Source: an uncultured Gammaproteobacteria bacterium (GTDB taxonomy: Bacteria > Patescibacteriota > Microgenomatia > Levybacterales > UBA12049). Taken from it: 64,000 nucleotides of DNA. How positions within the stretch are numbered: the first letter of the stretch is position 1; each line of letters opens with the position of its first letter. Below the pieces are notes generated by a model that saw only the letters and a program-made list of their open reading frames with translations, searched no databases and was not told the origin of the DNA. The translations under genes were made by a program, and so were the position numbers. The stretch covers positions 370,361-434,360 of the forward strand of contig CAZAZU010000001.1 in assembly GCA_964490105.1 (NCBI GenBank), read 5' to 3'. This document shows, in pieces, positions 1 through 64,000 of this stretch.

Positions 1-88
1 TTGATGAGCATAGTCCCGAAATCGTAACAGATGACTTATCTTTTTGCAATAGGTCTAAACATTACTATAGCAATATTTACGAGTCTAA

Positions 89-1378
89 TTAGGGTATGAA
101 TGACTTTATAAGATCTATTATTTTCTTAGGAGCTTTACCCATCCTGATTTGAGGAATTCCGGGAATCTGCATTTTAAAATTAGATGTGGATTCTACCCCC
201 ATCATTGCACCATAAATTGAAAGCCCTACTACAGCTGAGTAAGGAGAATCCTGTATTTCATCAATTATTCCTTTTATATTTGTCGGCTGTCCAATTCTTA
301 CCGGCATGGCGAGCATTCTCTTTGCACAATCGACCGCTCCTACTGTTCGCGCGCCTCCTCCTGTTATGACCAATCCTGATGGAGTCTGTCCACCGAATCC
401 GGATTTCTTAATTTCAAGTCCGACCATAGTAAATATTTCATTAAGTCGGGGTCTAATAATACCGTCAATTAAAGTTTTCTGAGAAACTTTACTCAATTGC
501 TCAGGTAGTCCTAAAGAGGCCAAGTCTACTTCGTCCGACGCTTTCTTTTCCTTAGCTTCTCCTTCTCCCTCATCAAATCTAAGCACTTTTTTTATAGGTT
601 TTGAGAGGAAAAGTTTTACTTTTTCAGCAGACTCAAGTGAAATTCTAAGTCCGATAGCTAAATCATTCGTGATATGTCTTGCTCCGATTGGCAAAACTCC
701 CGAAAAAGCTTGGGAACCATCAATGTAAATTGAAATATCAGTAGTCCCCGCACCGATATCAACCAGCACAACTCCAAGCTCTTTTTCTGTGTCAGATAAA
801 ACTGACAAACCTGAAGAATAACCTGAGAAAACTAAGGCATCCACATCAACTCCGACCTGAGAAAATGCCTTTTCTAAATTTCTAACAGTTGGACTTCCTG
901 CGGTAATAATATGTGTCTCTACCTCTAATCTTGTACCGCTCATTCCAACTGGATCTTTTATTCCTTCTTGGCCATCTACTGTATAACTTCTAGGTAAAAC
1001 GTGAATTATTTCTCGGGTAGATGGGAGAGAAATTGCTTTTGCGGCGTCAATAACACGGGACACATCAGTAGAATTAATTTCACCCTCAGGCTGTGCAACA
1101 GCGACAACTCCTCTAGAGTTTTGAGATTCTATGTTCCCGCCGCCAACGGATGCAATGATTCGAGATACAGATACTCCAGCCATTCTTTCTGCCGCTTCAA
1201 TTGAGGAATTGATCGCAAGAACAGCCTCTTCAATATTTACAATTTGTCCTTTTTTTATGCCCGTTGAGGGTACTTCTGAGACACCCATAACATTTACGAA
1301 TTCATCAACTCGCGTTATTATGGTTATGATTTTTGAGGTACCTATGTCTACTCCAACAACAATTTTTCCTTCAGTCAT
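89..1378 (-). CDS. ftsA: Cell division protein FtsA (actin-like ATPase)
   Basis: The N-terminal VGVDIGTSKI phosphate-1 motif and actin-fold glycine loops (DIGAGTTD, ITGGGA) match FtsA. The gene is last in the dcw cluster, where ftsA is expected. Confidence 0.88.
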   Translation of the reverse strand: MTEGKIVVGVDIGTSKIITIITRVDEFVNVMGVSEVPSTGIKKGQIVNIEEAVLAINSSIEAAERMAGVSVSRIIASVGGGNIESQNSRGVVAVAQPEGEINSTDVSRVIDAAKAISLPSTREIIHVLPRSYTVDGQEGIKDPVGMSGTRLEVETHIITAGSPTVRNLEKAFSQVGVDVDALVFSGYSSGLSVLSDTEKELGVVLVDIGAGTTDISIYIDGSQAFSGVLPIGARHITNDLAIGLRISLESAEKVKLFLSKPIKKVLRFDEGEGEAKEKKASDEVDLASLGLPEQLSKVSQKTLIDGIIRPRLNEIFTMVGLEIKKSGFGGQTPSGLVITGGGARTVGAVDCAKRMLAMPVRIGQPTNIKGIIDEIQDSPYSAVVGLSIYGAMMGVESTSNFKMQIPGIPQIRMGKAPKKIIDLIKSFIP

Positions 1379-1381
1379 GAT

Positions 1382-1798
1382 TTAAAATGCAATGATCGGT
1401 TTTTGATAACTAAAATCAAGACGTTTAAACGCCTTACCCTCTATTTTAAGCTGAGAGAGGATGAGTTGTAAAGAGGTTATCTGTTCTTCTAAATCTTTTT
1501 TAGGATCTATTATCGCCTCAGCATTATCTTCAAATATTATTTTATACTTCAGGTCTTTTGTAGTCTCCAGATCTTTATATGCAATTTTCTTTTCGCGAAG
1601 AGAATTTACTATCAGTTTTCCATTTGAAGTTTGATCTTTTGAGAGCGGGTTAATAATAGGCGGATCTTTCTCTAGGAACACCATGAAAAAAAGCATAGAA
1701 GCAATAATTAGAAGACCAAGAAAAATTAAAATTATTCCGAGTCTTTTTCTGGAGACTTCCTTCTTCTGTTTTTTAGTTAGAGTTCTTCGAGGCAGCAT
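1382..1798 (-). CDS. Short FtsQ/DivIB-like bitopic protein (N-terminal TM plus small POTRA-like ectodomain)
   Basis: It sits between murG and ftsA, the canonical ftsQ slot. It has a basic N-terminus followed by one TM helix. At 138 aa it is far shorter than typical FtsQ. Confidence 0.4.
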   Translation of the reverse strand: MLPRRTLTKKQKKEVSRKRLGIILIFLGLLIIASMLFFMVFLEKDPPIINPLSKDQTSNGKLIVNSLREKKIAYKDLETTKDLKYKIIFEDNAEAIIDPKKDLEEQITSLQLILSQLKIEGKAFKRLDFSYQKPIIAF

Positions 1799-2876
1799 AA
1801 ATTTCCTGAGCTATTTTCTGGGCTGCATTTTTGGGAAAATGTGATTTATGATGTTTTATTTTATAATTCTTGAGATTATCCATCATCCATGTTACTTCTC
1901 TTAAAAAAATGTCAGGAGTTAAAGATTTTTGATATCCTACTTCCCCGAGTCCTAGTTTTTTTAAAAACTCTGCATTCTTTATCTGTTCATCTTTTTGAGA
2001 AATTGGCAAGGGAATTAAATAAGATGGTTTTTCTAAAACAATAAGTTCTGAAATAGTATTTACCCCAGCCCTTGAAATAACAAGATCAGCCCTTTTCATT
2101 ACAGCTCCTACTTCATATGGTGAATAAAATTTGGAAATAATATACCTGTCTCTTTTTCCATTATTTAGCCCGTCTTTAAGAATCGTCAATTTGTCAAAAT
2201 CTTTAAACTCCTTGGAGTCACCTGTTTGATGGATAAGAATATATTTATCTAAAAGCTTAGCAAGCGTCTGAGAAATTAAATGATTTATAAAATGTGACCC
2301 CTGACTTCCGCCCGTTATGTAAATAACCGGGTCTTTTGAATATAATGAAAACCTTTTTCTCGGATAATAAATAGTTTGCCTAACTGGATTTCCGGTAAGT
2401 ACTACTTTTTCTCTAGGAAAATATTTAAGCGAGGTATCAAAAGAAATGCAAACTTTATCAGCAAATTTAGAGATAAACCTATTTGCACCACCCGCCTCAA
2501 GCGTCTGTTCGTGAATTACGACCGGAATTTTCAAGGCTTTTGCAGCAAGTGTCACTGGAACACTAACATAACCCCCGAATCCCACGACAACGTCCGGCTT
2601 AAATCTTTTTAAGATTAAAACTGCACGAAGAAATCCTCCTGGAGTTTTTGCAAATGAAGGAAGAGTATGACGAGTCAAAGATCTTTGAAATCTGCCGGTT
2701 TTTATTTCCGCGAATGGAATTTTCTTTTCAAGAATGGTAGTGTACTCAAGAGAAACTGCCTTGTCTCCCTCAATAGCGTGTTTTCTTCCGATATAAAGAA
2801 TGTCAGCTTTTCCCTCAAGCTCTTCAATAACTGAAAGCGCAGGTGTCAGATGTCCGCCAATTATTACAATTTTCAT
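1773..2876 (-). CDS. murG: UDP-GlcNAc:undecaprenyl-PP-MurNAc-pentapeptide GlcNAc transferase MurG
   Basis: The N-terminal IIGGHLTPAL (G-loop 1) and YITGGSQGS (G-loop 3) are typical of MurG. The dcw context supports the call. Confidence 0.88.
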   Translation of the reverse strand: MKIVIIGGHLTPALSVIEELEGKADILYIGRKHAIEGDKAVSLEYTTILEKKIPFAEIKTGRFQRSLTRHTLPSFAKTPGGFLRAVLILKRFKPDVVVGFGGYVSVPVTLAAKALKIPVVIHEQTLEAGGANRFISKFADKVCISFDTSLKYFPREKVVLTGNPVRQTIYYPRKRFSLYSKDPVIYITGGSQGSHFINHLISQTLAKLLDKYILIHQTGDSKEFKDFDKLTILKDGLNNGKRDRYIISKFYSPYEVGAVMKRADLVISRAGVNTISELIVLEKPSYLIPLPISQKDEQIKNAEFLKKLGLGEVGYQKSLTPDIFLREVTWMMDNLKNYKIKHHKSHFPKNAAQKIAQEIYAASKNSN

Positions 2877-2957
2877 AAATTAATTTTCAATTTACAATTT
2901 TTAATTTTCATTGAATTTTTAAACATTTAGATTTCATTTCAAATTTTAAATTAAAAA

Positions 2958-4097
2958 TTATCTGTGCCATTTCTTAAACAAACTTACACTTGGTTGAGAT
3001 GCGCTCTGGCGCGAAATATTTAGAAGAATTCCAATTGAAATTAGATTAACTGTTAAGGCAGATCCTCCATAAGAAATAAATGGAAGCGGTACTCCGGTAA
3101 GTGGAAGAAGTGCAGTTTGTGCTCCCAGATTAACTGCTGCTTGAAGCGCGAGATAAGAGGTAAGTCCTCCTGCTAATAATTTTCCAAACGAATCTTTGGC
3201 TCTAACTGAGATATAAAAACCTCTATAAATCACAAATAACATAACTAATATAAAAATTGTAACACCAAAAAATCCCACCTCTTCAGCTATTATTGCAAAA
3301 ATTGAATCAGTGGTCGCTTCCGGAAGATATGCATATTTCTGAAGAGAATTTCCAATACCGACTCCAAAAAGTCCGCCGGAACCTAGAGCAATTAGAATTT
3401 GTCTTAAGTGATATGAGGAAGTTGCGATATCCTGGTGAGGATTTAAAAATGTAGCCAGTCTTGCAGCTCTATAAGGCTCAAGCAAGATTAACCCCAGTCC
3501 TCCGATTCCGACAACTGGGGCAAGCGCTAAAATATGTAATATACTTCCTCCTGAAAGAAAATATAAAATAACTGAAAGCCCGAGTATAACTACTGCTGTT
3601 CCCATATCAGGTTGAAGCATAACAAGCCCTATTACAAATCCAATTAACATAAGAAATGCTATGAATCTCCCTTTTTCTTTGGTTGAAAACCAAGCTGATA
3701 AATAAATCACAAGTGAAAGTTTTACCACCTCTGATGGCTGCAATACGAAAAATCCTAAATTAATCCATCTTTTTGCTCCTAATGCTGATATTCCAAGCCC
3801 TGGTACGAAAACTAAAAATAAAAGTCCGATAGCTGTAAGAAGAATCGGGAGAGCAAGATTATAATACTTATGGTAATCAATAAATGAGACTACTGTTAAT
3901 GCGCTAAAACCTATGACTACCCACATCATTTGATCTTTTATATAACGATATTTATCTCCGAAATCTCTGAAAGCTACATAACTTGAGGCATCGTAAATCA
4001 TGAATAACCCGAAGGCAGTTAAAATCATGACCGATAAAAGTAAGGAAAAATCTGACTTTCTTATTGAGATTTTTTTTACTTTCAACATGGTATTCAT
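2958..4097 (-). CDS. ftsW: SEDS-family peptidoglycan polymerase FtsW/RodA
   Basis: A roughly 10-TM protein with a SEDS-type large periplasmic loop. Its position between mraY and murG matches ftsW. Confidence 0.82.
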   Translation of the reverse strand: MNTMLKVKKISIRKSDFSLLLSVMILTAFGLFMIYDASSYVAFRDFGDKYRYIKDQMMWVVIGFSALTVVSFIDYHKYYNLALPILLTAIGLLFLVFVPGLGISALGAKRWINLGFFVLQPSEVVKLSLVIYLSAWFSTKEKGRFIAFLMLIGFVIGLVMLQPDMGTAVVILGLSVILYFLSGGSILHILALAPVVGIGGLGLILLEPYRAARLATFLNPHQDIATSSYHLRQILIALGSGGLFGVGIGNSLQKYAYLPEATTDSIFAIIAEEVGFFGVTIFILVMLFVIYRGFYISVRAKDSFGKLLAGGLTSYLALQAAVNLGAQTALLPLTGVPLPFISYGGSALTVNLISIGILLNISRQSASQPSVSLFKKWHR

Positions 4098-4137
4098 ATA
4101 GTATACGTAAAAAAATGAAAGGGAGAAAGAGGGCGCG

Positions 4138-5160
4138 TTACTTAGATAAAACCGCTATAAATAGACCTAAAACTGCAAAGAAAAATCCTAAGAGCCATGC
4201 ACGCATTACAATCTTTGGTTCTTCCCATCCTCTTTTTAGGAGAAGCAAATGAAAAGGTGCAACCGGAAAAATTTTTCTCCCTAAATATTTCTTGCTTAAA
4301 ATCTGAAGTAGAGATGATCCAATCTCAATAATAAACACTCCTCCAATTACAGCAAGAGCTAAAATCTTGTTGTTTAAGAGACCAATAACAGCGAGTGACG
4401 CACCAAGTGACATAGACCCCACATCTCCCAGCCAGATCCTTGCTTTATAAATATTAAAGTATAAAAATGCAGAAACGCTTCCAATCAAAATCGCGATAAA
4501 AATCGCGAGTGTTGAATCAAGAGCAGTTGAAGAAATTGCCAAAAATGCACCAAGACAAATAAGAAGTAACCCCGGCGCTAGACCATCAAGTCCATCTGCG
4601 ATATTAAATGCGTTAACAAAGGAAACAATTGCAAACATTGAAAGGAAAATATAAAAAATTCCTAAATCTAATGTTCCAATTCCGGTAATAAAAATTGATT
4701 TATACCCGAGAGGAAAATATAGAATTAATGAAATTAAAAATGCGAGACCCCATTGGATTAAGAATTTATGGCGAAATCTTAGACCAAAAAACGCGTGTTT
4801 CGTGGGATTATTTACAAGTTTTTTAATATCATCATAAAGACCTAAGATTCCAAAACTTATAAACGAAAAGAGAAGTGCCAACACTTCCCAAAGCTTTATG
4901 TCTACGCTAAAAATTCCATAGCTCCAGAGAGATAAAACGGTTACAACTCCTATAATCAAAGCACCCCCTCCAAAGGGGGTTCCGACTTTCCATTTGTTTG
5001 ACTTATCAAAAAAAGGCGTAGGCTTATTAAAAATATCTACTGTCCTTTGATTTTGACGTCTAAGCTTTACTTTATACAAAAAGTCTATGAATGGAATTAT
5101 AAGAATTCCAGTCGCGACAGTGGACAAAAGCATGAGTCCTAAAAGCTTTGCTAAATCCAT
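4138..5160 (-). CDS. mraY: Phospho-N-acetylmuramoyl-pentapeptide transferase MraY
   Basis: The polytopic protein carries NAFNIADGLDGLAPG, the MraY/WecA DDxxD-type motif. The dcw context fits. Confidence 0.88.
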   Translation of the reverse strand: MDLAKLLGLMLLSTVATGILIIPFIDFLYKVKLRRQNQRTVDIFNKPTPFFDKSNKWKVGTPFGGGALIIGVVTVLSLWSYGIFSVDIKLWEVLALLFSFISFGILGLYDDIKKLVNNPTKHAFFGLRFRHKFLIQWGLAFLISLILYFPLGYKSIFITGIGTLDLGIFYIFLSMFAIVSFVNAFNIADGLDGLAPGLLLICLGAFLAISSTALDSTLAIFIAILIGSVSAFLYFNIYKARIWLGDVGSMSLGASLAVIGLLNNKILALAVIGGVFIIEIGSSLLQILSKKYLGRKIFPVAPFHLLLLKRGWEEPKIVMRAWLLGFFFAVLGLFIAVLSK

Positions 5161-5208
5161 AGATTATAATTATATCTTTTGATACACTTTTATTCAAATT
5201 TTGGAGTT

Positions 5209-5949
5209 TTACGAGTTTAGTTTTTGAAATAGATTTTCAGCTTCACGGAGTTCATCTGGAGTATTTACGCCTCTCCATGCAATAGAACCTCCCTTAACTG
5301 CCTCAAATTTTTCGTTATTAATTTGAGCAAGTTCAATTAAATTAACTAAATAATATTCACCGGTAACTTCGCTTTTCTTAACTTGAGGCAAAAATTTTCT
5401 CAAGAATGAGACGCTAAAAACATAACAAGCTGGATTTATTTCTTTAATTTTCTTTTCATCTTCCCCTGCATCTTTTTCTTCAACAATTCTTAACACTACT
5501 CCATTCTCATCTCTCACTACTCTTCCAAGACCAGTCGGATCGGATAATTCTACAGTTAAAAAGGTTAACGCATTTTTATTCGCAAGATGAGTATCTATCA
5601 TTTTTCTTAGAGCTTCTTCTTTGTAGAATGCTGAATCATCCCCCTGAATAACTAGAATATTTTCAACACCATCTGGCAACTGTGAAATTGCAGTTTGAAC
5701 AGCATGCGCAGTCCCAAGTCTCTCTAGCTGCTCAGCATAAATTACATCTTTCGTTACCGCTTTCATCACTGATTCTTTTGCAAAACCTACTACAATTACT
5801 ACCGGGTCTACATTTAAACGTTCCAGAAGATCGAGTCCGTGCACTATCATGGGCTTACCGGCAAGAGGAAGTGCTACTTTATTTGTTGTAGTTGAATTCA
5901 TGCGAGTTCCCTTACCCGCGGCTAAAATTACTCCTCCTATTTTATTCAT
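5209..5949 (-). CDS. Stand-alone sugar-1-phosphate nucleotidyltransferase, GlmU uridyltransferase-domain-like (no LbH acetyltransferase domain)
   Basis: ILAAGKGTRM, LPLAGKPM, AEQLERLGTAHA and LTVELSDPTGLGRVVRDENGVV...EEKDA...IKEINPACYVF align closely with the E. coli GlmU N-terminal domain. The ORF stops after about 246 aa, before any hexapeptide-repeat region. Confidence 0.7.
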   Translation of the reverse strand: MNKIGGVILAAGKGTRMNSTTTNKVALPLAGKPMIVHGLDLLERLNVDPVVIVVGFAKESVMKAVTKDVIYAEQLERLGTAHAVQTAISQLPDGVENILVIQGDDSAFYKEEALRKMIDTHLANKNALTFLTVELSDPTGLGRVVRDENGVVLRIVEEKDAGEDEKKIKEINPACYVFSVSFLRKFLPQVKKSEVTGEYYLVNLIELAQINNEKFEAVKGGSIAWRGVNTPDELREAENLFQKLNS

Positions 5950-7276
5950 CTCTTTCCCGAACTACCTCTGCTCCTAAATTATTTAGTCTATCCTCAAACT
6001 TTTCATAACCTCTATCTAAATGGTGAACCTCTAAGATAACACTTTCCCCCTGCGCTGCTAAGGCAGCTAAAACAAGTGTGGCTCCGGCTCTGAGATCAGT
6101 TATCGTTACTACAGCGTTATGTAGATTTGTAGGTCCAGTTATTTTCGCAGCGTGTTTGTTGTCTTTTTTATCATCTTCTATATTAAAATTATAAAACTCT
6201 TCAGGATTCTCAACCTCTGGATTAAATAACTCAATTTCTGCTCCCATTTTCTGAAGCTCTCTCACATAACTAAATCTGCTTTCGTAAACTCTTTCATGAA
6301 TTATTGACTCTCCGACGGCTTGAGTCATGAGAACAGCCCATGGCGCTTGCCAATCCGTCATAAATCCTGGATAAACCCATGTCTCTATGTCCGTTGCTGT
6401 AATCTGGCCTTTATAAAAAAATCTGATACCATTTTCTTTTATTTCTACTCCTCCTCCAATTACCTCTAGTTTATTTACAAATTCCAAAATATCTGTTTTT
6501 CTTATATTCTCTATAAAAATATCCCCTCTTGTGATAATTGCAGCAATCGCTAAGGTCACTGCTTCATTTCTATCGGGCCCGATCTGGAAAGTTGCCCCGC
6601 TTAGCTTTTCAACTCCGGTAATTTCAATTGTTCTCTTATCTTTCTTAACTATTCGAGCTCCCATTTTATTTAAGAAAGAAATTAATTCATCTATCTCTGG
6701 TTCTTCCGCAGCATTTCTTAGAGTCGTTACACCCTTAGCTAATACTGCTGCCATAAGAAGTGTTTCTGTTCCAGTGTGAGTGCTTTTTTTAAAAGTGTAA
6801 TCTGCGCCAGTTAATCCGTTTGGTGCTTTCATATAAAAGTACCCATCAGAGCTTCTGTACTCAATTTCGACTCCCATGGCCCTTAGCCCCTCAACAGTTC
6901 TATCAATCGGCCTTGCGCCAATTCTGCATCCTCCGGGATTCGGAATTATTGCCTCATTCATTCTTGCGAGAAGCGGGGACATAAAAAGAGCTGAAGTTCT
7001 GATTTCAGCGCTATTCTCAAGATCTATTTTTGTCTTTGAAAAATTTGGTAAATTTACAATCAGCCTGTGATCATCTTTTTTAACACTTCCCCCAAGTTCT
7101 TCGATAATATCCACCATAGTAAATAAATCTGAAATTAGAGGTACATTTTCTATGACTATTTCCTCATTTGTTAAACATGCAGCAACTAGCGCTTTCAATG
7201 CGACATTTTTAGCTCCACTAACTTGAGTAGTTCCACTTAATTTTTTACCGCCAGTTATTATAAATTTATCATCCAT
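5942..7276 (-). CDS. murA: UDP-GlcNAc 1-carboxyvinyltransferase MurA
   Basis: The catalytic Cys loop is PNPGGCRIGARPIDRTVEGL. The EPT-fold repeats are visible and the length fits. Confidence 0.9.
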   Translation of the reverse strand: MDDKFIITGGKKLSGTTQVSGAKNVALKALVAACLTNEEIVIENVPLISDLFTMVDIIEELGGSVKKDDHRLIVNLPNFSKTKIDLENSAEIRTSALFMSPLLARMNEAIIPNPGGCRIGARPIDRTVEGLRAMGVEIEYRSSDGYFYMKAPNGLTGADYTFKKSTHTGTETLLMAAVLAKGVTTLRNAAEEPEIDELISFLNKMGARIVKKDKRTIEITGVEKLSGATFQIGPDRNEAVTLAIAAIITRGDIFIENIRKTDILEFVNKLEVIGGGVEIKENGIRFFYKGQITATDIETWVYPGFMTDWQAPWAVLMTQAVGESIIHERVYESRFSYVRELQKMGAEIELFNPEVENPEEFYNFNIEDDKKDNKHAAKITGPTNLHNAVVTITDLRAGATLVLAALAAQGESVILEVHHLDRGYEKFEDRLNNLGAEVVRERDE

Positions 7277-8693
7277 CTAAAATTTCCTTTCCAATTTTAT
7301 AAACATCCCCTGCTCCCATTGTTATTATAAGGGTATTTTTATCAAAAGTCTTAGAAGTCACGTATTTTACCACATCAGAAAGCAACGGAAAATAAAACGC
7401 ATCTTTTCCAAACTTTTTTATTTCAGAAACTAATAAGCTTGAAGAAAAATTCTCGTCAATTTTCTCTCTGAATGATGGAAATATTTCCGCAATCAAAACT
7501 AGATCTGCATCAGAAAAGGAAGTAGAAAATTCTTTAAAAAGAGCTTTTGTTCTTGAATACATGTGCGGTTGGAAAACAGGAATTATTTTGTATTTTGGAA
7601 ACGCTTTTCGAAAAGCCATAAGCGTATTTTTTATTTCAACTGGATGATGCGCATAGTCGTCATATAAAAGTCCTCCTCCGGGAAGGCTTCCGATAAATTC
7701 AGATCTTCTCTTAGTTCCCTTAAAATTACCAAGCCCCTTTTTTATCTGCTCTACGGTTAGCCCTGCTTCAATTCCAGTAACTATTGCACCCAATGCATTT
7801 AGTGCATTTTGCTCCCCAAACACATTCATTGAAAATTGCCCTAAGGAAGCTCCGTGAGACTTTACCCAGAAAAACATTTTGTCACTTACAAAATTAACCT
7901 TCTCTAAAACATAATCATTATCAGGAGACATTCCATAGGTAATTTTCCTTGTGTTTACTCTTTTTAGGAAATCTCGATTATCAGCGCCATCACCGCAAGC
8001 AATTAAAACTCCTGATGGGGTAATTTTTTCTGTAAAATCTATAAATACTTTTTTTATTTCTTCTAAACTCCCGTAAATATCCGGATGATCAAAATCAATA
8101 TTAGTCACAACGAGTATCTGAGGGTTCTGATATAAAAACTTAGGAACTTTATCATCTATTATATCTGCAAAATATTCATCAGATTCAGTTATGAAATAAT
8201 TACCGCGTCCGTAGTGCCCCGATGAACCAAGAGAAGGTATATCAGATGTTCCGATTACATACGAAGGATTTAATCCTGCACTTTCAAATATAGTAGCAAC
8301 CATTGCAGTTGTAGTAGTTTTACCATGAGAACCGGCCACAGATATTCCTTTTAATTTTTTTCCAAAAATATCTCCTTTTTGAAAAACACCAAGCGCCTGA
8401 CCCTGATTCAAAACATTTATCCCAAACTCTTTTGCTTTTAAAACCTCTGGATTTTCTGATCCCCCGTGCGCTGCGGTAGCAATTACAAGATCTACTCCTT
8501 CAATGTTTGATTCTGAAAATTCTTCAATCTTAATAATCCCGGCTTTATTTAACTCTTTGTCTGTAATAAATACGTCAGGGACGTCTGAACCAGTGACCTT
8601 AAACCCGGCTTCTTTGGCGATAATCGCAAGCGGAGTCATACCAACACCCTTTATACCTGTAAAGTGGATTTTCTTAATTTTTTTATAATCCAT
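7269..8693 (-). CDS. murC: UDP-N-acetylmuramate--L-alanine ligase MurC
   Basis: The N-terminal HFTGIKGVGM (MurC HFxGIGGxGM motif) and the P-loop AGSHGKTTTTAM identify MurC. The C-terminal domain follows the Mur ligase pattern. Confidence 0.85.
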   Translation of the reverse strand: MDYKKIKKIHFTGIKGVGMTPLAIIAKEAGFKVTGSDVPDVFITDKELNKAGIIKIEEFSESNIEGVDLVIATAAHGGSENPEVLKAKEFGINVLNQGQALGVFQKGDIFGKKLKGISVAGSHGKTTTTAMVATIFESAGLNPSYVIGTSDIPSLGSSGHYGRGNYFITESDEYFADIIDDKVPKFLYQNPQILVVTNIDFDHPDIYGSLEEIKKVFIDFTEKITPSGVLIACGDGADNRDFLKRVNTRKITYGMSPDNDYVLEKVNFVSDKMFFWVKSHGASLGQFSMNVFGEQNALNALGAIVTGIEAGLTVEQIKKGLGNFKGTKRRSEFIGSLPGGGLLYDDYAHHPVEIKNTLMAFRKAFPKYKIIPVFQPHMYSRTKALFKEFSTSFSDADLVLIAEIFPSFREKIDENFSSSLLVSEIKKFGKDAFYFPLLSDVVKYVTSKTFDKNTLIITMGAGDVYKIGKEILDG

Positions 8694-8702
8694 ATTTTAA
8701 AA

Positions 8703-9890
8703 TTATTTTCGAGTTCTAATTGCGCTCTCTACTACTTTGTATTCGTCCCATGGCAAATCGCTGTTTCCATACGTCATAGATTTCTCGTGAGCTTTTCCAG
8801 TTATTACAACTAGATCGCCTTTTCCAGCCATTTCAATTGCGGCATTTATCGCATCTTTCCGGTCGGCCATCTTAAATACTTTTGCATCTTTTTTCTTTAT
8901 TCCGCTCGCGATCTCATCCATTATCTTATTTACGTCCTCACTTCTCGGATCCTCAGCGGTCAAAATTAAAATATCCGCATGTTTTGAAGAAGTTTCTCCC
9001 ATAAAAGGTCTTTTGGCATGATCCCTTTCCCCAGCTGAACCGAAAACATGAATTATTCTGCCTTTTGCTTGCGAACGCAACGAACCAAGTAATTGATCAA
9101 AAGCGTTTGGCGTGTGTGCAAAATCTATAAGAACCGCAAACTCTTCTTCATACACAAAATCTACTCTTCCAAGAGGAAGTTTAAATGTTTTTATAGCGCT
9201 TCTTATTTCTTCATTAGAAAGCCCTAACGACTTAGCAACAGCTGCCGCAGCTAGAACATTGTACTTATTAAAACTATCTATCATTACACTAGATTCAAAA
9301 GAAAAATTCTTGATATTAACATCAGAACTTTCAGTAAATCCATAGGTAATCCAATTTTTATTTTCTTTAGTATTTTTTGCTTCTGATAAAAGCGTATAGG
9401 AACCATCATCTCTGTTAACAACTGCGATTTTTGCCATTATTAAAAGTTTTTCTTTGGTATGCAGATAATTATCAAAGGTCTTGTGATAGTCTAAATGTTC
9501 GCTAGTTATATTTGTTAACACTCCTATCTTAAAAGGCACACCCCAGATCCTATGTTGATCAAGAGCATGAGAAGTTACCTCCAGAACAAAATATTCGCTG
9601 CCGGATTGCACTGCTTGTCTGAGAAATTTTTGAAGCGCAAACGGATTAGGGGTTGTTACATGAAACCCGGTTTCATATTCACGTTTTCCGACAGACGCAC
9701 CTATACTTGTAAGCATAGAAACATTCTTACCACTTGATTTTAAAATGTGATAAATCAGATTAACTGTTGTAGTTTTTCCATCGGTTCCGGTAACACCGAT
9801 TACAGTTAGTTTCCTGCCTGGAAAAAGATATGTTAGGTTTGCGAATAAAGCAACTATATTATGGTAAACGTTTTTTATTTTTTGAAACAT
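8703..9890 (-). CDS. murE: Mur ligase, MurE-like (UDP-MurNAc-L-Ala-D-Glu: diamino acid ligase) lacking the N-terminal domain
   Basis: GVTGTDGKTTT P-loop, EVTSHALDQHR and SEHLDYHKTFDNYLHTKEKL resemble the MurE central domain. The P-loop is at residue ~40 rather than ~110, so the N-terminal UDP-binding domain is missing. Confidence 0.62.
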   Translation of the reverse strand: MFQKIKNVYHNIVALFANLTYLFPGRKLTVIGVTGTDGKTTTVNLIYHILKSSGKNVSMLTSIGASVGKREYETGFHVTTPNPFALQKFLRQAVQSGSEYFVLEVTSHALDQHRIWGVPFKIGVLTNITSEHLDYHKTFDNYLHTKEKLLIMAKIAVVNRDDGSYTLLSEAKNTKENKNWITYGFTESSDVNIKNFSFESSVMIDSFNKYNVLAAAAVAKSLGLSNEEIRSAIKTFKLPLGRVDFVYEEEFAVLIDFAHTPNAFDQLLGSLRSQAKGRIIHVFGSAGERDHAKRPFMGETSSKHADILILTAEDPRSEDVNKIMDEIASGIKKKDAKVFKMADRKDAINAAIEMAGKGDLVVITGKAHEKSMTYGNSDLPWDEYKVVESAIRTRK

Positions 9891-9910
9891 ATATTAATTA
9901 TACTAATTAA

Positions 9911-11230
9911 CTATTGCCTGCGCTTTTTGTTCCAATAATTACCGCGTCTTGGAAGCAACTGTTCGTCTTTTTTATCTTTAAGCAGCATCTCCACTGCTCT
10001 TTCTAGATAGAGAGTATTTTGCGAACCTTTTACTAACACAATATCTCCCCTTCGAATTTCATTTTCCAGAATTTCTTTTGCCTCTTTAAATGTTTCGAAA
10101 TGTTTAAATGGAAAATTGCTCTTTTCCAAAACAGGCTTTACATATTCTCCCATTAAGGGACCTATTAAAATTGCATAGTCTAAATTTTTTATGATTACTT
10201 TTGCTAACTCTACATGCTGCACTCTTCCCAAAGTCCCAAGCTCTCTCATGTCCCCAAGTATTCCCACTTTTCTTCCCGCTTTTATTTGCTTAATAATTTC
10301 AATCGCTCCTTTTGCAGCATTAAGCGAAGAATTGTATGAAGAATCAATAATTGTAGTGTCCTTAATTCCCTCAAATATGGAAAATCTGCCAGGAGGAAGA
10401 GAAAAATTTTCCTGCGTTAATTTTATTGCTTCATTAATATTAAACTTACAAACAAATGCAACAGCTACTGCTTCCATCAAGGAATAAGCAAAATATTTTG
10501 GAAGAGGTTTATCAATATTTAAAATATAATGATCTTTTAAGAAAATAAAATTAATATTAAAACCGTTTTCAGAAACTTGAATATTGGAAATATAAAAATC
10601 GGCATTCTTGTCATTTGCTGAAATCGTGACGACCTTGGATTTTAATGGCAAAAGACTTGCGATATTTTTATCATCCAAGTTAACAATTGATGTACCGTTT
10701 GAATCAATTGATTTAAGAAGTAATCCTTCTTCTTTAGAAGTAAGATTTAAAATTTGCTCTTTTCTTTTAGATTCATCCTCTTCTTTTATTAAATTATCAA
10801 AATTCAAACTGTGCTCTATGTCTATATTTGTGAGTACTCCTATATTTGGATTCACAATTGAAAGAAGATATTCCATATTTTTTGGCGGCTTGGGACTGTC
10901 AATTCCCATTTCAAGAACCAAAAAGTCATATTTCTTATTATTAGTGATAACTCTGAGAGGAGCTAAAAATAAAACCTTAAACCATTCCTTAAGCGTATAA
11001 TTATCTATGTCAATATCTAGTATATTTAAGGGGATTCCGGTCTCGCTATTTTTTCCTTTCCCCTCTTTTATGTTGAATTTTGATCCTAAAATTTTCCCAA
11101 TTAAAAGCGCCGTGGAAGTTTTTCCGCTCGCTCCTCCAATTCCTATTATTACTGGGTTAATTTTTTTTAGCTGAATTCTTGCAAAATATCTGATATAAGA
11201 CAGATATAATTTAATAAATAAATTCTTCAT
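9911..11230 (-). CDS. murF: Mur ligase, MurF-like (D-Ala-D-Ala adding enzyme) lacking the N-terminal domain
   Basis: The P-loop GIGGASGKTSTA lies at residue ~30. GKNSETGIPLNIL resembles the MurF NNxIGVPLTLL motif. The C-terminal IIDSSYNSSLNAA...GILGDMRELG...VLVKGSQN matches the MurF C-terminal domain. Confidence 0.62.
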   Translation of the reverse strand: MKNLFIKLYLSYIRYFARIQLKKINPVIIGIGGASGKTSTALLIGKILGSKFNIKEGKGKNSETGIPLNILDIDIDNYTLKEWFKVLFLAPLRVITNNKKYDFLVLEMGIDSPKPPKNMEYLLSIVNPNIGVLTNIDIEHSLNFDNLIKEEDESKRKEQILNLTSKEEGLLLKSIDSNGTSIVNLDDKNIASLLPLKSKVVTISANDKNADFYISNIQVSENGFNINFIFLKDHYILNIDKPLPKYFAYSLMEAVAVAFVCKFNINEAIKLTQENFSLPPGRFSIFEGIKDTTIIDSSYNSSLNAAKGAIEIIKQIKAGRKVGILGDMRELGTLGRVQHVELAKVIIKNLDYAILIGPLMGEYVKPVLEKSNFPFKHFETFKEAKEILENEIRRGDIVLVKGSQNTLYLERAVEMLLKDKKDEQLLPRRGNYWNKKRRQ

Positions 11231-11242
11231 ATTTTATTCAAT

Positions 11243-12925
11243 TTAATTCTCAGGCGCTATTCCATAATATGTAAATAGCTCTTTGGCTATACTAAAGAAA
11301 ACAGGAGCAGCTGTCTCTGCACCGTAGATTCTAGCAGTTGGCCTGTCTAAAATCACTAGCATTACGAATTTAGGGTTGTCCGCAGGCGCAAATCCTATAA
11401 ATGACGCTATGGTTTTTGTTGGATCATACTTTCCCTCAACCGGAATTGAGGCAGTTCCTGTTTTTCCAGCTACCCTATATCCCTCAGTCTTTGCCCATTT
11501 AGCTTCACCCTTATCAACTGCATTTACTAATACCTCAGTCATCACCTTGGCTGTCGCCTGAGTTATGGGTTTTCCTATTTCTTTGGGGGGTATTTTTGCA
11601 ACTTCGCCGTGAATATCTGTAACAGATGCCACAATATGAGGCTCCATCATAATTCCGTTATTCGCGATCGAGGAAAACGCAGTTAATAGTTCAATGGGGG
11701 TTATGGAAATTCCCTGTCCAAAACCTGTGGTGGCAAGGTCCACTGCATACCAATTTTCCTTAGGTTTAATTTCTGCTACCACTTCTCCCTGAAGATCAAT
11801 TCCGGTTAATTTTCCAATTCCAAATCTATCTAGATACTTAAGCATTCTATCTAACCCTAATTTTTGTGCAGTATAAACCATTCCGGTATTATCTGAGTGC
11901 TGAATAACCTCAAGCATAGTCGCATTTGGAAAATATTCATCATTCCAGGTATGAAGATCGTATCCGCCTACTGAAACTGGACCCGCGCAAATCGGGCATT
12001 TGCTTTGAGGTGTTAAGAGTTTTTCATTAAATGCCGCAGACATTACTAATGGCTTAAAAGTAGAACCAGGCTCGTATAGATTTGATACAAATGTATTTTT
12101 ATAAAGATCACTTGAATATTCTTCGTACGTTGCAGGATCAAAGGATGGATAATTTGCCATCGCTAAAATTGCACCACTCTTTGGATCCATAATTCCTACC
12201 ATCCCCCCAACTGCACCGTATCTCTCAATTCCGTCTTTAAGTTTTTTTTCTGCTAAAAACTGGATGGATCTATTTATGTGAAGATTTAAACTACTTCCGT
12301 CTGTTCCGAATGATTTTTCATTATCTACTCGCGCTAAAATCGGCCTGCCGATAGCGTCATGTATTTGGACAGCGGATCCGTGTTTTCCTTTTAAAAGCCT
12401 GTCATAATACCCTTCGATTCCTGAATAACCCTTACTCCCACCATTTTCATCTTTGCCCACAAAACCTAATAAACTTGCGGCCATTGATGCTTCTGGATAA
12501 AACCTTTCAAATTGCTTTTCGAACCCTAGTCCTAAAATTTCTTCCTTTTCTATTTGCTCCCGGATCAAGGGACTAATACCATGCGCTATTGGAACCCAAA
12601 ACAAATCCTGCTCAAGCTGTGCACTTATTGAAGCCCTATCAATACCTAATGTTTCTGATAATAATCTTGCAACCTGTGATTTATTTTTTACTTCTTTGGG
12701 GTTTGCATATAAAAGATAAGTTATCTTATTTGCAGCAATTGGAAATCCATCAGAAGTTAAGATTTCGCCTCTTACAGGTTCAATTTTTATAGACTGACCG
12801 TACTGTATTTGCCCAAGCTCAGATAACTCTTCCGCTTTTACTACTTGCCAGTAAAAAAGACGAAGTAAAATGACCCCGAAAATTATCGTAAAAACTAGCA
12901 GAACTGTTCTATATCTTAAAATCAT
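11243..12925 (-). CDS. ftsI: Class B penicillin-binding protein / peptidoglycan D,D-transpeptidase FtsI
   Basis: It has an N-terminal TM anchor, a dimerisation domain, and the transpeptidase motifs STFKP (SxxK), HSDN (SxN) and KTGTA. It follows ftsL as expected. Confidence 0.85.
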   Translation of the reverse strand: MILRYRTVLLVFTIIFGVILLRLFYWQVVKAEELSELGQIQYGQSIKIEPVRGEILTSDGFPIAANKITYLLYANPKEVKNKSQVARLLSETLGIDRASISAQLEQDLFWVPIAHGISPLIREQIEKEEILGLGFEKQFERFYPEASMAASLLGFVGKDENGGSKGYSGIEGYYDRLLKGKHGSAVQIHDAIGRPILARVDNEKSFGTDGSSLNLHINRSIQFLAEKKLKDGIERYGAVGGMVGIMDPKSGAILAMANYPSFDPATYEEYSSDLYKNTFVSNLYEPGSTFKPLVMSAAFNEKLLTPQSKCPICAGPVSVGGYDLHTWNDEYFPNATMLEVIQHSDNTGMVYTAQKLGLDRMLKYLDRFGIGKLTGIDLQGEVVAEIKPKENWYAVDLATTGFGQGISITPIELLTAFSSIANNGIMMEPHIVASVTDIHGEVAKIPPKEIGKPITQATAKVMTEVLVNAVDKGEAKWAKTEGYRVAGKTGTASIPVEGKYDPTKTIASFIGFAPADNPKFVMLVILDRPTARIYGAETAAPVFFSIAKELFTYYGIAPEN

Positions 12926-13206
12926 CTAAGAGAAGCGATCGGCCTCGCCTTCGTTAAGGCAAAATTTGACTTACTGTCAACGAAACCGATTCTTGCGGCT
13001 TCTGAAGCAATGTGGGTTAATGAACTAAGAGAATAAATTTTTTCTCTTATGATCACATTTTCGGTTCTAACTTTTACTAATTCATCTTGAGTTTTTCCTA
13101 AAGCTACTCCTTTTGTAGAAATTTTGTTAGAAATTGCAGTACGCGTTATAAAAAGACCAACGATTACTAGTATTAAAATGGCTAAAACAAATATTGGTTT
13201 TTTCAT
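12922..13206 (-). CDS. FtsL-like small bitopic cell-division protein
   Basis: The 94-aa protein has an N-terminal TM helix followed by a heptad-like region. It occupies the ftsL slot between rsmH and ftsI. Confidence 0.45.
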   Translation of the reverse strand: MKKPIFVLAILILVIVGLFITRTAISNKISTKGVALGKTQDELVKVRTENVIIREKIYSLSSLTHIASEAARIGFVDSKSNFALTKARPIASLR

Positions 13207-13214
13207 ATTTTCTT

Positions 13215-14138
13215 TTAAGCTGAGCTTGCCGAACGCTCAAATATCCTTAGTTTTGCACTTTTACTCCTGCCATTTTCCTCTATTTCTTTTGCTGTTGGTA
13301 ATATCGGTTTATTTGTTATTATTTTCCCCAGTTTTTTATCTTCAAACTCTATAAATGCCCTTTTTACAATTCTGTCTTCCAAAGAATGAAATGTTATTAT
13401 CGCAATCCTTCCATCGTTCTCTAGTAGCTCTAATGCCTTAGGCAACGCTTCTTTTAGACTTCCCAATTCGTCGTTGACTGCAATTCTTAATGCCTGGAAA
13501 ACTCTTTTTCCAGATGTTGCTCTTGCAAAATCGTTAACAGTTCTAAATCCATATGCTGTTGCTAAAGTAAGTGTCAAATCGTCAGTCGTCTTAAAAGGCG
13601 CTATTTTTCTTCTTTTAATTATTAAGTCTGCAACCCTATTCGCATTTGTTTCTTCACCTAAATTTCTAAATAAATCTACAAGCTCACTTTTACCTAAGGC
13701 ATTCACTAGATCACTAGCTGTGACAGTAAGACTTTTGTCCATTCTCATATCTAAAGGTCCAGGTAAAATATAAGAAAATCCCCTCTGGGCAGTATCAATC
13801 TGGTGTGAGGATATTCCTAAATCAAAAAGAATTCCCCGCACTTTTTCAAATCCGTGTTCCCGAGCTAATGTGTCAATATTCCTGAAATTACCCTTAGCTA
13901 GAATTAGACTAGAACTATCAAGCTTACTTTTAACAAATGAAAGAGCTTCATCATCCTGGTCAATTCCCAAGACTAATCCCCCACTATTTAAGATCGCTTC
14001 GGTATGTCCGCCGCCGCCTAAAGTCGCGTCAATATATTTGCGGCCTTTTGCGACAGAGAGTGCGTCAATTGCTTCGCTTAAAAGTACAGATTTATGATAT
14101 TTCATTTGTTTTTGATAATTTTTCAGTAATTGGTTCAA
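13215..14138 (-). CDS. rsmH: 16S rRNA (cytosine1402-N4)-methyltransferase RsmH (MraW)
   Basis: YHKSVLLSEAIDAL, DATLGGGGH (SAM motif) and the 'FHSLEDRIVK' motif are RsmH signatures. The true start is probably the internal MKYHKSV Met near 14105, which reduces the overlap with mraZ. Confidence 0.88.
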   Translation of the reverse strand: MNQLLKNYQKQMKYHKSVLLSEAIDALSVAKGRKYIDATLGGGGHTEAILNSGGLVLGIDQDDEALSFVKSKLDSSSLILAKGNFRNIDTLAREHGFEKVRGILFDLGISSHQIDTAQRGFSYILPGPLDMRMDKSLTVTASDLVNALGKSELVDLFRNLGEETNANRVADLIIKRRKIAPFKTTDDLTLTLATAYGFRTVNDFARATSGKRVFQALRIAVNDELGSLKEALPKALELLENDGRIAIITFHSLEDRIVKRAFIEFEDKKLGKIITNKPILPTAKEIEENGRSKSAKLRIFERSASSA

Positions 14139-14529
14139 TTTTTTTAATTAATTCTGAATTGTGTGTTTCCCAACGTTTTTTGTCCCAAATTTGCACATAT
14201 CTCATAACTCCCAAAATACTTACATCCTCAGTCAAGCTTGCGTAATTTTTTAAATAATTAGGCACTATGAATCTTCCTTTGTTATCTAGCGTAACTTCTT
14301 CAGCTGAAGCCAGGAGAAATCTTTCAATTTCACGAGCACTTTTATCAATAATTGGCTTTCCTCTTGTTCCCTCTAGAAGAAGTTCAAATTTACTAACCGA
14401 TATAACTATCAAAGAGCTTTCAAAACCCTGAGTTACAATTAAATTGTCACCCAGTTCTTTTCTAAATTTTCTAGGTAATATAATTCTGTTTTTCTCATCA
14501 ATTTTACCGTCCTGCCTGCCTATCAACAT
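14092..14529 (-). CDS. mraZ: Transcriptional regulator MraZ
   Basis: The 145-aa protein has two tandem MraZ-type repeats (RIILP / RFIVP motifs). It is the first gene of the dcw cluster. Confidence 0.85.
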   Translation of the reverse strand: MLIGRQDGKIDEKNRIILPRKFRKELGDNLIVTQGFESSLIVISVSKFELLLEGTRGKPIIDKSAREIERFLLASAEEVTLDNKGRFIVPNYLKNYASLTEDVSILGVMRYVQIWDKKRWETHNSELIKKIEPITEKLSKTNEIS

Positions 14530-14554
14530 ATTTGCCTCAAACTATATCATTTGT

Positions 14555-14614
14555 CCCACTTTTTCCCACTTTGAACAATAAATCTATTGTGCTCAATTCC
14601 GTGAAAAGTGTCAA
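14555..14614 (-). promoter_or_regulatory. mraZ promoter region with MraZ-box direct repeats
   Basis: The minus strand reads TTGACA (14609-14614), a 17-nt spacer, then CACAAT (14586-14591). Downstream are two GTGGG repeats with a 5-nt spacer (14555-14559 and 14565-14569, read as cccac on plus), about 25 nt upstream of the mraZ ATG. E. coli MraZ binds GTGGG direct repeats with this 10-bp periodicity. Confidence 0.5.
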
Positions 14615-14697
14615 GAGGCATTTCACGAAAATAGTGTGAATTGGCAAGCTAAAACACTATATAAAGTAGGCTTATAGGAAATTGGTCTGAGGAATTA

Positions 14698-15174
14698 TTA
14701 GAGCTTTACGACTTTTTGAACTTGGTATTCTTTTCCATCTTTCTTTGTAACTTTTAAGTTAATAGTTATATCTGAGGTTACGTTGTCATAACGGCATTTT
14801 CCAGCTGAACAAGTACCAAACTCTCTATAATTTGTGTCTGTTCGTCCGTCTTTTCCGATTTCCATGATTCCGAAGATTCCTTCATTTGCGGTCTCACCCT
14901 CAACCTCTTTCTCATATTCAATCGTATATTCCACTAACTCTATGTCCGAAGCTTTTGTTAGCTCAAACATGAGAGCTTTGTTATCAGGCCTTATGGTTAC
15001 TTCCATTCCTATGTCTTCAGGGGAAAGAGTAGGCAAATCTGACTCTGTTATTTCGTCAGATGGACTTTCTGTACTTGACCCTTGCTTCATCCACAAAAAT
15101 GAGCCACCGGCTAAAGCTAAAATCAAAAATACAGCCACCGCTGCAATAATTTTTTTATTTTTTATTATTTCCAC
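14698..15174 (-). CDS. Hypothetical signal-anchored extracytoplasmic protein
   Basis: One N-terminal TM/signal anchor is followed by an acidic linker and a domain with a Cys pair (GTCSAGKC). I recognise no family. Confidence 0.45.
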   Translation of the reverse strand: MEIIKNKKIIAAVAVFLILALAGGSFLWMKQGSSTESPSDEITESDLPTLSPEDIGMEVTIRPDNKALMFELTKASDIELVEYTIEYEKEVEGETANEGIFGIMEIGKDGRTDTNYREFGTCSAGKCRYDNVTSDITINLKVTKKDGKEYQVQKVVKL

Positions 15175-15207
15175 TAGAATTAGAATAGCTAAAAATTAAA
15201 TGCATTG

Positions 15208-15651
15208 TCAAGAAGCCTTAGCTTTTGGAGCTGGAAAAAATTCAGGAAATCCTTCCCTTGCTCTACTTAAAGCTTCTTTGCCAACAAGATGCTCATCACC
15301 AATCAAGAATTCTACCTCTCCAAAAAGCTCATTTGAATCCCTAAGAGATCTAGAAACCTGAAGAAATAAACTCCTGTCTCCTTCAACGATTCTCAGTGCC
15401 TCAACAGGCTCTAATCCTTCAGTTTCCTGCATAGCTGCAGAATAACCATAAGATTTACCATCTATGTCAAAGGGTATCAACTCTGGGGGCTTAGTTCCAG
15501 ATCTAATATACTCAAGCTCATGAGCAACTATTTCCGTAAATGCCTCCGAATGAGCACCAATCCCCTCGGCTAAATCATTCATAGCTGTTGTGACTTGAGC
15601 ACTAAAAGGAATATTTTCAATCTCAACTGGTGATTCTACAGATTCACCCAT
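15208..15651 (-). CDS. Hypothetical acidic protein, translationally coupled to glyS
   Basis: The start is directly adjacent to the glyS stop. The protein is lysine-poor and E/A/G/L-rich, unlike its K-rich neighbours, and the DNA looks GC-richer than surrounding genes. No family recognised. Confidence 0.45.
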   Translation of the reverse strand: MGESVESPVEIENIPFSAQVTTAMNDLAEGIGAHSEAFTEIVAHELEYIRSGTKPPELIPFDIDGKSYGYSAAMQETEGLEPVEALRIVEGDRSLFLQVSRSLRDSNELFGEVEFLIGDEHLVGKEALSRAREGFPEFFPAPKAKAS

Positions 15652-17037
15652 TTATTTTAATTTATCAGCAATAAAATCGTGGAGCTTACTTATTTCAATT
15701 CTTTCCTGAGTAGCGCTATCGCGGTCTCTGATGGTCACAGTATCGTTTTCAAGAGTCTCAAAGTCCACAGTTATACAATACGGTGTTCCTGCTTCATCCT
15801 GAGAAAGATAGCGCTTCCCAATATTTCCCCTATCATCCCAGGAAACATTAAAATCTTTCTTTAAACTGTCATAAATTCCACGAGCTTTCTCGACCAATTC
15901 TGGTTTGTTTGCTAGAAGAGGGAATATCGCGGCCTTAAATGGAGCTATTTTAGGCGAAAGTTTTAACAAAACTCTACCATCATTCTCTGTATATGCGTCT
16001 ATCAGAGTCATAAGAAGAAGCCTGTTAATTCCTACTGCTGGCTCGATTACATGAGGCATAATCTTCTCATTAGTATTTGGGTCCATAATCGTTAAATCTT
16101 TATTCGATGCCTCAGAATGCTTTGTTAGATCATAATCTGTTCGATAGGCTAGTCCCCATAATTCTTTAAACCCAAAGGGGAACTGATACTCCAAATCTTC
16201 TGTTCTTTTACTGTAAAAAGATCTTTCTTTGTCGTCATGCTCTCTCCATCTTAGATTTTCCGATCGAATCCCCAGATCCTTAAGAACGAATTCAAAAACT
16301 CTTTCCTTCCATTCATTGAAAATTTCTTCCCAATTCGATCTATTTGGATCAAAGAAGTATTCTATTTCTCCCTGTTCAAACTCAATTGTTCTAAAAACAG
16401 AATTTCCTGGAGTTATTTCATTTCTAAAACTTTTTCCAATCTGTCCAATTCCGAATGGCAAACGAACTCGAGTAGAATCAACTACATTCTTAAAATTAAT
16501 AAATATTCCTTGCGCAGTTTCACCTCTTAAATATGCTTGACCCTGTTCTCCTTCAACTATTCCAAGTTGTACTGGGAATAAAAGATTAAACTTTCTGACT
16601 TTTGTCCAGTCTTTTTTTCCGCAAACAGGACATTTTATTTCATTCTCGTCGATAATTTTATCCAACTCTTCAGGGTTCAATCCCTCGACTAATTTTTTCT
16701 CATTTCTTTTCTCAAAATATCCTTCAATAAGATGATCTGCTCGCATTCTTGCTTTACAATTCCTGCAATCAATCATGGCATCGGCAAAGCTTGCCGTGTG
16801 TCCTGAAGCTTCCCAGACCTTGTGATGAGAAATAATGCTACTATCAAGCCCTACCATGTCTGATTTTTCCTGAACAAAAGCTTTCCACCAGAGATTCCTA
16901 ATATTTCTAAGGAGTTCTGCTCCCAAAGGTCCGTAATCATAGCTATTTGCAAGCCCGCCATAAATATCGGATCCTGGATAAATAAATCCGCGCCTTTTAG
17001 AAAGCGCCACAATCTTTTCCATTAAATTTTCTTCCAT
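15652..17037 (-). CDS. glyQS: Glycine--tRNA ligase, alpha2 (GlyQS / archaeal-eukaryotic) type
   Basis: The N-terminal RRGFIYPGSDIYGGLANSYDYGPLG, class II aaRS motifs and a C-terminal anticodon-binding domain identify it. At 461 aa it is a single chain, not split glyQ/glyS. Confidence 0.88.
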   Translation of the reverse strand: MEENLMEKIVALSKRRGFIYPGSDIYGGLANSYDYGPLGAELLRNIRNLWWKAFVQEKSDMVGLDSSIISHHKVWEASGHTASFADAMIDCRNCKARMRADHLIEGYFEKRNEKKLVEGLNPEELDKIIDENEIKCPVCGKKDWTKVRKFNLLFPVQLGIVEGEQGQAYLRGETAQGIFINFKNVVDSTRVRLPFGIGQIGKSFRNEITPGNSVFRTIEFEQGEIEYFFDPNRSNWEEIFNEWKERVFEFVLKDLGIRSENLRWREHDDKERSFYSKRTEDLEYQFPFGFKELWGLAYRTDYDLTKHSEASNKDLTIMDPNTNEKIMPHVIEPAVGINRLLLMTLIDAYTENDGRVLLKLSPKIAPFKAAIFPLLANKPELVEKARGIYDSLKKDFNVSWDDRGNIGKRYLSQDEAGTPYCITVDFETLENDTVTIRDRDSATQERIEISKLHDFIADKLK

Positions 17038-17072
17038 GAGGCAATGATAGCAAATAAGAGGCTATTTATAAA

Positions 17073-17609
17073 CTAGAAGATCTGGGGGATTATTCTTTTT
17101 GTTTTGATTTTCTTTTCCATGATTTCTTCTATAAAACTCTCTGAATCTTCTAAAAACATCTGCTCTCTTGGCCAGAAACCTAGAAGAATTATTAATTCTT
17201 CTTCAAATCTTTTTATTCTTTTTCTGGGATCCGGAGTTATTTCAAGATCATAAAAAACCTGCTGGAGTAAATTAAACACTGCGCGATTTTCCTGATGCTC
17301 TGGAAGCAAACCATCTACTAGCTCACAAACATAAAATGCATACCCTGCTTTTTCAAGATCAGATTTTAGATTTGAATAATGATTTAGAGTTTCTACTTCT
17401 GTAAGAATTGGCATACGGCCTTCATGACAGCTAAAAACACTCAAATTTAGAAGCTCTATGTGAGAAGACCTACGGCTTGAAATCTTCCTAACTCCCTTAG
17501 CAATAACTGAAATTTTTCCTTTATTCTTAGTAATAACTGTAAGAATTCTATCAGCCTCACCAAAGTTTTTTCTCTTTATAACAATTCCCTCAGTCTTAAA
17601 AGATCTCAT
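17073..17609 (-). CDS. recO: DNA repair protein RecO (short form)
   Basis: The N-terminal OB-fold signature is EGIVIKRKNFGEADRILTVITKNKGKI. At 178 aa it lacks most of the C-terminal zinc-binding region. Confidence 0.55.
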   Translation of the reverse strand: MRSFKTEGIVIKRKNFGEADRILTVITKNKGKISVIAKGVRKISSRRSSHIELLNLSVFSCHEGRMPILTEVETLNHYSNLKSDLEKAGYAFYVCELVDGLLPEHQENRAVFNLLQQVFYDLEITPDPRKRIKRFEEELIILLGFWPREQMFLEDSESFIEEIMEKKIKTKRIIPQIF

Positions 17610-17610
17610 A

Positions 17611-19578
17611 TTACAAGCTTAGTTCGATTTCTTTATCCTGATCCAGTATAAACTTTTGCTTCTGTTTACCATTTACTTTGATTGTATACTCATCCTCAGC
17701 TGTTCCTGGCTGTTTTTGAATCATTACAGGAAGAGGGGAACCCTTCTCCAGCTTAAACGGTAAGGTATATTCAAGAGTAAGTTTTCCAATTCCAAGAGGT
17801 CTAACTGTTAAGAATCCTTCGAAAACTGTTTTTCCAAACTCTTCATAGGTTGTCATTTTTACTTCTGATCCGGAGGAATCTTTAAGCTTAGCGCCTTTAG
17901 GAACGTAAACGCGGAACCAGTTTCTCCATGGAGCATTAAGACAAAGGCTGTTCTCGGCTTCTAGGTTACAGTTAGAAGGCTTATGAGGATTTCTATAGTT
18001 AACAGTAACTTTTTTAGTAATTGCACCATCTCCGCCAACTGTATACTCCTGTAAAACATTCTGGTCTACAAATAAATTAGATTTTGCTCCTCCAAAATTT
18101 GCCTCATTTAAGTGGAAATAATCTCCATCAAAATCTCTGATTTCTCCGGTCGCATTAACAGCAGACAAGCCTTCCATAGCATCTTTATTTTCCAGACTGA
18201 AAAGAATATGCTTCTGGCCAATCTCTGAGAACATAGCCTGCATTAGAGGACCCCAATACTGCTTTGGAGAAGACTGGAATGCCTTATTCATAATGGCAAG
18301 CATTAAGTCTCCGATAATACTTTTCCTGTCCGATCGAATGTATTGAACTCTAATTCCAGCAAATTCTTCCAGCTCATAAATAACCTGCGGGCAATCGCAT
18401 CTTTCGTCAATTTTAGTTGTATAAGTCTGTCCGTTTACTTGAATATCTCCTAAAATTTCCATCGCAGCGACTAGTGCATGGGTATCTATTGCGATAATTC
18501 CATCTACATCCACATATTTATCTGCTTCCCCATAAAGGTCTCTAAATTCCTTCATAGATTCTTGGAAATCCGGAGAAAGATTACTATCGCGAAGATTCAA
18601 AACAGGAACTTTTGGAAGGTATTTTAAGATAGGCTCTGGAGCTTTCTCTTTACCGGAGATCGAATTATCCAAAACATAAATATCCTCCGAGGAATCCACC
18701 TTAATCACACCTTTATTAATTCTAAAAATTGCATAAGCTGTGAGAAATCCTCCAGTCGGACGAAGCTCTTTATCATTCTGGAAAAGAACAAAGTATTTCT
18801 TTTCTTCTTTTTCTCCAAGAAGCTGAGGAAGAACCTTAATAAATGGACTTGCATCTTCTATAAACTTAGTCCCATCATCTGCGAGAGTTCTCATGGTGGC
18901 CATGCCATTTCTAACTTTTCCTCCTGCTATAAACGCGGGATAGTCATTTGGGTTAACATGATCAATTTCTTTCTGTGCAAGATTAAGAGACTTAGCGATA
19001 TCATCAATTCTTGGAGTTACTTTACCCATGGTTTGGACCGCTGTCTCAATTCGCTGCTCTGCACTTCCTCCTACAAAACTTCCCTGACCTTTAAGTCCTA
19101 AAACGTCTGCATAAGGCTCTACAGACTCTACAAAAACATCCGCTGCATCAAGTCCATAAAATCCAGCGTTAACCATATGTCTTGCATCGTTATAGTAAAT
19201 ATTTGGTCCTGGGATAAACCTCATTACCATTAAAAGATTTAACTTCTTCTGGGTATCCTTTAAAGCTTCTCTTGTTTTCTTAAGCTCTTTACCCGTTGCT
19301 TCTATATCCTGCTTCTTAAGCGCATCCACGGTAGCATTAACTTGCGCATAAGTTTTCTTAGCAGAAAGATAAGTTAAAAATCCTGGAATAATAATTAAAA
19401 CAACAAAAAGTATGAAAACCACAAGAAGCCCAATTCCTACTTTTTTATTCTTAACTTTACCAAGCTTTGAAAACCTCGACTTCGATTCTAGACGCGAAGT
19501 TTGGGGTTTTGTTTCTGGGTTGGGAGTTGTTTTTACGGGTAAATCAGAGCTTAATTCAATCTTTTCAAATCCATCCAT
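17611..19578 (-). CDS. DUF4012-like membrane-anchored protein (extracytoplasmic, glycan-locus associated)
   Basis: After an N-terminal TM comes a large ectodomain with the YFVLFQNDKELRPTGGFLTAYAIF motif I associate with DUF4012. That family is commonly found beside polysaccharide loci in CPR and Actinobacteria. Confidence 0.5.
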   Translation of the reverse strand: MDGFEKIELSSDLPVKTTPNPETKPQTSRLESKSRFSKLGKVKNKKVGIGLLVVFILFVVLIIIPGFLTYLSAKKTYAQVNATVDALKKQDIEATGKELKKTREALKDTQKKLNLLMVMRFIPGPNIYYNDARHMVNAGFYGLDAADVFVESVEPYADVLGLKGQGSFVGGSAEQRIETAVQTMGKVTPRIDDIAKSLNLAQKEIDHVNPNDYPAFIAGGKVRNGMATMRTLADDGTKFIEDASPFIKVLPQLLGEKEEKKYFVLFQNDKELRPTGGFLTAYAIFRINKGVIKVDSSEDIYVLDNSISGKEKAPEPILKYLPKVPVLNLRDSNLSPDFQESMKEFRDLYGEADKYVDVDGIIAIDTHALVAAMEILGDIQVNGQTYTTKIDERCDCPQVIYELEEFAGIRVQYIRSDRKSIIGDLMLAIMNKAFQSSPKQYWGPLMQAMFSEIGQKHILFSLENKDAMEGLSAVNATGEIRDFDGDYFHLNEANFGGAKSNLFVDQNVLQEYTVGGDGAITKKVTVNYRNPHKPSNCNLEAENSLCLNAPWRNWFRVYVPKGAKLKDSSGSEVKMTTYEEFGKTVFEGFLTVRPLGIGKLTLEYTLPFKLEKGSPLPVMIQKQPGTAEDEYTIKVNGKQKQKFILDQDKEIELSL

Positions 19579-19584
19579 TAATAT

Positions 19585-19621
19585 ATGATACTAGGTCAGA
19601 AACTACCATGTCAAATTGACA
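19585..19621 (-). promoter_or_regulatory. Sigma70-like promoter with palindromic element upstream of the DUF4012 gene
   Basis: Minus strand: TTGACA (19609-19614) lies inside the perfect palindrome TGTCAAATTGACA (19609-19621). After an 18-nt spacer comes TATCAT (19585-19590), then only 6 nt to the ATG, which implies a leaderless or near-leaderless mRNA. Confidence 0.4.
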
Positions 19622-19663
19622 AAATGTGATATGAGCGTATGGAATATATAAAATAGGACGAGG

Positions 19664-20329
19664 CTAGAGGGCGCCTTTTCCTGAAATCATTGCGCCGGGA
19701 GTTTTTGAGATTATTGATAAATCATAAAGAACAGATCTTTTCTTAACATACTCAGCATCCATTTTTATTCTCTTATCAAAGTTTATTTCCGATCGGCCAG
19801 ATACCTGCCAGTATCCAGTAACGCCGGGACGCACTGAAAGTACAATTTTTACAGATTCGCGAGTTTCCGGATATCTCATTTGTTGATCTCTAAGCTCATC
19901 CGGATAGTAGGCTCGAGGCCCTACAAGACTCATGTCTCCTTTTAGAATATTAAAAAACTGCGGTACTTCATCTAAAGAATGTTTCCTGATGAAATGCCCG
20001 ACGTTAGTAATTCTCGGATCGTCTTTTAATTTATAACTTCCTTTTTTGTAATCTCTGTATAGCTCGGCAAATTTAGGATTTTCGCGCAATAGTTCATGCG
20101 CATTTTCAATCATGGAGCGGAACTTATACATCTTAAAAAGTTTTCCATTTTTTCCAACCCTCTCAGGAGTATCTGCGAGAATTGGTCCCTTTGAATCAAG
20201 CTTAATTGCGATTGCTACGATGATAATTATTGGAGAAAAAATAACTATAAGGATTAACGAAAAAACTATATCAATAAGTCTTTTAAGAATCTCATAAATA
20301 ACACTTTTTCTGACTTCAATAATAGGCAT
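19664..20329 (-). CDS. Monotopic phosphoglycosyl transferase (bacterial sugar transferase, PglC/WbaP C-terminal-domain type); initiating enzyme on undecaprenyl phosphate
   Basis: A single N-terminal re-entrant helix is followed by GPILADTPERVGKNGKLFKMYKFRSM and DELPQFFNILKGDMSLVGPR, which are Bac_transf signatures. Confidence 0.85.
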   Translation of the reverse strand: MPIIEVRKSVIYEILKRLIDIVFSLILIVIFSPIIIIVAIAIKLDSKGPILADTPERVGKNGKLFKMYKFRSMIENAHELLRENPKFAELYRDYKKGSYKLKDDPRITNVGHFIRKHSLDEVPQFFNILKGDMSLVGPRAYYPDELRDQQMRYPETRESVKIVLSVRPGVTGYWQVSGRSEINFDKRIKMDAEYVKKRSVLYDLSIISKTPGAMISGKGAL

Positions 20330-20330
20330 A

Positions 20331-21404
20331 TTAAGTAAGGTGCTCGTGAGGAGTTCCTGCTAGACTCTCAACTAATTTTTTAATTTTCGGAACTGATGAT
20401 TTAGGACAGACCAATACAACATCCTCTGTATTTATTACCAGCATTTCAGAAAGATCGATTCCGACCGTAAGCTGATTCGTGTAGTTAAAAACAAGACTGT
20501 CTCTTGAATCCTCAACCATAACTTTTCCTTTTGTAACGTTCTCGTCAGCTTCTTCACTAAGCGCCTCTTTGAGGGCTTCCCATGCGCCGATATCACTCCA
20601 TCCAATATCAACTGAGATTACAGAAATCTTACTCGTTGTAAATTTCTCAAGTATTGCATCATCAAAACTAATTTTTTCTAAAGTTGGATAGACTTCACTC
20701 AATGTTTTATCAAAGTCCTGAGAGTTAATTATCTTCATTAAATCTTCATACATTTGAGGAGCAAATCTTTCAAATTTTTCAATTAAATATGCAGGTGTTG
20801 TGACAAAATATCCTAAATTCCAGACATAATGTGAGTCTTGGAAAAAATCTTCAGCTTGAGATAATTTAGGACGATATTTGAGTTTTTTAAATTCTAACGA
20901 GCGAAGACCATCTTCTTCCCATAATTCATCTCCACAATAAATCCATCCCACATTCTGATTTGCAAATCTTGGTTTCTGACCAATAAATACGAAGTCTGAT
21001 TTACCATCCTTTATTGATTTTTCAGCCATACGAAGAGCTTTTTGAAAAATCTTTATCTCCTTAACCATGTGATCGCTCCAGATAATAGCCATTGGCTCGT
21101 TAGGAAATTTTTTATTAATAATTGCAGTAGTTAGTCCAATTGCAGGCCCTACATCGCGCATTTCAGGCTCGAATATAAAATTCTCCTGGGGTATATCTGG
21201 AAGCTGATCTATCACTATATCTTTGTACCTTTTTCCGGTTGCAACATAAATATCAGAAGGCGCAAACTCCGGCTGAAGTCTGGCAACAGCTTCTTGAAGC
21301 GTTGATTTGTCACCAATTAATTTTCCGAATTGTTTTGGAGTATTTTTCCTCGACAGAGGCCAAAGTCTTGTTCCCACTCCTCCTGCAAAAATAACTACCT
21401 TCAT
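20331..21404 (-). CDS. manC: Mannose-1-phosphate guanylyltransferase (ManC/GMP-type nucleotidyltransferase)
   Basis: The N-terminal MKVVIFAGGVGTRLWPLSRKNTPKQF motif (GGxGTRLxPLS) is characteristic. At 357 aa it has no cupin/PMI domain. Confidence 0.72.
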   Translation of the reverse strand: MKVVIFAGGVGTRLWPLSRKNTPKQFGKLIGDKSTLQEAVARLQPEFAPSDIYVATGKRYKDIVIDQLPDIPQENFIFEPEMRDVGPAIGLTTAIINKKFPNEPMAIIWSDHMVKEIKIFQKALRMAEKSIKDGKSDFVFIGQKPRFANQNVGWIYCGDELWEEDGLRSLEFKKLKYRPKLSQAEDFFQDSHYVWNLGYFVTTPAYLIEKFERFAPQMYEDLMKIINSQDFDKTLSEVYPTLEKISFDDAILEKFTTSKISVISVDIGWSDIGAWEALKEALSEEADENVTKGKVMVEDSRDSLVFNYTNQLTVGIDLSEMLVINTEDVVLVCPKSSVPKIKKLVESLAGTPHEHLT

Positions 21405-21518
21405 CCCGTTTAGAAGCAGATCGCGATCTACTTATCTTTCCTTTCTTTATTATATTTATTTAATTTCATAAGTTGTTTTCATTGCTAGAAACCTGATGCG
21501 ATCGCGGCTTCTAACGGG
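21405..21518. repeat. Imperfect inverted repeat with GC-rich 24-nt arms and ~66-nt AT-rich loop, spanning the GT4-manC intergenic region
   Basis: The arms are cccgtttagaagcagatcgcgatc (21405-21428) and gatgcgatcgcggcttctaacggg (21495-21518). About 18-20 of 24 positions can pair, with a 1-nt bulge and a small internal loop. One arm abuts the manC ATG (21402-21404); the other lies 2 nt from the GT4 stop. Confidence 0.7.
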
Positions 21519-21520
21519 AT

Positions 21521-22606
21521 TCATAAATTTGTTTTGTTTTCTAGAAATTTCTCTAGATTTTTTTTGAAATTCTCATACGAGAATCTCTCAGAATTTCCTA
21601 TTATATCAGCCTTATTATATAGTCTTTCATCAAATCTTTCCAATACTTTATTTAATGACTCAGGGCTTTGTTCTAGGAAAAACTCTCCCGTCACTCCTTT
21701 TAATACTATATCCAAAGCTCCTCCGCTTTTAAATGCAATAACTGGTTTTCCAAATAATTGCGCTTCTGCCATTACCAGTCCGAAATCTTCATTTCCTGGA
21801 AAAATTAAAGCTTTGCAATTTTCATAGTAATACCTAAGCTTCTCGTCTGTCAATTCTCCAAGAAATTGTATGTTCTTATTTGCTTGTTTTTTAAGAGAAA
21901 CCATCATGGGTCCTCCTCCCACAATCTTAAGGGGTAATCCATTCTGGTTAAATGCCGCAACTGCTAAGTCCACTCTTTTATAGTTGCTAAATCGAGACAT
22001 TCTGGATACCAAAAGAAAATAATCATTTTTTCTTTTTTTAATTTTTCTTGGCCTTTCTAACATTAAAGGAGGAAAAATTATTTCACTATCCCTATCGTAA
22101 TATTTTTTAATTCTGCTTTTTACTTCAGTTGAAATCGCAATCATATGATCAGGTCTTTTCGAAGCGACGAGATCCCAATTCCTTAAGTACCTTACGGTTC
22201 CCTTGGATAAGAACTTAAAAAGTGGGCTTTTAAAGTATTCATCATATCCACTCCATAGATATCTAGTGGGAGTTAAGCAGTAGCAAATATGCATTGTTCC
22301 CGGGTTTGTAATTATTCCTTTGGCTGCCTCACTTGTTACTGAAATTACTAAATCGTAATCATCAAAGGAAAAATTTTCAAAAGCGACCGGCATAAAAATC
22401 GCCAAAAGCTCATTATATTTTCGGAGCTTTGATGCGCTCTGAAGAAATGAAGTTTTAATTTCAAAGTCATTTGCCCAAGAGCTTCCTTCAAAACTCCGGA
22501 CTGAAGTAAATAAAGGTGCGTCTGGAAATATCCTATGCAGTGCTAAAAGTACCCTTTCTGCCCCACCCCATTTATTTACCCTGTCATAAACCAAGGCTAC
22601 TTTCAT
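21521..22606 (-). CDS. Glycosyltransferase family 4 (GT-B, retaining)
   Basis: The C-terminal Glycos_transf_1 pattern (FPGNEDFGLVMAEAQLFGKPVIAFKSGGALDIV) and EX7E-like motif are present. Confidence 0.8.
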   Translation of the reverse strand: MKVALVYDRVNKWGGAERVLLALHRIFPDAPLFTSVRSFEGSSWANDFEIKTSFLQSASKLRKYNELLAIFMPVAFENFSFDDYDLVISVTSEAAKGIITNPGTMHICYCLTPTRYLWSGYDEYFKSPLFKFLSKGTVRYLRNWDLVASKRPDHMIAISTEVKSRIKKYYDRDSEIIFPPLMLERPRKIKKRKNDYFLLVSRMSRFSNYKRVDLAVAAFNQNGLPLKIVGGGPMMVSLKKQANKNIQFLGELTDEKLRYYYENCKALIFPGNEDFGLVMAEAQLFGKPVIAFKSGGALDIVLKGVTGEFFLEQSPESLNKVLERFDERLYNKADIIGNSERFSYENFKKNLEKFLENKTNL

Positions 22607-23693
22607 ACAATTTATGTGTTTCCTGGGCAGTTTTTTTCCACGAATATTTATTTGCCTGCGCTATACCTTTTTTAACTAACTTTTCTTTTTCCTGGGAACT
22701 TAAACTTAGAACGTATTTCATTTTGGAAAGTATATCATCACTTCTATAATGATCAAAGTAGATAATTGAATCTCCAAATATTTCGTGGTGTACGGGTATA
22801 TCCGATGCCAAGACAAGGCAATTATTTTCTAATGCTTCTAAAGGAGGCAGGCTAAATCCCTCCATAAGACTTGGCCTGACTAGAGCAATGGCTCCTTTAT
22901 AAAGCTCTGACAATTTTTCATCATTTACATTCTCAAGAAAGTGTACGCTTCCTGTCTTAAAATTTTTCTTGACATGATCTTTTAATTTTTTATATAGAAA
23001 ATCGTTGCTTCCTACAAAAACTAAATTAAGCGATGAATCCTCCTTATGCAGTTTCCTAAAAGATTCAAGCAATAATCCTACATTTTTATGCGCAAATACA
23101 TTTCCCACATAAAGAAAATAATTTTTTATACCTTCTTCTTTCCCTGCTGAACTTCTTAAATCATCTGCAGCTTCATAAATAACTTCAATTTTCGATTTGT
23201 CTGTTTTCAAAGTATCCATAATATCTTTTTTTGTAAAGTCAGATACTGCGATAATTTTTTTCGAAATTCTGGCTGCATTTGTGACAACAATTCTGTAGGC
23301 AATCACTTTAAATCCCAAAAGCCATAGGGGAAGAGTAGAAGATGCGCCACTTACATAGTGGTGGAAAATTAAATCATGAATTGTAACTATATATGGACGC
23401 CTGTAAAAAACCGGGATACTAAAATAAGGAAAATGCATTAGATCTAATTTTTCTTTTTTTATAACACGTGGGAAAAATACTTGTTCTCTTATTGAGTGCC
23501 ATCTATATTCTGCATTCACTATTTTCCAATTTTTATTTTTTATTTTTTCTTCTATTTCTTTTCTGTCTTTTTTTTGAACAAACAAAACATATGAATTATT
23601 TTCATCAATTTCAGACAAATTAAAACAAAGATTTCGTATGTATCTTCCTACCCCGGTCTGCCCCCAAAGCCTTACATCAATTCCAATCTTCAT
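22584..23693 (-). CDS. Glycosyltransferase family 4
   Basis: The N-terminal MKIGIDVRLW...GVGRY (Glyco_transf_4) is followed by a C-terminal GT1 domain. Confidence 0.8.
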   Translation of the reverse strand: MKIGIDVRLWGQTGVGRYIRNLCFNLSEIDENNSYVLFVQKKDRKEIEEKIKNKNWKIVNAEYRWHSIREQVFFPRVIKKEKLDLMHFPYFSIPVFYRRPYIVTIHDLIFHHYVSGASSTLPLWLLGFKVIAYRIVVTNAARISKKIIAVSDFTKKDIMDTLKTDKSKIEVIYEAADDLRSSAGKEEGIKNYFLYVGNVFAHKNVGLLLESFRKLHKEDSSLNLVFVGSNDFLYKKLKDHVKKNFKTGSVHFLENVNDEKLSELYKGAIALVRPSLMEGFSLPPLEALENNCLVLASDIPVHHEIFGDSIIYFDHYRSDDILSKMKYVLSLSSQEKEKLVKKGIAQANKYSWKKTAQETHKLYESSLGL

Positions 23694-24562
23694 ACAATGT
23701 TTTTTCTTTTTGCTAAAAATAGTTTTAAGTCAACTCCAAAATACACTAACCAATTTATGAAAAAGGGATAATTTTTAGAATAATGTTTTTTATAGAAAAT
23801 TTTCATTGTTGAATAAAAATATTCTAAGGACTTACTTCTTGTAGTTTTATTTGCACCTGATTTTTCCTGACTATGTTTTTTTATGCCAGAAGAAACTCCT
23901 TTTACATGCATGATTTTTACTTCAGGAACATACATTACTTTAAATCCGGCTTTTTTTACTCTGAAACATAAGTCAATGTCCTCACCATATAGAAAATATT
24001 CTTCATCAAAATACCCGATCTTTTCTAATACTGATTTTCTAATAAACATGAAAGCTCCCACTACTGAATCTACTTCATGGGTTTTTGTCATATCCCTATC
24101 TGTTAAGTGATAGAGCTTGTCATTCTTAAAAAAGAAGTACAGAAATGATGCAAGGAGAGTTGGAAAACCCCTGTGAGAAGCGGCATCAATTGAGCCATCA
24201 GTTTTTTCAACCTTGGACGACGCAATTCCAACTTCTTTATTTTTTTCCATAAAATCATAAATATATGAAAGTGTACCACTCGGAACTTCGGTATCAGGAT
24301 TTAATGTCAAAATATATTGCGATTCTGATTTTCTTAATACTAAATTATGCGCTTTACCAAAACCTAAATTATCTTTATTAATTATGAAATTAAATTCTGG
24401 AAATTTATTTTTTGCTTTTTCTGCACTTCCATCAGATGAAGCATTATCCACAACATAAACTTCAAAATCAATTTCTTGTTTTACTTTTCTTAAACTTTCC
24501 AAACAGCTTATTAGATACTCACCCGCATTATAATTAACAATTGAAATTGTAAGTTTTTTCAT
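23690..24562 (-). CDS. Glycosyltransferase family 2 (GT-A)
   Basis: ISIVNYNAGEYLISCLESL...VVDNASSDGS and a downstream DxD region identify GT2. Confidence 0.8.
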   Translation of the reverse strand: MKKLTISIVNYNAGEYLISCLESLRKVKQEIDFEVYVVDNASSDGSAEKAKNKFPEFNFIINKDNLGFGKAHNLVLRKSESQYILTLNPDTEVPSGTLSYIYDFMEKNKEVGIASSKVEKTDGSIDAASHRGFPTLLASFLYFFFKNDKLYHLTDRDMTKTHEVDSVVGAFMFIRKSVLEKIGYFDEEYFLYGEDIDLCFRVKKAGFKVMYVPEVKIMHVKGVSSGIKKHSQEKSGANKTTRSKSLEYFYSTMKIFYKKHYSKNYPFFINWLVYFGVDLKLFLAKRKNIV

Positions 24563-25728
24563 TAATTTAAGCTTTCATAAACTCTATCAAGTTTTTCAGA
24601 AATATTTTTCCAATCAAAGTTTTTTTCTATAAACTTTCTTCCGTTTCTGGAAATCTTTTCATATAAATAATCATCAGTTAAAAGTAATGAAGTTTTGTTT
24701 GAAAACTCCTCAGGCTTATCGCTAATTATTATCTCCTCATTTTCAGTCGCATTAATCCCCTCATTTCCAAGCTTTGTAGTCACTACTGGAGTACCGCACG
24801 ACATAGATTCTAAAATTTTAAAATTAGTTCCTCCTCCTACCCTAATTGGACTAAGTAAAATATCGGCTTCTTGAAAAATTTTTTCAGTTTCGTTAGAAGC
24901 ATTTTCGTCAAAAACAATTGAACCATCTTTAAGACTTTTAATAGATTCTGGAATCTTCTTTCCAACTACCCAAAGAACTGCATTAGGATTATTTTTTACA
25001 ACCTTTGGCCAAATATTTTTTATAATATAAACTATTGAATCTTTATTTTGAATCCATTTAAAATCTCCGATAAATAAAACTTTTTTATTTTCTTTGTCTT
25101 TAATTATTTTTTTCATTTTAAATTTATCTACATCAACTCCGTTTGGTATTACATCAACTTTTCTTCCCATTAAAGAGGCTTCAATTTCAGAGACAGCGAT
25201 AAGTCTTGTGGCTTTTTTCCAGCATACTCTCTCTGCTCTCTTTAGCTTCATTATATCCAGATATAAAAGCGGGCGCCCGAAAATTAAACTTTTCTTAACA
25301 AATTTTTCATAAACCTCATACTCTATATTATGCTCTGCTAAAACTACAGGTAAATCTGTCTTAGGCAAATTTTGCATTACATAAAAAGTCTCTACGTGAA
25401 TAAGATCAAATTCTTCCTCACTTATCAGTTTTGAAATTATTTTTTTCATTTCTAGACTCTTATGTCCAGTTATAAGGAACGGGTCTAAGGAAAAACCGGT
25501 TTTAAGTATATTTCTTGCACTCCACTGTTTTTTTCGCTCAACTGTATAAACTTTTTCACAAATCTTACCTACTTCATCAATATCTTTTTGAGATTGTGTA
25601 TCTCTTTTCTCGCAAACTAAAGTTATCGAATGTTTTTCGGACAGATTTTTTATTAAATTATAAAGCCGGATTTGACCGCCGGAAAAAAGAGGAAAAGGCA
25701 GATATGACGAAACAATTAATATTTTCAT
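24562..25728 (-). CDS. Glycosyltransferase family 4
   Basis: C-terminal ESMSCGTPVVTTKLGNEGI on a GT-B two-domain layout. Confidence 0.75.
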   Translation of the reverse strand: MKILIVSSYLPFPLFSGGQIRLYNLIKNLSEKHSITLVCEKRDTQSQKDIDEVGKICEKVYTVERKKQWSARNILKTGFSLDPFLITGHKSLEMKKIISKLISEEEFDLIHVETFYVMQNLPKTDLPVVLAEHNIEYEVYEKFVKKSLIFGRPLLYLDIMKLKRAERVCWKKATRLIAVSEIEASLMGRKVDVIPNGVDVDKFKMKKIIKDKENKKVLFIGDFKWIQNKDSIVYIIKNIWPKVVKNNPNAVLWVVGKKIPESIKSLKDGSIVFDENASNETEKIFQEADILLSPIRVGGGTNFKILESMSCGTPVVTTKLGNEGINATENEEIIISDKPEEFSNKTSLLLTDDYLYEKISRNGRKFIEKNFDWKNISEKLDRVYESLN

Positions 25729-27176
25729 GGGCTTTTTCTTAAATCAAAAATTATATATTCAGAAGTTTCTTCTAAAACTACATAGTCCTTTTTAAAATAA
25801 TCGTCTGCAGGTTTTGGATTTGCAATCACTAGATAATCAGCTCCCAAATCTTTAACCATTATATTTAAATCATCCTGATAACTAGACCAGCCTTTTCTTT
25901 TTGTTTGGTATAAAAATGATGTATCACCTTCATAATTTGCTATAACTAAACTATCCTTAGGCGTTAACTTATCAACTGCATTACCCGCTGTAATAATTGC
26001 TCGATTATTTATATTAAAATAATCTCTTACCTGATACCAGCTAAACATAAATGCAAAACCTAAAACTCCTATAAAAACTGTTGGGGCCAGATATTTGTTC
26101 GCCAAATTTTTTCCGAGTGTTAATAAAAAGTCTCCTCCAAGTCCAGCAAAAATACATAGAGTTGGAAGAATAAGAATTTGATAATAATCGTGCTGGATGT
26201 TTCCCCTAGCGATTACAGTTACATATAGAATTGAAGAAACAAGAAATGAATAAAAGAATAAATAACTGGTTTTTGTTTTTGCAACTAAACCAAGCACTAC
26301 CAAGAATACACCCCAATATCCCAAGATTAGTTTTGAAATTCTTTCAGCAAATATCCAATTAAAAAAGGCTCCCTTAAAGCGCATTCCGCCTTCATTAAAA
26401 AGCCAATTAGAACTAGGAATTCCTTCCGGGAATTGTGTCATCCATTGCCTCCAGCCAATCATTGGAAAAAGAGAAGCTGTACCAAACACCCAGAGATAAG
26501 GATTTAGAAACATTTTTAATCCAAACGCTTGATATGCTAAATAAATCATCGGTAGTGTAAAAAAAGCTGCAAAAGGTTTTAGTAAAAATGATACTCCTGT
26601 AAATAAGATTGATAAAGAATAAAATATTATTTTTTTATATTTCATTTTTTCCGACAGCCATAAATCGAAAAAATAAATCCCTGCAAGAATTGTCGCTGCG
26701 GTTGAAGTATCCGGCAAAATAGTTCTACCGTAATAAATACTGAATGGAAGAGCTGCAAAAACAAAAGCTCCAATAAGCCCCGCTCTTTCATTTTGGTGTT
26801 TTTTAAGAATTAAATATATTAAGAGAACTGTTAAAAGAGAAGCAAAAATAGTAATCAATCTTCCCCATTGCTCTAATGATAAAACAGGAAGCAACTTATA
26901 AAATCCTCCTTGGAACAAATTATAAATTGGAAATTCTACAAACCTGTATCCTTCTGGGTTATTTAGGCCAGATGGAACATTGGATAGATCGTGGTATTTA
27001 GGACGAAGTAAATTAAATCCATCTTGGACAAAAATTCTTGAGACTGATGACGTATCTGCCTGCCTCCAGGAATGCCAATCAGCAATCGGGCTATTAAATC
27101 TATAAAGTCTTAAGACAAACCCCAGAATAAGTATACCTACAAGAAGCCCCAGATGAATTCTTTTCATTAAGTTCAT
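25725..27176 (-). CDS. Polytopic membrane protein, GT-C-like (ArnT/PMT_2-like lipid-linked-sugar-dependent glycosyltransferase)
   Basis: More than 10 predicted TM helices. An acidic first-loop motif (ADWHSWRQAD) follows TM1. The size and topology match GT-C enzymes. Confidence 0.5.
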   Translation of the reverse strand: MNLMKRIHLGLLVGILILGFVLRLYRFNSPIADWHSWRQADTSSVSRIFVQDGFNLLRPKYHDLSNVPSGLNNPEGYRFVEFPIYNLFQGGFYKLLPVLSLEQWGRLITIFASLLTVLLIYLILKKHQNERAGLIGAFVFAALPFSIYYGRTILPDTSTAATILAGIYFFDLWLSEKMKYKKIIFYSLSILFTGVSFLLKPFAAFFTLPMIYLAYQAFGLKMFLNPYLWVFGTASLFPMIGWRQWMTQFPEGIPSSNWLFNEGGMRFKGAFFNWIFAERISKLILGYWGVFLVVLGLVAKTKTSYLFFYSFLVSSILYVTVIARGNIQHDYYQILILPTLCIFAGLGGDFLLTLGKNLANKYLAPTVFIGVLGFAFMFSWYQVRDYFNINNRAIITAGNAVDKLTPKDSLVIANYEGDTSFLYQTKRKGWSSYQDDLNIMVKDLGADYLVIANPKPADDYFKKDYVVLEETSEYIIFDLRKSP

Positions 27177-27188
27177 TTTAATTTATCC

Positions 27189-30100
27189 CTAGGGCATTAT
27201 CAAATCAGGAGGAGGACCAAACGGTCTTTCTATCTCGATCACATTCCCACTATCGGTAAATCTAAATACCGGGTGAGATAACGATAACCCAGCGGTATTA
27301 AGCGCAGCCTCATCAGAGGAATGAATAAACACTCTAGCATCGTCATTTTTAAATGCAAACCAAACAGCCTCTGAAAGACCAACCGGGAATACCCAGGCTT
27401 GACCATCTTTTGTAGGAACATTAACAAAATGGAACTGAGTATCTTTTTGCGACCAATATGATGTGTATTGTGACTCCATAGAAATAAAGAATCTCTTAGT
27501 TTTATTTCCTGCCTCATGCCAATTAAATAACGTACTTTGAATTTGAATTATGTGAAATAGTGCAAATACTAAAATGGCAACAGTTGTAAAACCAATAGCG
27601 ATTTCCTTACCGCTTTCTTCTAAATATCCATAAACTTTTTTAAGAATTATTACGAGAATAAATACAACTCCCATCGTTGATAGGTAGCTATATCGTGAGG
27701 TCATATTACCAAGCCCCAGGAATGGTAGAAGTGAAATTACAAAAAAGATAAATCCAAATACAATTATTCTTTTCTCCCAACTGCTAAATCTATGTGCGAA
27801 TAATTTATAGATGACCCAGCAAATTAAAGCAGGAATAGGAACAGCAATTAAAGAAATAATAATATTCTCTCTGGCAAAATTTCTAAGAGACTCATATAGC
27901 GGGAATGACATCGGACCCAAAACACCCAATGAAAAATAACCAAATACATTTCCGATTAAATTAAATGGAAGGTTAATTGGATCATAACTATAATCTCCGC
28001 TAAACCAATGACTCTTAGAAACCACACGTAGCACTAAATATCCTAGAATTGGAATCCATAGAATTAAATAATCGAATTTTCTTAGAAGACTTTTAATGCT
28101 TCCCATAAATCCATCCTTAAATATCTTGTATGCAAAAATAAGAAGTGGAGCTACAACTCCTAACTCATGGAAAATCAGAGCAAAACAAATAGAAATCAGG
28201 GAACCAATTAAGTAATAAATTTTCTTTTTTTCTTCCCAATGAATGAACAAAAGAATTGCTAATAATGAAAATACAGCGTTAAATAAATGCCCAATTGAAG
28301 AAATCCAAAATACATTTTCCAAAGGACCGCTTAGAATTAAGAATGTAAATGCGGCAAGTGCTGCTAGCTTAACTCCTCCAAATATTTTTCTTGCAATTAA
28401 GAAAAATAATGATGCTGCCATAAAATGCAAAACTAAGGATGAAAAATGATAAACAACTTGGTTAAGCCAGAATATTTGATACATAAGATAGAAATATATC
28501 TTCATCCCTGGTCTATAAAAGAATCCATCTGAATTAACAAAATAATTAACAAATAAATTTGGCGCAGAACAGTTACCACAGTCTGCTGCCCATTTAAGCC
28601 ATGTGAAATCATCAGCAACGAAATAATTTCCAATCATTGGAGCAAACAAAACAAGACAGAATACAAATAGATATGCTATCACTGCGTAACTCGAGGTCAG
28701 TGATTTTTTTATTTCATTTAAGAGCGTGAATGAATGTCTTCGATACATTTCAAGTGTTGCAATTGAAATTCCAACTAAGATCCAGAGTATGAATGCTATT
28801 TTAGAAGCCTCAAAAACATCAATAAGTGTCGCATTCAAGAACAGTCCTATTATTCCTGCTGATAAACCAAGAATAAAGCTTTTTGCTAGAGGTGAATCGA
28901 TATCAGGATATATTTTCTTTGTATAAATTCCTAGAATTAAGAATAAAAGTAAAAATGAGATAAACCCTAAGAGCCCTGTCTCACCAAGTATTCTTAAGTA
29001 ATTATTGTCTACCGCTAAACTTACTGATCCATAACCGCTTCCAACAAGTAAATTTCTCTTAAATGCTTCAATTGCTCTTGGCCATTCTCCTTGAAATCTA
29101 GTAGTAAACGACAAATCATAGGCTGAAGCTCTTTTAACAATAAAATTTCCCCTAAGAACTAGCGCTGAAGAAGATGACCCAGCATTGGATGGAAGTTCTA
29201 TAAAAAAACTATTTGCTCTCTTTACAACCGGTGATAAATAAAGATTTGTGTATCCTGTACCTTGAGGCAAATTTTCCCCAGTTGAAATATTTACTGCTGT
29301 TAAGATCGGCACTTCTTGGGGAATAAATCTATAGGGAAGAATTATCGCATCCTCTGAATCAACTTCTTCTTTCTGGCTGGCTCTAATTGCATCCGCAAGC
29401 TCTACTTGGTCTTTTACTGTTCTTTGAAGAACGATTTTATCCTTAAAATATTCTTTTGGGACAAATCTAACATGCCCAATTGATTCACCTGTCGCAGCGT
29501 CTACTAATACATCAGCCTCCGAAACTGTACTTTTAAATCGATCAAAAAGAGACGACTGAAGAGTTATAAAAAGAACTCCTCCGATTAGGGCAACTGGAAT
29601 TAAAGCTAAAAGTAATTTCTTTTTTTGAAATAATAGTACAAAACCTAAGGAAATAAATAATACAAAGAAGGATACTCGAGAAACAGTCATCAGAAGAAGA
29701 GCGACCCCAGCTAGAGAAATAACAACAACTAGTATTCGTACAAACCAATTCTTAAGCCCAAATGCAAGACTCACGAGAATTGGAATTACCAAAACCAGAT
29801 ATGCAGCCAAATCATAATGCCCTGCAAAAGTTGAAGGAACCCGAGATAATTCTGATAGCGTGATCGGAGTTCCCTTCGCAAACTCCTCGTTCATAGTTAA
29901 GAATGCAGGAAAACCTAAGTATTTTTGACCAAACCCATAAAAAATAACCGCTACTAAAGTAATAATCATAACCGACACAACGTATGGCAAATATTTCCTG
30001 TCTTTCATTCCGTGGTAACCTATGAAAAACAAGCTCATGTATTCGATGTGACGCACCAAACTCAAGAAAGCGACATTTGCAAAAGCGTTTGAGACAGTGG

Positions 30101-30416
30101 GAAAAATAAGAAGAATTCCATGAATCGTAGCTACAGCTCCAATAACCCAAAAAATTAAGATAGGAATAGTTAGCGGAGTTTTTAAGGTAATTTTCTTTCT
30201 TACGAGTAAGGTTAGCCACGAAAGAATTACGAAAAATACTAAAAAGTCCTCAACTCTTATATAAACCCATGTATTTTGAATATCTAAAAGGGGTAGTTTT
30301 GGGTAAAGCGGAATAAAAATTAACAAAAAGAGACTCTCAAGAAATAAAATATTTTCCCAAGTCCATTTAAAAAATTTTTTAGTCCTGTTATTTAAAAAGT
30401 TCGAGAGCTTGGCCAT
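27189..30416 (-). CDS. 1075-aa fusion: Wzy_C-family domain (O-antigen ligase/polymerase/PglL-type) fused to a second GT-C-like polytopic domain with C-terminal soluble domain
   Basis: The N-terminal third has Wzy_C-like helices (MTVSRVSFFVLF), a large periplasmic loop, and a GSGYGSVSLAVDNNYLRILGETGLLG motif that fits the Wzy_C HNxYLxxxxExGxxG signature (here D in the His position). The C-terminal two-thirds begins NYFVADDFTWLKW (DD/DE loop motif), has more than 12 further TMs, and ends in a ~150-aa soluble domain. Confidence 0.6.
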   Translation of the reverse strand: MAKLSNFLNNRTKKFFKWTWENILFLESLFLLIFIPLYPKLPLLDIQNTWVYIRVEDFLVFFVILSWLTLLVRKKITLKTPLTIPILIFWVIGAVATIHGILLIFPTVSNAFANVAFLSLVRHIEYMSLFFIGYHGMKDRKYLPYVVSVMIITLVAVIFYGFGQKYLGFPAFLTMNEEFAKGTPITLSELSRVPSTFAGHYDLAAYLVLVIPILVSLAFGLKNWFVRILVVVISLAGVALLLMTVSRVSFFVLFISLGFVLLFQKKKLLLALIPVALIGGVLFITLQSSLFDRFKSTVSEADVLVDAATGESIGHVRFVPKEYFKDKIVLQRTVKDQVELADAIRASQKEEVDSEDAIILPYRFIPQEVPILTAVNISTGENLPQGTGYTNLYLSPVVKRANSFFIELPSNAGSSSSALVLRGNFIVKRASAYDLSFTTRFQGEWPRAIEAFKRNLLVGSGYGSVSLAVDNNYLRILGETGLLGFISFLLLFLILGIYTKKIYPDIDSPLAKSFILGLSAGIIGLFLNATLIDVFEASKIAFILWILVGISIATLEMYRRHSFTLLNEIKKSLTSSYAVIAYLFVFCLVLFAPMIGNYFVADDFTWLKWAADCGNCSAPNLFVNYFVNSDGFFYRPGMKIYFYLMYQIFWLNQVVYHFSSLVLHFMAASLFFLIARKIFGGVKLAALAAFTFLILSGPLENVFWISSIGHLFNAVFSLLAILLFIHWEEKKKIYYLIGSLISICFALIFHELGVVAPLLIFAYKIFKDGFMGSIKSLLRKFDYLILWIPILGYLVLRVVSKSHWFSGDYSYDPINLPFNLIGNVFGYFSLGVLGPMSFPLYESLRNFARENIIISLIAVPIPALICWVIYKLFAHRFSSWEKRIIVFGFIFFVISLLPFLGLGNMTSRYSYLSTMGVVFILVIILKKVYGYLEESGKEIAIGFTTVAILVFALFHIIQIQSTLFNWHEAGNKTKRFFISMESQYTSYWSQKDTQFHFVNVPTKDGQAWVFPVGLSEAVWFAFKNDDARVFIHSSDEAALNTAGLSLSHPVFRFTDSGNVIEIERPFGPPPDLIMP

Positions 30417-31266
30417 AAGTACTTATGTAATAACTATTATTAGTGATCTTGCCTAATAAGTAAACACTTTTTGCTTTAGTAAAAAGAACCGCTCTAACTA
30501 TTCTATAGCTAATCTTACTTTTATGTTTCTTATAAAAGTAAAGAATGCCTTTATATATATTTACTATCGCAAATGTCCTACTACTGCTTCCCTGTTCTTT
30601 ATGCATCACCAAAACGTCCGGGAAAAAATAGGTATCAAGTCCAGTCTTTTTCGCTCTGTACGAGATCTCCATATCCTCCATGTACATGAAGATGTTTTTA
30701 TCAAATCCGCCAATCCGCTCATAAACACTCCTGGAAATCATAAGGCACGCTCCAGCTACCCAGTCAACTTTAGTTATCTTTTTTGGGCTACTTTTTAATA
30801 ATCCTAATTTTTCTCCCCCAAAAATAAGGAGAAAAAAATTAAAAAGATTATAAAATTTTCCAGCAGAAGGCTGTGGGGATTTATCATAATTAGATAGTTT
30901 TCCGCCAATTATTCCAGCTTTCGGATTTTCTTTCAAAAAATCCACCATCTTAAGAAAGCCCTTATCTCCAACTTTTGTATCAGAATTTAGAAACAATATA
31001 TAATCACCCTTAGAGTTTTCTGCTCCTAAATTACATCCCCTTCCAAAACCCAAATTTTCTTTGCTTTTTATGAGTTTTATGTGACTTTTACTTGAGAGGT
31101 ATTTCTCAATTCCCTTAACAACTTCCTCGCGTGATGCATTATCAACAACTACAATCTCGACGACCTCATCCTTAAGTTCTTGAGCGAACTGCTCCCTGAG
31201 TGAATCTAAGCATTCGATGATCAAATCCAGCGTGTTATAGCTTAATATTACAATTGAAAGTGTCAT
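30388..31266 (-). CDS. Glycosyltransferase family 2
   Basis: LSIVILSYNTLDLIIECLDSL...VVDNASRE and FLNSDT (DxD) identify GT2. Confidence 0.8.
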   Translation of the reverse strand: MTLSIVILSYNTLDLIIECLDSLREQFAQELKDEVVEIVVVDNASREEVVKGIEKYLSSKSHIKLIKSKENLGFGRGCNLGAENSKGDYILFLNSDTKVGDKGFLKMVDFLKENPKAGIIGGKLSNYDKSPQPSAGKFYNLFNFFLLIFGGEKLGLLKSSPKKITKVDWVAGACLMISRSVYERIGGFDKNIFMYMEDMEISYRAKKTGLDTYFFPDVLVMHKEQGSSSRTFAIVNIYKGILYFYKKHKSKISYRIVRAVLFTKAKSVYLLGKITNNSYYISTYGQALELFK

Positions 31267-31820
31267 TATCTAAACCAAGCAGCTCTACCTAATTTATATT
31301 GAGGGTCTTTCAAGCCTCTTTCTCCAATTTCTTTTGCAGGAACTCCGCCTACTATTTTATACTCCGGGACATCTTTTGTAACTACCGCACCAGCGCCTAC
31401 CACCGCGCCTTTTCCGATTTTGACCCCAGGAAGAATTATTGCGCGGGGCCCGATAAAAACATGATCTCCTATTTCAACAGGGGCTGTTATCGCCTTAAAT
31501 TTTTCGTCATTTATGTCGTGCTCTGAATTATAAATCATAACACCTGTTGCTATATCCACATGATTTCCAATCTTTAATTTATCTCTTCCATCAAGCACAG
31601 CCCACTCACCAATTATCGAATCATTCCCAATCTCTATTCCGCTTGAGTTATAAGTAGAAAGAGCCATATGAATCGTAGAACCGCGCCCTATTTTCATTCC
31701 AAAAACTCTATAGGAAAATCTTCTTAAATGATGACTTGGTATAAATCCAACTATCCAGATTAAAAATCCATTTACAAATTCCAGTCCGATAGCGCTTAAT
31801 CTTCTATTTATTTTATCCAC
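31266..31820 (-). CDS. Hexapeptide-repeat (LbH) sugar O-acetyltransferase, WbbJ/WcaF/MAT-like
   Basis: Left-handed beta-helix repeats (IGNHVDIATGVMIY, IGDHVFIGPRAIILPGVKIGKGAVVGAGAVV). The N-terminus is hydrophobic. Confidence 0.75.
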   Translation of the reverse strand: MDKINRRLSAIGLEFVNGFLIWIVGFIPSHHLRRFSYRVFGMKIGRGSTIHMALSTYNSSGIEIGNDSIIGEWAVLDGRDKLKIGNHVDIATGVMIYNSEHDINDEKFKAITAPVEIGDHVFIGPRAIILPGVKIGKGAVVGAGAVVTKDVPEYKIVGGVPAKEIGERGLKDPQYKLGRAAWFR

Positions 31821-32946
31821 GTCCTACCTCCTCCAAGACAGCTAAGGTTTGTCTCGCAGACTTTTCCCAGGAAAATTTTTCAATCTGCTTTTTGCCTTTT
31901 TCTACTAATTGCTTTCTTAGGTTATCGTCATGAAGTAATTTTTTCATTTTTTCAGCTATATCCATCGTATCATTTGGATCGACATAAAGCGCTGCATCTC
32001 CTCCCACCTCAGGAAGACTTGAAATATTACTCGTGATAACAGGTGTCCCATAATTCATCGCTTCAAGAACCGGAATTCCAAAACCCTCATAAAGACTTGG
32101 AAGAATAAAAAACTCTGCATTTTTATAAAGAGATGGTAGATCTTCGTCCGATACATTTTCTAAGAAGATCACTTTATCCTTAACGTTATATTTTTCCGGA
32201 GCATTAAGTATTTCTTCATATTGCCACCCGCGTCTTCCTACGATGATCAAGCTAACATCAGTGTCAATTTTAGAAAATGCCTCAATAAGGCGTTTTATAT
32301 TTTTTCTTGGTTGAAGTGTCCCTACAAACAAAATATATTTTCCGCTCACTCCAAATTTTTTGCTCAAATCTTCCATGCTTAATTTATTATTTACGCTTAA
32401 ATTTCTACTAATTCCTGGGTAAATTACTTCTACTTTATCTTTCGAAACCTTGTATTCTTTGATTATATCATTCTTACTTGACTGACTAATTGTTAGAATT
32501 TTTCTTGATTTCTTAGCTGAATATTTTGTCCATTTTTTAAGCTGAATTAAATCTTTTTTCTTAAAAAGCTCTGGAAAATAGATATAAGAAACATCAAGAA
32601 TTGATACTACGCTTTTTTTAGGCGCAAACAAGGGAAGATAATGAGTTGGAGTAAAAAAAACATCAACTGATCTGTTTTTTAAAAGATCAAACGAAAGAGA
32701 CGTAATCGTCCACATTTTCCGAGAAGCTAAAACTCTATATTTCCATTTATCACTTGCTTTCGGTAAATCGCTGGTAGGACTCTGGGGTAAAAATATTTCA
32801 TAATTATTTTCTCTATCAATATTTGATAAATTATTTAAAAGCTCAAAACAATAGACACTGCTCCCAACTCTATTTGGAAGCCCGGTATCTTTGTTATAAC
32901 CAAATCTTGGAACTACCGCTTCGTAGCCATTAATTCCTATTTTCAT
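31813..32946 (-). CDS. Glycosyltransferase family 4
   Basis: EGFGIPVLEAMNYGTPVITSNISSLPEVGGDAALYVDPND is a classic GT4 C-terminal signature. Confidence 0.85.
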   Translation of the reverse strand: MKIGINGYEAVVPRFGYNKDTGLPNRVGSSVYCFELLNNLSNIDRENNYEIFLPQSPTSDLPKASDKWKYRVLASRKMWTITSLSFDLLKNRSVDVFFTPTHYLPLFAPKKSVVSILDVSYIYFPELFKKKDLIQLKKWTKYSAKKSRKILTISQSSKNDIIKEYKVSKDKVEVIYPGISRNLSVNNKLSMEDLSKKFGVSGKYILFVGTLQPRKNIKRLIEAFSKIDTDVSLIIVGRRGWQYEEILNAPEKYNVKDKVIFLENVSDEDLPSLYKNAEFFILPSLYEGFGIPVLEAMNYGTPVITSNISSLPEVGGDAALYVDPNDTMDIAEKMKKLLHDDNLRKQLVEKGKKQIEKFSWEKSARQTLAVLEEVGRG

Positions 32947-33055
32947 GCTCTTTCGCTCCTTCTTATCATTCTCATACCTACTTCAATATTTTCTTTTCCG
33001 AAACTCGCTTGGAGCTTCAGAAGCATGACCCTTCCGAAATTTCCATGAATGAGGG

Positions 33056-33589
33056 TCATATTGCAGGATATATTACTTTTATTTTATTTGAATCAATTTT
33101 TAAAATCTCCTCTATGTCTTTTTTACTAGATTCTGAAATTGTAAAAACAATACTTGACTCCTTTTTTAACCATTTTATTTTTCTTTTTTGAGTATCGATT
33201 ATTTTCCCTGCAGTTTCTTCTGGATTTTTATAAATTATTAGGTCGTATATGATTGTCGCCTTCTTCGCTTTTTTAGTAGGAGGCTCTGTCCAGTCAGATG
33301 TAATAAAAATATCAATGTCTCCGATTAACCATTCCACAGGAAGGATGTGCAATCTGTTCCAGAGCTGGTCTAGTAAAATTGGCGGGAACTTAAATGTTTT
33401 AATTGTAACTCTCGGGCTACTCTGAATATTAAATAGAGAAAGATCCAAATCCCGTCTTAAAGAAGAAAAAAACAATACGTACTCATTGTTCTTATCTTCT
33501 TTAAGTAAGTTTTCAACTAAATTTATCAGGTAATTTGAAACACCAGTTTTTGAATAAACAACCTGACTGACATCAATTCCAATTCTCAT
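33056..33589 (-). pseudogene. GT4 N-terminal-domain-only fragment (probable remnant of a tandem GT4 duplicate)
   Basis: MRIGIDVSQVVYSKTGVSNYLINL resembles the N-terminus of the adjacent full-length GT4 (MKIGING...). The ORF ends after ~177 aa, before any Glycos_transf_1 domain. A 109-bp non-coding stretch with a small hairpin follows. Confidence 0.45.
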
Positions 33590-33817
33590 TTATTTATTAT
33601 GACGGAGTTTTATTAAATTTAAAATGACTGCAAATGAAAAGAATAAAAATGCGAACCAAACAAGTCTTTGCGCCGTAAAAAACACCCACTGAGAAAAAAG
33701 AGGAACAGATATTCCGATGCATATCAAGCCTGCAATAGCAAAATACCTTGGATCTCTTTTGATTAAGAGCAGTAAAAAAACGGCAATAAACAGTAAATCC
33801 TGCGGTTTAAAATCCAT
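33590..33817 (-). CDS. Small 3-TM membrane protein (possible GtrA/DUF2304-like accessory of the adjacent polyprenyl-P-sugar synthase)
   Basis: The 75-aa protein has three hydrophobic helices. It sits immediately downstream of, and 6 nt from, the DPM1/GtrB-like GT2 gene. Confidence 0.35.
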   Translation of the reverse strand: MDFKPQDLLFIAVFLLLLIKRDPRYFAIAGLICIGISVPLFSQWVFFTAQRLVWFAFLFFSFAVILNLIKLRHNK

Positions 33818-33823
33818 TTGAAT

Positions 33824-34750
33824 CTAGCTGGAATATTTTAAGAGAATTTTAGAATCGTTTTCATTTTTGCTGTTTATGTTAAGAACTAAATCTGCAATTA
33901 ACCCTGTAAACCCTGCCTGAAGACCAGAAATAATTAGAAGCATTCCAAGGAAAAGTAATGGACGTCTTCCTATTGACTCTCCCTGAAAATGAATAAATGA
34001 AAGATAAAGGAGGATTATTAATCCAAGAAAAACTAAAGCTCCTCCAAAAAATCCGAAGAAATGAAGCGGGCGCTTACTGTATTTGCTTAAAAAAACCATT
34101 GTCATCATATCTGGCATTTGAGTAAGAACTTTTATAGCACCGTATTTACTCTTTCCCCATTTTCTTACATCATGAACAACAGGAACCTCTGTGACACGAA
34201 ACCCTTCCTGCGCTACTAAAAGCGGTATGAATCTGTGCATTCCACCATATAAATTTACAGATTTCGCAGCTTCACTAATATATAATTTCAAACCACAATT
34301 ATAGTCATGAAGTCTAACTCCCCAGAAAGTTGAAGCGACTAAATTAAAGACCTTTGAAAAAATAATTTTCGCAAGCGAATCTTTTCTGTCTTTTCTCCAG
34401 CCAGAAACCATATCAAATCCTTCTTTATGTTTTTCAATTAGCTTGTGGACCTCTGACGGCTTGTCCTGAAGATCAGCGTCCATTGTAACGATCAGATCCC
34501 CTTTAGCTTTTTGAAATCCAAAAGTTAATGCTTCTGCCTTTCCATGATTTCTCCTAAATGAATAGATTCTGACATTTGAGTCTTTTTTTTCTAGATCTTT
34601 AATAAGTTCAAGTGTTTTATCCTGTGAACCATCATCAATAAAAATTATTTCGTATTCTTTAGATAAAATTTTTGCGTGCTTTAATAACTCTTCGTAAAAA
34701 TGAAGAACACTTTCCTCTTCGTTAAAAACTGGTACTACATAACTAATCAT
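33824..34750 (-). CDS. GT2 polyprenyl-phosphate sugar synthase (DPM1/GtrB/CsbB/ArnC-like) with C-terminal TM hairpin
   Basis: VVPVFNEEESV, IFIDDGSQDKT, RRNHGKAEAL and IVTMDADLQD are signatures of this family. Two C-terminal TM helices match the GtrB/ArnC architecture. Confidence 0.8.
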   Translation of the reverse strand: MISYVVPVFNEEESVLHFYEELLKHAKILSKEYEIIFIDDGSQDKTLELIKDLEKKDSNVRIYSFRRNHGKAEALTFGFQKAKGDLIVTMDADLQDKPSEVHKLIEKHKEGFDMVSGWRKDRKDSLAKIIFSKVFNLVASTFWGVRLHDYNCGLKLYISEAAKSVNLYGGMHRFIPLLVAQEGFRVTEVPVVHDVRKWGKSKYGAIKVLTQMPDMMTMVFLSKYSKRPLHFFGFFGGALVFLGLIILLYLSFIHFQGESIGRRPLLFLGMLLIISGLQAGFTGLIADLVLNINSKNENDSKILLKYSS

Positions 34751-34778
34751 AATTTTTGGAGTTTCAAACCTAATTTTA

Positions 34779-36815
34779 TCATTTCCTGTCTCTTTTTGCT
34801 AAATTTATAATTAAGAAAAGAATAATTACCACAAAAGCTGACAGACTCACTATAATCCCTTTATTAACCCAATCTTGAGGTTTGTAGTAGACTTTTAGGT
34901 TATAGTTGCCATCTCTGGGTAGGATAAAACTATTGATTTTATTTTTATATACAGCGCTACCAATCACCATATCCCCGTCTACCGCAACCCAACCAGGGTC
35001 ATAATTTTCAGAAAAAATTACCGAATCTCCTCTTCTGCCTCCTTCAATATTAATTCTGTATTCAACAGGATTAATGTACTGATATTTTATTTTTGCATCG
35101 ATATTTTCAGAACCAGAATTAAAAATATAAAAACGGCTTTTTGGCTGCTTAACCTCAAATAAAACTAATTTCCCGAATTTACTTTTTTCTTCTAAAAAAC
35201 TCGATTTTCTAAGACTATTAATAGTATTTTCGTATAAAACGATATCAGGATTTCCATCATTCACAAAAATCTGGTTATTAATATCATCTGGTACCACTAT
35301 ATATTTAACTGAAGAAAGATCCACCAATCTCCTATCTAAACTGACCTGGTTAACTAGTTTTTTGTTGTCATAAATTTCATACAATGCGCGGGCAGGAATA
35401 ATTGGATTCGTAGGTGAGTAATAGGAATAAGGAGTAAAATTTGGAACCCAAAGAGTTCGATAATAATCTTTATCTTTAATCAGATAATTTGCCAGATCAA
35501 CATAGTTCCCGGGGATACTCCTAGAAGTAAATGTCCCCGTTAAGCCTCCCGTAAACGTCTGGTGAATCAATAAACCCCAAATTACAATAAAAATTAATAT
35601 TAAAATTTCTTGATTTAAGGGTTTTGACTTAATCTTTATTAGCTTTGAAAGTAGGAAAATACTATATGGTATAAGAACTGAATAAGCGACAGCTATTAAG
35701 CCATACCATTTTGTAGGATCTCGAAACATCAGAAATCCTGGGATATTGTTAAACAACCATAGGTATATGTTTCCAAACGGAGCCGTAGAACCCTTAGCCA
35801 GAAAAATACCTAAGATCCCGATAGCTAAAAATGTTAGAACAATTCTCTTCTCAAGTAAATTTCTGGTGTTAAGTAAAATTAAGCTCAAAAATCCAATCAG
35901 GGGAATTAGCAAAAATTCCGGACGCATAAAGTGTGTTTTTCCAAAAATATTTTCAGGCCAATTAGGATGAAGCAGTGAAATTGTGTTCTCTAATCGAGCA
36001 AAACTTAAATAATCAACCATACCTTGATTTGTATAAGATTCTCCTAAATTACTTAAAGGATTTTGCCCTGTAAGAACGAATGGAACAATCCAAAAGAAAT
36101 TTAAAAACACAATTACAATTCCAGGAACTATCAAAAATGAAACTAGAGTTTCTTTTAAGCTTTTAAAGAAATTATTGCTCAAAAGAAAAATAATGTAATA
36201 AATACCTACTATAAATAATGATATGTAACCAATTCTGGGATCGATCATCAACTGAACAGAATATAAAATCCCAGCGACAATTGAGATAGCTATAATCTGT
36301 TTTGAAGCTAAGTTTTTTAAAATGTTCGCAAAACCAAACAAAACTAGTGGGATTAGTGAGTATGCTACCCCAACACCTATTTGACCGCCTCCAATCGTCA
36401 TTAGAATATATGTATTTGTTGTAAATATCAGAACAGACAATGCGGCAAGTGCATTGTTATTTATAATTATTTTTTTAAAAAAAACGAATGATCCGATAAG
36501 CGAGAGCAATAAAAATGGAAAATACCAAACAATTTTTTCCGAAATATTCCATTCAAATCCTGCCAGTTTTAAAAGAATTGCCGGAGCAAGTTGCGCATAT
36601 GTGCTTAAGGGAAGCAAAAACGTTATATTATTACCCATTCCATTAGAAAAATTAGCATCCCATGCATAAAAATAAAGCGGAGAAGAAGAGATAGCTTGGG
36701 GAAATTTAAAAGTCCAATCGCCCGTTGATAAAGATTCCAATGAAAACCAGGATCTAAAAATAAATATTACTAATAAAGTAATAATTAGCACTACTATTTT
36801 CCCAATTCTACTCAT
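34779..36815 (-). CDS. Large polytopic membrane protein, GT-C-like (candidate GtrC/YfhO-type transferase using the polyprenyl-P-sugar made by the adjacent GT2)
   Basis: 678 aa with roughly 14 TM helices and a C-terminal ~170-aa extracytoplasmic domain before a final TM. It lies directly upstream of the GtrB-like gene, as in gtrABC and csbB-yfhO pairs. Confidence 0.45.
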   Translation of the reverse strand: MSRIGKIVVLIITLLVIFIFRSWFSLESLSTGDWTFKFPQAISSSPLYFYAWDANFSNGMGNNITFLLPLSTYAQLAPAILLKLAGFEWNISEKIVWYFPFLLLSLIGSFVFFKKIIINNNALAALSVLIFTTNTYILMTIGGGQIGVGVAYSLIPLVLFGFANILKNLASKQIIAISIVAGILYSVQLMIDPRIGYISLFIVGIYYIIFLLSNNFFKSLKETLVSFLIVPGIVIVFLNFFWIVPFVLTGQNPLSNLGESYTNQGMVDYLSFARLENTISLLHPNWPENIFGKTHFMRPEFLLIPLIGFLSLILLNTRNLLEKRIVLTFLAIGILGIFLAKGSTAPFGNIYLWLFNNIPGFLMFRDPTKWYGLIAVAYSVLIPYSIFLLSKLIKIKSKPLNQEILILIFIVIWGLLIHQTFTGGLTGTFTSRSIPGNYVDLANYLIKDKDYYRTLWVPNFTPYSYYSPTNPIIPARALYEIYDNKKLVNQVSLDRRLVDLSSVKYIVVPDDINNQIFVNDGNPDIVLYENTINSLRKSSFLEEKSKFGKLVLFEVKQPKSRFYIFNSGSENIDAKIKYQYINPVEYRINIEGGRRGDSVIFSENYDPGWVAVDGDMVIGSAVYKNKINSFILPRDGNYNLKVYYKPQDWVNKGIIVSLSAFVVIILFLIINLAKRDRK

Positions 36816-36821
36816 ATCAGA

Positions 36822-37913
36822 TCAGGACTTAAAGAAATATTCCCGACTAAGTTCATTATATTTCTTTTTTTTAAAAATAAAGTAATCAATTATTATACTT
36901 TTTTTATATAAAGGATATAAGGGATGCTGAGAACCTTTAATTCTGAATGCAGCTTTTTTTCTTCGCTTATATATTTGAGGAAGTAGGACGATAAGAGAAA
37001 AATAAGCCTTAATTACTGCCAATGCATTAAGCGGCAACCTATCATTAACTAAATAATACCAAAAAGCCACTGAATCTAAGATAACCCTAAAAGGCAGATA
37101 TCGAAGCAACTGAAGCAACGTATAATTTTTAAAAATCAAAATAATGTGATTTCTGTGATGTAGGAATACTTTTTTGGGTGACTTATTTCCAAAAGTACCC
37201 GAGCCATAGTGATATACAACAGATTTTGGAATATATACTAATCTATACCCAAAATAACTCATCCTCCAACATAAATCCACCTCTTCACCATAAAGAAAAA
37301 ACATTTCATCGAGTAACCCGACTTTTTTTATTACATCAATTTTTGTTATCAAACAATTTCCAGACGTCCAAGCTACATCAACAATATCATCATATTGCCC
37401 GCGATCTTTTTCAATTGAAAAAAATATTCTTCCCCTGCAAAATGGATATCCAAAAACATCCATATATCCACCACCCGCACCTGCATATTCAAACATAGAC
37501 TTATCCCTCATGGACTTTATTTTTGGTTGACATGCACCCACATCTGGATGCTCTTCCATATATTTAATAATCGGATTAAGCCAATTTTTAGTCACTAGTG
37601 TATCGTCATTTAAAAGAACAACATATCCTTTTTTTATTCTTTTTAAAGCATAATTACATCCACTCGCAAAACCTCTGTTATTTTTTAAACGATAAAAAGT
37701 TAGCTTCTTATTATTCTTGTATTCGTTATAAAATTTTTCATATGCCGATTTTTCAGAGTTATTATCTACGAGGTATATGTGAATATTTTTATAATTTGAG
37801 GTAAGTACTGTATCTATACATTTACCAATGAATTTAAATTGATTTGTAGTAATTATGACTACGCTAACAAGAGGGTCTCTCCTTGATGACTTCATATCAA
37901 CTTCTTCTTCCAA
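36822..37913 (-). CDS. Glycosyltransferase family 2 with C-terminal membrane segment
   Basis: VSVVIITTNQFKFIGKCIDTV...LVDNNSE and LLNDDT identify GT2. The C-terminal third is hydrophobic. Confidence 0.75.
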   Translation of the reverse strand: MEEEVDMKSSRRDPLVSVVIITTNQFKFIGKCIDTVLTSNYKNIHIYLVDNNSEKSAYEKFYNEYKNNKKLTFYRLKNNRGFASGCNYALKRIKKGYVVLLNDDTLVTKNWLNPIIKYMEEHPDVGACQPKIKSMRDKSMFEYAGAGGGYMDVFGYPFCRGRIFFSIEKDRGQYDDIVDVAWTSGNCLITKIDVIKKVGLLDEMFFLYGEEVDLCWRMSYFGYRLVYIPKSVVYHYGSGTFGNKSPKKVFLHHRNHIILIFKNYTLLQLLRYLPFRVILDSVAFWYYLVNDRLPLNALAVIKAYFSLIVLLPQIYKRRKKAAFRIKGSQHPLYPLYKKSIIIDYFIFKKKKYNELSREYFFKS

Positions 37914-38923
37914 GTAACAGGGGTATTTTTATGGACCAATTCTAAGTTGTCTAAATATTTAAACTCCTGTGGGCCTTTTTGCCTAGCCCAATTAACCATT
38001 CTCCCAATGCCCTCCTCCAAAGTAACTCTTTGCTTAAATCCTAAGAGCTTTTCTGCTTTATCGACTGTACACCATGCATAACTTACTTCTTGCGGTCTAA
38101 GAGGAATGTATTTCGGTGTTAGATATTTTGGGATTTTGCGATCTGGATAAAAAGCTTTCAATACGGCCTTTGAAAGCTGATTAATGCTAACTTCATCCTT
38201 AGGTCCTATATTAATAATTTCTCCGTTGCATCTTGGGCTGAATCCTGCTTTTACAAAATATGGAACTAAATCATCGATATGAGTAAATGATCTTTTTTGC
38301 CTGCCGCTTCCGTAAATATAATAATGCTTATCTAAAAGCAATCTGTTTATAAATATTGCTACCACATTCCGATATGGATCAGCTAAATTCTGTCTTTCTC
38401 CATAGACATTATGCGGCCTAATGATTGTATACTTAAAACCATACACTTTACTTAAAACCTCAGTTGCATTTTCCATTGCAGCTTTTGCAATACCATATAT
38501 ATCATCAGGTCTTCTAGGCATATCTTCAGAAAAAGGAGGCTTCTGAGACCCGTAGACACTCATTGAGCTTGTCAGTATGACTTTTTCAAGTCCATTTTTA
38601 ATAGAAGGAATTAAAACATTTAAATATGCGTTATAATTTCTCTGCGTTGAAGATAGCGGAGTAAACTGACTTCTTCCCTCTGCAGCATCTGCAGCCAAAT
38701 GAAAAACATATTGTGGTTTTATTTTGTCAATATATTTCTCAACATCTTTCTCCAAACGAAGGTCTAAATTTGTAAATTTACTTTTTGGATTTATGTTCTC
38801 CAGGTAACCACCAGATAAATCATCAACTGAAAATACTTCATGCCCTAAGTCTATTAATGAATCTACGAGATGACTTCCGATAAACCCTGCAGCTCCTGTA
38901 ACTAAAATTTTTTTCTTTTTCAT
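37892..38923 (-). CDS. NAD-dependent epimerase/dehydratase (extended SDR; UDP-hexose 4-epimerase/dehydratase-like)
   Basis: The Rossmann motif VTGAAGFIGSHLV and the catalytic YGIAK (YxxxK) are present. Confidence 0.8.
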   Translation of the reverse strand: MKKKKILVTGAAGFIGSHLVDSLIDLGHEVFSVDDLSGGYLENINPKSKFTNLDLRLEKDVEKYIDKIKPQYVFHLAADAAEGRSQFTPLSSTQRNYNAYLNVLIPSIKNGLEKVILTSSMSVYGSQKPPFSEDMPRRPDDIYGIAKAAMENATEVLSKVYGFKYTIIRPHNVYGERQNLADPYRNVVAIFINRLLLDKHYYIYGSGRQKRSFTHIDDLVPYFVKAGFSPRCNGEIINIGPKDEVSINQLSKAVLKAFYPDRKIPKYLTPKYIPLRPQEVSYAWCTVDKAEKLLGFKQRVTLEEGIGRMVNWARQKGPQEFKYLDNLELVHKNTPVTWKKKLI

Positions 38924-38928
38924 AATTT

Positions 38929-40590
38929 TTAATTAATAGTACCTATAAAACTCTTTGTAATATTTTTAAATATAAATTTTTCTTCGTCGTACTCTAATGC
39001 AACCACTACATCTTTTGAAAGATTATTTACTCTAAGCGTCTCCTCAAGTTTATTTTTATTCGTAAAATATCCATAGCTATTGTCTCCAATTTTCTTATAT
39101 CCTTCATCTAATAATCCCCATAGGAAAAAGTCTGCAAAAAATGGTCCCCACTCTTTTTCATTTCCCCGAGCGTAGGTTGCCAAAAATATCATTCCAGGTC
39201 CAGATGAAAACGGAAGGACATTTTCATTAGGTATTCCAAACTCACCATTTCTGTAACAGACTTTTTTACATTTAATGTAAAAAATTGTATTTCTGGAAAG
39301 AGATGGATTTTCCTCATGTAAACTTTTCAACAAGGTTTTCCTAGCAATCCCACCATGAACTTTATCGCTTACGGATAATCTAATCTCTTGTAAAGAAGTT
39401 ATAATCAGCAGGGCAAAAACAACAATCACTGAAGTCTTCTTTATATAGTCAAGAATCCTTAATTTACTTCTAGAAACATACACGCTATGAATAAAAATTG
39501 CAAGGAAGCAAAATACCGGAAAGCTTGCGAAATAAAGATATCTGGGTTCTAAAACGCTAATGTGTCTACCTACAAAAGATAGCATGAACGCGTTAGATCC
39601 GATCCAGGCGAGGAAAAAAATTATATAATTCGCAATATCTTTTGGCTTAAATAACCATAACCATAAAGCTAAAACACTGATTATTAATCCGAAAATATAA
39701 AAAAATGCTGCATCCATGAGAGGAGCTTGACTAGTAAAATATGTATATCCTGGATATGCTTGGTGTGCGTGGTTTATAAGAAATATTACTATTCGCTCAG
39801 AATATATTAAATTCTGCACAATAAACTTGATTGGAATTGTCAAAAGATTATATTCTGCGCCACTACCGGTAATCTGCTGACTAGCGGGTAATATTGCCGT
39901 ATTCAGGCTTTGAGCAAATATTCTTATTAGAAAAGTTATAAAAACTCCAATTATTAAATAAATGAAAGATTTCGAGTTTGACTTATTAATTTTTGATTTT
40001 CCAAAAGTTAGAAGATAAACAACAAAAAGCGGAATAATAATAAAACCTTCTTCTCTAAAACAAATCGAAATAAAGAATATTAATATTAAAATTACAGAAT
40101 TCTTTGCTGTTATAATTTTTTCTTTTATGTGCGCCAAATATATAAAAAATAAGAGCATGAAAAGCATCGCCATGTCGGTTGAGTTAAATATTGCTAAATG
40201 CGTAAACGCCTGCTGCGCACGACCGTTCAGTAAAAATAAAAAAGAACAAAGAAGCGCAATTGATTTCTTAGTTGATAATTGTAAAGCTAAAGTATAAACC
40301 AATACAGAATTTAAGGAGTGAATTACAAGTTGAATTAAATAATAGAATTGTGCTTGATAACCAAAAACTTCATATAAAAATTTCCATAGAATTGAGCCAA
40401 GCGGAATGAAATGCGTTCCTTTGCTCGCGAAAAAACTCCACCAGGGAAGAGTATAGGAATTAATTGTGTCTGCGAATCCTCCCCACTCATCTTGCTCAAA
40501 ATAAGCATTTAGAAGACCATGAGTGGCAAGAAATAGGATTACAAAAAAAACCAAAAATAAAAAGACGAAATTTTTTAATAAATACTTCAC
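38929..40590 (-). CDS. Polytopic membrane protein, GT-C-like
   Basis: 553 aa with roughly 12 TM helices. The first loop has acidic residues (YFEQDEWGGFAD). It ends in a short soluble C-terminal domain. Confidence 0.45.
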   Translation of the reverse strand: MKYLLKNFVFLFLVFFVILFLATHGLLNAYFEQDEWGGFADTINSYTLPWWSFFASKGTHFIPLGSILWKFLYEVFGYQAQFYYLIQLVIHSLNSVLVYTLALQLSTKKSIALLCSFLFLLNGRAQQAFTHLAIFNSTDMAMLFMLLFFIYLAHIKEKIITAKNSVILILIFFISICFREEGFIIIPLFVVYLLTFGKSKINKSNSKSFIYLIIGVFITFLIRIFAQSLNTAILPASQQITGSGAEYNLLTIPIKFIVQNLIYSERIVIFLINHAHQAYPGYTYFTSQAPLMDAAFFYIFGLIISVLALWLWLFKPKDIANYIIFFLAWIGSNAFMLSFVGRHISVLEPRYLYFASFPVFCFLAIFIHSVYVSRSKLRILDYIKKTSVIVVFALLIITSLQEIRLSVSDKVHGGIARKTLLKSLHEENPSLSRNTIFYIKCKKVCYRNGEFGIPNENVLPFSSGPGMIFLATYARGNEKEWGPFFADFFLWGLLDEGYKKIGDNSYGYFTNKNKLEETLRVNNLSKDVVVALEYDEEKFIFKNITKSFIGTIN

Positions 40591-42378
40591 TTAATGATAT
40601 AGAAATTCTACTAAAGACTTTCTTTTTTTAGATGAATTACTAAGAGCTCTAATATTTATGTTTTTATCATTGTCATTTATATCCAGTAAATAATTTCCTA
40701 TTGCTAGATAGTCTATCTTTGACTGAAGGAAAGCATCTAAAGCATCCTCGGGAGTACATACAATGGGCTCCTCATGCATGTTGAAGCTCGTATTTACAAG
40801 CGTTGGGATACCAGTTATTTTAAAATATTCGTTAAGAATTTTATAGTAACTTTCATTGTCTTTTCTGTTTATAATTTGGGGACGTGCTGTGCCATCAACA
40901 TGAACACATGCAGGACTTGTCTTAATCATATAGGGAGTGCATTCGAATGTAATTGTCATGAATTTTGAAGAGTACAGTGCACCCTCCAAATTCTTATAAC
41001 ATTTGGAGGCATATTCCGCAAGAGTAACAGGAGCAAAAGGCATAAACTCTGTTCTTTTTAATCTCTTATTAAGCCAGTCGTTGATAGATTTATCTTTCGC
41101 TTCATATAAAATGGATCTGTTACCAAGTGCTCGCGGACCATATTCCATTCTTCCGGAAAATCTAGCGATTACTTTTTTTTCTACAAGCAGCTTAGCAATT
41201 TTCTTCTCGATATTTTTTTCTTTTTTAAAGCTTAACTTATGTTTCTTTAGAACTTTTTCAATTTCCTTATCGGTATAATCAGGTCCGAAATATACTGTTT
41301 CCGGTTTTTTAATCTTTTCTTTATTTAAATGCGCTATGTGAAGTGCAGCTCCAAGCGCTAACCCATCATCCCCCATTGCTTGATGGATGTGTATCTCATC
41401 AATTTCTTCCATTTCATGAATTTTTTGATTCACCTTTACATTAGCTGCAACTCCACCAGCTATAGCAATCTTCTTAACTCCCGTCTTTTTTACAGCATAA
41501 TTCACTAATTCAACGACGCACTCCTCAAGTCTTCTCTGAAAAGCCGCAGAGATATCCTCCCTTGAATACTTTTCCAGCTCTTTTGGGAGTTTCTTATTAT
41601 TAAAATAGAAAGCGAGAATACTCAAATACTTCTTATGATTAAAAATAACTTTATCCTTCTTAACACTCATCATTTTTCTTACAAAATCATCAACCACTTT
41701 AGGATCTCCATAAGCAGCTAATCCCGTAATTTTTCCTGGATGTCTATGCCTATTAAAGCCTAGGACTTCGGTAACTAACTCATAAAATTTACCCATTGAA
41801 TTAGGCAACTTATTCTCTACAATTTTTTCCCATTTATCATCTATTACCCTATATATGGACACTGTTTGATCAAAACCTGAACCTTCATTTGCCATAACTA
41901 AGCAATCATTCCAGCCAGACGTATAATATGCTGAGTGCAGATGGGCCATGTGATGATGATCAAGATAAACTTTTCCCTTAAAGCCTTTTAGGTGCATTTC
42001 AACTCTTTTCCTTGAGTAAACATATCTATAAAGGTAGGTAAGAATTCCTGGTGAAATTAAAATTTCACCTACAATTAACGAGGGCTTTTTAAGCCAAATT
42101 AAATACTTTCCCCTTGTAGATGATATGGGCCAAATATTTTCTTTAAAATTAAGATAAATAGATTTAGGAAAAGGATCCTCAACGTATACAATCGCATCAA
42201 GTTCATCTGGCGTTATCTTGGTGTAGCTTAAAAAGTTTTTAAGAGCGCCGATCGGCGCATTTCTGTCCATTTTTATTCTGGAAAACCTTTCATTAGATGC
42301 AGCGTATAAAACAGTACCATTCTCCACATATGCTACTGAGGTGTCATGAGTTCTTATGTGTATTCCGAGAATTTTCAT
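40591..42378 (-). CDS. NodU/CmcH-family O-carbamoyltransferase
   Basis: The N-terminal ILGIHIRTHDTSVAYVENGTVLYAASNERFSRIK matches the Carbam_trans_N (Kae1/YgjD-like) domain. At ~595 aa it has the matching C-terminal domain. Confidence 0.78.
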   Translation of the reverse strand: MKILGIHIRTHDTSVAYVENGTVLYAASNERFSRIKMDRNAPIGALKNFLSYTKITPDELDAIVYVEDPFPKSIYLNFKENIWPISSTRGKYLIWLKKPSLIVGEILISPGILTYLYRYVYSRKRVEMHLKGFKGKVYLDHHHMAHLHSAYYTSGWNDCLVMANEGSGFDQTVSIYRVIDDKWEKIVENKLPNSMGKFYELVTEVLGFNRHRHPGKITGLAAYGDPKVVDDFVRKMMSVKKDKVIFNHKKYLSILAFYFNNKKLPKELEKYSREDISAAFQRRLEECVVELVNYAVKKTGVKKIAIAGGVAANVKVNQKIHEMEEIDEIHIHQAMGDDGLALGAALHIAHLNKEKIKKPETVYFGPDYTDKEIEKVLKKHKLSFKKEKNIEKKIAKLLVEKKVIARFSGRMEYGPRALGNRSILYEAKDKSINDWLNKRLKRTEFMPFAPVTLAEYASKCYKNLEGALYSSKFMTITFECTPYMIKTSPACVHVDGTARPQIINRKDNESYYKILNEYFKITGIPTLVNTSFNMHEEPIVCTPEDALDAFLQSKIDYLAIGNYLLDINDNDKNINIRALSNSSKKRKSLVEFLYH

Positions 42379-43571
42379 ATGCTTTGATATAACTTGTAAT
42401 GTTTTTCAGCTATTACATCCCAAAACCTTTCTTGAGTTACATTATTTAGGGACTTATTTATACTATGAATAGTTTTTTTATCATTTAATATTCGTTCGAG
42501 CTGAGTTGCAAAAGAATTATGATCAGAGATATCAAAAGCTAGTCCAATATTATTTGATTTTACTTCTTCTGAAATGGGCTTCACATCCGCAACTATTAAT
42601 GGTTTTTTATATGCCAAAGTCATCGCAAGTGCTCCGCTAGAATTATATGAAAAAACTGCAGGAATTATACAAACCTTGGCTAGTCTATATAACTCATCTA
42701 ACTCATCTCCATTAACAAATCCAGTAATCAAAACTGATTTTGAGATTTTGCTTGTTTTAATCAATGCTTCTATCTTTTTCTTATAATAAGCGAATTCCGG
42801 GAGAACATCCCCAGCTAAGACTAATAAAAAATCTTTTGACTTAGTGTTTTCTATAAAATACTTATATTCCTTTATCAGGTAGTCATATCCTTTTCTTGGA
42901 GAAAAATATCCAAATATAAGAATTAATTTTTTATTCTTAAGAACTGGATGCTTCCTTAATACCTCCATACTCTTTGGTAGCTTATCAGGATCCTTAATTC
43001 TTCGTATACCGTGCGCGATTGTAAATACTTTTTTTGGATCACATTTATATTCATCTACAAGTCTTGTTCTTAAGATTTCAGTATGAGCAGTAACAGCGCT
43101 AGAAAATATACCAATTAATCTAAAGACATAAAAAAGAAAAACTTTGCCCAAAAATTTATTTAAAATATTATTTGCTAACCCAAAACTTTCTAAAAAGTTA
43201 GCGTTAATCTGATTTTTAGAAACGATTAAATGACAGGTAACAAAAACCTTGAATCCAAATAATCTTAAGAGTCCAATTAACCAGGGGAAAATTAGCGCAG
43301 ATCCGATTCCTCCATAGGTTTTAAATTCGTGCTGAAAGTGAATCACGTTTGGTTTTATTTTAAACACATATATTAAGATCGGTATGAAGAATAAGACTCC
43401 CTTATTCCACACTAAATCTACCTTAGGTGTTTTGCCATCTAAAACAGGCTCATTTTTTCTACCACACAAATACAGCTCGTCCCTTTTTTTCATAACTTGT
43501 AAAAATCCTTGACTTAGATCTCTTGTGTAATTGGAGTCTGGAAGAAAGTTAGCGATAAATATGAACCTCAT
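42375..43571 (-). CDS. GT4-like glycosyltransferase with hydrophobic N-terminal half
   Basis: The C-terminal VLITGFVNGDELDELYRLAKVCIIP follows the Glycos_transf_1 pattern. Confidence 0.6.
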   Translation of the reverse strand: MRFIFIANFLPDSNYTRDLSQGFLQVMKKRDELYLCGRKNEPVLDGKTPKVDLVWNKGVLFFIPILIYVFKIKPNVIHFQHEFKTYGGIGSALIFPWLIGLLRLFGFKVFVTCHLIVSKNQINANFLESFGLANNILNKFLGKVFLFYVFRLIGIFSSAVTAHTEILRTRLVDEYKCDPKKVFTIAHGIRRIKDPDKLPKSMEVLRKHPVLKNKKLILIFGYFSPRKGYDYLIKEYKYFIENTKSKDFLLVLAGDVLPEFAYYKKKIEALIKTSKISKSVLITGFVNGDELDELYRLAKVCIIPAVFSYNSSGALAMTLAYKKPLIVADVKPISEEVKSNNIGLAFDISDHNSFATQLERILNDKKTIHSINKSLNNVTQERFWDVIAEKHYKLYQSI

Positions 43572-44599
43572 TAAATTCTGTTCTCCTTAATGTAGTTTAA
43601 AACTCTCAAGAACCCTTCCTCGTTGGAAATTTTAGGCTTCCACCCAATTTCAATTACTTTCTTCGTATCAGCATAACGATTAGTAACTCCAACAGGTTTA
43701 TTAAGAATTGGCTGGACCCTAGGGTTATAACCTTCTATTTTTGATAGTAAATTAATTACTTCCAAAAAAGTTGTTAGCTTTCCGCTACCAATATTTACTG
43801 CAGTGCCATCGTTTATTTTTTTCATAATTTTAAAAAAAGCATCAATACAATCGTCAATATGAACAAAATCTCTTCCCTGTTTTCCGTTACCCCAAACCTT
43901 GATTGGATCTTCTCTCATAGCAATTCTTTTTGTTATTGCAGGAATTGGATAGGAAAAATCTTGATCCTCTCCATAGCCGGAAAATGGCCTTACGCAAGCG
44001 ATAGGTATATTGTATTTTTTTGCCGTAATTTGACTCAAATACTCTCCTGTTAATTTACTCCATCCATAAGTCATATCAGGAACTCCCAATGACTCATCAA
44101 ACTTTATAAAATCCTCTTTCAAAGCCTTTGATTTTCTTTTACCCTGCAGAACAACTGGGTATGCAGCGCTCGAACTTGCGTAAAGAACAGATTCAACATT
44201 TCTATTTTTGCGTGTTAGCCAATAAAAAAATACGGAGTCAATAGCTAAATCTTTTCCTACCAATATGGGATCCCCTTCAATCAATTCTCTACCCCCGACG
44301 ATAGAAGCTAAGTGAAAAATTTTATAAAAATTTGGTAATTCTTCTTCAGCATTCTTTCTAAAAACATCAATTACATCTGCATTTATAAAATTTATTCTTT
44401 GGGATTTATTAGAATATTCAATTAAATTTCTTTTTCTAGAATTTTTTTTATAATCTTTCCCTATCCATTTTTCTGGATGAATACCTAAGGATAAATCATC
44501 AACTATCCAAATATTGCTTTCTTGAGATAACTTACGTATTAAATTTCTGCCTACAAAACCACAACCACCTGTAATTAAAACAGCTTTTTTTGACTTCAT
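43571..44599 (-). CDS. NAD-dependent epimerase/dehydratase (extended SDR)
   Basis: LITGGCGFVGRNLIRKL and YGWSK (YxxxK) are present. Confidence 0.8.
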   Translation of the reverse strand: MKSKKAVLITGGCGFVGRNLIRKLSQESNIWIVDDLSLGIHPEKWIGKDYKKNSRKRNLIEYSNKSQRINFINADVIDVFRKNAEEELPNFYKIFHLASIVGGRELIEGDPILVGKDLAIDSVFFYWLTRKNRNVESVLYASSSAAYPVVLQGKRKSKALKEDFIKFDESLGVPDMTYGWSKLTGEYLSQITAKKYNIPIACVRPFSGYGEDQDFSYPIPAITKRIAMREDPIKVWGNGKQGRDFVHIDDCIDAFFKIMKKINDGTAVNIGSGKLTTFLEVINLLSKIEGYNPRVQPILNKPVGVTNRYADTKKVIEIGWKPKISNEEGFLRVLNYIKENRI

Positions 44600-44614
44600 T
44601 TTATAAAATAAATT

Positions 44615-45349
44615 CTAATTTTTTTTAGCTTTTAAGATAATAAGATGTGAATGTCTTGGATCTAATCTTGCCATAATGCTAGATAAAAATCCTTTGAATG
44701 GGAAATAACCAACCCCGCTAACTTTTTCTATTTCAAATCCATGTGCCTTATATGCATCAATTAACCCTTTATAGGCTAATACCTTATTGTGTCCAAACTC
44801 TCCGATATCTCTCCATTTACGTGCAAATTCTGGATCTGGTGCAGGACCAGTTTCTACAGGCCCCTCAACTCTAAGCGCATATGGATTACCAATGCTTTTC
44901 CCATTTATCATAAAGGTTGTTGAAAATGCTTGATATCCAAAAACTAATGAAATAATGTTTGGCCATGACGCTAAATTATCAGTTGCAACAACAACATATC
45001 CCCCTTTTCTTAAAACTCTATACGTTTCAGAAATAAATAATGAAGTGTTATACAAATGTTCAATACTATAGTTACTAATAACTACATCAAAAGAATTTGA
45101 ATTAAACGGGAATTTTTCATTAAGATTTGTTCTTTTTGTTTTAATACTTTTAATTTTTATAGGGAGGGCTTCTATTGCATTTACATCCTTGGTGCCAATC
45201 TTTTTTGCTATTTTTACCGTTAACTTCCCATCACCACACCCTAGATCTAAAAGTCTTACATTTGGATTTTTTTCTATAAAGGAAAGTAGGGTTTTTTCAG
45301 ATTGTCTTGCCCAAGAATCATATAAATTAATAGCATATTTTCGAAACAT
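44615..45349 (-). CDS. Class I SAM-dependent methyltransferase
   Basis: Motif I is LLDLGCGDGKLT; an acidic motif II follows. Confidence 0.72.
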   Translation of the reverse strand: MFRKYAINLYDSWARQSEKTLLSFIEKNPNVRLLDLGCGDGKLTVKIAKKIGTKDVNAIEALPIKIKSIKTKRTNLNEKFPFNSNSFDVVISNYSIEHLYNTSLFISETYRVLRKGGYVVVATDNLASWPNIISLVFGYQAFSTTFMINGKSIGNPYALRVEGPVETGPAPDPEFARKWRDIGEFGHNKVLAYKGLIDAYKAHGFEIEKVSGVGYFPFKGFLSSIMARLDPRHSHLIILKAKKN

Positions 45350-45397
45350 TCTGAGATTATATCACATAAGATTTATAGCTATTAACCACTACAAATT

Positions 45398-46474
45398 TTA
45401 ATTTTTTATTTTAGAACTTAACCTAAATCCTAATAAATCTTGTAGAAGTCCTAGAAGTAAAAGCATATATGCAAACGATGAAACTTCATCTGAAGATAAA
45501 CCAAAATTAAAATAAATATTAACGACAGAAATGCAAACAATTATAAAAGACAGAAAATATGTTACCCTACTACTAATCTTATTTATTCTAATAGAAATTA
45601 CCCAAAATCCTAAAAGTCCAATCACGAACCCACTAACAAAAACTTCAGTAGTAAAAATATATAAGAAAATAAAAAAGAGGCATAGACCCAAAAACAAATA
45701 TCTTTTTATTTTATAACACTTAATAAAAAATCTATTTATAATTTTATATACATATTTATTTTTTTTAAAAATTTTACTAGCTTTACTCTCATTACCAAGA
45801 ATTAAAAATAATATATAGAAAATAAAAGGAAGCAGGAAGATAGAAGAAGAAATTAAAATATACTTGCTGGTAAAAACTGTAAATGCTTTATCCTTTAAAA
45901 AGCTAAGCGCTGACTGATTATTAGTAAAAATTTGCGATTTTGAGTATTTGTATTTTGATATGAATCTGACATTTTCATCCTTTAAAGTTATTGCATTTAC
46001 TTCATTACCATTTAAGGATTTAATTTCGAAGATGAAATCTTTACCAATGGAATCTTGAATCTCTAAAAACCCAAACGGGAAATACATTTTCGAACTCATT
46101 TGACCAGATCTATATTTATTTATATACTGCCAATCCTTAGAGTTAACTTCCTTTATTCTAAATACCAGTGTATCTTCATTATTAAAATCTACACGAGGAA
46201 CATTCTCTAACTTCACAGCTACAATTCCCAGATTATTTTTCTTTGCATTAAATTTAAATATTATTTTTTGATCTTTGAGTATTTTTCCTCCAGAATTATT
46301 TGGTGCGTCTTGAACATGAGAATATTCAAGAACAGAAAAATTTTTATAGGAACCGTAAATAAAAGTTGAAAATATCCAAAACATTAAAAGCGATACGGGA
46401 ATTATTACTATCCTAACTATTTTTTTCTGAAGTACTATTTTTGCTATAAGGAATATCTTTTTAAGATTTTTCAT
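45398..46474 (-). CDS. Hypothetical membrane protein (N-terminal TM, beta-rich ectodomain, C-terminal 4-TM bundle)
   Basis: Judged from hydrophobicity only. It overlaps the upstream GT-C-like gene by 14 nt, which suggests co-translation. Confidence 0.4.
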   Translation of the reverse strand: MKNLKKIFLIAKIVLQKKIVRIVIIPVSLLMFWIFSTFIYGSYKNFSVLEYSHVQDAPNNSGGKILKDQKIIFKFNAKKNNLGIVAVKLENVPRVDFNNEDTLVFRIKEVNSKDWQYINKYRSGQMSSKMYFPFGFLEIQDSIGKDFIFEIKSLNGNEVNAITLKDENVRFISKYKYSKSQIFTNNQSALSFLKDKAFTVFTSKYILISSSIFLLPFIFYILFLILGNESKASKIFKKNKYVYKIINRFFIKCYKIKRYLFLGLCLFFIFLYIFTTEVFVSGFVIGLLGFWVISIRINKISSRVTYFLSFIIVCISVVNIYFNFGLSSDEVSSFAYMLLLLGLLQDLLGFRLSSKIKN

Positions 46475-48728
46475 TTTTTTTGCTTAAATATAAGTACAAG
46501 AATCCCATCGATAGTAAAATTGCACTCATTAAAATACCAATATAAAAATATACCTGGGGTAAAAAATATAAAGTAAAAATAATATCTATGCTTCCATCCT
46601 TGTTTTGTACAAAAGAAGAACTTTGTATTTTATTTTTAACTTCATCTTCATCTACTGCCCATTTATTTCCATACGGATCAATTGGCAAGTGAGATTCATC
46701 AAATATTGGCTCTTTAAATAAGTATAAAATATCAGCTATATTACCAGATACCGTGTTATCATAAGTTTTATCACCTGGAAATATCTTCCACCCCGAATTA
46801 AAGGTTTCATAAAAGAATAATGATTCTTGTTTGTCTAAGTTTTTTATCTTAACTTTATATTTAACTGAATTTATCTTTTCAAAAGATACTTCTCCAGTTG
46901 AATCAATAACTTTTGGAGAGTTTTTCAACTTATATATTATATATTTACCAGATTCACTTCGAACCAACTCTCTATCTGAAATTGATCTGATTAGCTCATC
47001 ATCTTGAAATTCCAAGTATTCATGGTCAAACAAATACGATTTTTTGACTTCATCTGGAATGTTTCTTGTTACCATGACATAACCTACATTAACCTGTTCG
47101 AGAAGATTTAAAAGCCTCTCGTAGTCCCTCTTTCTAATAGATTCAACAACTAAGTTGGAGATGTTACTTGGATACGATGCTGTACCGCTCAGATCATTAA
47201 CTCCTGTTAGGAATTTGAATGGAGATGTTCCCACATATGCATTTTCTCCATTTTCTTCAGTTATGATAGCGTAGGAAGCAATATTTTGAGGAAATCCAAT
47301 TACATTCTCAGTCTTTGGTAGCTTGCTGCCTGTCTCTTTTGCAAAATCCAAATACTCTTTTGGAAAATGAACTGTTTGATAAATATTGTTAGTTCTCCAA
47401 ACTGGCCTATTAACTACTTGTTTTATTGGAATGAAATTAACAATAACCACAAGAATAACTAAAACTAAAAAAATAAGGTAAAATCTAAAAAATCTTTTTA
47501 TTACAAATAAACATTGCGTAAGGAAAATTGCGTAGATAAAAATGTAACCTAGCGAAAATTTATCAATAAAATTTCTGAATACAGAAAAACCTGGAATGTT
47601 ACCAAGAAATAAAAAAATGTTTTTCAATACTCCTACATTAATAGTAAAGAAATAGAGTGCAGCTAAAAATGCGATAAAGAAAAAAATGAACTTATTTTTC
47701 TCATCCATCTTTAAAACCTGTTTGTATTTAGCTAATCCGATGAATAAAACTACAACAAAAACTAAGCTGAGAGGCAGAACATAATCATAATAATTAAGGA
47801 AGACATTTTTTAATTGACCGTCGAAATCGAATAAAATCTGTCTATGATAAAAAGTTAAGAGTGGATTAATAATATTTCCAGATGCAATAGAAAGAACTGT
47901 GGGGGCAAAGCTATCTACAATTTCCTTTGAAACCGGCCTTACACCAAGACCGCCATCGCCCACATTCCTTAAAGACATCACAAATGGAAATAACCAAAAT
48001 AATTGACTAGCGAAAATAGAAAAAATAAAAACTGAAGTCTTTCTTACTCTGTTCTTAAGTGGATTTTTAACAAAAATGAGGAAAATAATAAAAGCGCTAA
48101 ATAATGGCAATAATAATCCTGCTATCCATACGACCGCATAAAATGCTAACGAAAGGAATATGCACCAGAGAACAACTTTAAAAACATCTTGGATCTCACC
48201 TCTGTGAAGGAAGCATAAGTAATAGTAAAAAATGATTGGCACTAAACATACCAACCAAACAGGACTTAAGAAATAAGCAAGATGACTCGCAGCAATTATA
48301 GGCGAGAATATGTAAAACACCGCCCCAACTATAGAAATTAAATATTCCTTACCGATAATTTCTCTAACTAATTTTTGAAAATAAATAAAACCTAAAATCA
48401 AAACCGCTGAAAATGATGAATAAGATAGTATGATTTTTGAATTTAATAAATTATCAAAAAACGTAGAAACAAGCAGCAATGGAATATATTGATGATTTGG
48501 AATATATAACGGGAGTGATGAAATATTATTCCAGGAAAATAAGGACAAACTTTTTAATAAGGCTGAGGGATAATAGTAATAGAATCTAGTATCATCCCCT
48601 CCTAAAAAAAGTCTACCATCAAACAAATAATAAGGAAGATATATTAGATATCCAATAATAATTAAATTGATTATTACAATAGCTGCGAAGTAAGCTTTTT
48701 TTCTCTTAAATAAGTTAATAATCCTCAT
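46461..48728 (-). CDS. Large polytopic membrane protein, GT-C-like (755 aa)
   Basis: About 14 TM helices. The first loop carries GGDDTRFYYYYP (DD motif). A C-terminal ~300-aa extracytoplasmic domain is closed by a final TM. Confidence 0.45.
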   Translation of the reverse strand: MRIINLFKRKKAYFAAIVIINLIIIGYLIYLPYYLFDGRLFLGGDDTRFYYYYPSALLKSLSLFSWNNISSLPLYIPNHQYIPLLLVSTFFDNLLNSKIILSYSSFSAVLILGFIYFQKLVREIIGKEYLISIVGAVFYIFSPIIAASHLAYFLSPVWLVCLVPIIFYYYLCFLHRGEIQDVFKVVLWCIFLSLAFYAVVWIAGLLLPLFSAFIIFLIFVKNPLKNRVRKTSVFIFSIFASQLFWLFPFVMSLRNVGDGGLGVRPVSKEIVDSFAPTVLSIASGNIINPLLTFYHRQILFDFDGQLKNVFLNYYDYVLPLSLVFVVVLFIGLAKYKQVLKMDEKNKFIFFFIAFLAALYFFTINVGVLKNIFLFLGNIPGFSVFRNFIDKFSLGYIFIYAIFLTQCLFVIKRFFRFYLIFLVLVILVVIVNFIPIKQVVNRPVWRTNNIYQTVHFPKEYLDFAKETGSKLPKTENVIGFPQNIASYAIITEENGENAYVGTSPFKFLTGVNDLSGTASYPSNISNLVVESIRKRDYERLLNLLEQVNVGYVMVTRNIPDEVKKSYLFDHEYLEFQDDELIRSISDRELVRSESGKYIIYKLKNSPKVIDSTGEVSFEKINSVKYKVKIKNLDKQESLFFYETFNSGWKIFPGDKTYDNTVSGNIADILYLFKEPIFDESHLPIDPYGNKWAVDEDEVKNKIQSSSFVQNKDGSIDIIFTLYFLPQVYFYIGILMSAILLSMGFLYLYLSKKNEKS

Positions 48729-48764
48729 AAACCAACTAGTGCTTTAGTAAAACTTGCGTAGTAT

Positions 48765-49370
48765 TTAAATATGCTTTATCACTTTTGCCGGGTTTCCAAC
48801 CGCTATCGTATTGCTTGGAATATTCTTTGTAACAATAGAACCAGCCCCAATTACCACTCTATCTCCTATTACAACGCCTGGTAACACTACTGAATGTGTA
48901 CCAATCCATACATCATCTCCAATTGAAACTGGACTGGTTTCATATCCCTGCTTATCAATGGGTAATGATTTATTTTCAAATTTATGATTAAAATCAGTAA
49001 TAAAACAAAAAGCAGCAATCTTTGTATTTTTTCCAATTGAAATAGATTCGTGAGCCATTATAAAAGTGTTGTCATCAACTAATGAATTTTCTCCTATAAA
49101 AATCTTTCCGCTTTCCCCACAAGTAACCCTTGTCCCCTTACCCAAAGTCGTATTATTTAATATCTTAATAGCTTGCTTTGTGCTTTGGAAAAAATGATTA
49201 TTACCTCTTAAAACTACAGACTGACTGATCCTATATCCTCGAACATTGAGAATAAATATTTTGATTAGTGAACATAGTTTAGTTAAAACGTGTTTAATTA
49301 TCTGAACTATTGTTTCAATGAATCCTCTCTTTTTAACTGATTTCAAAACTAAATTAAAATTTTTAATCAT
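48765..49370 (-). CDS. Hexapeptide-repeat (LbH) acetyltransferase
   Basis: The LbH repeats are IGDDVWIGTHSVVLPGVVIGDRVVIGAGSIV. Confidence 0.75.
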   Translation of the reverse strand: MIKNFNLVLKSVKKRGFIETIVQIIKHVLTKLCSLIKIFILNVRGYRISQSVVLRGNNHFFQSTKQAIKILNNTTLGKGTRVTCGESGKIFIGENSLVDDNTFIMAHESISIGKNTKIAAFCFITDFNHKFENKSLPIDKQGYETSPVSIGDDVWIGTHSVVLPGVVIGDRVVIGAGSIVTKNIPSNTIAVGNPAKVIKHI

Positions 49371-49379
49371 TTATTATTT

Positions 49380-50627
49380 TTATATACCCCCATTCATTTG
49401 TCTAAAAGCATTTGCAAATGAATTTTCCCATGTATTATGCTCTGCAAACTCCATCGCATTTTTTCTAAGTCTCAAGTATAACTTCTTATCTGAAAATATA
49501 TTTATCACTGCATCAGCAAAACTTTTTGGATCATCATGCACTCTCAACGCTGCGCCTTTTTCCGCTACTTCAACACCCAAAGGCGGAACTTGCGAGCAAA
49601 CGATAGAAATTCCAGCAGCAGCATATACGCGGATTTTACCTGCATCTGCATAATACCTTAATGACCCAGGTATATCCCTATATGGCGCTAATCCTACGGT
49701 GCAATTTCTTATAAGATCGGACATGTCTGAGCTCTTTTCAACAAAACCGTGAACATTAACAGATTTTTCAAGACCTTTTTTTTGAACAATTTTTTTAAGC
49801 CACTCAAAATCCTGTGCGGTACCTCCTATTATGTTTAATTTTGCATCCGGAAATTTTTTCATGACCAATTCCAGCGATAAAATAGCTATATCGGGACCAT
49901 TCTCTTGACCTAAGGTTCCCATATAAACCATAGAGTGATTTTCAATCTTCGAGATGGGGTTTGCTTTAATTTGATCAGGATACAAACCATTTGGCACGTG
50001 TATCACCGGTGCAGACTTTTTAGAATTAAGACCCACGCTTATTCTTGCTGGCTGCATTGCCTTAGATACATCCCATATGTAATCTGCATGCATTGCGCAA
50101 AATCGATCTAAAAATAAATAAATATTATTAAAAATCTTACCAGGATATCTATTCGGGGAATAATCAGAAACATAATAAACAACTTTCTTAACTCGTCCAA
50201 TTTTTCGCAAAAATATTGCCGCAATCGTATTGATACTCTCCAGACAAATGCAATAATCAAAAGTTGTTTTGTCCCTGAATGACCAATCAATCACTGATAA
50301 AAAATCACGTACTTTAAATATAGGCTGAGTAGTACTTGTATTAAATTTGTTAAGAAGTGGTTTTAATAAATATAAATAAAAAGAACAATTATAAGATTTA
50401 AAATCTTTATTATTCTTTGAATATACTTCAATCTTTGGCATTACATCGTCACTGCCCGGATGAGTTTGGTCAATTAGTACAAATCTTTTGGCATAAGGAA
50501 CCATAAAATCTCTCATGGGCTCTATGCTTCCATTTGTTGGCATACGCTTACCCTCTAACCATTTGGAGAAGCTAACAAAGAGTACGGTTTTACCCTCTAA
50601 TAAGCTACCGATATCTTTTTTAGCCAT
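49380..50627 (-). CDS. GT4-like glycosyltransferase
   Basis: The C-terminal Glycos_transf_1 pattern is NIIGGTAQDFEWLKKIV...VGLAPYRD. Confidence 0.6.
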   Translation of the reverse strand: MAKKDIGSLLEGKTVLFVSFSKWLEGKRMPTNGSIEPMRDFMVPYAKRFVLIDQTHPGSDDVMPKIEVYSKNNKDFKSYNCSFYLYLLKPLLNKFNTSTTQPIFKVRDFLSVIDWSFRDKTTFDYCICLESINTIAAIFLRKIGRVKKVVYYVSDYSPNRYPGKIFNNIYLFLDRFCAMHADYIWDVSKAMQPARISVGLNSKKSAPVIHVPNGLYPDQIKANPISKIENHSMVYMGTLGQENGPDIAILSLELVMKKFPDAKLNIIGGTAQDFEWLKKIVQKKGLEKSVNVHGFVEKSSDMSDLIRNCTVGLAPYRDIPGSLRYYADAGKIRVYAAAGISIVCSQVPPLGVEVAEKGAALRVHDDPKSFADAVINIFSDKKLYLRLRKNAMEFAEHNTWENSFANAFRQMNGGI

Positions 50628-51432
50628 TTGTGAGTATTTTTTTTGCTTCGTTAACCATTTGCTCTAAACCTTCTTCTAGTGATACTTTCGGAAGCCATCC
50701 CGGAACTCTTCCCATATTATCCGACGGAAGCGGATCTCTTCCTTTTAGCTTTCCAGGATAGCACTTAGCACCAGTTATTTTAGAAATCATTTCCGCAATA
50801 TCAATTATCCTTACCCATTCATAGCTGCTTGCATCAAATACAGTTTTTCTTAAATTATTTGAATTTAAAGCCATATAAAATGCACTACTCAAATCCTTTA
50901 TATGCGTAAATTGTCTCCATTCTTCGCCATTTGTCATCATCTCAATCTTTTTTGTCTTAAGTGCCTGATAGATAAAATCTGATATCACATGACTTTTTAC
51001 GCTCTCTTCCTCCATTACTCCATATGCATTCCATACCCTTACGCATCTTCCACCAAGCTGATCAGTCCAAACTTCACCAAGTCTTTTGGTTACTCCATAC
51101 ACTGTATCTACCTCTTCCGACAACTGACTTGAAATAAAAAGAAAATCTTTCATACCATCAAGCTGATCAAATACATTTCTCATGAGATCCAAGTTCCATT
51201 TTAGCTGTGTCATCTGGCGATTTGGGTCATATAAATATTTAGATCCTCCCACGTCCCAAGCTAAAAAATATACCTTATCTACATCCTTGAAGTTGAACTC
51301 ATAGGTTCTCCCATCCTCATTTTTATTTCTTTTAATATCGAAACGAACTACTTCCTCTCCTTTTTCTTCGAGAAATTTGGAGAACGGTTTTCCAATAAAA
51401 CCTTCGGAGCCAATAACTAAATTTTTTGTCAT
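50620..51432 (-). CDS. Short extended-SDR (NAD(P)-dependent sugar epimerase/reductase-like)
   Basis: Glycine-rich IGSEGFIGKPF and YGVTK (YxxxK). At 270 aa it is short. Confidence 0.55.
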   Translation of the reverse strand: MTKNLVIGSEGFIGKPFSKFLEEKGEEVVRFDIKRNKNEDGRTYEFNFKDVDKVYFLAWDVGGSKYLYDPNRQMTQLKWNLDLMRNVFDQLDGMKDFLFISSQLSEEVDTVYGVTKRLGEVWTDQLGGRCVRVWNAYGVMEEESVKSHVISDFIYQALKTKKIEMMTNGEEWRQFTHIKDLSSAFYMALNSNNLRKTVFDASSYEWVRIIDIAEMISKITGAKCYPGKLKGRDPLPSDNMGRVPGWLPKVSLEEGLEQMVNEAKKILTNG

Positions 51433-51448
51433 ATCTTCAATTACCCTA

Positions 51449-52438
51449 CTACTTTAATTTAACAACCTGCGCATGAATCCATGAATATGTTTTTGCTAAT
51501 CCATCAGCCAGCGGAGCATCTGGAGCCCATTTTAATTTTTCCTTAATCAATTTATTATCCGATTTTCTACCTCTCACCCCTGTAGGACCTGGGATATGCT
51601 TTATCTTTACTTTCTTATCTGCAATTTTCATTACCATCTCAGCAAGTTCGTTTAGTGTTACCATCTCTTCAGATCCGATATTAACTGGTCCCGTAAAATC
51701 GCTGTCCATAAGCCGCCTTATACCATTTAAGCACTCATCTATATAGAGAAATGATCTTGTTTGCTTTCCGTCGCCCCACATCTCAATTGTTCCGCCATCT
51801 TTTGCTTCAGCAACTTTCCTGCACATTGCAGCTGGAGCTTTTTCTTTTCCACCTTTCCATGTACCCTCAGGACCAAATATATTATGAAACCTAGCGATTC
51901 TGACCTCTAGTCCAAAGTTTCGATGGTACGATAAGAATAGTCTCTCTGAAAATAACTTTTCCCAACCATATTCGCTATCCGGTGCTGCAGGATATGCAGA
52001 CTCCTCAGAAAGTTTGGGATTATTAGGATCGAGCTGATTATGCTCTGGATATATGCATGCTGAAGAAGAAAAGAATATCTTCTTTGATTTTGTTTCAATA
52101 ACTTTTGGAAGTATGTTTAAATTTATTAGCGCCGAATTGGTCATTATATTAGCATCATTATTTCCCGTAAAAATATAGCCTGCTCCACCCATATCAGCAG
52201 CTAATTGATAGATTTCATCAAATCTTCGATCAAAAACCTTATCGACGAATTTCTGATCAGTTAAATTTCCGATGAGAAACTTATCAGCAGCTGTTTCACT
52301 AAATTCTGGCTTTTTGAGATCTACCCCTACTACAAAAAAGCCTTCCTGCTTCAGTTTTCTAACCAAATGACTACCAATAAATCCTCCTGCTCCACAAACA
52401 AGTGCTGTTTTAGTTGATTTTTTTTCTATTCTGCTCAT
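51449..52438 (-). CDS. Extended SDR closely resembling GDP-mannose 3,5-epimerase (GME-like)
   Basis: ALVCGAGGFIGSHL, LAADMGGAGYI, SSSACIYPE, EYGWEKL, RIARFHNIFGPEGTWKGGKEKAPAAMCRK, MWGDGKQTRSF, NIGSEEMVTLNELAEMV and IPGPTGVRGRKSDN are near-identical to motifs I remember from plant GME. Confidence 0.6.
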   Translation of the reverse strand: MSRIEKKSTKTALVCGAGGFIGSHLVRKLKQEGFFVVGVDLKKPEFSETAADKFLIGNLTDQKFVDKVFDRRFDEIYQLAADMGGAGYIFTGNNDANIMTNSALINLNILPKVIETKSKKIFFSSSACIYPEHNQLDPNNPKLSEESAYPAAPDSEYGWEKLFSERLFLSYHRNFGLEVRIARFHNIFGPEGTWKGGKEKAPAAMCRKVAEAKDGGTIEMWGDGKQTRSFLYIDECLNGIRRLMDSDFTGPVNIGSEEMVTLNELAEMVMKIADKKVKIKHIPGPTGVRGRKSDNKLIKEKLKWAPDAPLADGLAKTYSWIHAQVVKLK

Positions 52439-52521
52439 TTTGAATTACTTGGTATAATTTAACACATTTATTTGAAACTTTAAAGTCTTTTCGTATTTAA
52501 TTCCATGTTATTTGCAAAAAA

Positions 52522-53388
52522 CTAACTTATATTAATATTCTTAAATAAGAAATCCCCTAATGGCATTTTCCCCTCACTAACATCTGCATAGTTTCTAAAT
52601 CCCACAAGCTGAAAATTATATTCTTTACTATACAGCATTGAATTTATTTCACTAAAAGTATAGTTTTTATTTCCTTCAATCGTAATTTCTATTAATAAAT
52701 ATCTTGTCTTCATTAAAGTTTTCTTTGCACCTTTCAAAACCTGCTTTTCAAACGATTCAACATCAATTTTTAAAATATCAACGGTTCGAAACCTGTTCGG
52801 AATTAGTGAATCCAATGTCGTAGTGCCCACTTTTTCAACAATAAATTTCTCACTATTTCCCTTTCTTTCCAGACCGTTCAGTGAACTTATCGCCGAGGAC
52901 TGCGTGTTAATCGTAAGATCGGAAAATCCATTTCGATCTGAAATAGCTTTTTTAAATAATATAATATTTTTATCCTTATTAAAATTCTTAGAAAGTGCTT
53001 TATAAGTCTGCTCTGCTGGCTCTACCGCAATAATTCTACTCCTAGGAAATGACTCTCTTATTAATAGTGAGAAAAAACCTACATTAGCTCCAATATCAAC
53101 AGTAAGCTTTACATCACGTATCTTTGCTAACTTAATTAAATTATTGTGCCTTGTTAAAATACCTTGGTATCCACTAAGCCCGAGAGGGGAATCATAATAA
53201 ATCTGCCGATTAAAAAGTGATACAAAACTAATACCTAACTCAAATTTTTTTAGCCTAAATAAATATAAAAGTATTTCTAAATATTTTTTTATTAAGAAAA
53301 TAATTTTTTTCTCATTTGACCAAGTACATACTCTTAGAAAATGTAAATCTAAGATGAGTGACTTTTTTACAAACCAAAAAAAGTTCAT
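52522..53388 (-). CDS. FkbM-family SAM-dependent methyltransferase
   Basis: VDIGANVGFFSLLI is the FkbM/Methyltransf_21 signature. Confidence 0.75.
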   Translation of the reverse strand: MNFFWFVKKSLILDLHFLRVCTWSNEKKIIFLIKKYLEILLYLFRLKKFELGISFVSLFNRQIYYDSPLGLSGYQGILTRHNNLIKLAKIRDVKLTVDIGANVGFFSLLIRESFPRSRIIAVEPAEQTYKALSKNFNKDKNIILFKKAISDRNGFSDLTINTQSSAISSLNGLERKGNSEKFIVEKVGTTTLDSLIPNRFRTVDILKIDVESFEKQVLKGAKKTLMKTRYLLIEITIEGNKNYTFSEINSMLYSKEYNFQLVGFRNYADVSEGKMPLGDFLFKNINIS

Positions 53389-53392
53389 ATTT

Positions 53393-54559
53393 TTAATCTT
53401 TCTTAAAATATTCTATGGAAATTTTCTCAAAAATTTTTTTTAAGATTTGCTCATTGTCTCTCTTAGTCGCTAGAGCTAATGCGTTAGCTCTTAGCTCCGA
53501 ATATAACCTTTTATTTCCGCTAATTTTTTTAATAGCAGCGATCAATTCTTTCTCATTAGCTTTTATGTGAATTCCCGCATTATTTTCTACGATATCCTCT
53601 GCTGTTCCATTATCCCCGGAAATTATTACAGGTAATCCTAAAGCCAAATAATCCCTTGCTTTCATTGAATCCATATAATATTCACCTGAATAACTATTAA
53701 TATAAAAGGCAATACCAACTCCATGACTCGCTATAGCCTTGAAAAGCTCATCATGAGACATTGAGCTTAGAAAGAAAATATTTTTCTGTAATTTCTTTTT
53801 CTTAACTAGAGCTTTTAATTTTTTTTCCATTAACGGTAAGCAGACGAAAGTTAATTTTATTTGGGGAATTTCTTTCGATAAAACCTCAATGGAATTTAAA
53901 AGCATGGTGAACTCGCTAATTGTTCTTCTTGCGGAAACAACTATTAACTTATGGGGATCACCGGAATTTGATACTAGTTTTTTTGTACGTGAAATTGCTG
54001 GAGAATTAGGGACCCAAATTAATTTCTCGCTTGGAATCCCATCGCTTCTTCTTATATCCAAAATTCGCCTTGACACTGCTAGGATTAGGTCTGAATTTCT
54101 GTTAGTTAATCTATCTAGAAAATGATAAAAGTTATTTAACAAAAGATTACCATATCTTGTCTTAGTGTAATCAGGATTAAAGGTAATAAACATCTTTGCT
54201 TTATATATTTTCTTAAGTACCAAACCCCAGAATGCGTTTAAGGGATCTTCACCAATATAAACAATCTTTGACTTCCTATAATACTTTAGAATCAATCTAA
54301 ATGTTATCCAACCTTCAAAAATTCGCGCACCAATTTCTCCAAAATATATTTTGTGCTCAATTATTTTATCTGTCTTATTTACTCCGTCAGAATAAGTCAT
54401 GAAAGTTATTCCTTCGGCGTATATAGAATGCCTTATGAATAAATAGGGCTGCTTTTCCTTTTCGAGGTAATATATAAGAGCATGGCCGGGGCCCGGATTA
54501 TCAGTTTTATTTTTACCTATTGCTGTATGACATACTACGCAATAATTAATTTTCTTCAT
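53393..54559 (-). CDS. GT4-like glycosyltransferase
   Basis: The C-terminal domain with LALGLPVIISGDNGTAEDIV fits a GT-B layout. Confidence 0.6.
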   Translation of the reverse strand: MKKINYCVVCHTAIGKNKTDNPGPGHALIYYLEKEKQPYLFIRHSIYAEGITFMTYSDGVNKTDKIIEHKIYFGEIGARIFEGWITFRLILKYYRKSKIVYIGEDPLNAFWGLVLKKIYKAKMFITFNPDYTKTRYGNLLLNNFYHFLDRLTNRNSDLILAVSRRILDIRRSDGIPSEKLIWVPNSPAISRTKKLVSNSGDPHKLIVVSARRTISEFTMLLNSIEVLSKEIPQIKLTFVCLPLMEKKLKALVKKKKLQKNIFFLSSMSHDELFKAIASHGVGIAFYINSYSGEYYMDSMKARDYLALGLPVIISGDNGTAEDIVENNAGIHIKANEKELIAAIKKISGNKRLYSELRANALALATKRDNEQILKKIFEKISIEYFKKD

Positions 54560-55457
54560 TCTTCATTAACCTTAAGCCTTCTCTCACAGAAACTGGATCC
54601 ACATCTAGAAGTTTTTTTATTTTATCTATGTTAAAACATGTATTTTTTGGTCTCGGTGCAATATTAGGAAAATAATCACTTGAAACTGGTGTCAGAAGTT
54701 TACTATTAAAATCAAAAACAGATGATAATTTTTTTGCAAACTCAAAACGGGTTATACATTCTGGCCCTGCTACATTATAAATACCTCTATCTTCAAGATT
54801 ATTATTCTTATTTAACAAAATCTTCCATATGATTTTTGCTGCATCTTGTGCATAAAGAAAATTACTATAAATGTCATCAACTACTTTAATATCTTTTCCT
54901 TTTTCAAGTTCACTAATCATCCATGTAGCAAGATTCGATCTTTCATGCTTACTATTCCAACCATACATAGTAATTAAACGAATAATTGAGTATTTATTCA
55001 ATCTCGTTTTCATTTCCTCTTCAGCCTGCAATTTCGTCTTGCCATAATAGTCAATTGGGGATGGTCTGCTTTTTTCAGAATACGGATGTCTTATTCCATT
55101 GAAAACGGCATTTGATGAAATATAAATAACCGACGAATTAATCTTCTTGGATTCTTCTATTATATTTATTGTTCCGTTAACATTAGTTTTCCAGGCTTCT
55201 TTCTTGTGAAGTTCACAATAATCTACATTCCCGATTGAAGCAGCATGAACAATTACATCTGGCTCATACTGACGAAGAAGTATCCCAACATCTTTCCTTT
55301 TAGTAATATCTAACTCAAGATATTTTATGTTTTTAGCTTTTAATTTATCTCTATTGTTGTTTAAAAATGTAGCAAAAACAAAATAATCATTAGGAATTTC
55401 ATTTAAGAAATATTTTCCCAGCAAACCTTTTCCGCCTGTAAAGAGAACTTTTTTCAT
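54546..55457 (-). CDS. RmlD-type NAD(P)H-dependent 4-ketoreductase (dTDP-4-dehydrorhamnose reductase family)
   Basis: LFTGGKGLLGKY, PDVIVHAASIGNVDYCE...AWKTNVNGTINI and YISSNAVFNG follow the RmlD substrate-binding-domain pattern. Confidence 0.65.
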   Translation of the reverse strand: MKKVLFTGGKGLLGKYFLNEIPNDYFVFATFLNNNRDKLKAKNIKYLELDITKRKDVGILLRQYEPDVIVHAASIGNVDYCELHKKEAWKTNVNGTINIIEESKKINSSVIYISSNAVFNGIRHPYSEKSRPSPIDYYGKTKLQAEEEMKTRLNKYSIIRLITMYGWNSKHERSNLATWMISELEKGKDIKVVDDIYSNFLYAQDAAKIIWKILLNKNNNLEDRGIYNVAGPECITRFEFAKKLSSVFDFNSKLLTPVSSDYFPNIAPRPKNTCFNIDKIKKLLDVDPVSVREGLRLMKNEEN

Positions 55458-55469
55458 TATCTAAAGTGC

Positions 55470-56285
55470 CTATCTTTTTTTAAAAACAATTTCCCAATCA
55501 TAATATCCAAGTATTGGTATGCTAATCCTCCTTATTTGTTTAAGTAAATTATTGTTATTAAAAAAGTTACTATTATTAATAGATAACCTTCTTAATACAA
55601 AGTCCATAACAGGAAACCAAATCTGCTGTTTTTTAGTTTCAATAATTATGAATCTTTTATTGTCAATTAAGCTTAGGAGTTCATCATCTTTTTCATATTC
55701 TCGTAAATGTGTTGAATCTAATACCCACTTCCCCTTCCTCCTGTAAAAATACCATCCATACCATTTTTTGAATACAGTGGTCACATATGCAGTTCCATTT
55801 TTCTTAAGCACCCTATGAATAGTATTTATCATTTTTATATCGTCAACATGCTCAATAACCTGAGTAGAAATAAAGAAGTCAATAGATTTATCCTTAACTG
55901 TCTCAAGATCCTCTGCGCTATCTACACGAGCACTTATTGATTTGTCCAATTTATTAATATTTGCAATTCTTCTTTTGGATAAATCTATAGCAATGATTTT
56001 TTTATTCTTTAAATAATTACCTTTTATCAAAGCGTCAAGAAGTATTCCGTCACCACATCCACAATCAATAATCGAAGAGAATTTAGTTTTTTTTAAATAC
56101 TTGGCTAAAAGCGTCGGAACCTTCATGCCATAGAATTGCACAAACTTTTCTGAATGCCTTTCTAAGTTATTATTTGTGCTATTTAGTTTTTTATTTTTAT
56201 TGTTAATTATTTTATTTTTTGTCATATTTAGCTTGAAAAAAATTATAGACCATTCCGCAAAATCCCGCAAAATACTCAACTGCAC
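55470..56285 (-). CDS. Class I SAM-dependent methyltransferase (annotated start probably too far upstream)
   Basis: Motif I is IIDCGCGDGILLDAL. The first ~52 codons are low-complexity and overlap the GT2 gene by 74 nt, so the internal Met (MKVPTLL, near 56131) is the more likely start. Confidence 0.68.
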   Translation of the reverse strand: MQLSILRDFAEWSIIFFKLNMTKNKIINNKNKKLNSTNNNLERHSEKFVQFYGMKVPTLLAKYLKKTKFSSIIDCGCGDGILLDALIKGNYLKNKKIIAIDLSKRRIANINKLDKSISARVDSAEDLETVKDKSIDFFISTQVIEHVDDIKMINTIHRVLKKNGTAYVTTVFKKWYGWYFYRRKGKWVLDSTHLREYEKDDELLSLIDNKRFIIIETKKQQIWFPVMDFVLRRLSINNSNFFNNNNLLKQIRRISIPILGYYDWEIVFKKR

Positions 56286-57072
56286 GCATCACAACAAAAA
56301 ATATAAAAACTAAAGGATCTTTGGCAAACAATCTCCAATTTCTTAGATAAGATCCTTTAATTGGATTGTAACTTGATAACCATGACTTTGGTCTTTTATT
56401 TAGGTAATTTACCATTTCTCTTCCATACATGAAGCGCTTCTTAAATAGCTTAATGATCGACAAATTGCCTTCGTTATGCATAACTACGCTTTTCGCTCTG
56501 CCAATTCTAAAATTTTTTTCTTTTAATTTTTGAGATAAATCGATATCATCCCCGCCTGCACCCAACGATAAATCAAAACCACCTATGCTATGCCAAACGC
56601 TTTTTTTAAAAAAACGTGGACTCTCTACATTATCATCTCCCCAATAACAGCGCCTTTCTAATTGCTTTGCCTTTGCCCAAATACCAATTCCAAAAGAATC
56701 CTCTCTCAATATCACAGCATCCACACCTTTCTCACACAATTCAACTGCCTCATTGATTAGATTTTTAGACAATTCCATATCGGCATCTAGCCAATAAACA
56801 TATTCTCCCCTTGCCTTCTTCATCCCGTAATTTCTTTTGTGAGGTGCATCGAAAATTCCGCTACTAACCTTGGGAACATATGTATAAAATTCACATTTAT
56901 ACTTATCGGACAATTCTTTTACATTATCTGTAGATTTTCCATCAACTATTATTATTTCTATATTAGGATACGTTTGAAGCCTGATATGCTTTAAGCAACT
57001 ATCAAGAAAGGCAGCTGAATTTCTGGTCGGGATTACAATGGATACTAATTTATAATTATTGTTCTTTTTCAT
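56212..57072 (-). CDS. Glycosyltransferase family 2
   Basis: VSIVIPTRNSAAFLDSCLKHI...VDGKSTD and WLDADMEL (DxD) identify GT2. Confidence 0.8.
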   Translation of the reverse strand: MKKNNNYKLVSIVIPTRNSAAFLDSCLKHIRLQTYPNIEIIIVDGKSTDNVKELSDKYKCEFYTYVPKVSSGIFDAPHKRNYGMKKARGEYVYWLDADMELSKNLINEAVELCEKGVDAVILREDSFGIGIWAKAKQLERRCYWGDDNVESPRFFKKSVWHSIGGFDLSLGAGGDDIDLSQKLKEKNFRIGRAKSVVMHNEGNLSIIKLFKKRFMYGREMVNYLNKRPKSWLSSYNPIKGSYLRNWRLFAKDPLVFIFFVVMRAVEYFAGFCGMVYNFFQAKYDKK

Positions 57073-57147
57073 TTCTGTTCAGCATGGTCCATATTATCAC
57101 ATAAATTGCGCTTATTTAAAGAATTAATTCGACTAGACTTTGCATTG

Positions 57148-58314
57148 CTATGAAAGAATTCGAATTATTTTATTAATATCTTTCTTTGATAATTCGGGAT
57201 TATTTCCAATATAAAATCCTTGATCATGCGCAATGCCCGCATTTTTATTATATACACGACTTTTAATATATTTACTAAAGAATGGCTGTCTAGTTAAATC
57301 ACCGCCCACTATTGGTCTAGTTTCAATTACATTTTCACACTTTCTTAGAAGATTATCCCTTATCCTACCTGATTTACATATAATAGGAATTGCGAAGTTT
57401 GAAACAAAATCTATATGATCGTACTTTAGCTGATAATAATTTTTATTATCATAAATAGATTCAGCGATTGTTAAGAAATTGCTGTTCCGTCTATTATTAA
57501 TTTCGTCTATATATTTTATTCCAATATTACCCACAAATCCATTTATTTCTGTTGGCCTCAAGTTATATCCTAAATCATAAAATGTATATCTTGAGTAAAA
57601 AGTAGAATTAACCTTAAATTTTTTTCTAATTTGGTCCTGATTAGCAAAATTAAGATTTCTGTCCCATCCATGCGCTCTTACCATACATAACATATCCATC
57701 AACTCTTCATCGTCAGTACAAACTACCCCGCCTTCAATAGTTGAAAGATGATGCCCAACATAAAAAGAGCAAGTACTTGCTAATCCAAAATTACCTAACT
57801 TTGTCCCCTTATATATTGTCCCTAAAGACTCACAATTATCTTCAATAAGAATTATTTTATTTTTTTTGCAAATACTTTGTATATTATCCAAATCACTGCA
57901 AAATCCCAAAGCATTCGTAACAAATAAAGCTTTAAGCTTTTTTTTAGCAATTACAGCATTAAGTTTTTGACTTGAAATATTGAGGGTATCAATTTCTATA
58001 TCAATTGGGACCGGGTTTAAACCTAACTGAATCAAGGGCATAACATTCGTACTCCAAGATAATGCTGAAAAACCTACATTATCTCCCTTCTTTAGCCTCC
58101 GTAAATTAAGTAAAGATTGAATTAGCGCCAAATTTGCAGAACTTCCGCTATTAACAAACGCACAATATTTTCTTTCTTGATACTTCGCAAATTTTTTTTC
58201 GAATTTCTCACACTCTGAACTGAAGCTTAACTTTTTGGACTTCTTTATAAATCTTGCTAGTTCTCTTTTGACACTCTCCTCTTTGTAGAATGTCGACTTA
58301 ATTAACGGAATCAT
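57148..58314 (-). CDS. DegT/DnrJ/EryC1-family PLP/PMP enzyme, ColD-like (GDP-4-keto-6-deoxymannose 3-dehydratase-type; His-His replaces the Schiff-base Lys)
   Basis: NSGSSANLALI, KKGD...SALSWSTN, LIEDNCESLGT, CSFYVGHHLSTIEGGVVCTDDEEL, VRAHGWDRNL and TRPIVGGDL track ColD. The position normally occupied by the PLP lysine (SFHxxKxxxxGEGG) reads SFYVGHH, the hallmark of PMP-dependent 3-dehydratases such as ColD and E1. Confidence 0.65.
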   Translation of the reverse strand: MIPLIKSTFYKEESVKRELARFIKKSKKLSFSSECEKFEKKFAKYQERKYCAFVNSGSSANLALIQSLLNLRRLKKGDNVGFSALSWSTNVMPLIQLGLNPVPIDIEIDTLNISSQKLNAVIAKKKLKALFVTNALGFCSDLDNIQSICKKNKIILIEDNCESLGTIYKGTKLGNFGLASTCSFYVGHHLSTIEGGVVCTDDEELMDMLCMVRAHGWDRNLNFANQDQIRKKFKVNSTFYSRYTFYDLGYNLRPTEINGFVGNIGIKYIDEINNRRNSNFLTIAESIYDNKNYYQLKYDHIDFVSNFAIPIICKSGRIRDNLLRKCENVIETRPIVGGDLTRQPFFSKYIKSRVYNKNAGIAHDQGFYIGNNPELSKKDINKIIRILS

Positions 58315-58465
58315 ATGGTTTTCTAATTCTTAAAAGAAACTATACCTAATTCATGGCAGAAGTGAACCTGATATTGCCCTACTTTTATCAGTCTATATAT
58401 TAACACAAGAAATTAGTTTTTACTGAGCAGTATTATAGTTTTGCTTGTTATTGAGCTTTAAATTA

Positions 58466-59578
58466 TTAACTTAATGCAAATTCTAAAAACCTATTCGTAG
58501 TATTAGACCACGTGTGTTTCTTTCTTTCACTTATAGCTCCTTTTTGTAATTTATTGTATAAATTTTCATCCTGCAATATTTTTTGAATATTTTCTGAAAG
58601 ATTTTCTGGATTATTTTCCTGGCAAATTTTTCCATTAACATTGTCCTTAACGATGTCTTTTAGACCCGGGACGTTATAAACTACTGCGGGAGTACCTCTC
58701 GCTCCTGCTTCGTGTACGGTTAAGCCCCACCCCTCCTTAACTGATGGAGCAATTAAAATATGTGCTCTAGTTAATAACTCTTCTTTCTTTTCCTCAGTAA
58801 CATAGTCAAAAAACCGAATGTTTTCTTTAAGATCCGAATCCTTCACAAGCCTATGAAGCTCAACTACAAACTCAGCCTCTCCCCGGCCTATTATCCAAAG
58901 CATGATATCTGGAATGTTTTTCTTAAGGATCTCAACTGATTTAATCGCGTCAACTACTCCTTTTGTTTTAGAAAGACGGGAAACGAAAATTAATGTTTTT
59001 TCCTTTTCTTTTTTAGGAAGACTACTAACCATTCTTGAATTTGAACCCATGGGAATTACTTTTACTTGTGATTTAGTAAAACCGTTCTTTTCAATTTCTT
59101 CTTTTGAAGATTCTGAAATAGTAACAACTGGTATTTTTTTATAAAAGCTAGGATAAATTTTTTCAATTATTTTTCCAAATATGTTAAATGGAAAACCTAC
59201 CGCGATATTCCAAAGATCTCCTGCAACTTCACAAATTAATGCAACTTTTTTTTCCTTAACATAAAACGGTGTAAAAAAGGGAATTCCGTGCACCTCGTCA
59301 ATTACCAAATCAACTTTCCCCTGAAAATCTCTCTTATACAGTTTGTAAGCAGCAAAATGCACTGATCTAAATAATCTTCTTGCATCAGGATCTCCTGATC
59401 TAATTATTTTAACGCCTTCAATTATTTCTTCTTCTTTAGCGCCTTTAAACTTCGCACTAATCTGCGTTACAACGTGTCCTTTTTTTACAAATCCAGATGC
59501 TAATTCCTGAGTCAGAATCTCAGCTCCCCCGGATGAAGGATTTTTAATATCTCTCCAATTTAAAATTAATATTTTCAT
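58466..59578 (-). CDS. Glycosyltransferase family 4
   Basis: EGWGLTVHEAGARGTPAVVYNVPGLKDIV is the GT4 C-terminal signature. Confidence 0.8.
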   Translation of the reverse strand: MKILILNWRDIKNPSSGGAEILTQELASGFVKKGHVVTQISAKFKGAKEEEIIEGVKIIRSGDPDARRLFRSVHFAAYKLYKRDFQGKVDLVIDEVHGIPFFTPFYVKEKKVALICEVAGDLWNIAVGFPFNIFGKIIEKIYPSFYKKIPVVTISESSKEEIEKNGFTKSQVKVIPMGSNSRMVSSLPKKEKEKTLIFVSRLSKTKGVVDAIKSVEILKKNIPDIMLWIIGRGEAEFVVELHRLVKDSDLKENIRFFDYVTEEKKEELLTRAHILIAPSVKEGWGLTVHEAGARGTPAVVYNVPGLKDIVKDNVNGKICQENNPENLSENIQKILQDENLYNKLQKGAISERKKHTWSNTTNRFLEFALS

Positions 59579-60909
59579 AAATCTCTATAAAGAATTACAG
59601 CAAGAAAACTTAGTGAAAAAATTACAGTTAAAAATAAATAGTTAAGTGAAAATATTTGTTTCTTAAATTTAATATTTGGAAAAAATAAAGGTAAAAGAGT
59701 AATACTAGATAAAACTAAGAATCCTCTAAAAGCTAGGAATGAAAACCCGAACATATTTGTCCATGTGAGTTCTAAAAGCGAAAGACCAAGGAATAAAATA
59801 AATAAAAATGTAAGTAAAATATTTTTATTAAAGTACTCTTTTATAAAAATTGCTAAAGAAATTGCCAGAAATGGATAAAAAGGATATCTATACCAACCGT
59901 GTCCCGGTTCATTTGGAATTGCAAAAATAAATACTGCTAAGTAGGCAAAAATCCCTAAAATCGGCAGGAAATTTTTCTTAAAGTCTTTTATTAAAAGAAG
60001 GAAGAATGATATCCAGCCAAAATATATCCAGCCGTCAATCATATGTCTGTCCACCATAAATGGTTCCTTAAAAAGCGCGTAAACACTGTTAAAAGTCAGG
60101 TCATATCTTTGGAGTTGAAGTTTCCAAAGACTTACAAATAAATTCCAGTCATAATAATATCCATAAGCTAAGTACCCCAGAAAAAATGCCAATACTGTTC
60201 CAGAAACTAACAAACTCTCTTTATATTTCTTAGAATAAATTAAAATGGAAATTACAGCCAAGCTTGCAGCGATCCAGGGTATTTTAGAAACAAGTAAAAG
60301 ACCACACAGAACAGAAACTATAGCGATAAATATCTTATTCTTTGTTTTTATATATTTTATCGTAAACAGAAGAGCTATAAGGAATCCTGGAATGAAAAAA
60401 TTCTCGTTCTGAACAATTCTAGAACCTATTGCAACAGTTGGAATAATCGCATAAATAAAGCTAGCAAGAAGAGCTGTTTCTTTATCATAAATTTCTTTTA
60501 CGAGAAGAAATAAAACACCTATTGAGATGACACCAAGAATAATCGCTAGCGGACGGATCCTTCCAACATCAATGTCATACATGTTATCTGCGCCATTTAA
60601 AAGTGCGAATGAGCCTGCTACGACTCCAAAAAATGGCGGGTGCTCTAAATATGGTCTGACAATCCAAAAAGCAGCACCTTTATAAATCAGGTGCTCTCTT
60701 TCAGAATTTAAATACTGCGGATGCGAAGACCAGGATTTTGGTGCTCCTTCCTGAATCAGATTTATTCCAAGCCATGTCCAAGCAAACTCATCCATGGTAG
60801 CTCCAAATCTGGGTGTTATTGCATAATTATGAACTCGTAAAACTAGTCCAATCAGTAAGATTGAAGCAATAATAATTAATGTTTTTCTTTTTAAAATTTC
60901 TTTAACCAT
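59575..60909 (-). CDS. Polytopic membrane GT-C glycosyltransferase, PMT_2/ArnT-like (polyprenyl-P-sugar dependent)
   Basis: 444 aa with roughly 11 TM helices. The first-loop DE motif (GATMDEFAWTW) follows TM1. It is coupled (1-nt overlap) to the upstream DPM1-like GT2 gene. Confidence 0.55.
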   Translation of the reverse strand: MVKEILKRKTLIIIASILLIGLVLRVHNYAITPRFGATMDEFAWTWLGINLIQEGAPKSWSSHPQYLNSEREHLIYKGAAFWIVRPYLEHPPFFGVVAGSFALLNGADNMYDIDVGRIRPLAIILGVISIGVLFLLVKEIYDKETALLASFIYAIIPTVAIGSRIVQNENFFIPGFLIALLFTIKYIKTKNKIFIAIVSVLCGLLLVSKIPWIAASLAVISILIYSKKYKESLLVSGTVLAFFLGYLAYGYYYDWNLFVSLWKLQLQRYDLTFNSVYALFKEPFMVDRHMIDGWIYFGWISFFLLLIKDFKKNFLPILGIFAYLAVFIFAIPNEPGHGWYRYPFYPFLAISLAIFIKEYFNKNILLTFLFILFLGLSLLELTWTNMFGFSFLAFRGFLVLSSITLLPLFFPNIKFKKQIFSLNYLFLTVIFSLSFLAVILYRDL

Positions 60910-61646
60910 TATTTATAATAATTTAGGATTCTTAATCTATAAAAAACTGCTAACGTGTCAACTAGTGTCAGGAATGAAATTTTCCAGAAGTTAGTACTAG
61001 TTACACTTCCCTGTTTAAAAGTTAATTTTATAGGAGCCTCTATAATTTTTGTATAACCTAACATTCTTGCTACAGCAAGAACCTCAACATCAAACGCAAA
61101 CGCTTTAACAATTATCTTAGGAAATACTTCTTTAGCTGTTTTTTTTCTAAAGAATTTAAGTCCAACCTGAGTATCCCTAACACTAAGCCTGAAAAGTACT
61201 TTAATTAGACTCCTATATCCCCATGACAATATTTTTCTGCTTAACGGGTACTTAATAATCGAGTCCGGATGAAGCTTGCTTCCTATAACTATATCTGCTT
61301 TATTCCATTCCATCATGTTTAACATGAGCGATATTTCTGAAGGACTCAAGTCCATACCGGCATCTATAAACCCGATTACATCTCCCTTTGCCTTTTCCAC
61401 CCCAAGTTTTATTGCAAAACCTTTACCTTTATTTAATTCGTAGCCGAGAGGAATAAGTTTATTGTTTTTTATTTGTTTTAGTTTTTCAAATGTCTGATCC
61501 AGGAATCCATCAACAACTACTATTATTTCATACTCAGATGTTATAGAACTTAACGCCAAATCAAGATTTTTTACATCTTCTATTATTGTTTTCTCTTGTT
61601 TATAGGCAGGAACTATTAATGAGATAAAATTAGCCGACATAAGCAT
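60909..61646 (-). CDS. GT2 polyprenyl-phosphate sugar synthase, DPM1-like (no TM)
   Basis: LIVPAYKQEKTI, IIVVVDGFLDQT, IGFIDAGMDLSPSE and GSKLHPDSII...RDTQVGLKFF are DPM1-like signatures. Confidence 0.72.
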   Translation of the reverse strand: MLMSANFISLIVPAYKQEKTIIEDVKNLDLALSSITSEYEIIVVVDGFLDQTFEKLKQIKNNKLIPLGYELNKGKGFAIKLGVEKAKGDVIGFIDAGMDLSPSEISLMLNMMEWNKADIVIGSKLHPDSIIKYPLSRKILSWGYRSLIKVLFRLSVRDTQVGLKFFRKKTAKEVFPKIIVKAFAFDVEVLAVARMLGYTKIIEAPIKLTFKQGSVTSTNFWKISFLTLVDTLAVFYRLRILNYYK

Positions 61647-62926
61647 TATCTATAGCTGAGCTTGAATTGATTTATTTTCAAATAATACACGACGAGAGAA
61701 ATCATTAGCAACATAGATGAAAAAATTGAAACATAGATAACCTGACTGAAAGTTGAGTGGAAAATCCACATTAAAATTATCTGAAATAACGCAAATAATA
61801 GAGTGATTAAAAATACTTTTGTTTTTTTAATTGAGAGAAAAAAGCTGATGAAAACATTATTAACACTATAGATTGTAAGAAAAATTCCGAAAAGTCCAAG
61901 GTATGGGGCAATCACTAAATAATCCCCTCCTCCTAAAAATAGCGAAACGGTGAAATTAGGAAAAAGGAAATAAAAACCAGTCATGAAAATTGACGGCAGA
62001 AGAACAAGAGCGAGGGCTATATAAAAAAGATTATTATAGTTTTCCTTGTTTGTATGACGCTTAACGATTAATGGAAACATGGCGATTGGGATTGGACCAG
62101 TAAAATAGAAAATTACTTTTCCGATTAAAGATAGCCCTCCATAAAAACCAGCATCCTGAGAACTGAAAAAATGCTTAACTAATAAAACATCAGATGATAT
62201 AAATGATGATAATGAAAATATCGCAATCGAAGTTGGAATTGCATATAAAACAATATCAGACCTATCTATATTTATTTTTTTATTTGCTCCAACAATTACT
62301 TTCCTTAAAACAATAAAACTTATCGAAAATCCTATTATCGAAGAAATAATAACAGCGCCTAATGCTCCAAAAACCTTAAATCCTAAAATTATAAGAAGTA
62401 CACCAAATGCAAGCTTTCCTATTCCGCCCAACAAATAAAGGAAACCTAAGAGCTTGAACCTCAACATACTTTGAACAAATGCCATGTTTAAAGTAGCAAG
62501 ATAAAAAATCGCTATTGAGAATCCCACCATAACTACAAGTCCCAGCTCGTCAATTTTGAGAAACGACATAATTAGACTAGATACCAAAATGATGCCAACA
62601 TTTAGAACAATACTGAAAACTAGGATGTATTTAAATGCTTTAATGTAAAATGCTCCGGCTCTTTCGTTTTCATTCCTAGAAAAAAATTGTGCTGCATATC
62701 TGACAATAATTGACGACAAAGAACTAGCAGGAATTGTTACGAGAGTTATTAAAGACATCAGACTAGCAAATGTTCCATAATCCGAATAGCTTAAACTTCT
62801 TGCAAAATAAACATTTAATATGAATGCGAGAAAACTTGATGCAGTAGTCCCGATAAGTACAAAAAAACTTCCTGAAATCAAATCGTGCTTTATACTACTT
62901 AAAATAATCTTTTTAATCTTATCCAT
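61646..62926 (-). CDS. Wzx-type oligosaccharide flippase (MOP superfamily polysaccharide biosynthesis protein)
   Basis: 426 aa, roughly 12 TM helices, with an N-terminal Polysacc_synt-like pattern (LISGSFFVLIGTTASSFLAFILNVYFARSLS). Confidence 0.72.
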   Translation of the reverse strand: MDKIKKIILSSIKHDLISGSFFVLIGTTASSFLAFILNVYFARSLSYSDYGTFASLMSLITLVTIPASSLSSIIVRYAAQFFSRNENERAGAFYIKAFKYILVFSIVLNVGIILVSSLIMSFLKIDELGLVVMVGFSIAIFYLATLNMAFVQSMLRFKLLGFLYLLGGIGKLAFGVLLIILGFKVFGALGAVIISSIIGFSISFIVLRKVIVGANKKINIDRSDIVLYAIPTSIAIFSLSSFISSDVLLVKHFFSSQDAGFYGGLSLIGKVIFYFTGPIPIAMFPLIVKRHTNKENYNNLFYIALALVLLPSIFMTGFYFLFPNFTVSLFLGGGDYLVIAPYLGLFGIFLTIYSVNNVFISFFLSIKKTKVFLITLLFALFQIILMWIFHSTFSQVIYVSIFSSMLLMISLVVYYLKINQFKLSYR

Positions 62927-63987
62927 TAACTGAATTCAGAAATCTTCTTGTATACTTCATAAGTTTCCATAGCAGTTTTTTCCCAATTGAATTTTTTGGC
63001 ATTTTCAAATCCAAGTTTTATAAACTTTCCTCTTAATTCATTGTCTTCAAATATATTCTCAATTCCCTCTCTGATTGAGTCAACACTTAACGGATCAACA
63101 TAATAAGCCGCATTCCCCGCCACTTCCGGGAGTGAGCCCGACTTAGAAGTAATAACCGGGCAGCCTGACTGCATAGCTTCGAGAATTGGCAATCCAAAAC
63201 CCTCGTAAAGAGACGGCATACAAAGAACTACGGCTGAATTATAAATTCCCACAAGGTCTTCATTTTCTACAAATCCCAGCGAAATAATATTTTTATTTTT
63301 AGCAGCTAACTCTTGAGAGTTTTTAAGGTCCTTGTTCCAAGGACTATTCTTATCATAGTTTTTATTCTTAAAAGCTTGACCTACAATTACGAGCGGGTAG
63401 TTTGTAAGATTTATTGCCTCCATGAGTCTAGGTAAATTTTTATTTGATGTAACGTCACCTACATAAAGCGCAAATTTCTGAGGAAGATTGAATTTTTTTA
63501 TCACCTGGTTCTTTTTTTCTACAGAAACTGGTTTATAATGTTTTCCTGCTGCCAGATAAACTACCCGGATCTTAGAATCTTCGTAATTTGCGATTTTAAC
63601 AATATCTTTCTTCGAGGATTCCGAGTCAGTAATAATAAAATCTGAATTTTTAAGAATTTTTTTTTGAATTTGCCACTTCACTCCGCCTTTTAGTCCTGAC
63701 GGAAATTCATTTTTAAAAACAATTGGTGTGAAGTCGTGAACCGTAATTACCGTTTTAACAGTCTTTTTTAATGGAAGTGTTAAAAAAAATGGTTCAAAAT
63801 ATGGATAATGAATTAGATCGATTTTCCCATCCAACTTTTCACCCCTTTTTGTAAATAAAAACTCACCTTCACCGTATTTCTCTAGAAGAGCCTCTTTTAG
63901 GTTATTTAGATAAAATCCTGTTCCCCTTACTCTATGCTGAAGAAAATGACCGGACGTAATAGGGGATATATCAATTGCTACCTTCAT
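62926..63987 (-). CDS. Glycosyltransferase family 4
   Basis: [38 protein letters not shown] is the GT4 C-terminal signature. Confidence 0.82.
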
Positions 63988-64000
63988 CCAGTTAGAAAAG

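Follow-up and report, generated by a model that had tools for sequence, protein, structure and literature searches.

A tiny genome, that of an uncultured Levybacteria (Microgenomates/CPR) bacterium, holds a locus unusually rich in membrane glycosyltransferases (GT-C), which raises the question of whether so many enzymes build one surface glycan or several, and on which acceptor. In the window, as the whole 64-kb stretch of DNA analysed is called here, the genes from 17611 to beyond the window end are predicted to form a lineage-typical cell-envelope glycan assembly locus. It is somewhat probable, in our judgement, that this locus makes one lipid-linked glycan that is primed by a PglC-like enzyme, flipped by Wzx, joined to its acceptor by the g26 protein and elaborated by GT-Cs outside the membrane. 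The locus itself has conserved flanks and a recombining middle that varies between strains.

Extent and gene content of the locus

With about 50 genes over at least 59 kb, the locus takes up about 7% of the 784,859-bp contig; RecO-GlyRS and the dcw cell-wall operon follow immediately downstream of it. A sequence-only reading had delimited the cluster to 19664-63987, which was off at both ends, as the DUF4012 gene belongs to it too and at least 13 kb of further glycan genes lie upstream, past the window end; its expectations of a continuation outside the window and of a large investment for a small genome were borne out. The 19664-63987 region is tiled by 38 ORFs no shorter than 100 aa, all on the minus strand, which together with a conserved 75-aa membrane ORF make 39 genes rather than the 40 first counted. 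Coding density is 98.8%, and at 29 of the 38 junctions neighbouring genes overlap or stand no more than 15 nt apart, as had been described; larger gaps of 75-151 nt divide the region into at least six units. The genes are indeed co-directional; this is not a trait of the cluster, however, because all 56 large ORFs of the window, dcw/GlyRS part included, share the minus strand (GC skew is likewise negative throughout), so that strand uniformity neither delimits the cluster nor provides operon evidence.

Pfam gathering scores for glycan-synthesis families were reached by 33 of the 39 genes, and four more were assigned by fold or profile (Table 1). By gene content, a PglC/Wzx/Wzy_C-type lipid-PP-oligosaccharide route is combined with polyprenyl-P-sugar synthases and GT-Cs, in agreement with the earlier description. 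Its six GT2 were recovered in total, including two lipid-sugar synthases (g31, with full-length ArnC/PgfS matches, and g54, a weaker one); its approximately 11 GT4 became nine full enzymes and one stand-alone N-terminal domain. The six GT-C-like proteins correspond to g25, g35 and g53 (Pfam), g41 (fold), g32 (profile) and the C-terminal half of g26, with PMT_2 in the genes at 25725 and 59575 and weakly in that at 38929. Pfam also confirmed Wzx, a ManC-like NTP_transferase, five SDRs, DegT and the decoration genes, namely a carbamoyltransferase, three methyltransferases and two hexapeptide acetyltransferases. The visible 77 kb yielded no LCP-type wall ligase, Wzz/PCP, tyrosine kinase, ABC transporter or GtrA flippase.

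Table 1. Genes of the locus within the window (window positions).
Gene	Position	Strand	Assignment	Basis
g18	17611-19578	-	DUF4012 membrane protein, probable locus 3' end	Pfam DUF4012 82 bits
g19	19664-20329	-	Small PglC-like polyprenyl-phosphate phosphoglycosyl transferase	Bac_transf 212.5 bits, full length
g20	20331-21404	-	ManC-type mannose-1-phosphate guanylyltransferase	NTP_transferase + ManC beta-helix (Pfam)
g21	21521-22606	-	GT4, cytoplasmic	Pfam
g22	22584-23693	-	GT4, cytoplasmic	Pfam
g23	23690-24562	-	GT2, cytoplasmic	Pfam
g24	24562-25728	-	GT4, cytoplasmic	Pfam
g25	25725-27176	-	GT-C (PMT_2/GT39-like) membrane glycosyltransferase	PMT_2 41.9 bits
g26	27189-30416	-	1075-aa bimodular enzyme	Sub-threshold Wzy_C (Pfam); fold
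g27	30388-31266	-	GT2	Pfam
g28	31266-31820	-	Hexapeptide acetyltransferase	Pfam
g29	31813-32946	-	GT4	Pfam
g30	33056-33589	-	Stand-alone GT4 N-terminal domain, 177 aa	Glyco_transf_4 28.9 bits
	33590-33817	-	Conserved 75-aa membrane ORF	80%, 63%, 41% identity in L083, L084, L085
g31	33824-34750	-	Polyprenyl-phosphate-sugar synthase, ArnC/GtrB/PgfS-like GT2	ArnC 162.6, PgfS 155 bits
g32	34779-36815	-	GT-C of g32/g41 family, opens mosaic middle	hhalign vs g41 family
g33	36822-37913	-	GT2	Pfam; 66-71% identity in L085 and L091
g34	37892-38923	-	GalE-like SDR	Pfam/NCBIfam; PDB 4zrm 169 bits
g35	38929-40590	-	Probable GT-C	Weak PMT_2 (Pfam)
g36	40591-42378	-	NodU/TobZ-type carbamoyltransferase	Pfam/NCBIfam
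g37	42375-43571	-	GT4	Pfam/NCBIfam
g38	43571-44599	-	SDR	Pfam/NCBIfam
g39	44615-45349	-	Methyltransferase	Pfam/NCBIfam
g40	45398-46474	-	Membrane protein, 358 aa	Adjoins g41
g41	46461-48728	-	GT-C glycosyltransferase	AlphaFold/Foldseek fold
g42	48765-49370	-	Hexapeptide acetyltransferase	Pfam
g43	49380-50627	-	GT4	Pfam
g44	50620-51432	-	Short SDR	Pfam
g45	51449-52438	-	GDP-mannose 3,5-epimerase	PDB 2c59 342.8 bits, E 1.9e-101, full length
g46	52522-53388	-	FkbM methyltransferase	Pfam/NCBIfam
g47	53393-54559	-	GT4	Pfam/NCBIfam
g48	54546-55457	-	RmlD-like 4-keto reductase	Pfam/NCBIfam
g49	55470-56285	-	Methyltransferase	Pfam/NCBIfam; called start in L001 = 56225
g50	56212-57072	-	GT2	Pfam/NCBIfam
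g51	57148-58314	-	ColD/E1-type PMP-dependent NDP-4-keto-6-deoxyhexose 3-dehydratase	2gms 197.5 bits
g52	58466-59578	-	GT4	Pfam
g53	59575-60909	-	GT-C PMT_2	Pfam
g54	60909-61646	-	DPM1/PpgS-like GT2	Pfam
g55	61646-62926	-	Wzx flippase	Pfam
g56	62926-63987	-	GT4	Pfam

Conserved blocks and a mosaic middle

Relatives are collinear with the locus on its right side (17.6-34.75 kb, the right block) and from 58.5 kb on (the left block). Between these, at 34.8-58.3 kb, modules form a mosaic, and some of the modules are common to other Levybacteria. The 'one long glycan' of the earlier reading is an inference drawn over two conserved blocks and a mosaic. In 43 of 51 related species, DUF4012-PglC-GT4 stands beside RecO-GlyRS(-dcw), and g18, which has one N-terminal TM, directly follows the priming transferase both here and in 43 of the 51. 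That transferase (g19) is the locus's only initiating enzyme and the single phosphoglycosyl transferase across the approximately 77 kb searched (77-94% identity among relatives). The guanylyltransferase part of g20 matches TIGR01479 (228 bits), with GDP-mannose as product; g21-g24 (67-87%) and g27-g29 (66-86%) have counterparts in L083 and L084, the former collinear, and g25, with about 9 TMs, retains 49-78% identity among relatives. L083, L084 and L085 each have an equally placed ORF of 174-177 aa (58-85% identity) that corresponds to the g30 domain, which is therefore no pseudogene. The adjacent 75-aa ORF has no Pfam match and may be a small flippase or accessory subunit. The block closes with g31, which matches the ArnC and PgfS models over its full length, has two C-terminal TMs (228-290) and shares 93%, 86% and 60% identity with L083, L084 and L092.

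At the g31-g32 border, identity falls sharply from 93% to 34%; g32 keeps its position with a diverged sequence (34-35% identity to positional homologues in L083, L084 and L092). Orthologues of g33-g39 are absent from the visible flanks of the nearest relatives, and the carbamoyltransferase g36 has a 64% identical counterpart in L092 in another neighbourhood. The g42-g44 and g46-g50 modules are collinear in L090 (67-86% and 66-77% identity), and g40, which has no Pfam or NCBIfam match, travels with g41, being adjacent to a g41 homologue in L090 (51%) and L091 (41%). Only about 80 homologues of g41 were found, the best with 67% identity and none on contigs of the nearest relatives. The protein carries an invariant GGDD (43-46) behind TM1 and an outer beta domain at its C terminus. 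For its AlphaFold model (pLDDT 86.8), all top 20 Foldseek matches in the PDB (E <= 0.03) are GT-C, including STT3 (1.8e-7), AftD (TMq 0.50), PglB, ArnT and ALG12. The g32 protein, without a Pfam match, aligns with the g41 family by hhalign (99.8%, E 6.6e-29, 606 columns), and these two unannotated proteins define a GT-C family, a new point, which has no model in Pfam or NCBIfam.

Beyond the mosaic, g52-g56 are collinear in L088 and L089 (64-85% identity), and the left block extends for 13 kb or more outside the window (L001/L086), with YfhO/PTPS-like, MptA_B-like and PMT_2 GT-Cs, a weak PMT_2 match, DUF5667, GalE (380 bits), an AglJ-like GT2 and another GT2; x04 and x02 of this extension are similar to AglJ and Agl23, which belong to archaeal S-layer N-glycosylation.

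It is possible, if doubtful, that several independent envelope-glycosylation systems are merely co-located here and held together by the genome-wide one-strand gene order, a Wzx-dependent heteroglycan lying next to 'three-component' systems that act on peptidoglycan, lipoglycan and proteins. As in the three-component lipid-P-sugar systems GtrA/B/C, ArnC/ArnT, CsbB/YfhO and PgfS/PgfM, a GT2 synthase (g31; DPM1-like g54, x04) adjoins a GT-C (g32, g53, x02/x09); unlike in those systems, no GtrA-family flippase was detected and several pairs lie inside one very large locus. Three to four polyprenyl-P-sugar synthases (these and possibly g50), each adjoining a GT-C, sub-modules that move separately between genomes, the division by gaps and the co-directional window are all consistent with separate systems, and the approximately 14 cytoplasmic GTs and 10 GT-Cs could equally serve several products. 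On the other hand, both flanks and the 43-56 kb between the anchors are kept in relatives, priming transferase and Wzx are single, and the nucleotide-sugar genes of the middle have no transferases besides the locus's own.

One of the five SDRs, g45, is by sequence match a GDP-mannose 3,5-epimerase, a new point that gives substance to the proposed L-sugar step (343 bits to 2c59), with GDP-L-galactose or GDP-L-gulose as predicted product. The ColD-like dehydratase was likewise upheld: g51 (197 bits to 2gms) keeps the catalytic His-His aligned with ColD and scores 160 bits with E1 (3bcx) and 235 bits with the RfbH model, against at most 86 bits with aminotransferases. The locus resembles the GDP-L-colitose pathway of E. 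coli O55/O111 (ManC, Gmd, ColD, ColC) in having ManC and a ColD-type 3-dehydratase, but no GDP-mannose 4,6-dehydratase (Gmd) was found in it as partner of g51, and the Fcl/ColC-like candidate is g45.

The g26 fusion and the acceptor

The highly conserved g26 combines an N module (~1-560), which is a lipid-PP-glycan ligase of WaaL/Wzy_C-like type and bears a beta-rich outer domain (299-434), with a GT-C_A-like C module (~565-1075) with invariant D602-D603 after its first TM. The Wzy_C domain that had been claimed is sub-threshold in this copy (16.7 vs 31.7 bits), but 32 of 38 orthologues contain it and the fold agrees. In the predicted model, of moderate quality (pLDDT 74), the closest structural match is the WaaL ligase, and Pmt4, Pmt2, STT3 and AglB are among the top matches; the C half shows no significant relation to the g41 family (hhalign 2.6%).

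Among the genes of capsule/EPS loci, those for Wzy polymerases usually vary most. A classical Wzx/Wzy capsule or EPS, with g26 (or g40) as polymerase and a released or loosely attached polymer, could draw on the PglC-type primer, Wzx and Wzy_C-domain protein, and on a CPS/EPS locus of B. longum in which a DUF4012 gene neighbours the priming GT and Wzz (PMC5412050). It is nonetheless improbable, as g26 is highly conserved, Wzz/PCP, tyrosine kinase and LCP were not found in the 77 kb, and the GTs far exceed one repeat unit and leave about 10 GT-Cs unexplained. The earlier suggestion of Wzy-type polymerisation is not sustained by a protein that is structurally nearest WaaL and fused to a GT-C, with no Wzz/PCP found.

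The Wzy_C family also includes the O-oligosaccharyltransferases PglL, PilO and WsaB. General protein O-glycosylation, in which the Wzy_C/PglL-like half of g26 would move an oligosaccharide en bloc onto Ser/Thr of S-layer, pilin or other surface proteins, PMT_2-type GT-Cs would O-mannosylate or extend protein-bound glycans and the variable middle would cap a conserved core with an outer glycan that differs between strains, is a rather unlikely reading, to which nevertheless the Wzy_C domain, the Pmt4, Pmt2, STT3 and AglB matches, the likeness of g31 to PgfS of the S. mutans protein-glycosylation machinery and that of x04 and x02 to archaeal proteins all point. The Bacteroidetes/Tannerella general O-glycosylation locus (PMC6120980), with documented protein targets, similarly joins a conserved core to a species-specific outer glycan and contains Wzx, GTs, methyltransferases and sugar-modifying enzymes, although such loci are much smaller, with few GT-Cs and no known ligase-GT-C fusion. 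No acceptor protein, sequon or S-layer/pilin gene was found in the locus, its approximately 24 GTs are more than known protein O-glycans need, and DUF4012 is linked to CPS/EPS loci. The ligase half is nearest WaaL, a lipid-acceptor ligase, but this fails to discriminate the acceptor, owing to the shared fold. A wall- or membrane-anchored heteroglycan is tentatively favoured over a protein glycan as the product.

A proposed assembly route

From these families, folds and synteny we infer an order of steps for one such heteroglycan. The g19 transferase would prime polyprenyl phosphate at the cytoplasmic face, and GT4 and GT2 enzymes would extend the primer with sugars derived from ManC-made GDP-mannose, the 3,5-epimerase giving L-galactose or L-gulose, the ColD-type dehydratase with SDR reductases a 3,6-dideoxy or 6-deoxy hexose, and further genes methyl, acetyl and carbamoyl decoration. 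The lipid-PP-oligosaccharide would then be flipped by Wzx (g55) and transferred by g26, whose GT-C_A half probably adds or elongates an acceptor sugar with polyprenyl-P-hexose from g31; the WaaL-like half may then ligate the glycan to that sugar. Such 'prime-and-ligate' coupling would resemble WadA of Brucella and Mesorhizobium, a bimodular O-antigen ligase (GT121 + GT25) whose second GT presumably makes the ligation acceptor (PMC10920833). Like WadA, g26 fuses a WaaL-type ligase domain to a second glycosyltransferase; unlike the soluble GT25, its partner is an integral-membrane, lipid-P-sugar-dependent GT-C_A, the present organism is without lipid A-core, and the fusion is lineage-wide in Levybacteria.

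Gram-positive cell-wall polysaccharide loci (Enterococcus faecalis EPA, Lactococcus cwps, streptococcal RGP) also have a conserved and a variable part, with an RmlABCD-based rhamnan backbone, an ABC transporter and LCP ligases. The Levybacteria locus shares with them lineage-conserved genes beside a strain-variable region exchanged among relatives, cytoplasmic GTs, Wzx-type flipping, polyprenyl-P-sugar synthases and GT-Cs outside the membrane, but RmlABCD, ABC transporter and LCP ligases were not found in it, its variable part lies between two conserved blocks, and it has about 10 GT-Cs and a fused ligase-GT-C. In mycobacterial and corynebacterial LM/LAM and arabinogalactan assembly (PimA/B GT4, Ppm1, MptA/MptB, AftA-D, Emb), GDP-mannose-dependent GT4 enzymes inside are likewise followed by many polyprenyl-P-sugar GT-Cs outside, and the locus has an MptA_B-family match and AftD/AftA/AftB fold matches, at sequence identities of only 8-13%; it differs in starting via a PglC-type transferase and Wzx rather than on phosphatidylinositol, and no arabinose (DPA) pathway genes were seen in it. 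In the proposed route, the ligated heteroglycan may be branched or extended outside the membrane by about 10 more GT-Cs fed by three to four polyprenyl-P-sugar synthases, and the variable middle would set its strain-specific outer structure.

Extent and gene content of the locus

The window is tiled almost without gaps by 56 open reading frames (ORFs) of at least 100 aa, all 56 on the minus strand. From the gene of the PglC-like priming transferase (g19) to the window end, 38 such ORFs and one 75-aa membrane ORF make up 39 genes, with a coding density of 98.8% and an overlap, or a gap of no more than 15 nt, at 29 of the 38 junctions. Thirty-three of the 39 reach the Pfam gathering score in glycan-synthesis families, which makes the gene inventory of the earlier sequence-only reading essentially correct. 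Among the enzymes of assembly these families comprise one Bac_transf, one ManC, nine GT4 plus a lone GT4 N-domain, six GT2 and one Wzx; among those of sugar modification, five SDR, one DegT, one carbamoyltransferase, three methyltransferases and two hexapeptide acetyltransferases. PMT_2 has two clear matches and a further weak one, the latter left out of the 33 genes. The six GT-C-like proteins (polytopic membrane glycosyltransferases) of that reading are also recovered, as g25, g35 and g53 (PMT_2), g41, g32 and the C-terminal half of g26. It had further taken about 40 genes, all on the minus strand, as the mark of a cluster; the single strand stands, the number becomes 39, and strand loses its value as an argument for a cluster, since the division/cell-wall (dcw), GlyRS, RecO and DUF4012 genes outside the span share it. 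The plus-strand GC skew is negative in every 2-kb bin across positions 1-64000, and the one-strand layout is probably a replication-linked, genome-scale bias rather than an operon feature. No tRNA gene and no Rfam family was found when the window was scanned for them. Promoter predictions in the window were at chance (68 found, 71.5 expected) and terminator-like sites only slightly above it (18, against 11.4 +/- 3.8 in shuffles), and both were left out of the operon calls.

The locus was extended on the dcw side to 17.6 kb because the DUF4012 gene (g18) directly follows the priming transferase gene, both here and in 43 of the 51 related species with enough flanking sequence. The DUF4012 family is enriched in CPR and Gram-positive bacteria. 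In the CPS/EPS locus of Bifidobacterium longum, a DUF4012 gene lies between the priming glycosyltransferase gene and wzz (PMC5412050). On the other side, the same strain was recovered from two other samples by exact-match look-up (L001), giving 13 kb past the window end; this sequence carries further glycan genes, as had been anticipated. The locus accordingly measures no less than 59 kb and takes up about 7.5% of the 784,859-bp contig, a lower bound because its far end was not reached.

Two further genes were observed among those of the dcw side. One, with an NTP_transferase match of 69 bits, may encode a GlmU-like or other sugar-1-phosphate nucleotidylyltransferase that lacks an acetyltransferase domain. 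The other, a 147-aa ORF with no Pfam match, is 86% identical to its counterpart in one related locus (L007) and only 37-39% in two others (L003 and L004), although the neighbouring genes there are about 90% identical, and marks a short stretch of locally raised divergence.

Positions of features of the locus and its surroundings (window coordinates unless a contig or locus is named)
Feature	Position	Strand	Remarks
dcw-side genes: FtsA, FtsQ-like, MurG, FtsW, MraY, MurA, three Mur ligases, PBP, FtsL-like ORF, RsmH, MraZ, GlyRS, RecO, DUF4012 protein	1-19578	minus	
Nucleotidyl-transferase gene	5209-5949	minus	inside dcw, between MurA and MraY
147-aa ORF	15208-15651	minus	between GlyRS and g14, immediately downstream of the former
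g18, DUF4012 gene	17611-19578	minus	
39 genes from g19 to window end	19664-63987	minus	
g30, GT4 N-terminal (acceptor-binding) domain, 177 aa	33056-33589	minus	directly upstream of full GT4 g29
75-aa membrane ORF	33590-33817	minus	between g31 and g30
Right block, g18-g31	17.6-34.75 kb	minus	
Middle, g32-g51	34.8-58.3 kb	minus	
Whole locus	at least 17.6 kb to about 76.8 kb		window-equivalent coordinates
YfhO/PTPS-like GT-C	13-kb extension		
AglJ/DPM1-like GT2	13-kb extension, L001 3056-3739	minus	strand opposite to neighbours
611-aa membrane protein of no assigned family	13-kb extension, L001 6471-8306	plus	
MptA_B-family GT-C	13-kb extension		
DUF5667 protein	13-kb extension		
True GalE	13-kb extension		380 bits
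PMT_2/Agl23-like GT-C	13-kb extension		
Two membrane proteins, 502 aa and 458 aa	13-kb extension		weak PMT_2 match in the 458-aa protein
Further GT2	13-kb extension		
L091 glycan genes	AQYS01000014.1, 19341-22250		adjoin MraZ and GlyRS on opposite strand

Conserved flanks and a mosaic middle

Relatives were compared through GlyRS-anchored loci, one genome per GTDB species, the best GlyRS-locus matches being 81-92% identical. They place the source among the uncultured Levybacteria (Microgenomates, CPR), and informative record names among the matches read Levybacteria, Levyibacteriota or Patescibacteria. Many of the nearest relatives (L003-L082) carry record names of the kind 'uncultured Gammaproteobacteria bacterium', which look like placeholder or erroneous taxonomy, GlyRS and synteny placing them in the Levybacteria. 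The right block is collinear in the two nearest relatives (L083 and L084) at 55-94% identity and in a further near relative (L085) at 42-77%. Identity drops at the junction of g31 and g32: g31 is 93% and 86% identical in the two nearest relatives, while g32 shares 34-35% with the protein in the same position, upstream of which both have a 1102-1116-aa GT-C_AftD/DUF5667 protein instead; in L085 the matching place is taken by genes for methyltransferases, a cytidylyltransferase and a GT2. The possibility that everything beyond g32 is strain-specific was rejected, since gene order is kept again in the two nearest relatives over g52-g56 and the whole 13-kb extension. This left block, anchored by the PMT_2 protein beyond the window, shows 55-85% identity in both, and its anchor lies 42.6 kb from the GlyRS-side one here, against 43.5 kb and 56.2 kb in the relatives. 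The AglJ/DPM1-like GT2 and the 611-aa protein are missing in both, and their genes are small strain-specific insertions within an otherwise conserved block.

Between the flanks, the middle is a mosaic of modules. The stretch g40-g52 is collinear in another locus of the Levybacteria (L090) at 51-88% identity and diverges after that, a single-cell genome from 2013 (L091) carries pieces corresponding to g40-g45, g53, g33 and g35 in a different order, and the carbamoyltransferase g36 recurs at 64% identity in L092 in another neighbourhood. GC3 is 0.257-0.267 in all blocks, so that composition gives no support to a foreign origin of the middle, whose lower total GC reflects protein composition; judged from these values, the middle appears to have been exchanged among compositionally similar genomes. 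It was also observed that in L091 the customary RecO-DUF4012-PglC junction is rearranged.

Two small ORFs of the right block are conserved as well. The lone GT4 domain g30 is a separate ORF in relatives too; a pseudogene remnant was ruled out because the same short ORF is kept in three of them, and g30 may act as a GT-B subunit, either split off or accessory. The neighbouring 75-aa membrane ORF, which three relatives share at 80%, 63% and 41% identity, matched no family and could encode a small flippase or an accessory subunit.

Sugar supply and assembly machinery

Several genes point to the sugars that would be used. In addition to the ManC-like g20, g45 is predicted to be a bacterial GDP-mannose 3,5-epimerase, aligning over residues 13-327 with residues 33-344 of the Arabidopsis enzyme 2c59 (342.8 bits, E 1.9e-101). 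Likewise, g51 matches ColD (2gms) at 197.5 bits, with 'GHHLSTIEGG' in the query opposite 'SHHIATMEGG', and is a predicted ColD/E1-type 3-dehydratase in which the catalytic His that replaces Lys is retained. RmlD-like g48 scores 171 bits, under the equivalog cutoff, g34 is GalE-like, and g36 is of the NodU/TobZ O-carbamoyltransferase type. As far as the visible sequence goes, the deoxy-sugar route has a gap, since no Gmd was found in the window and extension: TIGR01472, with a cutoff of 415 bits, scored no SDR of the locus higher than 41 bits (x05, an extension protein), with 30 bits for g34, and PDB searches with g34, g38 and g44 returned no Gmd.

With 212.5 bits for Bac_transf (cutoff 27), g19 has the signature of an initiating polyprenyl-phosphate phosphoglycosyl transferase, and g55 that of a MOP-family Wzx, with about 12 transmembrane segments (TMs), Polysacc_synt_3 at 38.9 bits (cutoff 23) and Polysacc_synt at 33.5 (cutoff 28.2). 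No Wzz/PCP or tyrosine kinase was matched by Pfam in the roughly 50 proteins of window and extension, and could lie elsewhere. As in three-component lipid-phosphate-sugar systems, a GT2 polyprenyl-phosphate-sugar synthase is present in g31 (ArnC model 162.6 bits over residues 8-291 of 316, PgfS 155 bits, two C-terminal TMs), an assignment at family level only because both scores are under the equivalog cutoffs; weaker synthase matches are g54 (PpgS, 44.7 bits) and extension protein x04 (AglJ, 121 bits). No GtrA or SMR-like match to a small flippase of the GtrA/ArnEF type was found in the locus, and no LCP, Wzz, ABC transporter or GtrA in the visible sequence.

The 1075-aa bimodular protein g26 has orthologues of uniform length across the Levybacteria (55-86% identity). 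Its N-terminal half gives weak IctB and Wzy_C matches, Wzy_C being detected in 32 of 38 orthologues, and the protein combines a Wzy_C domain with a WaaL-like GT-C_B fold (Wzy_C family, CAZy GT121). It is the sole Wzy_C-type protein of the locus, its closest structure is the ligase WaaL, and an invariant Asp-Asp comes after the TM that opens its C-terminal half. In an orthologue alignment (A1) invariant Arg and His are seen at the sequence level. An exhaustive HMMER search showed that residues ~13-560 and ~544-1060 are each found as proteins on their own as well, of ~450-560 aa and ~480-550 aa, and that roughly 35 of the best 150 clusters are full-length fusions of ~1000-1070 aa. From these features, g26 is read as the fusion of a WaaL-type ligase with a GT-C_A enzyme; which fold belongs to which half is inferred, because the fold tools give no aligned ranges. 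WadA (GT121 + GT25) offers a precedent for a ligase fused to a glycosyltransferase that prepares its acceptor (PMC10920833). As to a polymerase, g26 is WaaL-like and highly conserved, and g40 is a membrane protein of no assigned family.

Sequence-only profile searches of the PDB with g26 and g41 found nothing, and structure prediction was therefore needed. The 755-aa g41, which matched nothing in Pfam, NCBIfam or, by sequence, the PDB, gave a confident model (pLDDT 86.8) whose top 20 Foldseek hits in the PDB (E <= 0.03) were GT-C proteins only, i.e. STT3, AftD (TMq 0.50), PglB, ArnT and ALG12. GGDD is invariant after the first TM in this family. The locus contains GT-C_A enzymes (PMT/ArnT/STT3/AftD type), recognised by a polytopic fold whose first outer loop carries an acidic motif. 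Only about 80 homologues of g41 exist, and the nearest relatives have none on their contigs; at 99.8% probability over 606 columns, the g41 family is also matched by g32 together with its positional homologues.

Nature and significance of the product

Altogether the locus holds one primer, one Wzx, about 14 cytoplasmic glycosyltransferases, three to four polyprenyl-phosphate-sugar synthases, about ten GT-Cs and one conserved ligase-GT-C fusion. This set is best fitted by a single lipid-linked glycan line, the product of which would first be ligated and afterwards extensively built up outside the membrane. The invariant portions of the glycan would be laid down by the conserved flanks, and a strain-specific outer structure by the mosaic middle. 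That several independent glycosylation systems merely share one location is a possibility to which we give the smaller share of credence, in view of the single primer and the single Wzx. A wall- or membrane-anchored heteroglycan is favoured as the product of the single line, on account of the site beside dcw, the DUF4012 association, and the number of glycosyltransferases with their LM/LAM-like logic. A protein O-glycosylation system, suggested by the PMT, STT3, PgfS and AglJ resemblances, is a serious rival to the heteroglycan, possible rather than probable.

The locus belongs to no single one of the nearest known systems. Gram-positive wall-polysaccharide loci also have conserved and variable parts, but the locus is without their rhamnan/ABC system; it is likewise without the PI-based initiation of mycobacterial LM/LAM/AG assembly, the GtrA flippase of Gtr/Arn-type three-component systems and the lipid A of the WadA pathway, and Wzz is also missing. 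The Tannerella O-glycosylation locus is a further near system (PMC6120980). Unusual features are the size relative to the genome, the density of GT-Cs, a ligase-GT-C fusion that occurs throughout the lineage, and a family of GT-Cs without a Pfam or NCBIfam model. In an incomplete search of the literature, no such locus was found described for Levybacteria or CPR, nor was a fusion of Wzy_C and GT-C.

A life attached to other cells is assumed for CPR/Patescibacteria, and to our knowledge almost nothing is known of their surface chemistry. The papers found speak of an 'elaborate cell surface' only in general terms (PMC8080830, PMC6744442). Occupying about 7% of the contig, lying beside dcw in 43 of 51 species and having a variable centre, the locus is the obvious candidate for the source of a host- or phage-recognition molecule of this lineage. 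The WaaL-GT-C fusion, the GT-C family without a model and the predicted bacterial GDP-mannose 3,5-epimerase are targets for heterologous biochemistry that does not depend on cultivation. It is speculated, as a rather improbable proposal, that the main surface glycan of Levybacteria, perhaps of Microgenomates, is built largely outside the membrane by a hitherto unrecognised bimodular WaaL-GT-C_A 'prime-and-ligate' enzyme and about ten GT-Cs, the family without a model among them, and that the recombining middle decides, in the manner of a serotype, how these episymbionts attach to hosts or are recognised by phage. If true, such extracytoplasmic assembly would place a mycobacterium-like assembly logic in a genome of less than 1 Mb.

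Follow-up and report, generated by a model that had tools for sequence, protein, structure and literature searches.

A single reading frame in which a Wzy/WaaL-type transferase appears joined to an ArnT/PMT-type transferase raises two questions, namely whether the fusion is real and, if so, what the two parts would do together at the cell surface.

An intact two-module gene conserved in Microgenomates

The gene lies in the window, i.e. the whole 64-kb stretch of DNA that was analysed, and encodes two modules joined by a short linker.

27189..30416, minus strand: bimodular membrane glycosyltransferase, complete CDS (1075 aa; ATG start; one intact ORF)
28692..28745, minus strand: cytoplasmic linker, residues 558–575, Lys/Arg-rich (from the positive-inside charge count)

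Every motif quoted for this ORF in an earlier note, which was made from the sequence alone, is present and intact. Homology searches recovered more than 120 full-length homologues (1050–1080 aa; 55–100% identity), which belong without exception to Levy-, Roizman- and Gottesmanbacteria (Patescibacteria) and place the ORF far beyond chance, and relatives of the 1075-aa protein occur in 254 species genomes. Across a whole class, the protein is 55–60% identical. The frame is unbroken over at least 1000 codons in 77 of 81 related loci from independent assemblies (synteny was counted over 80 loci and residue conservation over 78). Given these homologues and unbroken loci, the fusion is not a frameshift artefact, and the notion that assembly or a frameshift had joined two genes is refuted. 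The two-module fusion is a genuine, strongly conserved membrane protein of Microgenomates, which belong to the candidate-phyla-radiation bacteria.

Homologous fusions in related genomes, one of the checks proposed earlier, therefore exist in number, and neither an absence of Wzy_C matches nor a frameshift applies. Three minus-strand ORFs nested within the gene (27239..27517, 29542..29748 and 29812..30219) had been taken for frame artefacts, rightly so, because they lie inside a gene with many full-length homologues. In the searchable literature, we found no description of Wzy/WaaL-type and ArnT/PMT-type transferases in one chain, in agreement with the earlier view that this is not a described architecture.

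No relatives of the protein were found in the PDB by sequence. The AF2 model of the whole chain (pLDDT 79, pTM 0.76) suggests, by its pTM, a defined packing of the two helix bundles. Mean identity drops to 36% in the linker stretch (residues 556–577), compared to 52–65% in the modules. The succession of 12 TM helices, the KR-rich linker and TM13 puts both the long loop of the first module and the first external loop (EL1) of the second on the outside.

A WaaL-like N-terminal module with aspartate at the ligase-histidine position

28737..30416, minus strand: N-terminal module, residues 1–560, a 12-TM GT-C_B domain, Wzy_C/WaaL-like
29676..29678, minus strand: Arg247 (TVSRVSF), where TM8 meets the outer face, a candidate for pyrophosphate binding (78/78 loci)
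29004..29558, minus strand: extracytoplasmic loop, residues 287–471, ~185 aa (AF2 secondary structure)
28965..29009, minus strand: Wzy_C C-terminal signature D470-N-N-Y-L-R-I-L-G-E-T-G-L-L-G484, with Asp where WaaL/PglL have the catalytic His
2958..4097: FtsW of the window

Foldseek returned WaaL (7tpg_B) as the best solved-structure match of the N-terminal half (probability 1.00, TM(target) 0.63), and the AF2 model has a WaaL-like 12-TM GT-C_B fold in which a long outer loop precedes the last three helices. The HMM scan for Wzy_C (PF04932) gave a divided answer: the target alone stays below the gathering score (16.7 vs. 31.7 bits; E 0.0065; model positions 75–149 of 149, i.e. to the model end, aligned to residues 431–489), whereas among 27 divergent full-length relatives, 20 score a match, the best with an E of 9.6e-10. 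Because of these relatives and a match of the target to NCBIfam IctB (TIGR00947; 2.4e-8), Wzy_C homology is supported at the family level. Together with the WaaL fold, this bears out the previous assignment of the N-terminal ~560 residues to the Wzy_C family.

Of the motifs noted previously, VSRVSFF corresponds to residues 245–251 and GSGYGSV to residues 459–465. An hhalign comparison placed R247 opposite R215 of E. coli WaaL, albeit weakly (E 0.052). The outer loop, described earlier as a periplasmic loop of ~190 aa, has about that length and, in the AF2 model, accommodates a beta-rich insert of ~140 aa (residues 298–434); identity averages 64% over the loop and 58% within the insert. Arg440 (FTTRFQGEW), also in the loop, is present in 78/78 loci, its role as the second Arg being assigned by motif position only. 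The active-site loops of this module, R440 and D470 included, have a pLDDT below 50 in the AF2 model.

The C-terminal signature lies within AVDNNYLRILGETGLLG (residues 468–484), in which D470, N471, R475, E479, G481 and G484 are each found in 78/78 loci; Asp470 is also invariant in alignments A1 and A2. E. coli WaaL reads HNEIIEAGSLKGLMG at this place, so that H338-N-x9-G-x2-G of the K-12 enzyme faces D470-N-x9-G-x2-G of the target, a motif-level match that upholds the earlier observation of Asp in place of the WaaL/PglL His. The signature also aligns to the motif TDSIFAIIAEEVGFFG of the FtsW encoded in the window, weakly (E 0.11), the FtsW counterpart of the target's DNx9GxxG being TDx9GxxG.

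A catalytic His is the defining feature of O-ligases and of PglL/PglS (PMC10920833, PMC12800693), and the target does not carry the signature of GT121/PglL-type O-OTases, i.e. the catalytic His in H-[NSQ]-x9-G-x2-G. SEDS proteins and all but one inverting BP-Pol family of the clan possess Asp or Glu opposite the O-ligase His (PMC10920833). Asp at the His position therefore points to a polymerase-type site rather than one of the ligase or O-oligosaccharyltransferase type (PMC10920833).

An ArnT/PMT-like C-terminal module

27192..28736, minus strand: C-terminal module, residues 561–1075, GT-C_A glycosyltransferase fold, PMT_2 (ArnT/PMT) clan
28599..28628, minus strand: first external loop motif N597-YFVADDFTW606, with the GT-C candidate catalytic acidic pair D602/D603
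27192..27464, minus strand: soluble alpha/beta domain, residues ~985–1075, ~90 aa (AF2 strands and helices at 994–1061)
38929..40590, minus strand: stand-alone C-module paralogue, 553 aa (C-half profile hmmsearch, E 3.5e-30)

Modelled separately by AF2, the C-terminal half reached a pLDDT of 89.5 and a pTM of 0.89. A Foldseek search against the PDB filled ranks 1–23 with GT-C_A enzymes exclusively (probability 0.98–1.00), in the order STT3 (1.9e-4), ArnT (5f15; 6e-4), then PglB, ALG9, Pmt4, DPY19, AftA and EmbC, with TM values of 0.42–0.50 for the best-scoring matches. As STT3 and ArnT score alike, the fold search cannot tell a lipid-P from a lipid-PP donor. Pfam PMT_2 (PF13231; GT39/GT83-like) has no direct match to the target, and the PMT_2 homology of the module is thus transitive or profile-level only: the distant C-half homologues P0236 (31.9 bits) and P0267 (28.9 bits) pass the PMT_2 gathering score, and the C-half profile matches the adjacent PMT_2 gene (E 8.5e-7). 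Fold and clan homology substantiate the second GT-C-like domain proposed previously. The more than 12 extra TM helices attributed to it were a slight overcount (about 11–13 in the AF2 models), whereas the soluble C-terminal domain is there.

D602 and D603 come directly after TM13 and, like W606 and W609, are each conserved in 78/78 loci. Within the C-terminal half, conservation peaks in EL1 (65%); mean identity in the soluble domain is 48%. The stand-alone paralogue has D602, W606, P636, H664, E751, R797 and R908 in common with the module. The WWDxG motif of GT66 (STT3/PglB/AglB) is absent, no WWD string occurring anywhere in the target sequence.

A syntenic operon within a glycan cluster

The target belongs to a syntenic operon inside a ~44-kb glycan cluster.

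31266..31820, minus strand: WcaF-like hexapeptide O-acetyltransferase of the conserved operon (upstream in 75/80 loci)
30388..31266, minus strand: GT2 glycosyltransferase, upstream, in translational overlap with the target (Pfam Glycos_transf_2, 1e-27)
25725..27176, minus strand: separate PMT_2 GT-C glycosyltransferase, downstream, 483 aa (Pfam PMT_2, 1.6e-10)
21521..25728, minus strand: four syntenic glycosyltransferases in the order GT1, GT2, GT1, GT1 (downstream in 47–73 of 80 loci)
19664..20329, minus strand: WbaP-like initiating polyprenyl-phosphate phosphoglycosyl transferase (Bac_transf; Pfam 4.5e-63, TIGR03025 2.3e-76)
33824..34750, minus strand: ArnC/PgfS-like GT2 with two C-terminal TM helices (NCBIfam ArnC 1.1e-47, PgfS 2e-45)
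61646..62926, minus strand: Wzx-type flippase (Pfam Polysacc_synt_3 7.7e-10, Polysacc_synt 3.8e-8; 11 TM peaks)

The first 29 nt of the target lie within the upstream GT2 gene, and its stop lies 13 nt from the start of the downstream gene; the GT2 and PMT_2 neighbours adjoin the target in 68 and 70 of 80 related loci, respectively. The WbaP-like transferase is the predicted maker of an Und-PP-sugar primer. By its sequence, the ArnC/PgfS-like GT2 (TM peaks at 235 and 267; upstream in 28/80 loci) is a candidate polyprenyl-phosphate-sugar synthase that would supply donors to GT-C_A enzymes.

In the cluster, no second Wzy_C-like gene was detected and no GtrA-type flippase identified. Neither an LCP-type or WaaL-type ligase nor LPS core genes were seen in the 64-kb window; Patescibacteria are generally regarded as devoid of LPS. 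Over the 80 loci, no acceptor protein gene is conserved beside the target, the conserved operon comprising glycan-building enzymes only.

Proposed function and alternative readings

The fusion probably links two steps that take place on the outer face as a cell-surface glycan is assembled. As to their nature, we tentatively favour a polymerase of the Wzy type joined to a glycosyltransferase that adds side chains or caps outside the cytoplasm, an arrangement that would couple polymerisation to decoration. The WbaP-like transferase of the cluster would start an Und-PP-linked repeat unit, which the GT1 and GT2 enzymes would extend and Wzx would then flip. The N-module, as a Wzy-type polymerase, would join these Und-PP-linked units, with R247 and R440 as candidate pyrophosphate binders; we read it as such because the Arg pair and the invariant Asp match the arrangement in SEDS and inverting Wzy proteins. 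The ArnC-like GT2 would make a polyprenyl-monophosphate sugar donor, from which the C-module, working at the outer face, would add a single sugar to the same glycan to form a branch or cap. Within this scheme, we infer the identities of donor and acceptor, polymerase over ligase activity and the functional coupling itself. Speaking against it, synteny of the ArnC-like gene is limited to 28 of the 80 loci, and no GtrA-type flippase was identified. The sub-threshold Wzy_C score of the target, the failure to find PDB relatives by sequence and the low pLDDT of the N-module active-site loops also weigh against it. Moreover, classical Wzy proteins are hypervariable; an identity of 55–60% across a class is therefore more in keeping with a conserved 'common' polymer, or with a ligase-like role, than with a serotype polymerase.

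Conservation of this kind, nearer to ligases than to serotype polymerases, is one argument for a reading to which we assign a low but appreciable probability, namely that a WaaL-like (GT121-like) N-module attaches an Und-PP glycan to a non-LPS acceptor of the monoderm cell while the C-module decorates the product. WaaL is the best solved-structure match, GT121 members exist in Gram-positive bacteria (acceptors unknown; PMC10920833) and the bimodular ligase WadA (GT121+GT25) provides a precedent (PMC10920833). NCBI, too, names relatives 'O-antigen ligase family protein', but that name derives only from the Pfam family label. The replacement of the catalytic His by Asp in 78/78 loci argues against a ligase, as does a cluster that has Wzx and a phosphoglycosyl transferase but in which no other Wzy_C-like polymerase candidate was detected.

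We consider a polymerase-ligase machine unlikely, in which the N-module would polymerise Und-PP units and a WpsJ-like C-module would then transfer the finished chain, or its first unit, to a final acceptor such as a lipid anchor, peptidoglycan or a different wall polysaccharide, so that the fusion would replace a separate ligase. Such a sequence is known from Lactococcus lactis, where, at the outer face, the polymerase WpsI is followed by the GT-C ligase WpsJ (PMC9574508). The intact, well-conserved C-module counts among its best fold matches STT3 and PglB, both enzymes of en bloc oligosaccharide transfer, high conservation suits a housekeeping wall polymer, and the window shows no LCP-type or WaaL-type ligase. 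Yet the module is homologous to the PMT_2 clan, whose characterised members use lipid-P-monosaccharide donors (Table 1, PMC10920833), it lacks the GT66 WWDxG motif, and several other GT-C candidates in the cluster could be the ligase. In a version that we consider rather unlikely, the Wzy-like module of a single-chain polymerase-ligase would build a conserved housekeeping wall polysaccharide and the GT-C_A module would pass the chain to the final acceptor. If true, this chain would replace the separate WaaL/LCP-type ligases of other bacteria and give the candidate phyla radiation its own route of cell-envelope assembly.

Of the functions proposed in the earlier note, that of a protein O-oligosaccharyltransferase is now the least favoured, since Asp at the His position points to a polymerase-type site (PMC10920833). 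More broadly, we deem it quite improbable that a PglL-type O-oligosaccharyltransferase N-module, a PMT-type O-mannosyltransferase C-module, or both, glycosylate S-layer or pilin proteins. O-OTases with a Wzy_C domain do exist (PMC12800693, PMC9829042), the C-module is a distant PMT_2 relative and Pmt4 is among its fold matches. However, the essential His of PglL/PglS is missing, a Pfam search finds none of the MIR domains that true PMTs possess, PMT_2 members in bacteria are mostly glycolipid or glycan transferases, and the operon holds only glycan-building enzymes, with no acceptor protein gene conserved nearby.

Finally, a catalytically dead scaffold module or an artefactual ORF is hardly credible: a representative search did turn up 'stand-alone' C-half matches of high identity, but the best of them (P0121) is a truncated gene call on a contig carrying a 1068-aa ORF, the frame is unbroken in 77/81 loci and the candidate catalytic residues of both modules are present in 78/78.

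Comparison with known systems

With WaaL (GT121; 7TPG) and PglL/PglS, the target shares the 12-TM GT-C_B fold (Foldseek TM 0.63) and the C-terminal signature x-N-x9-G-x2-G; R247, where a TM helix reaches the outer face, and R440, within the long loop, are candidate counterparts of their two pyrophosphate-binding Arg. These enzymes use Und-PP-linked glycan donors, and by analogy the same donor class may be ascribed to the target. In contrast to them, the target has Asp for His in every member, an outer loop with a ~140-aa beta-rich insert and a whole GT-C_A enzyme at its C-terminus.

The inverting Wzy polymerases (BP-Pol, GT125–GT129) and SEDS proteins (GT119) of clan GT-C1 resemble the target in combining Arg with Asp or Glu at the ligase-His position (PMC10920833, Meitil et al. 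2024), and the conserved residues lie on the outer face in these polymerases and in the target alike. Inverting Wzy proteins, like the target, are also encoded alongside a Wzx flippase and a phosphoglycosyl transferase that initiates synthesis. However, Wzy polymerases are stand-alone and hypervariable, whereas the target is fused and highly conserved. SEDS proteins (FtsW/RodA) have 10 TM helices and a class B PBP partner, as opposed to the 12 TM helices of the N-module, and a Pfam search gave no FTSW_RODA_SPOVE (PF01098) match to the target.

For the C-module, the closest parallels are enzymes of the ArnT/PMT_2 clan and the GT-C proteins of GtrA/GtrB/Gtr* systems, which likewise have the GT-C_A fold, a small soluble domain at the C-terminus and a first outer loop in which amphipathic helices come after an acidic DD pair. 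The GtrB/ArnC-like polyprenyl-P glycosyltransferase of the three-component systems has a counterpart in the target's cluster. Unlike in these systems, the C-module follows a Wzy_C module in the same chain, and a GtrA-like flippase was not identified.

In terms of function, the target may be likened to WpsI (polymerase) and WpsJ (GT-C ligase) of L. lactis. In this monoderm wall pathway, a lipid-linked oligosaccharide is flipped and then handled at the outer face by first one and then the other (PMC9574508); these are separate proteins handling Und-P-linked intermediates, whereas the target is one chain with proposed Und-PP-linked ones. WadA of Brucella and Mesorhizobium, a GT121 ligase joined to a GT25 domain, likewise unites a Wzy_C-type transferase and a second glycosyltransferase in one chain, and both of its modules serve one glycoconjugate (PMC10920833, PMC9938171). 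WadA has as its second enzyme a soluble GT-A that uses a nucleotide sugar, whereas the target has a second polytopic GT-C with a predicted lipid-linked donor, facing the same outer side as the first.

One reading frame, two membrane modules

An ORF scan of the window recovered a single ATG-started ORF of 1075 aa at 27189..30416 on the minus strand. All motif strings quoted from it in the earlier note were found in its translation, in the same relative positions:

Residues 245-251, VSRVSFF
Residues 459-465, GSGYGSV
Residues 468-484, AVDNNYLRILGETGLLG
Residues 597-606, NYFVADDFTW

Three ORFs nested within the gene exist as such, and the hundreds of homologues of the enclosing gene mark them as the frame artefacts they had been taken for:

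27239..27517, minus strand, nested ORF
29542..29748, minus strand, nested ORF
29812..30219, minus strand, nested ORF

A Kyte-Doolittle scan and an AlphaFold2 (AF2) model agreed on 12 membrane helices in residues 1-557, with a loop of ~185 residues (287-471) after helix 9, followed by a Lys/Arg-rich linker, ~11-13 more membrane helices (576-982) and a small C-terminal alpha/beta domain (~985-1075). Both the N-terminus and the linker are basic, and Lys and Arg abound in the short loops that were assigned to the inside. As helix 12 returns the chain to the cytoplasm and helix 13 exports the loop carrying the Asp pair D602/D603 (DD motif), the invariant polar residues of both the N-module (residues 1-560) and the C-module (561-1075) are placed on the outer face, which is the expectation for both enzyme classes. 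The full-length AF2 model had a mean pLDDT of 79.1 and a pTM of 0.76, which over 1075 residues suggests a defined side-by-side packing of the two predicted bundles.

The fusion is genuine and recurs across Microgenomates

Among 5.8 billion proteins searched, 1584 matched. Each of the best 120 measured 1049-1080 aa and shared 55-100% identity with the query, of which 96-100% was covered. With one genome considered per GTDB species, relatives were encoded in 254 genomes, and the best 80 of these matches were all full-length or near full-length stretches. The frame was uninterrupted over at least 1000 codons in 77 of 81 fetched loci; in three of the other four, the gene runs off the contig end. 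The full-length homologues and the uninterrupted loci rule out a frameshift or assembly artefact, the concern raised in the earlier note, and the fusion is genuine. Informatively named records belong to Levybacteria/Levyibacteriota, Roizmanbacteria, Gottesmanbacteria (all Microgenomates of the candidate phyla radiation) or the 'Patescibacteria group', and more divergent fusions (33-48% identity, ~1000 aa) exist, one again from Patescibacteria. The source records of many GTDB TPA assemblies with this Patescibacteria-specific gene (loci L001-L080) bear the title 'uncultured Gammaproteobacteria bacterium', which looks like a placeholder or a wrong label.

Mean identity was lowest in the inter-module linker (36%, vs. 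65% in the N-module and 52% in the C-module), which, at the sequence level, is the appearance of a true two-domain protein. Stand-alone C-halves of high identity, suggestive of split genes in close relatives, proved to be truncated gene calls: P0121 (534 aa), from the C-half homologue search, falls inside a 1068-aa fusion ORF at 2475..5681 of L081, the only contig recovered. Since several stand-alone-looking 50%-cluster representatives are such truncated calls, representative lengths are not readable as domain architectures.

The N-module has a WaaL-like fold with an Asp-type site

Pfam Wzy_C matched residues 431-489 with the last half of the model, below threshold (E 0.0065; 16.7 bits vs. a gathering score of 31.7). 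The Wzy_C-related NCBIfam model IctB matched at 2.4e-8, and 20 of 27 divergent full-length relatives matched Wzy_C itself (best 9.6e-10). In Foldseek, the full-length AF2 model matched the WaaL cryo-EM structure 7tpg_B with a probability of 1.00 and a target-normalised TM-score of 0.63; E-values of this two-domain model all exceed 1e-3, the match resting on TM-score and hit-list specificity. A weak local profile alignment (E 0.052) put R247, a candidate pyrophosphate-binding Arg, opposite R215 of E. coli WaaL. Together, these matches support, at family level, a place for the N-module in the Wzy_C/GT-C_B superfamily, with a 12-TM architecture like that of WaaL; the beta-rich insert in its long outer loop (298-434) is unusual. 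When the whole-family alignment was run as a profile against the PDB, nothing relevant came up, only a chance match to CapE (E 1.2).

The earlier note had placed an Asp where ligases have their His, and the motif spacing bears this out: E. coli K-12 WaaL reads H338-N-EIIEAGSLK-G-LM-G, and the target reads D470-N-NYLRILGET-G-LL-G at equal spacing. Neither the alignments of close and of divergent relatives nor the related loci (78 of 78) showed any residue but Asp at 470, and R247, R440 (the second candidate Arg), N471, R475, E479, G481 and G484 were equally invariant. The motif also aligned weakly (E 0.11) with T-D-SIFAIIAEEV-G-FF-G of the window's own FtsW. With hhalign, global alignment of the N-half to E. 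coli WaaL failed, local alignment covered only TM6-TM9, and the C-terminal piece alone gave nothing meaningful, so the His/Asp equivalence is drawn from Pfam coordinates, motif pattern, the weak FtsW alignment and the literature. The active-site loops were modelled at low confidence (pLDDT <50 at 436-449 and 465-470).

One clan holds SEDS proteins (GT119), O-ligases (GT121) and inverting Wzy polymerases (GT125-129); O-ligases carry two Arg and a His, and an Asp or Glu aligns with this His in SEDS proteins and all but one polymerase family (Meitil et al. 2024, PMC10920833). PglS is inactivated by His-to-Ala exchange (PMC12800693). By analogy with SEDS proteins and most polymerase families, the N-module is most likely polymerase-like rather than ligase- or O-oligosaccharyltransferase-like.

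The C-module resembles GT-C_A enzymes

No Pfam or NCBIfam model matched the C-module directly, nor did the family profile match PDB sequences in this region. An exhaustive phmmer search with residues 561-1075 retrieved 5041 proteins at E <=1e-3. Among them, two distant stand-alone matches of ~500 aa, P0236 (31.9 bits; annotated in a Chloroflexia genome as 'glycosyltransferase family 39 protein') and P0267 (28.9 bits), passed the PMT_2 gathering score (26.1). Modelled alone, the C-half reached a pLDDT of 89.5 and a pTM of 0.89, and its first 23 Foldseek PDB matches were exclusively GT-C_A enzymes, including STT3 (1.9e-4), ArnT (5f15, 6e-4; TM 0.48/0.46), PglB, ALG9, Pmt4, DPY19, AftA and EmbC. 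Within the module, conservation peaks in the first outer loop; D602, D603, W606, R635, E700, E751, R797 and R908 were each conserved in 78 of 78 loci. A WWDxG motif was absent from the target sequence. From the PMT_2-passing homologues, the GT-C_A fold and the conserved DD residues, the C-module is predicted to be intact and to belong with the GT-C_A enzymes of the ArnT/PMT (PMT_2) clan; in the characterised families of this clan, the donors are polyprenyl-monophosphate monosaccharides (Table 1 of PMC10920833).

Searched against the window proteins, the N-module profile gave no second match and the C-half profile matched two others:

38929..40590, minus strand, stand-alone C-module paralogue, polytopic, 553 aa (profile E 3.5e-30), with the motif YFEQDEWGGF equivalent to the first-loop motif
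25725..27176, minus strand, PMT_2 protein adjoining the target (profile E 8.5e-7), one of two separate PMT_2 proteins in the glycan cluster

The first of these had no Pfam or NCBIfam match. Recent duplication of the C-half and the adjacent PMT_2 gene was rejected: BLASTP shows no similarity, and only the profile detects the relationship.

The target lies in a conserved glycan operon

All window genes, and with them all gene-like ORFs of 120 aa or more, lie on the minus strand; GC skew is negative throughout (1..64000).

89..14529, minus strand, dcw cluster (FtsA, MurG, FtsW, MraY, MurA, Mur ligases, PBP, MraW, MraZ)
17611 to window end, minus strand, glycan cluster, ~44 kb
17611..19578, minus strand, DUF4012 protein, 655 aa, single N-terminal TM helix, adjoining the initiating phosphoglycosyl transferase
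19664..20329, minus strand, WbaP-like phosphoglycosyl transferase (TIGR03025, 2.3e-76)
33056..33589, minus strand, GT4 fragment, 177 aa, only the N-terminal Glyco_transf_4 domain, 234-nt gap to the upstream 33824..34750
33824..34750, minus strand, ArnC/PgfS-like GT2 with two C-terminal TM helices (1.1e-47)
34779..36815 and 46461..48728, minus strand, proteins of 678 and 755 aa, ~11 N-terminal TM helices, large soluble part, C-terminal TM anchor
40591..42378, minus strand, NodU/CmcH-type carbamoyltransferase
61646..62926, minus strand, Wzx-type flippase

The glycan cluster further encodes a nucleotidyl transferase, >12 GT1/GT2 enzymes, two hexapeptide acetyltransferases, methyltransferases, sugar-nucleotide epimerases/dehydratases, an aminotransferase and further polytopic proteins without family matches. 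The carbamoyltransferase suggests an O-carbamoylated sugar in the product, and the DUF4012 protein could be a chain-length or export factor. The products of 34779..36815 and 46461..48728, weakly similar in their C-terminal part (BLASTP 3e-7), had no Pfam match; the latter carries an early 'LGGDDTRFYYYY' motif, and the two are probably also GT-C-like enzymes, from a family not yet described. The GT4 fragment may stem from decay or splitting of a glycosyltransferase, yet 61 of the 80 related loci have a homologue. The dcw cluster lies ~3 kb away, RecO and a class II tRNA synthetase in between. No hits came from tRNA and Rfam scans of the window.

The immediate neighbourhood (GT1, acetyltransferase, GT2, target, PMT_2, GT1, GT2, GT1, GT1) was kept in ~70 of 80 related loci. 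This synteny, a 29-nt overlap of the target with its upstream neighbour and the 13-nt spacing to the next gene place the target in a conserved operon, whose simplest role would be the Wzx/Wzy-type synthesis of a conserved polymer of the surface or wall.

Possible coupling of polymerisation and sugar addition

In the reading that we tentatively prefer, the N-module would act as a Wzy-type polymerase of an Und-PP-linked unit, and the ArnT-like C-module would decorate that glycan, on the outer side of the membrane, with a sugar taken from a polyprenyl-P donor. Polymerisation and the GT-C reaction of a 'three-component' extracytoplasmic glycosylation system (reviewed in PMC9574508, PMC11127046) would then be combined in one fused protein. 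Sequence identity of 55-60% throughout a bacterial class is far from what Wzy shows and counts against a classical serotype polymerase; this level resembles that of WzyE-type conserved polymerases, or of ligases. A ligase-type N-module with a non-LPS acceptor would fit this conservation, but the catalytic His is missing, and we regard this reading as unlikely. A polymerase-ligase, in which the C-module would join the polymer and its final acceptor as WpsJ does after WpsI in Lactococcus, is rather doubtful, and a role as a protein O-glycosylation enzyme is improbable. A dead module or artefact can be dismissed as highly implausible.

Wzy-type polymerases are among the least understood surface-glycan enzymes, being hypervariable and hard to express, and the cell surface of Microgenomates is, to our knowledge, essentially unknown. 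In the target, the Wzy/WaaL-fold module shows unusual conservation and shares its chain with a second GT-C enzyme, predicted to depend on a lipid-phosphate sugar: a natural 'Rosetta stone' for outer-face steps acting together, and possibly a more tractable subject for structural work, Wzy-type polymerases being without an experimentally determined structure (PMC10920833). The target also marks a conserved operon, likely for a core envelope polymer, and so offers a handle on both the coupling of outer-face glycan assembly and the Microgenomates envelope.

Comparison with known systems

In the searchable open-access and bioRxiv literature, we found no description of a single chain joining GT-C_B (Wzy_C) and GT-C_A (PMT_2-clan) modules, and nothing relevant on Wzy/O-antigen-ligase proteins in CPR/Patescibacteria. 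Relatives are named 'O-antigen ligase family protein' or 'hypothetical protein' in databases, the former label being probably misleading for proteins of this type. Polymerase and GT-C pairs are known as separate proteins (PMC9574508). WadA, a GT121 ligase joined to a soluble GT25, is likewise bimodular on a Wzy_C module (PMC10920833), whereas the partner in the target is a GT-C_A module. Both modules and their general chemistry are thus familiar, and no new principle is involved; the novelty lies in the fusion itself, in an Asp-type site within a WaaL-like fold, in the beta-rich insert of the loop and in the taxa concerned.

Follow-up and report, generated by a model that had tools for sequence, protein, structure and literature searches.

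The window analysed here, a 64-kb stretch of one contig that apparently comes from a Patescibacteria (Microgenomates/Levybacteria-like) bacterium, contains a glycan locus with roughly 18 glycosyltransferases and the following features relevant to a predicted dideoxy sugar pathway:

57148-58314, minus strand: colD-like gene (388 aa; catalytic H188, then H189), a predicted Fe-S-free, PMP/histidine-type NDP-4-keto-6-deoxyhexose 3-dehydratase

58315-58465, minus strand: upstream intergenic gap of 151 bp, which may hold the promoter and 5' leader of colD

57073-57147, minus strand: downstream gap of colD, 75 bp, with no sign of a conserved element

54546-55457, minus strand: RmlD-family SDR, on the strand of colD and two genes downstream of it

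20331-21404, minus strand: ManC-like mannose-1-phosphate guanylyltransferase, consisting of the nucleotidyltransferase part only, with no PMI domain

The colD-like gene is an open, ATG-started reading frame with exactly these bounds, the strand of which went unstated in the initial annotation. BLASTP against all 53 window ORFs of at least 150 aa identified no paralogs of its product. The protein matches the Pfam family PF01041 (DegT_DnrJ_EryC1) over residues 20-387 (201 bits, E 4e-59) and contains the motif SFYVGHHLSTIEGG, which includes G187-H188-H189, so the His-His pair proposed earlier for the Schiff-base site of this DegT enzyme is indeed present. Among solved structures, the top matches by sequence are entries of ColD (WbdK), the GDP-4-keto-6-deoxy-D-mannose 3-dehydratase of E. 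coli O55 and Yersinia pseudotuberculosis (PDB 2gms, 2r0t, 3b8x and 3gr9; 197.5 bits and E 3e-57 for 2gms), followed by E1 (3bcx, 160 bits) and by 9wvy, a putative NDP-4-keto-6-deoxyglucose 3-dehydratase (105 bits). Ordinary aminotransferase structures score at most 86 bits (ArnB 74, PseC 73). Full-length E. coli O55 ColD is 35% identical to the protein over 377 aa (E 9e-63), and the AF2 model (pLDDT 81, pTM 0.83) has ColD chains as its best structural matches, with TM scores of 0.73-0.81. In a neighbour-joining tree with 500 bootstraps, the protein falls within a ColD clade that excludes E1 (91% bootstrap). Judged from its sequence, the protein resembles characterised ColD more than it does E1 or transaminases, in keeping with the original assignment as a ColD-like dehydratase.

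The similarity to ColD comprises length (388 aa), fold, the absence of an Fe-S motif and the identical positions of H188-H189, whereas overall identity is only 35% and the residue before the catalytic histidine is Gly instead of Ser187. Three observations fix the position of the histidine. The query pair H188-H189 aligns with H188-H189 of ColD; engineered ColD entries differ from wild type exactly there (SNH in 3b8x, SKH in 2r0t, NKH in 3gr9); and the H188 column, which corresponds to the catalytic His188 of ColD, holds the lysine when true DegT aminotransferase paralogs are aligned with the family. Both the replacement of the PLP lysine by histidine and ColD as the closest enzyme are confirmed; neither a conserved lysine nor a closest match to aminotransferases was seen. 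The set used to assess conservation consisted of the best 120 homologs in public databases, which are 65-87% identical to the colD-like protein. All 120 have His at the Schiff-base column and none has lysine, and the S56-G57-S58 loop, D159, S183, H188, R219, N251 and R333 are invariant throughout. The same residues are common to E. coli ColD and all Gmd-linked relatives, with query N251 and R333 corresponding to ColD N248 and R331, and D159, S183 and R219 carrying the same numbers in both. In ColD, we take the SGS loop, D159, S183, R219, N248 and R331 to be cofactor and substrate contacts. Such roles were reportedly described by Cook, Thoden and Holden in 2006 and by Cook and Holden in 2008.

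The DegT/DnrJ/EryC1/StrS aminotransferases, such as ArnB, PseC and GDP-perosamine synthase, share the fold and the PLP/PMP scaffold with the query, but their Schiff-base lysine takes the position of H188 in the query. We consider it very improbable that the protein is an ordinary sugar aminotransferase or an inactive relic of one. The RefSeq name of genuine ColD and the absence of partner genes nearby could be read in that way; however, aminotransferases score far lower, the lysine is missing from every close homolog, and 120 homologs of 65-87% identity in which all catalytic residues are invariant indicate strong purifying selection. As to names, ColD-type enzymes are without a dedicated NCBIfam model, RefSeq calls even the genuine E. 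coli O55 ColD a 'DegT/DnrJ/EryC1/StrS family aminotransferase', and JGI names for homologs are of the 'CDP-sugar E1 dehydrase' type. The His188 column and the absent Fe-S cysteines cleanly separate ColD-type enzymes from both mislabels.

E1 (RfbH/DdhC, CDP-6-deoxy-L-threo-D-glycero-4-hexulose 3-dehydrase) and SpnQ resemble the query in fold, in having His for Lys and in PMP-dependent C3 deoxygenation. Unlike the query, in which three of the four cluster ligands are absent, they contain a [2Fe-2S] cluster and depend on a reductase, and the motif is also described in a review (PMC8987622). Counted on the alignment, R, L and I take the places of the E1 ligands C251, C253 and C261 in the colD-like protein, and the equivalent of the fourth, C193, is kept as C161 and is present in ColD as well. 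The list of E1 ligands reportedly goes back to Agnihotri et al. in 2004. An E1/SpnQ-type 3-dehydrase with a [2Fe-2S] cluster and an electron-transfer partner might be suggested by the best NCBIfam match, RfbH (235 bits), by pipeline names such as 'CDP-6-deoxy-D-xylo-4-hexulose-3-dehydrase' and 'E1' for relatives (JGI), and by several cysteines (C35, C149, C161, C199 and C313) that are conserved across the CPR/DPANN clade and that as a set of five are absent from E. coli ColD. The RfbH score is, however, far under the family cutoff of 423 bits, at 388 aa the protein has the length of ColD and falls 49 residues short of E1 (437 aa), it groups with ColD in the tree, and no Fer2, FAD/NAD-binding, or ferredoxin- or flavodoxin-reductase-like gene is present among the window ORFs scanned with Pfam. 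With the missing ligands, this makes an E1-type enzyme highly unlikely. Sequence, phylogeny, predicted fold, the active-site residues and the missing Fe-S motif together support the prediction of a PMP-type, ColD-like sugar 3-dehydratase with His in place of Lys, as opposed to a transaminase.

As such, the enzyme would be a dimeric, fold-type-I (DegT family) sugar 3-dehydratase with pyridoxamine 5'-phosphate (PMP) as its cofactor. PMP and an NDP-4-keto-6-deoxyhexose would form a ketimine at the C4 keto group of the sugar, after which H188, in the place that the Schiff-base lysine takes in aminotransferases, would remove the C4' proton. The C3 hydroxyl would then be expelled, and hydrolysis of the enamine would yield an NDP-4-keto-3,6-dideoxyhexose and ammonia. 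Finally, PLP would be converted back to PMP with L-glutamate, and neither an iron-sulfur cluster nor a reductase partner would be required; the mechanisms of ColD and of E1/SpnQ are compared in a review (PMC8987622).

This raises the question of which sugar is made. The initial annotation had taken manC and several SDR genes of the same operon as signs of a pathway to a GDP-activated 3,6-dideoxy sugar such as colitose. The manC part holds: the product of 20331-21404 matches Pfam NTP_transferase and ManC_GMP_beta-helix as well as TIGR01479 (228 bits, E 2e-67, residues 3-350), is 30% identical to E. coli CpsB, and is predicted to supply GDP-mannose to the locus. This ManC-like GDP-mannose pyrophosphorylase is the sole hexose-activating enzyme in the window, the other nucleotidyltransferase being a GlmU N-terminal domain; ManB was not found in the window. 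The remaining partners do not fit the proposed roles. Searches by tblastn and BLASTP with Gmd, Fcl, ColC and RmlA-D from E. coli K-12 and O55 returned just the ManC-like gene and generic SDR similarity. No Gmd is encoded in the window or in the flanking ~10 kb on each side (TIGR01472; tblastn with E. coli Gmd); the best TIGR01472 score among the window SDRs tested is 30 bits, and tblastn gave no match in the window or in the loci L001, L038 and L040. The latter two, which extend the window by 10 kb upstream and downstream, add nothing but cell-division genes, phage-like genes and a GalE-like SDR. Likewise, neither a ColC/Fcl-family enzyme nor an RmlC-like or other cupin epimerase is encoded in the window or in 10 kb (for ColC/Fcl, ~10 kb) beyond each end, and the best window BLASTP match to O55 ColC (24% identity, 62 bits) reflects generic SDR similarity.

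Of the five SDRs in the window, one is a homolog of GDP-mannose 3,5-epimerase, one an RmlD-family reductase and one a GalE-like epimerase; the other two are a generic and a truncated SDR. All five lack the Thr/Ser-x-Glu signature of 4,6-dehydratases. The 'Fcl-like' SDR at 51449-52438 was considered as ColC, but is the homolog of GDP-mannose 3,5-epimerase (343 bits to Arabidopsis GME); together with the ManC-like gene, it gives the locus a GDP-sugar setting. The protein encoded by 37892-38923 was rejected as the missing 4,6-dehydratase: its motif, SSMSVYG, is without Glu, and it is GalE-like (4zrm, 169 bits). A 65%-identical homolog of it directly follows the colD-like gene in two related loci (L006 and L008). 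In the same two loci, colD is preceded by a homolog of 45398-46474, which was rejected as an enzyme, being a multi-pass membrane protein with no family match. The RmlD-family SDR at 54546-55457 matches Pfam RmlD_sub_bind (178 bits), TIGR01214 (171 bits, under the cutoff of 224) and, in the PDB, the dTDP-4-dehydrorhamnose reductase 3sc6 (93 bits), and we infer that it is the best window candidate for the ketoreductase that would act at C4 to complete the dideoxy sugar.

The colitose pathway is thus not established. Its canonical form (ManC, Gmd, ColD and ColC), with Gmd located elsewhere, a locus SDR serving as C5-epimerase/C4-reductase and L-colitose in the glycan, is a tentative reading that we regard as possible but not the most likely. 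A ColD-type enzyme and a ManC-like gene are present, and sister lineages have gmd-colD-fcl/colC cassettes. Against it stand the lack of a ColC/Fcl-family protein in the window, the GDP-mannose 3,5-epimerase identity of the 'Fcl-like' SDR, the lack of a cupin epimerase, and the RmlD-like, plain 4-reductase type of the SDR nearest to colD; with no C5 epimerisation, the product would stay D-configured. The layout also differs from that of E. coli O55, in which colD adjoins colC near gmd, manB and manC, whereas here only the manC-like gene lies in the window.

More information on the substrate comes from relatives. The nearest outgroups of the Microgenomates subclade that includes the query are 48-56% identical proteins from CPR, DPANN and Flavobacteria, encoded in uncharacterised gmd-colD-fcl cassettes and having nearly all invariant residues in common with the query:

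L014: Vogelbacteria
L015: Minisyncoccus archaeiphilus, a cultured species
L016 and L017: Woesearchaeota
L018: Saccharibacteria
L019: Halpernia

The subclade and this Gmd-linked clade group together with 100% bootstrap. Adding three SAR11 loci (L022-L024, 36-40% identity) gives nine more distant relatives, and in all nine the colD-like gene has a true gmd next to it or within ~2 kb, with a product 47-67% identical to the E. coli enzyme. An Fcl/ColC-family gene accompanies it in four (46-52% identity to E. coli Fcl, 38-43% to O55 ColC), and a fifth, L016, has a more distant family member (30-32%). In the SAR11 loci, a 262-aa SDR directly follows gmd-colD, and its best window match is the 54546-55457 protein (29% over 145 aa). 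By contrast, gmd is found within 10 kb in none of the 12 well-flanked loci of the query's own subclade (60-87% identity); the subclade loci L041-L044 likewise lack it. Because of this, the substrate assignment rests on phylogenetic bracketing and residue conservation and not on local context. The residues are well preserved: the subclade keeps 45 of the 48 columns that are invariant in Gmd-linked enzymes and E. coli ColD, and, of 109 columns without variation among the six nearest Gmd-linked proteins, only 3 show fixed differences in it. At the level of the alignment, there is no active-site remodelling in the subclade.

The same chemistry could act on another substrate, either a GDP-6-deoxy-4-keto-heptose or a dTDP-, CDP- or UDP-4-keto-6-deoxyglucose. 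ColD homologs of C. jejuni are active on GDP-6-deoxy-4-keto-D-lyxo-heptose (PMC10440746), and gmd is linked nowhere in the subclade. Enzymes of dTDP-sugar type, among them an FdtA fusion and RmlC-like proteins, are encoded nearby in some subclade loci. Genes of kinds that typify dTDP-sugar pathways (FdtA-type, aminotransferase and C-methyltransferase) occur in L041, L043 and L044, and the window itself has the RmlD-like gene. We nevertheless think that such a substrate is unlikely, given that the window has no heptose-pathway, RmlA/RmlB or RfbF/RfbG genes, that residues invariant in Gmd-linked enzymes are kept, and that the subclade is nested among Gmd-linked lineages. The C. jejuni HS:5/HS:11 C3-dehydratases of the 3,6-dideoxyheptose pathway are, by description, ColD-family enzymes with glutamate-recycled PMP and a GDP-linked, manno-configured 4-keto-6-deoxy sugar as substrate (PMC10440746). 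There, however, the substrate is a heptose and a C5-epimerase and C4-reductase follow.

Since gmd adjoins colD in the outgroups, 45 of 48 columns are kept and the ManC-like enzyme is the only hexose activator, a GDP-activated substrate is indirectly supported, and this part of the initial annotation stands while its colitose part is not supported in the form proposed. We consider it probable, on sequence-based grounds, that the protein is a ColD-type, Fe-S-free PMP dehydratase, with GDP-4-keto-6-deoxy-D-mannose as its most likely substrate. This would be derived from GDP-mannose made by the ManC-like enzyme, through a Gmd whose gene would lie beyond the ~84 kb examined. A locus SDR, for which the RmlD-like 54546-55457 protein is the best candidate, would then probably reduce the product, and one of the glycosyltransferases may transfer the sugar into a cell-surface glycan. 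Family membership, active-site residues, the missing Fe-S motif and the Gmd linkage of sister lineages are direct observations; substrate, reductase partner and final sugar are all inferred here, colitose being one possibility among others. A more speculative and rather improbable alternative is that the Microgenomates lineage has uncoupled ColD from both Gmd and ColC in a non-canonical route. In one version, ColD and an RmlD-type reductase might produce a D-configured, tyvelose-like GDP-3,6-dideoxyhexose; to our knowledge, D-configured 3,6-dideoxyhexoses are so far known only via the CDP pathway. In the other, the genome might be without any Gmd, and the 4-keto substrate might arise in a yet undescribed way.

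3,6-Dideoxy sugars are best known as antigenic determinants in enterobacterial O-antigens. The present analysis predicts a sugar of this class on the surface of a CPR bacterium whose genome contig measures ~0.8 Mb, and surface glycans of CPR episymbionts may mediate host attachment. A literature text search for colitose and Patescibacteria gave no paper with both among the top matches. Biochemically, the enzyme fits as expected into a well-understood family and will not surprise a specialist.

The gaps flanking the colD-like gene had also attracted attention in the initial annotation. Their sizes (75 bp and 151 bp) are correct, but they are not the only sizeable ones, as the glycan locus also has gaps of 234, 116, 109, 85 and 83 bp. 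The composition of the gene (GC 0.308, GC3 0.244) is inside the range of the window and gives no support to the recent insertion that had been suggested, which was rejected on this basis. Promoter-like elements had been proposed for both gaps, and sigma-70-like sequences can be found in each: TTCACT-16-TATAGT at 58366-58339 in the 151-bp gap, and TTTAAA-16-GATAAT with a TG extension at 57120-57093 in the 75-bp gap. Since the region 56800-58800 has 13 such matches vs. 9.5 +/- 2.9 in shuffles, they are not above chance level. No terminator-like site on the minus strand lies inside the 75-bp gap. A structured RNA or riboswitch in the 151-bp gap was rejected, with no Rfam match and no stable fold (z +1.2). 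Compared with the locus of an 87%-identical relative (L004), the 75-bp gap is 57% identical with a 20-nt indel. The 151-bp gap is 82% identical, rising to ~93% in the proximal 100 nt, vs. 58% for third codon positions of colD, which in this one comparison hints at the separate regulation proposed for the gene.

The ORF at 57148-58314 on the minus strand is a single ATG-started reading frame of 388 codons, and the plus-strand frame over the same interval contains many stops. Its product belongs to the DegT_DnrJ_EryC1 family (Pfam, 201 bits) and contains SFYVGHHLSTIEGG, including G187-H188-H189. The initial annotation had described a DegT-family protein with His-His at the position of the PLP lysine, and this description holds: in the family alignment, true DegT aminotransferases (paralogs taken from related loci) have their Schiff-base lysine in the H188 column. 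Its proposal of a ColD-like 3-dehydratase is likewise upheld. In a search of all sequences in the PDB, the top matches are the four ColD entries (197.5 bits, E 3e-57), followed by E1 (160 bits) and a putative NDP-4-keto-6-deoxyglucose 3-dehydratase (105 bits), whereas true aminotransferases score at most 86 bits (ArnB 74, PseC 73). Identity to ColD of E. coli O55:H7 CB9615, the source of our reference colD and colC genes, is 35% over 377 residues (E 9e-63). H188-H189 align to H188-H189 of ColD, with the same residue numbers in both, and engineered ColD variants in the PDB are altered at the same positions (3b8x, H188N; 2r0t, H188K; 3gr9, S187N/H188K). Assignment as a ColD-like dehydratase is borne out in all tests run and is well supported.

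H220 of E1 also aligns to H188, and the E1 cluster cysteines C251, C253 and C261 are replaced by R, L and I, which places the protein in the Fe-S-free ColD type. In this type the enamine intermediate is hydrolysed, PMP is recycled by glutamate and a reductase is not needed (PMC8987622). The S56-G57-S58 loop, D159, S183, H188, R219, N251 and R333 are invariant in 120 close homologs and unchanged in E. coli ColD and all relatives examined (N251 and R333 are equivalent to ColD N248 and R331). Apart from H188, we take these to be the residues with structural roles in ColD, from work of the Holden laboratory. An AlphaFold2 model (pLDDT 81, pTM 0.83) matches ColD chains best (TM 0.73-0.81; E1 0.74), a comparison that discriminates weakly because the whole DegT family is structurally close. 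The best NCBIfam match is RfbH (E1), at 235 bits far under the cutoff of 423. NCBIfam has no ColD model, and the ColD class is systematically mis- or under-annotated as a result. RefSeq labels the experimentally characterised ColD (5701-6867 of the E. coli O55:H7 locus, L037) only as 'DegT/DnrJ/EryC1/StrS family aminotransferase', and JGI names CPR homologs CDP-sugar E1 dehydrase. Separately, C35, C149, C161, C199 and C313 are invariant or nearly so in the CPR/DPANN ColD clade, including its Gmd-linked members; E. coli ColD has only C161, and the five do not match the E1 Fe-S motif.

All ORFs of at least 150 aa in the window (GC 33.7%) lie on the minus strand, and the gene is part of a very large glycan-assembly locus:

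1-14 kb, minus strand: cell-division/cell-wall cluster (ftsA, murG, ftsW, mraY, GlmU N-domain, murA, mur ligases, ftsI, mraW)
17611-64000 and beyond, to ~74 kb in L038 (sequence past the 64 kb end), minus strand: glycan-assembly locus, >50 kb on one strand
19664-20329, minus strand: initiating Bac_transf sugar transferase
20331-21404, minus strand: ManC-like gene
40591-42378, minus strand: NodU-like carbamoyltransferase
27189-30416, 34779-36815, 38929-40590, 45398-46474 and 46461-48728, minus strand: five large membrane proteins with no Pfam family

The locus also encodes ~18 glycosyltransferases (GT1/GT2/GT4 and two PMT_2 (GT-C)), a flippase-like protein, two hexapeptide acyltransferases, FkbM and two other methyltransferases, and five SDRs.

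A colitose-type pathway had been predicted, whose Gmd and ColC were to be sought among the SDR genes of the locus; neither family is encoded in the window, which therefore does not support the pathway claim. The window SDRs tested reach at best 30 bits against TIGR01472, tblastn with E. coli Gmd gives no match, and the Thr/Ser-x-Glu dehydratase signature is present in 0 of the 5 window SDRs. The ColC/Fcl family is likewise unrepresented among the window ORFs, the closest of which to O55 ColC has 24% identity and 62 bits. An RmlC-type cupin was not found in the window either, and a hidden one is ruled out since the intergenic gaps are too short. Upstream, a further 10 kb of sequence (reaching about 74 kb in window coordinates) add only a GalE-like SDR, and the 10 kb downstream add ftsZ, an integrase and small phage-like genes. 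The same holds for the subclade formed by the protein and its 60-87% identical Microgenomates relatives, in which the gene varies in position inside similar giant glycan loci: none of the 12 well-flanked loci (L004-L007, L009, L010, L012, L021, L041-L044) has gmd within 10 kb, so that the missing linkage is a lineage-wide pattern. The gene adds a new member, so far uncharacterised, to the known ColD family; in this CPR lineage it is unlinked from its classical partners. Three subclade loci (L041, L043, L044) encode an FdtA-hexapeptide fusion (FdtA-type ketoisomerase) and a DegT aminotransferase, and L041 and L044 also a TylC3-like C-methyltransferase (Methyltransf_13/14). The substrates of all three enzyme types are NDP-4-keto-6-deoxy sugars. 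As no 4,6-dehydratase lies within 10 kb of the colD-like gene in these three loci, the early pathway steps seem to be generally encoded elsewhere in subclade genomes, and the absence of gmd counts for less.

The family is large, with at least 7,978 proteins at E <= 1e-20 among the 8,000 scored. The top 120 have 65-87% identity and lengths of 387-418 aa, with only three outside 387-396 aa, and the closest carry Levybacteria/Levyibacteriota and Patescibacteria labels; from these labels, the source is probably a Microgenomates-group CPR bacterium. Five third-party MAG records (L004, L006, L007, L012, L021) are titled 'uncultured Gammaproteobacteria bacterium', with loci syntenic and 62-87% identical to Levybacteria/Patescibacteria loci, and these labels are probably wrong. 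A one-genome-per-species scan gave 31 loci, which were searched with E. coli K-12 Gmd, Fcl, ManB/C and RmlA-D. True Gmd (47-67% identity to E. coli Gmd) is adjacent or within ~2 kb in every more distant relative, namely Vogelbacteria, the cultured Minisyncoccus archaeiphilus, two Woesearchaeota, Saccharibacteria and Halpernia at 48-56% identity and three SAR11 genomes at 36-40%. Four of these Gmd-linked relatives have an Fcl/ColC-family gene (46-52% to Fcl, 38-43% to ColC), and L016, from the CPR/DPANN/Flavobacteria set, has a fifth, more distant one (30-32%); such loci have the classical gmd-colD-colC arrangement. In L014, from Vogelbacteria, a second DegT-family protein (15691-16932) likewise has its Schiff-base column occupied by His instead of Lys (SFYGSHIING). 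Its grouping with E1 is loose (16% bootstrap), and it may be another dehydratase type.

The subclade is tight (92% bootstrap) and joins the Gmd-linked CPR/DPANN/Flavobacteria sequences at 100%; the clade that also takes in E. coli ColD and SAR11 stands apart from E1 (91%). It keeps 45 of the 48 columns invariant across all ten Gmd-linked or characterised GDP-sugar enzymes, and where the six nearest Gmd-linked proteins share 109 invariant columns it differs consistently at only 3 (F185Y, Y322L, F326C), and thus gives no sign of binding-site remodelling. The most economical candidate substrate is GDP-4-keto-6-deoxy-D-mannose. GDP-6-deoxy-4-keto-heptose is a known alternative for this class, being used by C. 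jejuni ColD homologs (PMC10440746), but heptose-pathway genes were not found at the window locus. The local setting is GDP-based, judging from the ManC-like gene, which the initial annotation had correctly named as a locus partner, and a GDP-mannose 3,5-epimerase homolog. The ManC-like guanylyltransferase is the sole hexose-activating enzyme in the window, the second nucleotidyltransferase being the GlmU N-terminal domain.

The five SDRs of the window are assigned as follows:

51449-52438, minus strand: GDP-mannose 3,5-epimerase homolog (343 bits, E 2e-101 to Arabidopsis GME, 2c59)
54546-55457, minus strand: RmlD-family reductase (family and structure-database matches)
37892-38923, minus strand: GalE-like 4-epimerase (sequence match)
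43571-44599, minus strand: generic extended SDR (sequence match)
50620-51432, minus strand: truncated SDR of 270 aa without the usual catalytic Ser region, directly downstream of 51449-52438

The RmlD-like reductase, encoded two genes downstream of colD and on its strand, is the likeliest candidate for the downstream step. Among window proteins it is the best match (29% over 145 aa) to the short SDR that comes after gmd-colD in the SAR11 cassettes. Reduction by a plain 4-reductase, with C5 left unepimerised, would lead to a D-configured 3,6-dideoxyhexose rather than L-colitose, so the final sugar is not fixed as colitose, an identity we consider rather doubtful. The epimerase homolog, which in NCBIfam has only a weak Fcl-like match, together with the ManC-like gene predicts GDP-L-galactose or GDP-L-gulose in the glycan.

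Gaps of 151 bp upstream and 75 bp downstream flank colD, the sizes previously noted; they are not the only sizeable ones, since the glycan locus has others of 234, 116, 109, 85 and 83 bp. Promoter-like elements had been reported in both gaps, and the number of matches in 56800-58800 does not exceed chance (13 vs 9.5 +/- 2.9 expected); a TTCACT-16-TATAGT pair lies at 58366-58339, inside the upstream gap. Against the syntenic locus of the 87%-identical relative (L004), identity is 82% in the upstream gap (~93% over its proximal 100 nt), 80.5% in colD overall but 58% at third codon positions, and 57% in the downstream gap, which carries an indel. On this single comparison, a promoter or leader upstream of colD may be under constraint; the upstream gap matches nothing in Rfam and forms no stable RNA fold. 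The suggested recent insertion of the gene leaves no compositional sign, as its GC (0.308) and GC3 (0.244) are inside the window's spread.

Elsewhere in the locus, a stand-alone 177-aa ORF (33056-33589, minus strand) consists of a GT4 N-terminal domain alone and adjoins the 234-bp gap (33590-33823), the largest of the glycan locus. Separate homologous ORFs of ~176-178 aa are present in L006, L012 and L021, so the split appears to be a conserved arrangement rather than a recent pseudogene. The GTG-started ORF at 55470-56285 shares 74 bp with the upstream GT2 gene (56212-57072); since the public assembly calls a product of 251 aa here, the true start is probably an internal ATG. Just past window position 1, after ftsA-ftsZ, 4535-9913 of the adjoining sequence (L040) contains a phage-type integrase, a Terminase_2 fragment and small unannotated ORFs, and may be a prophage remnant.
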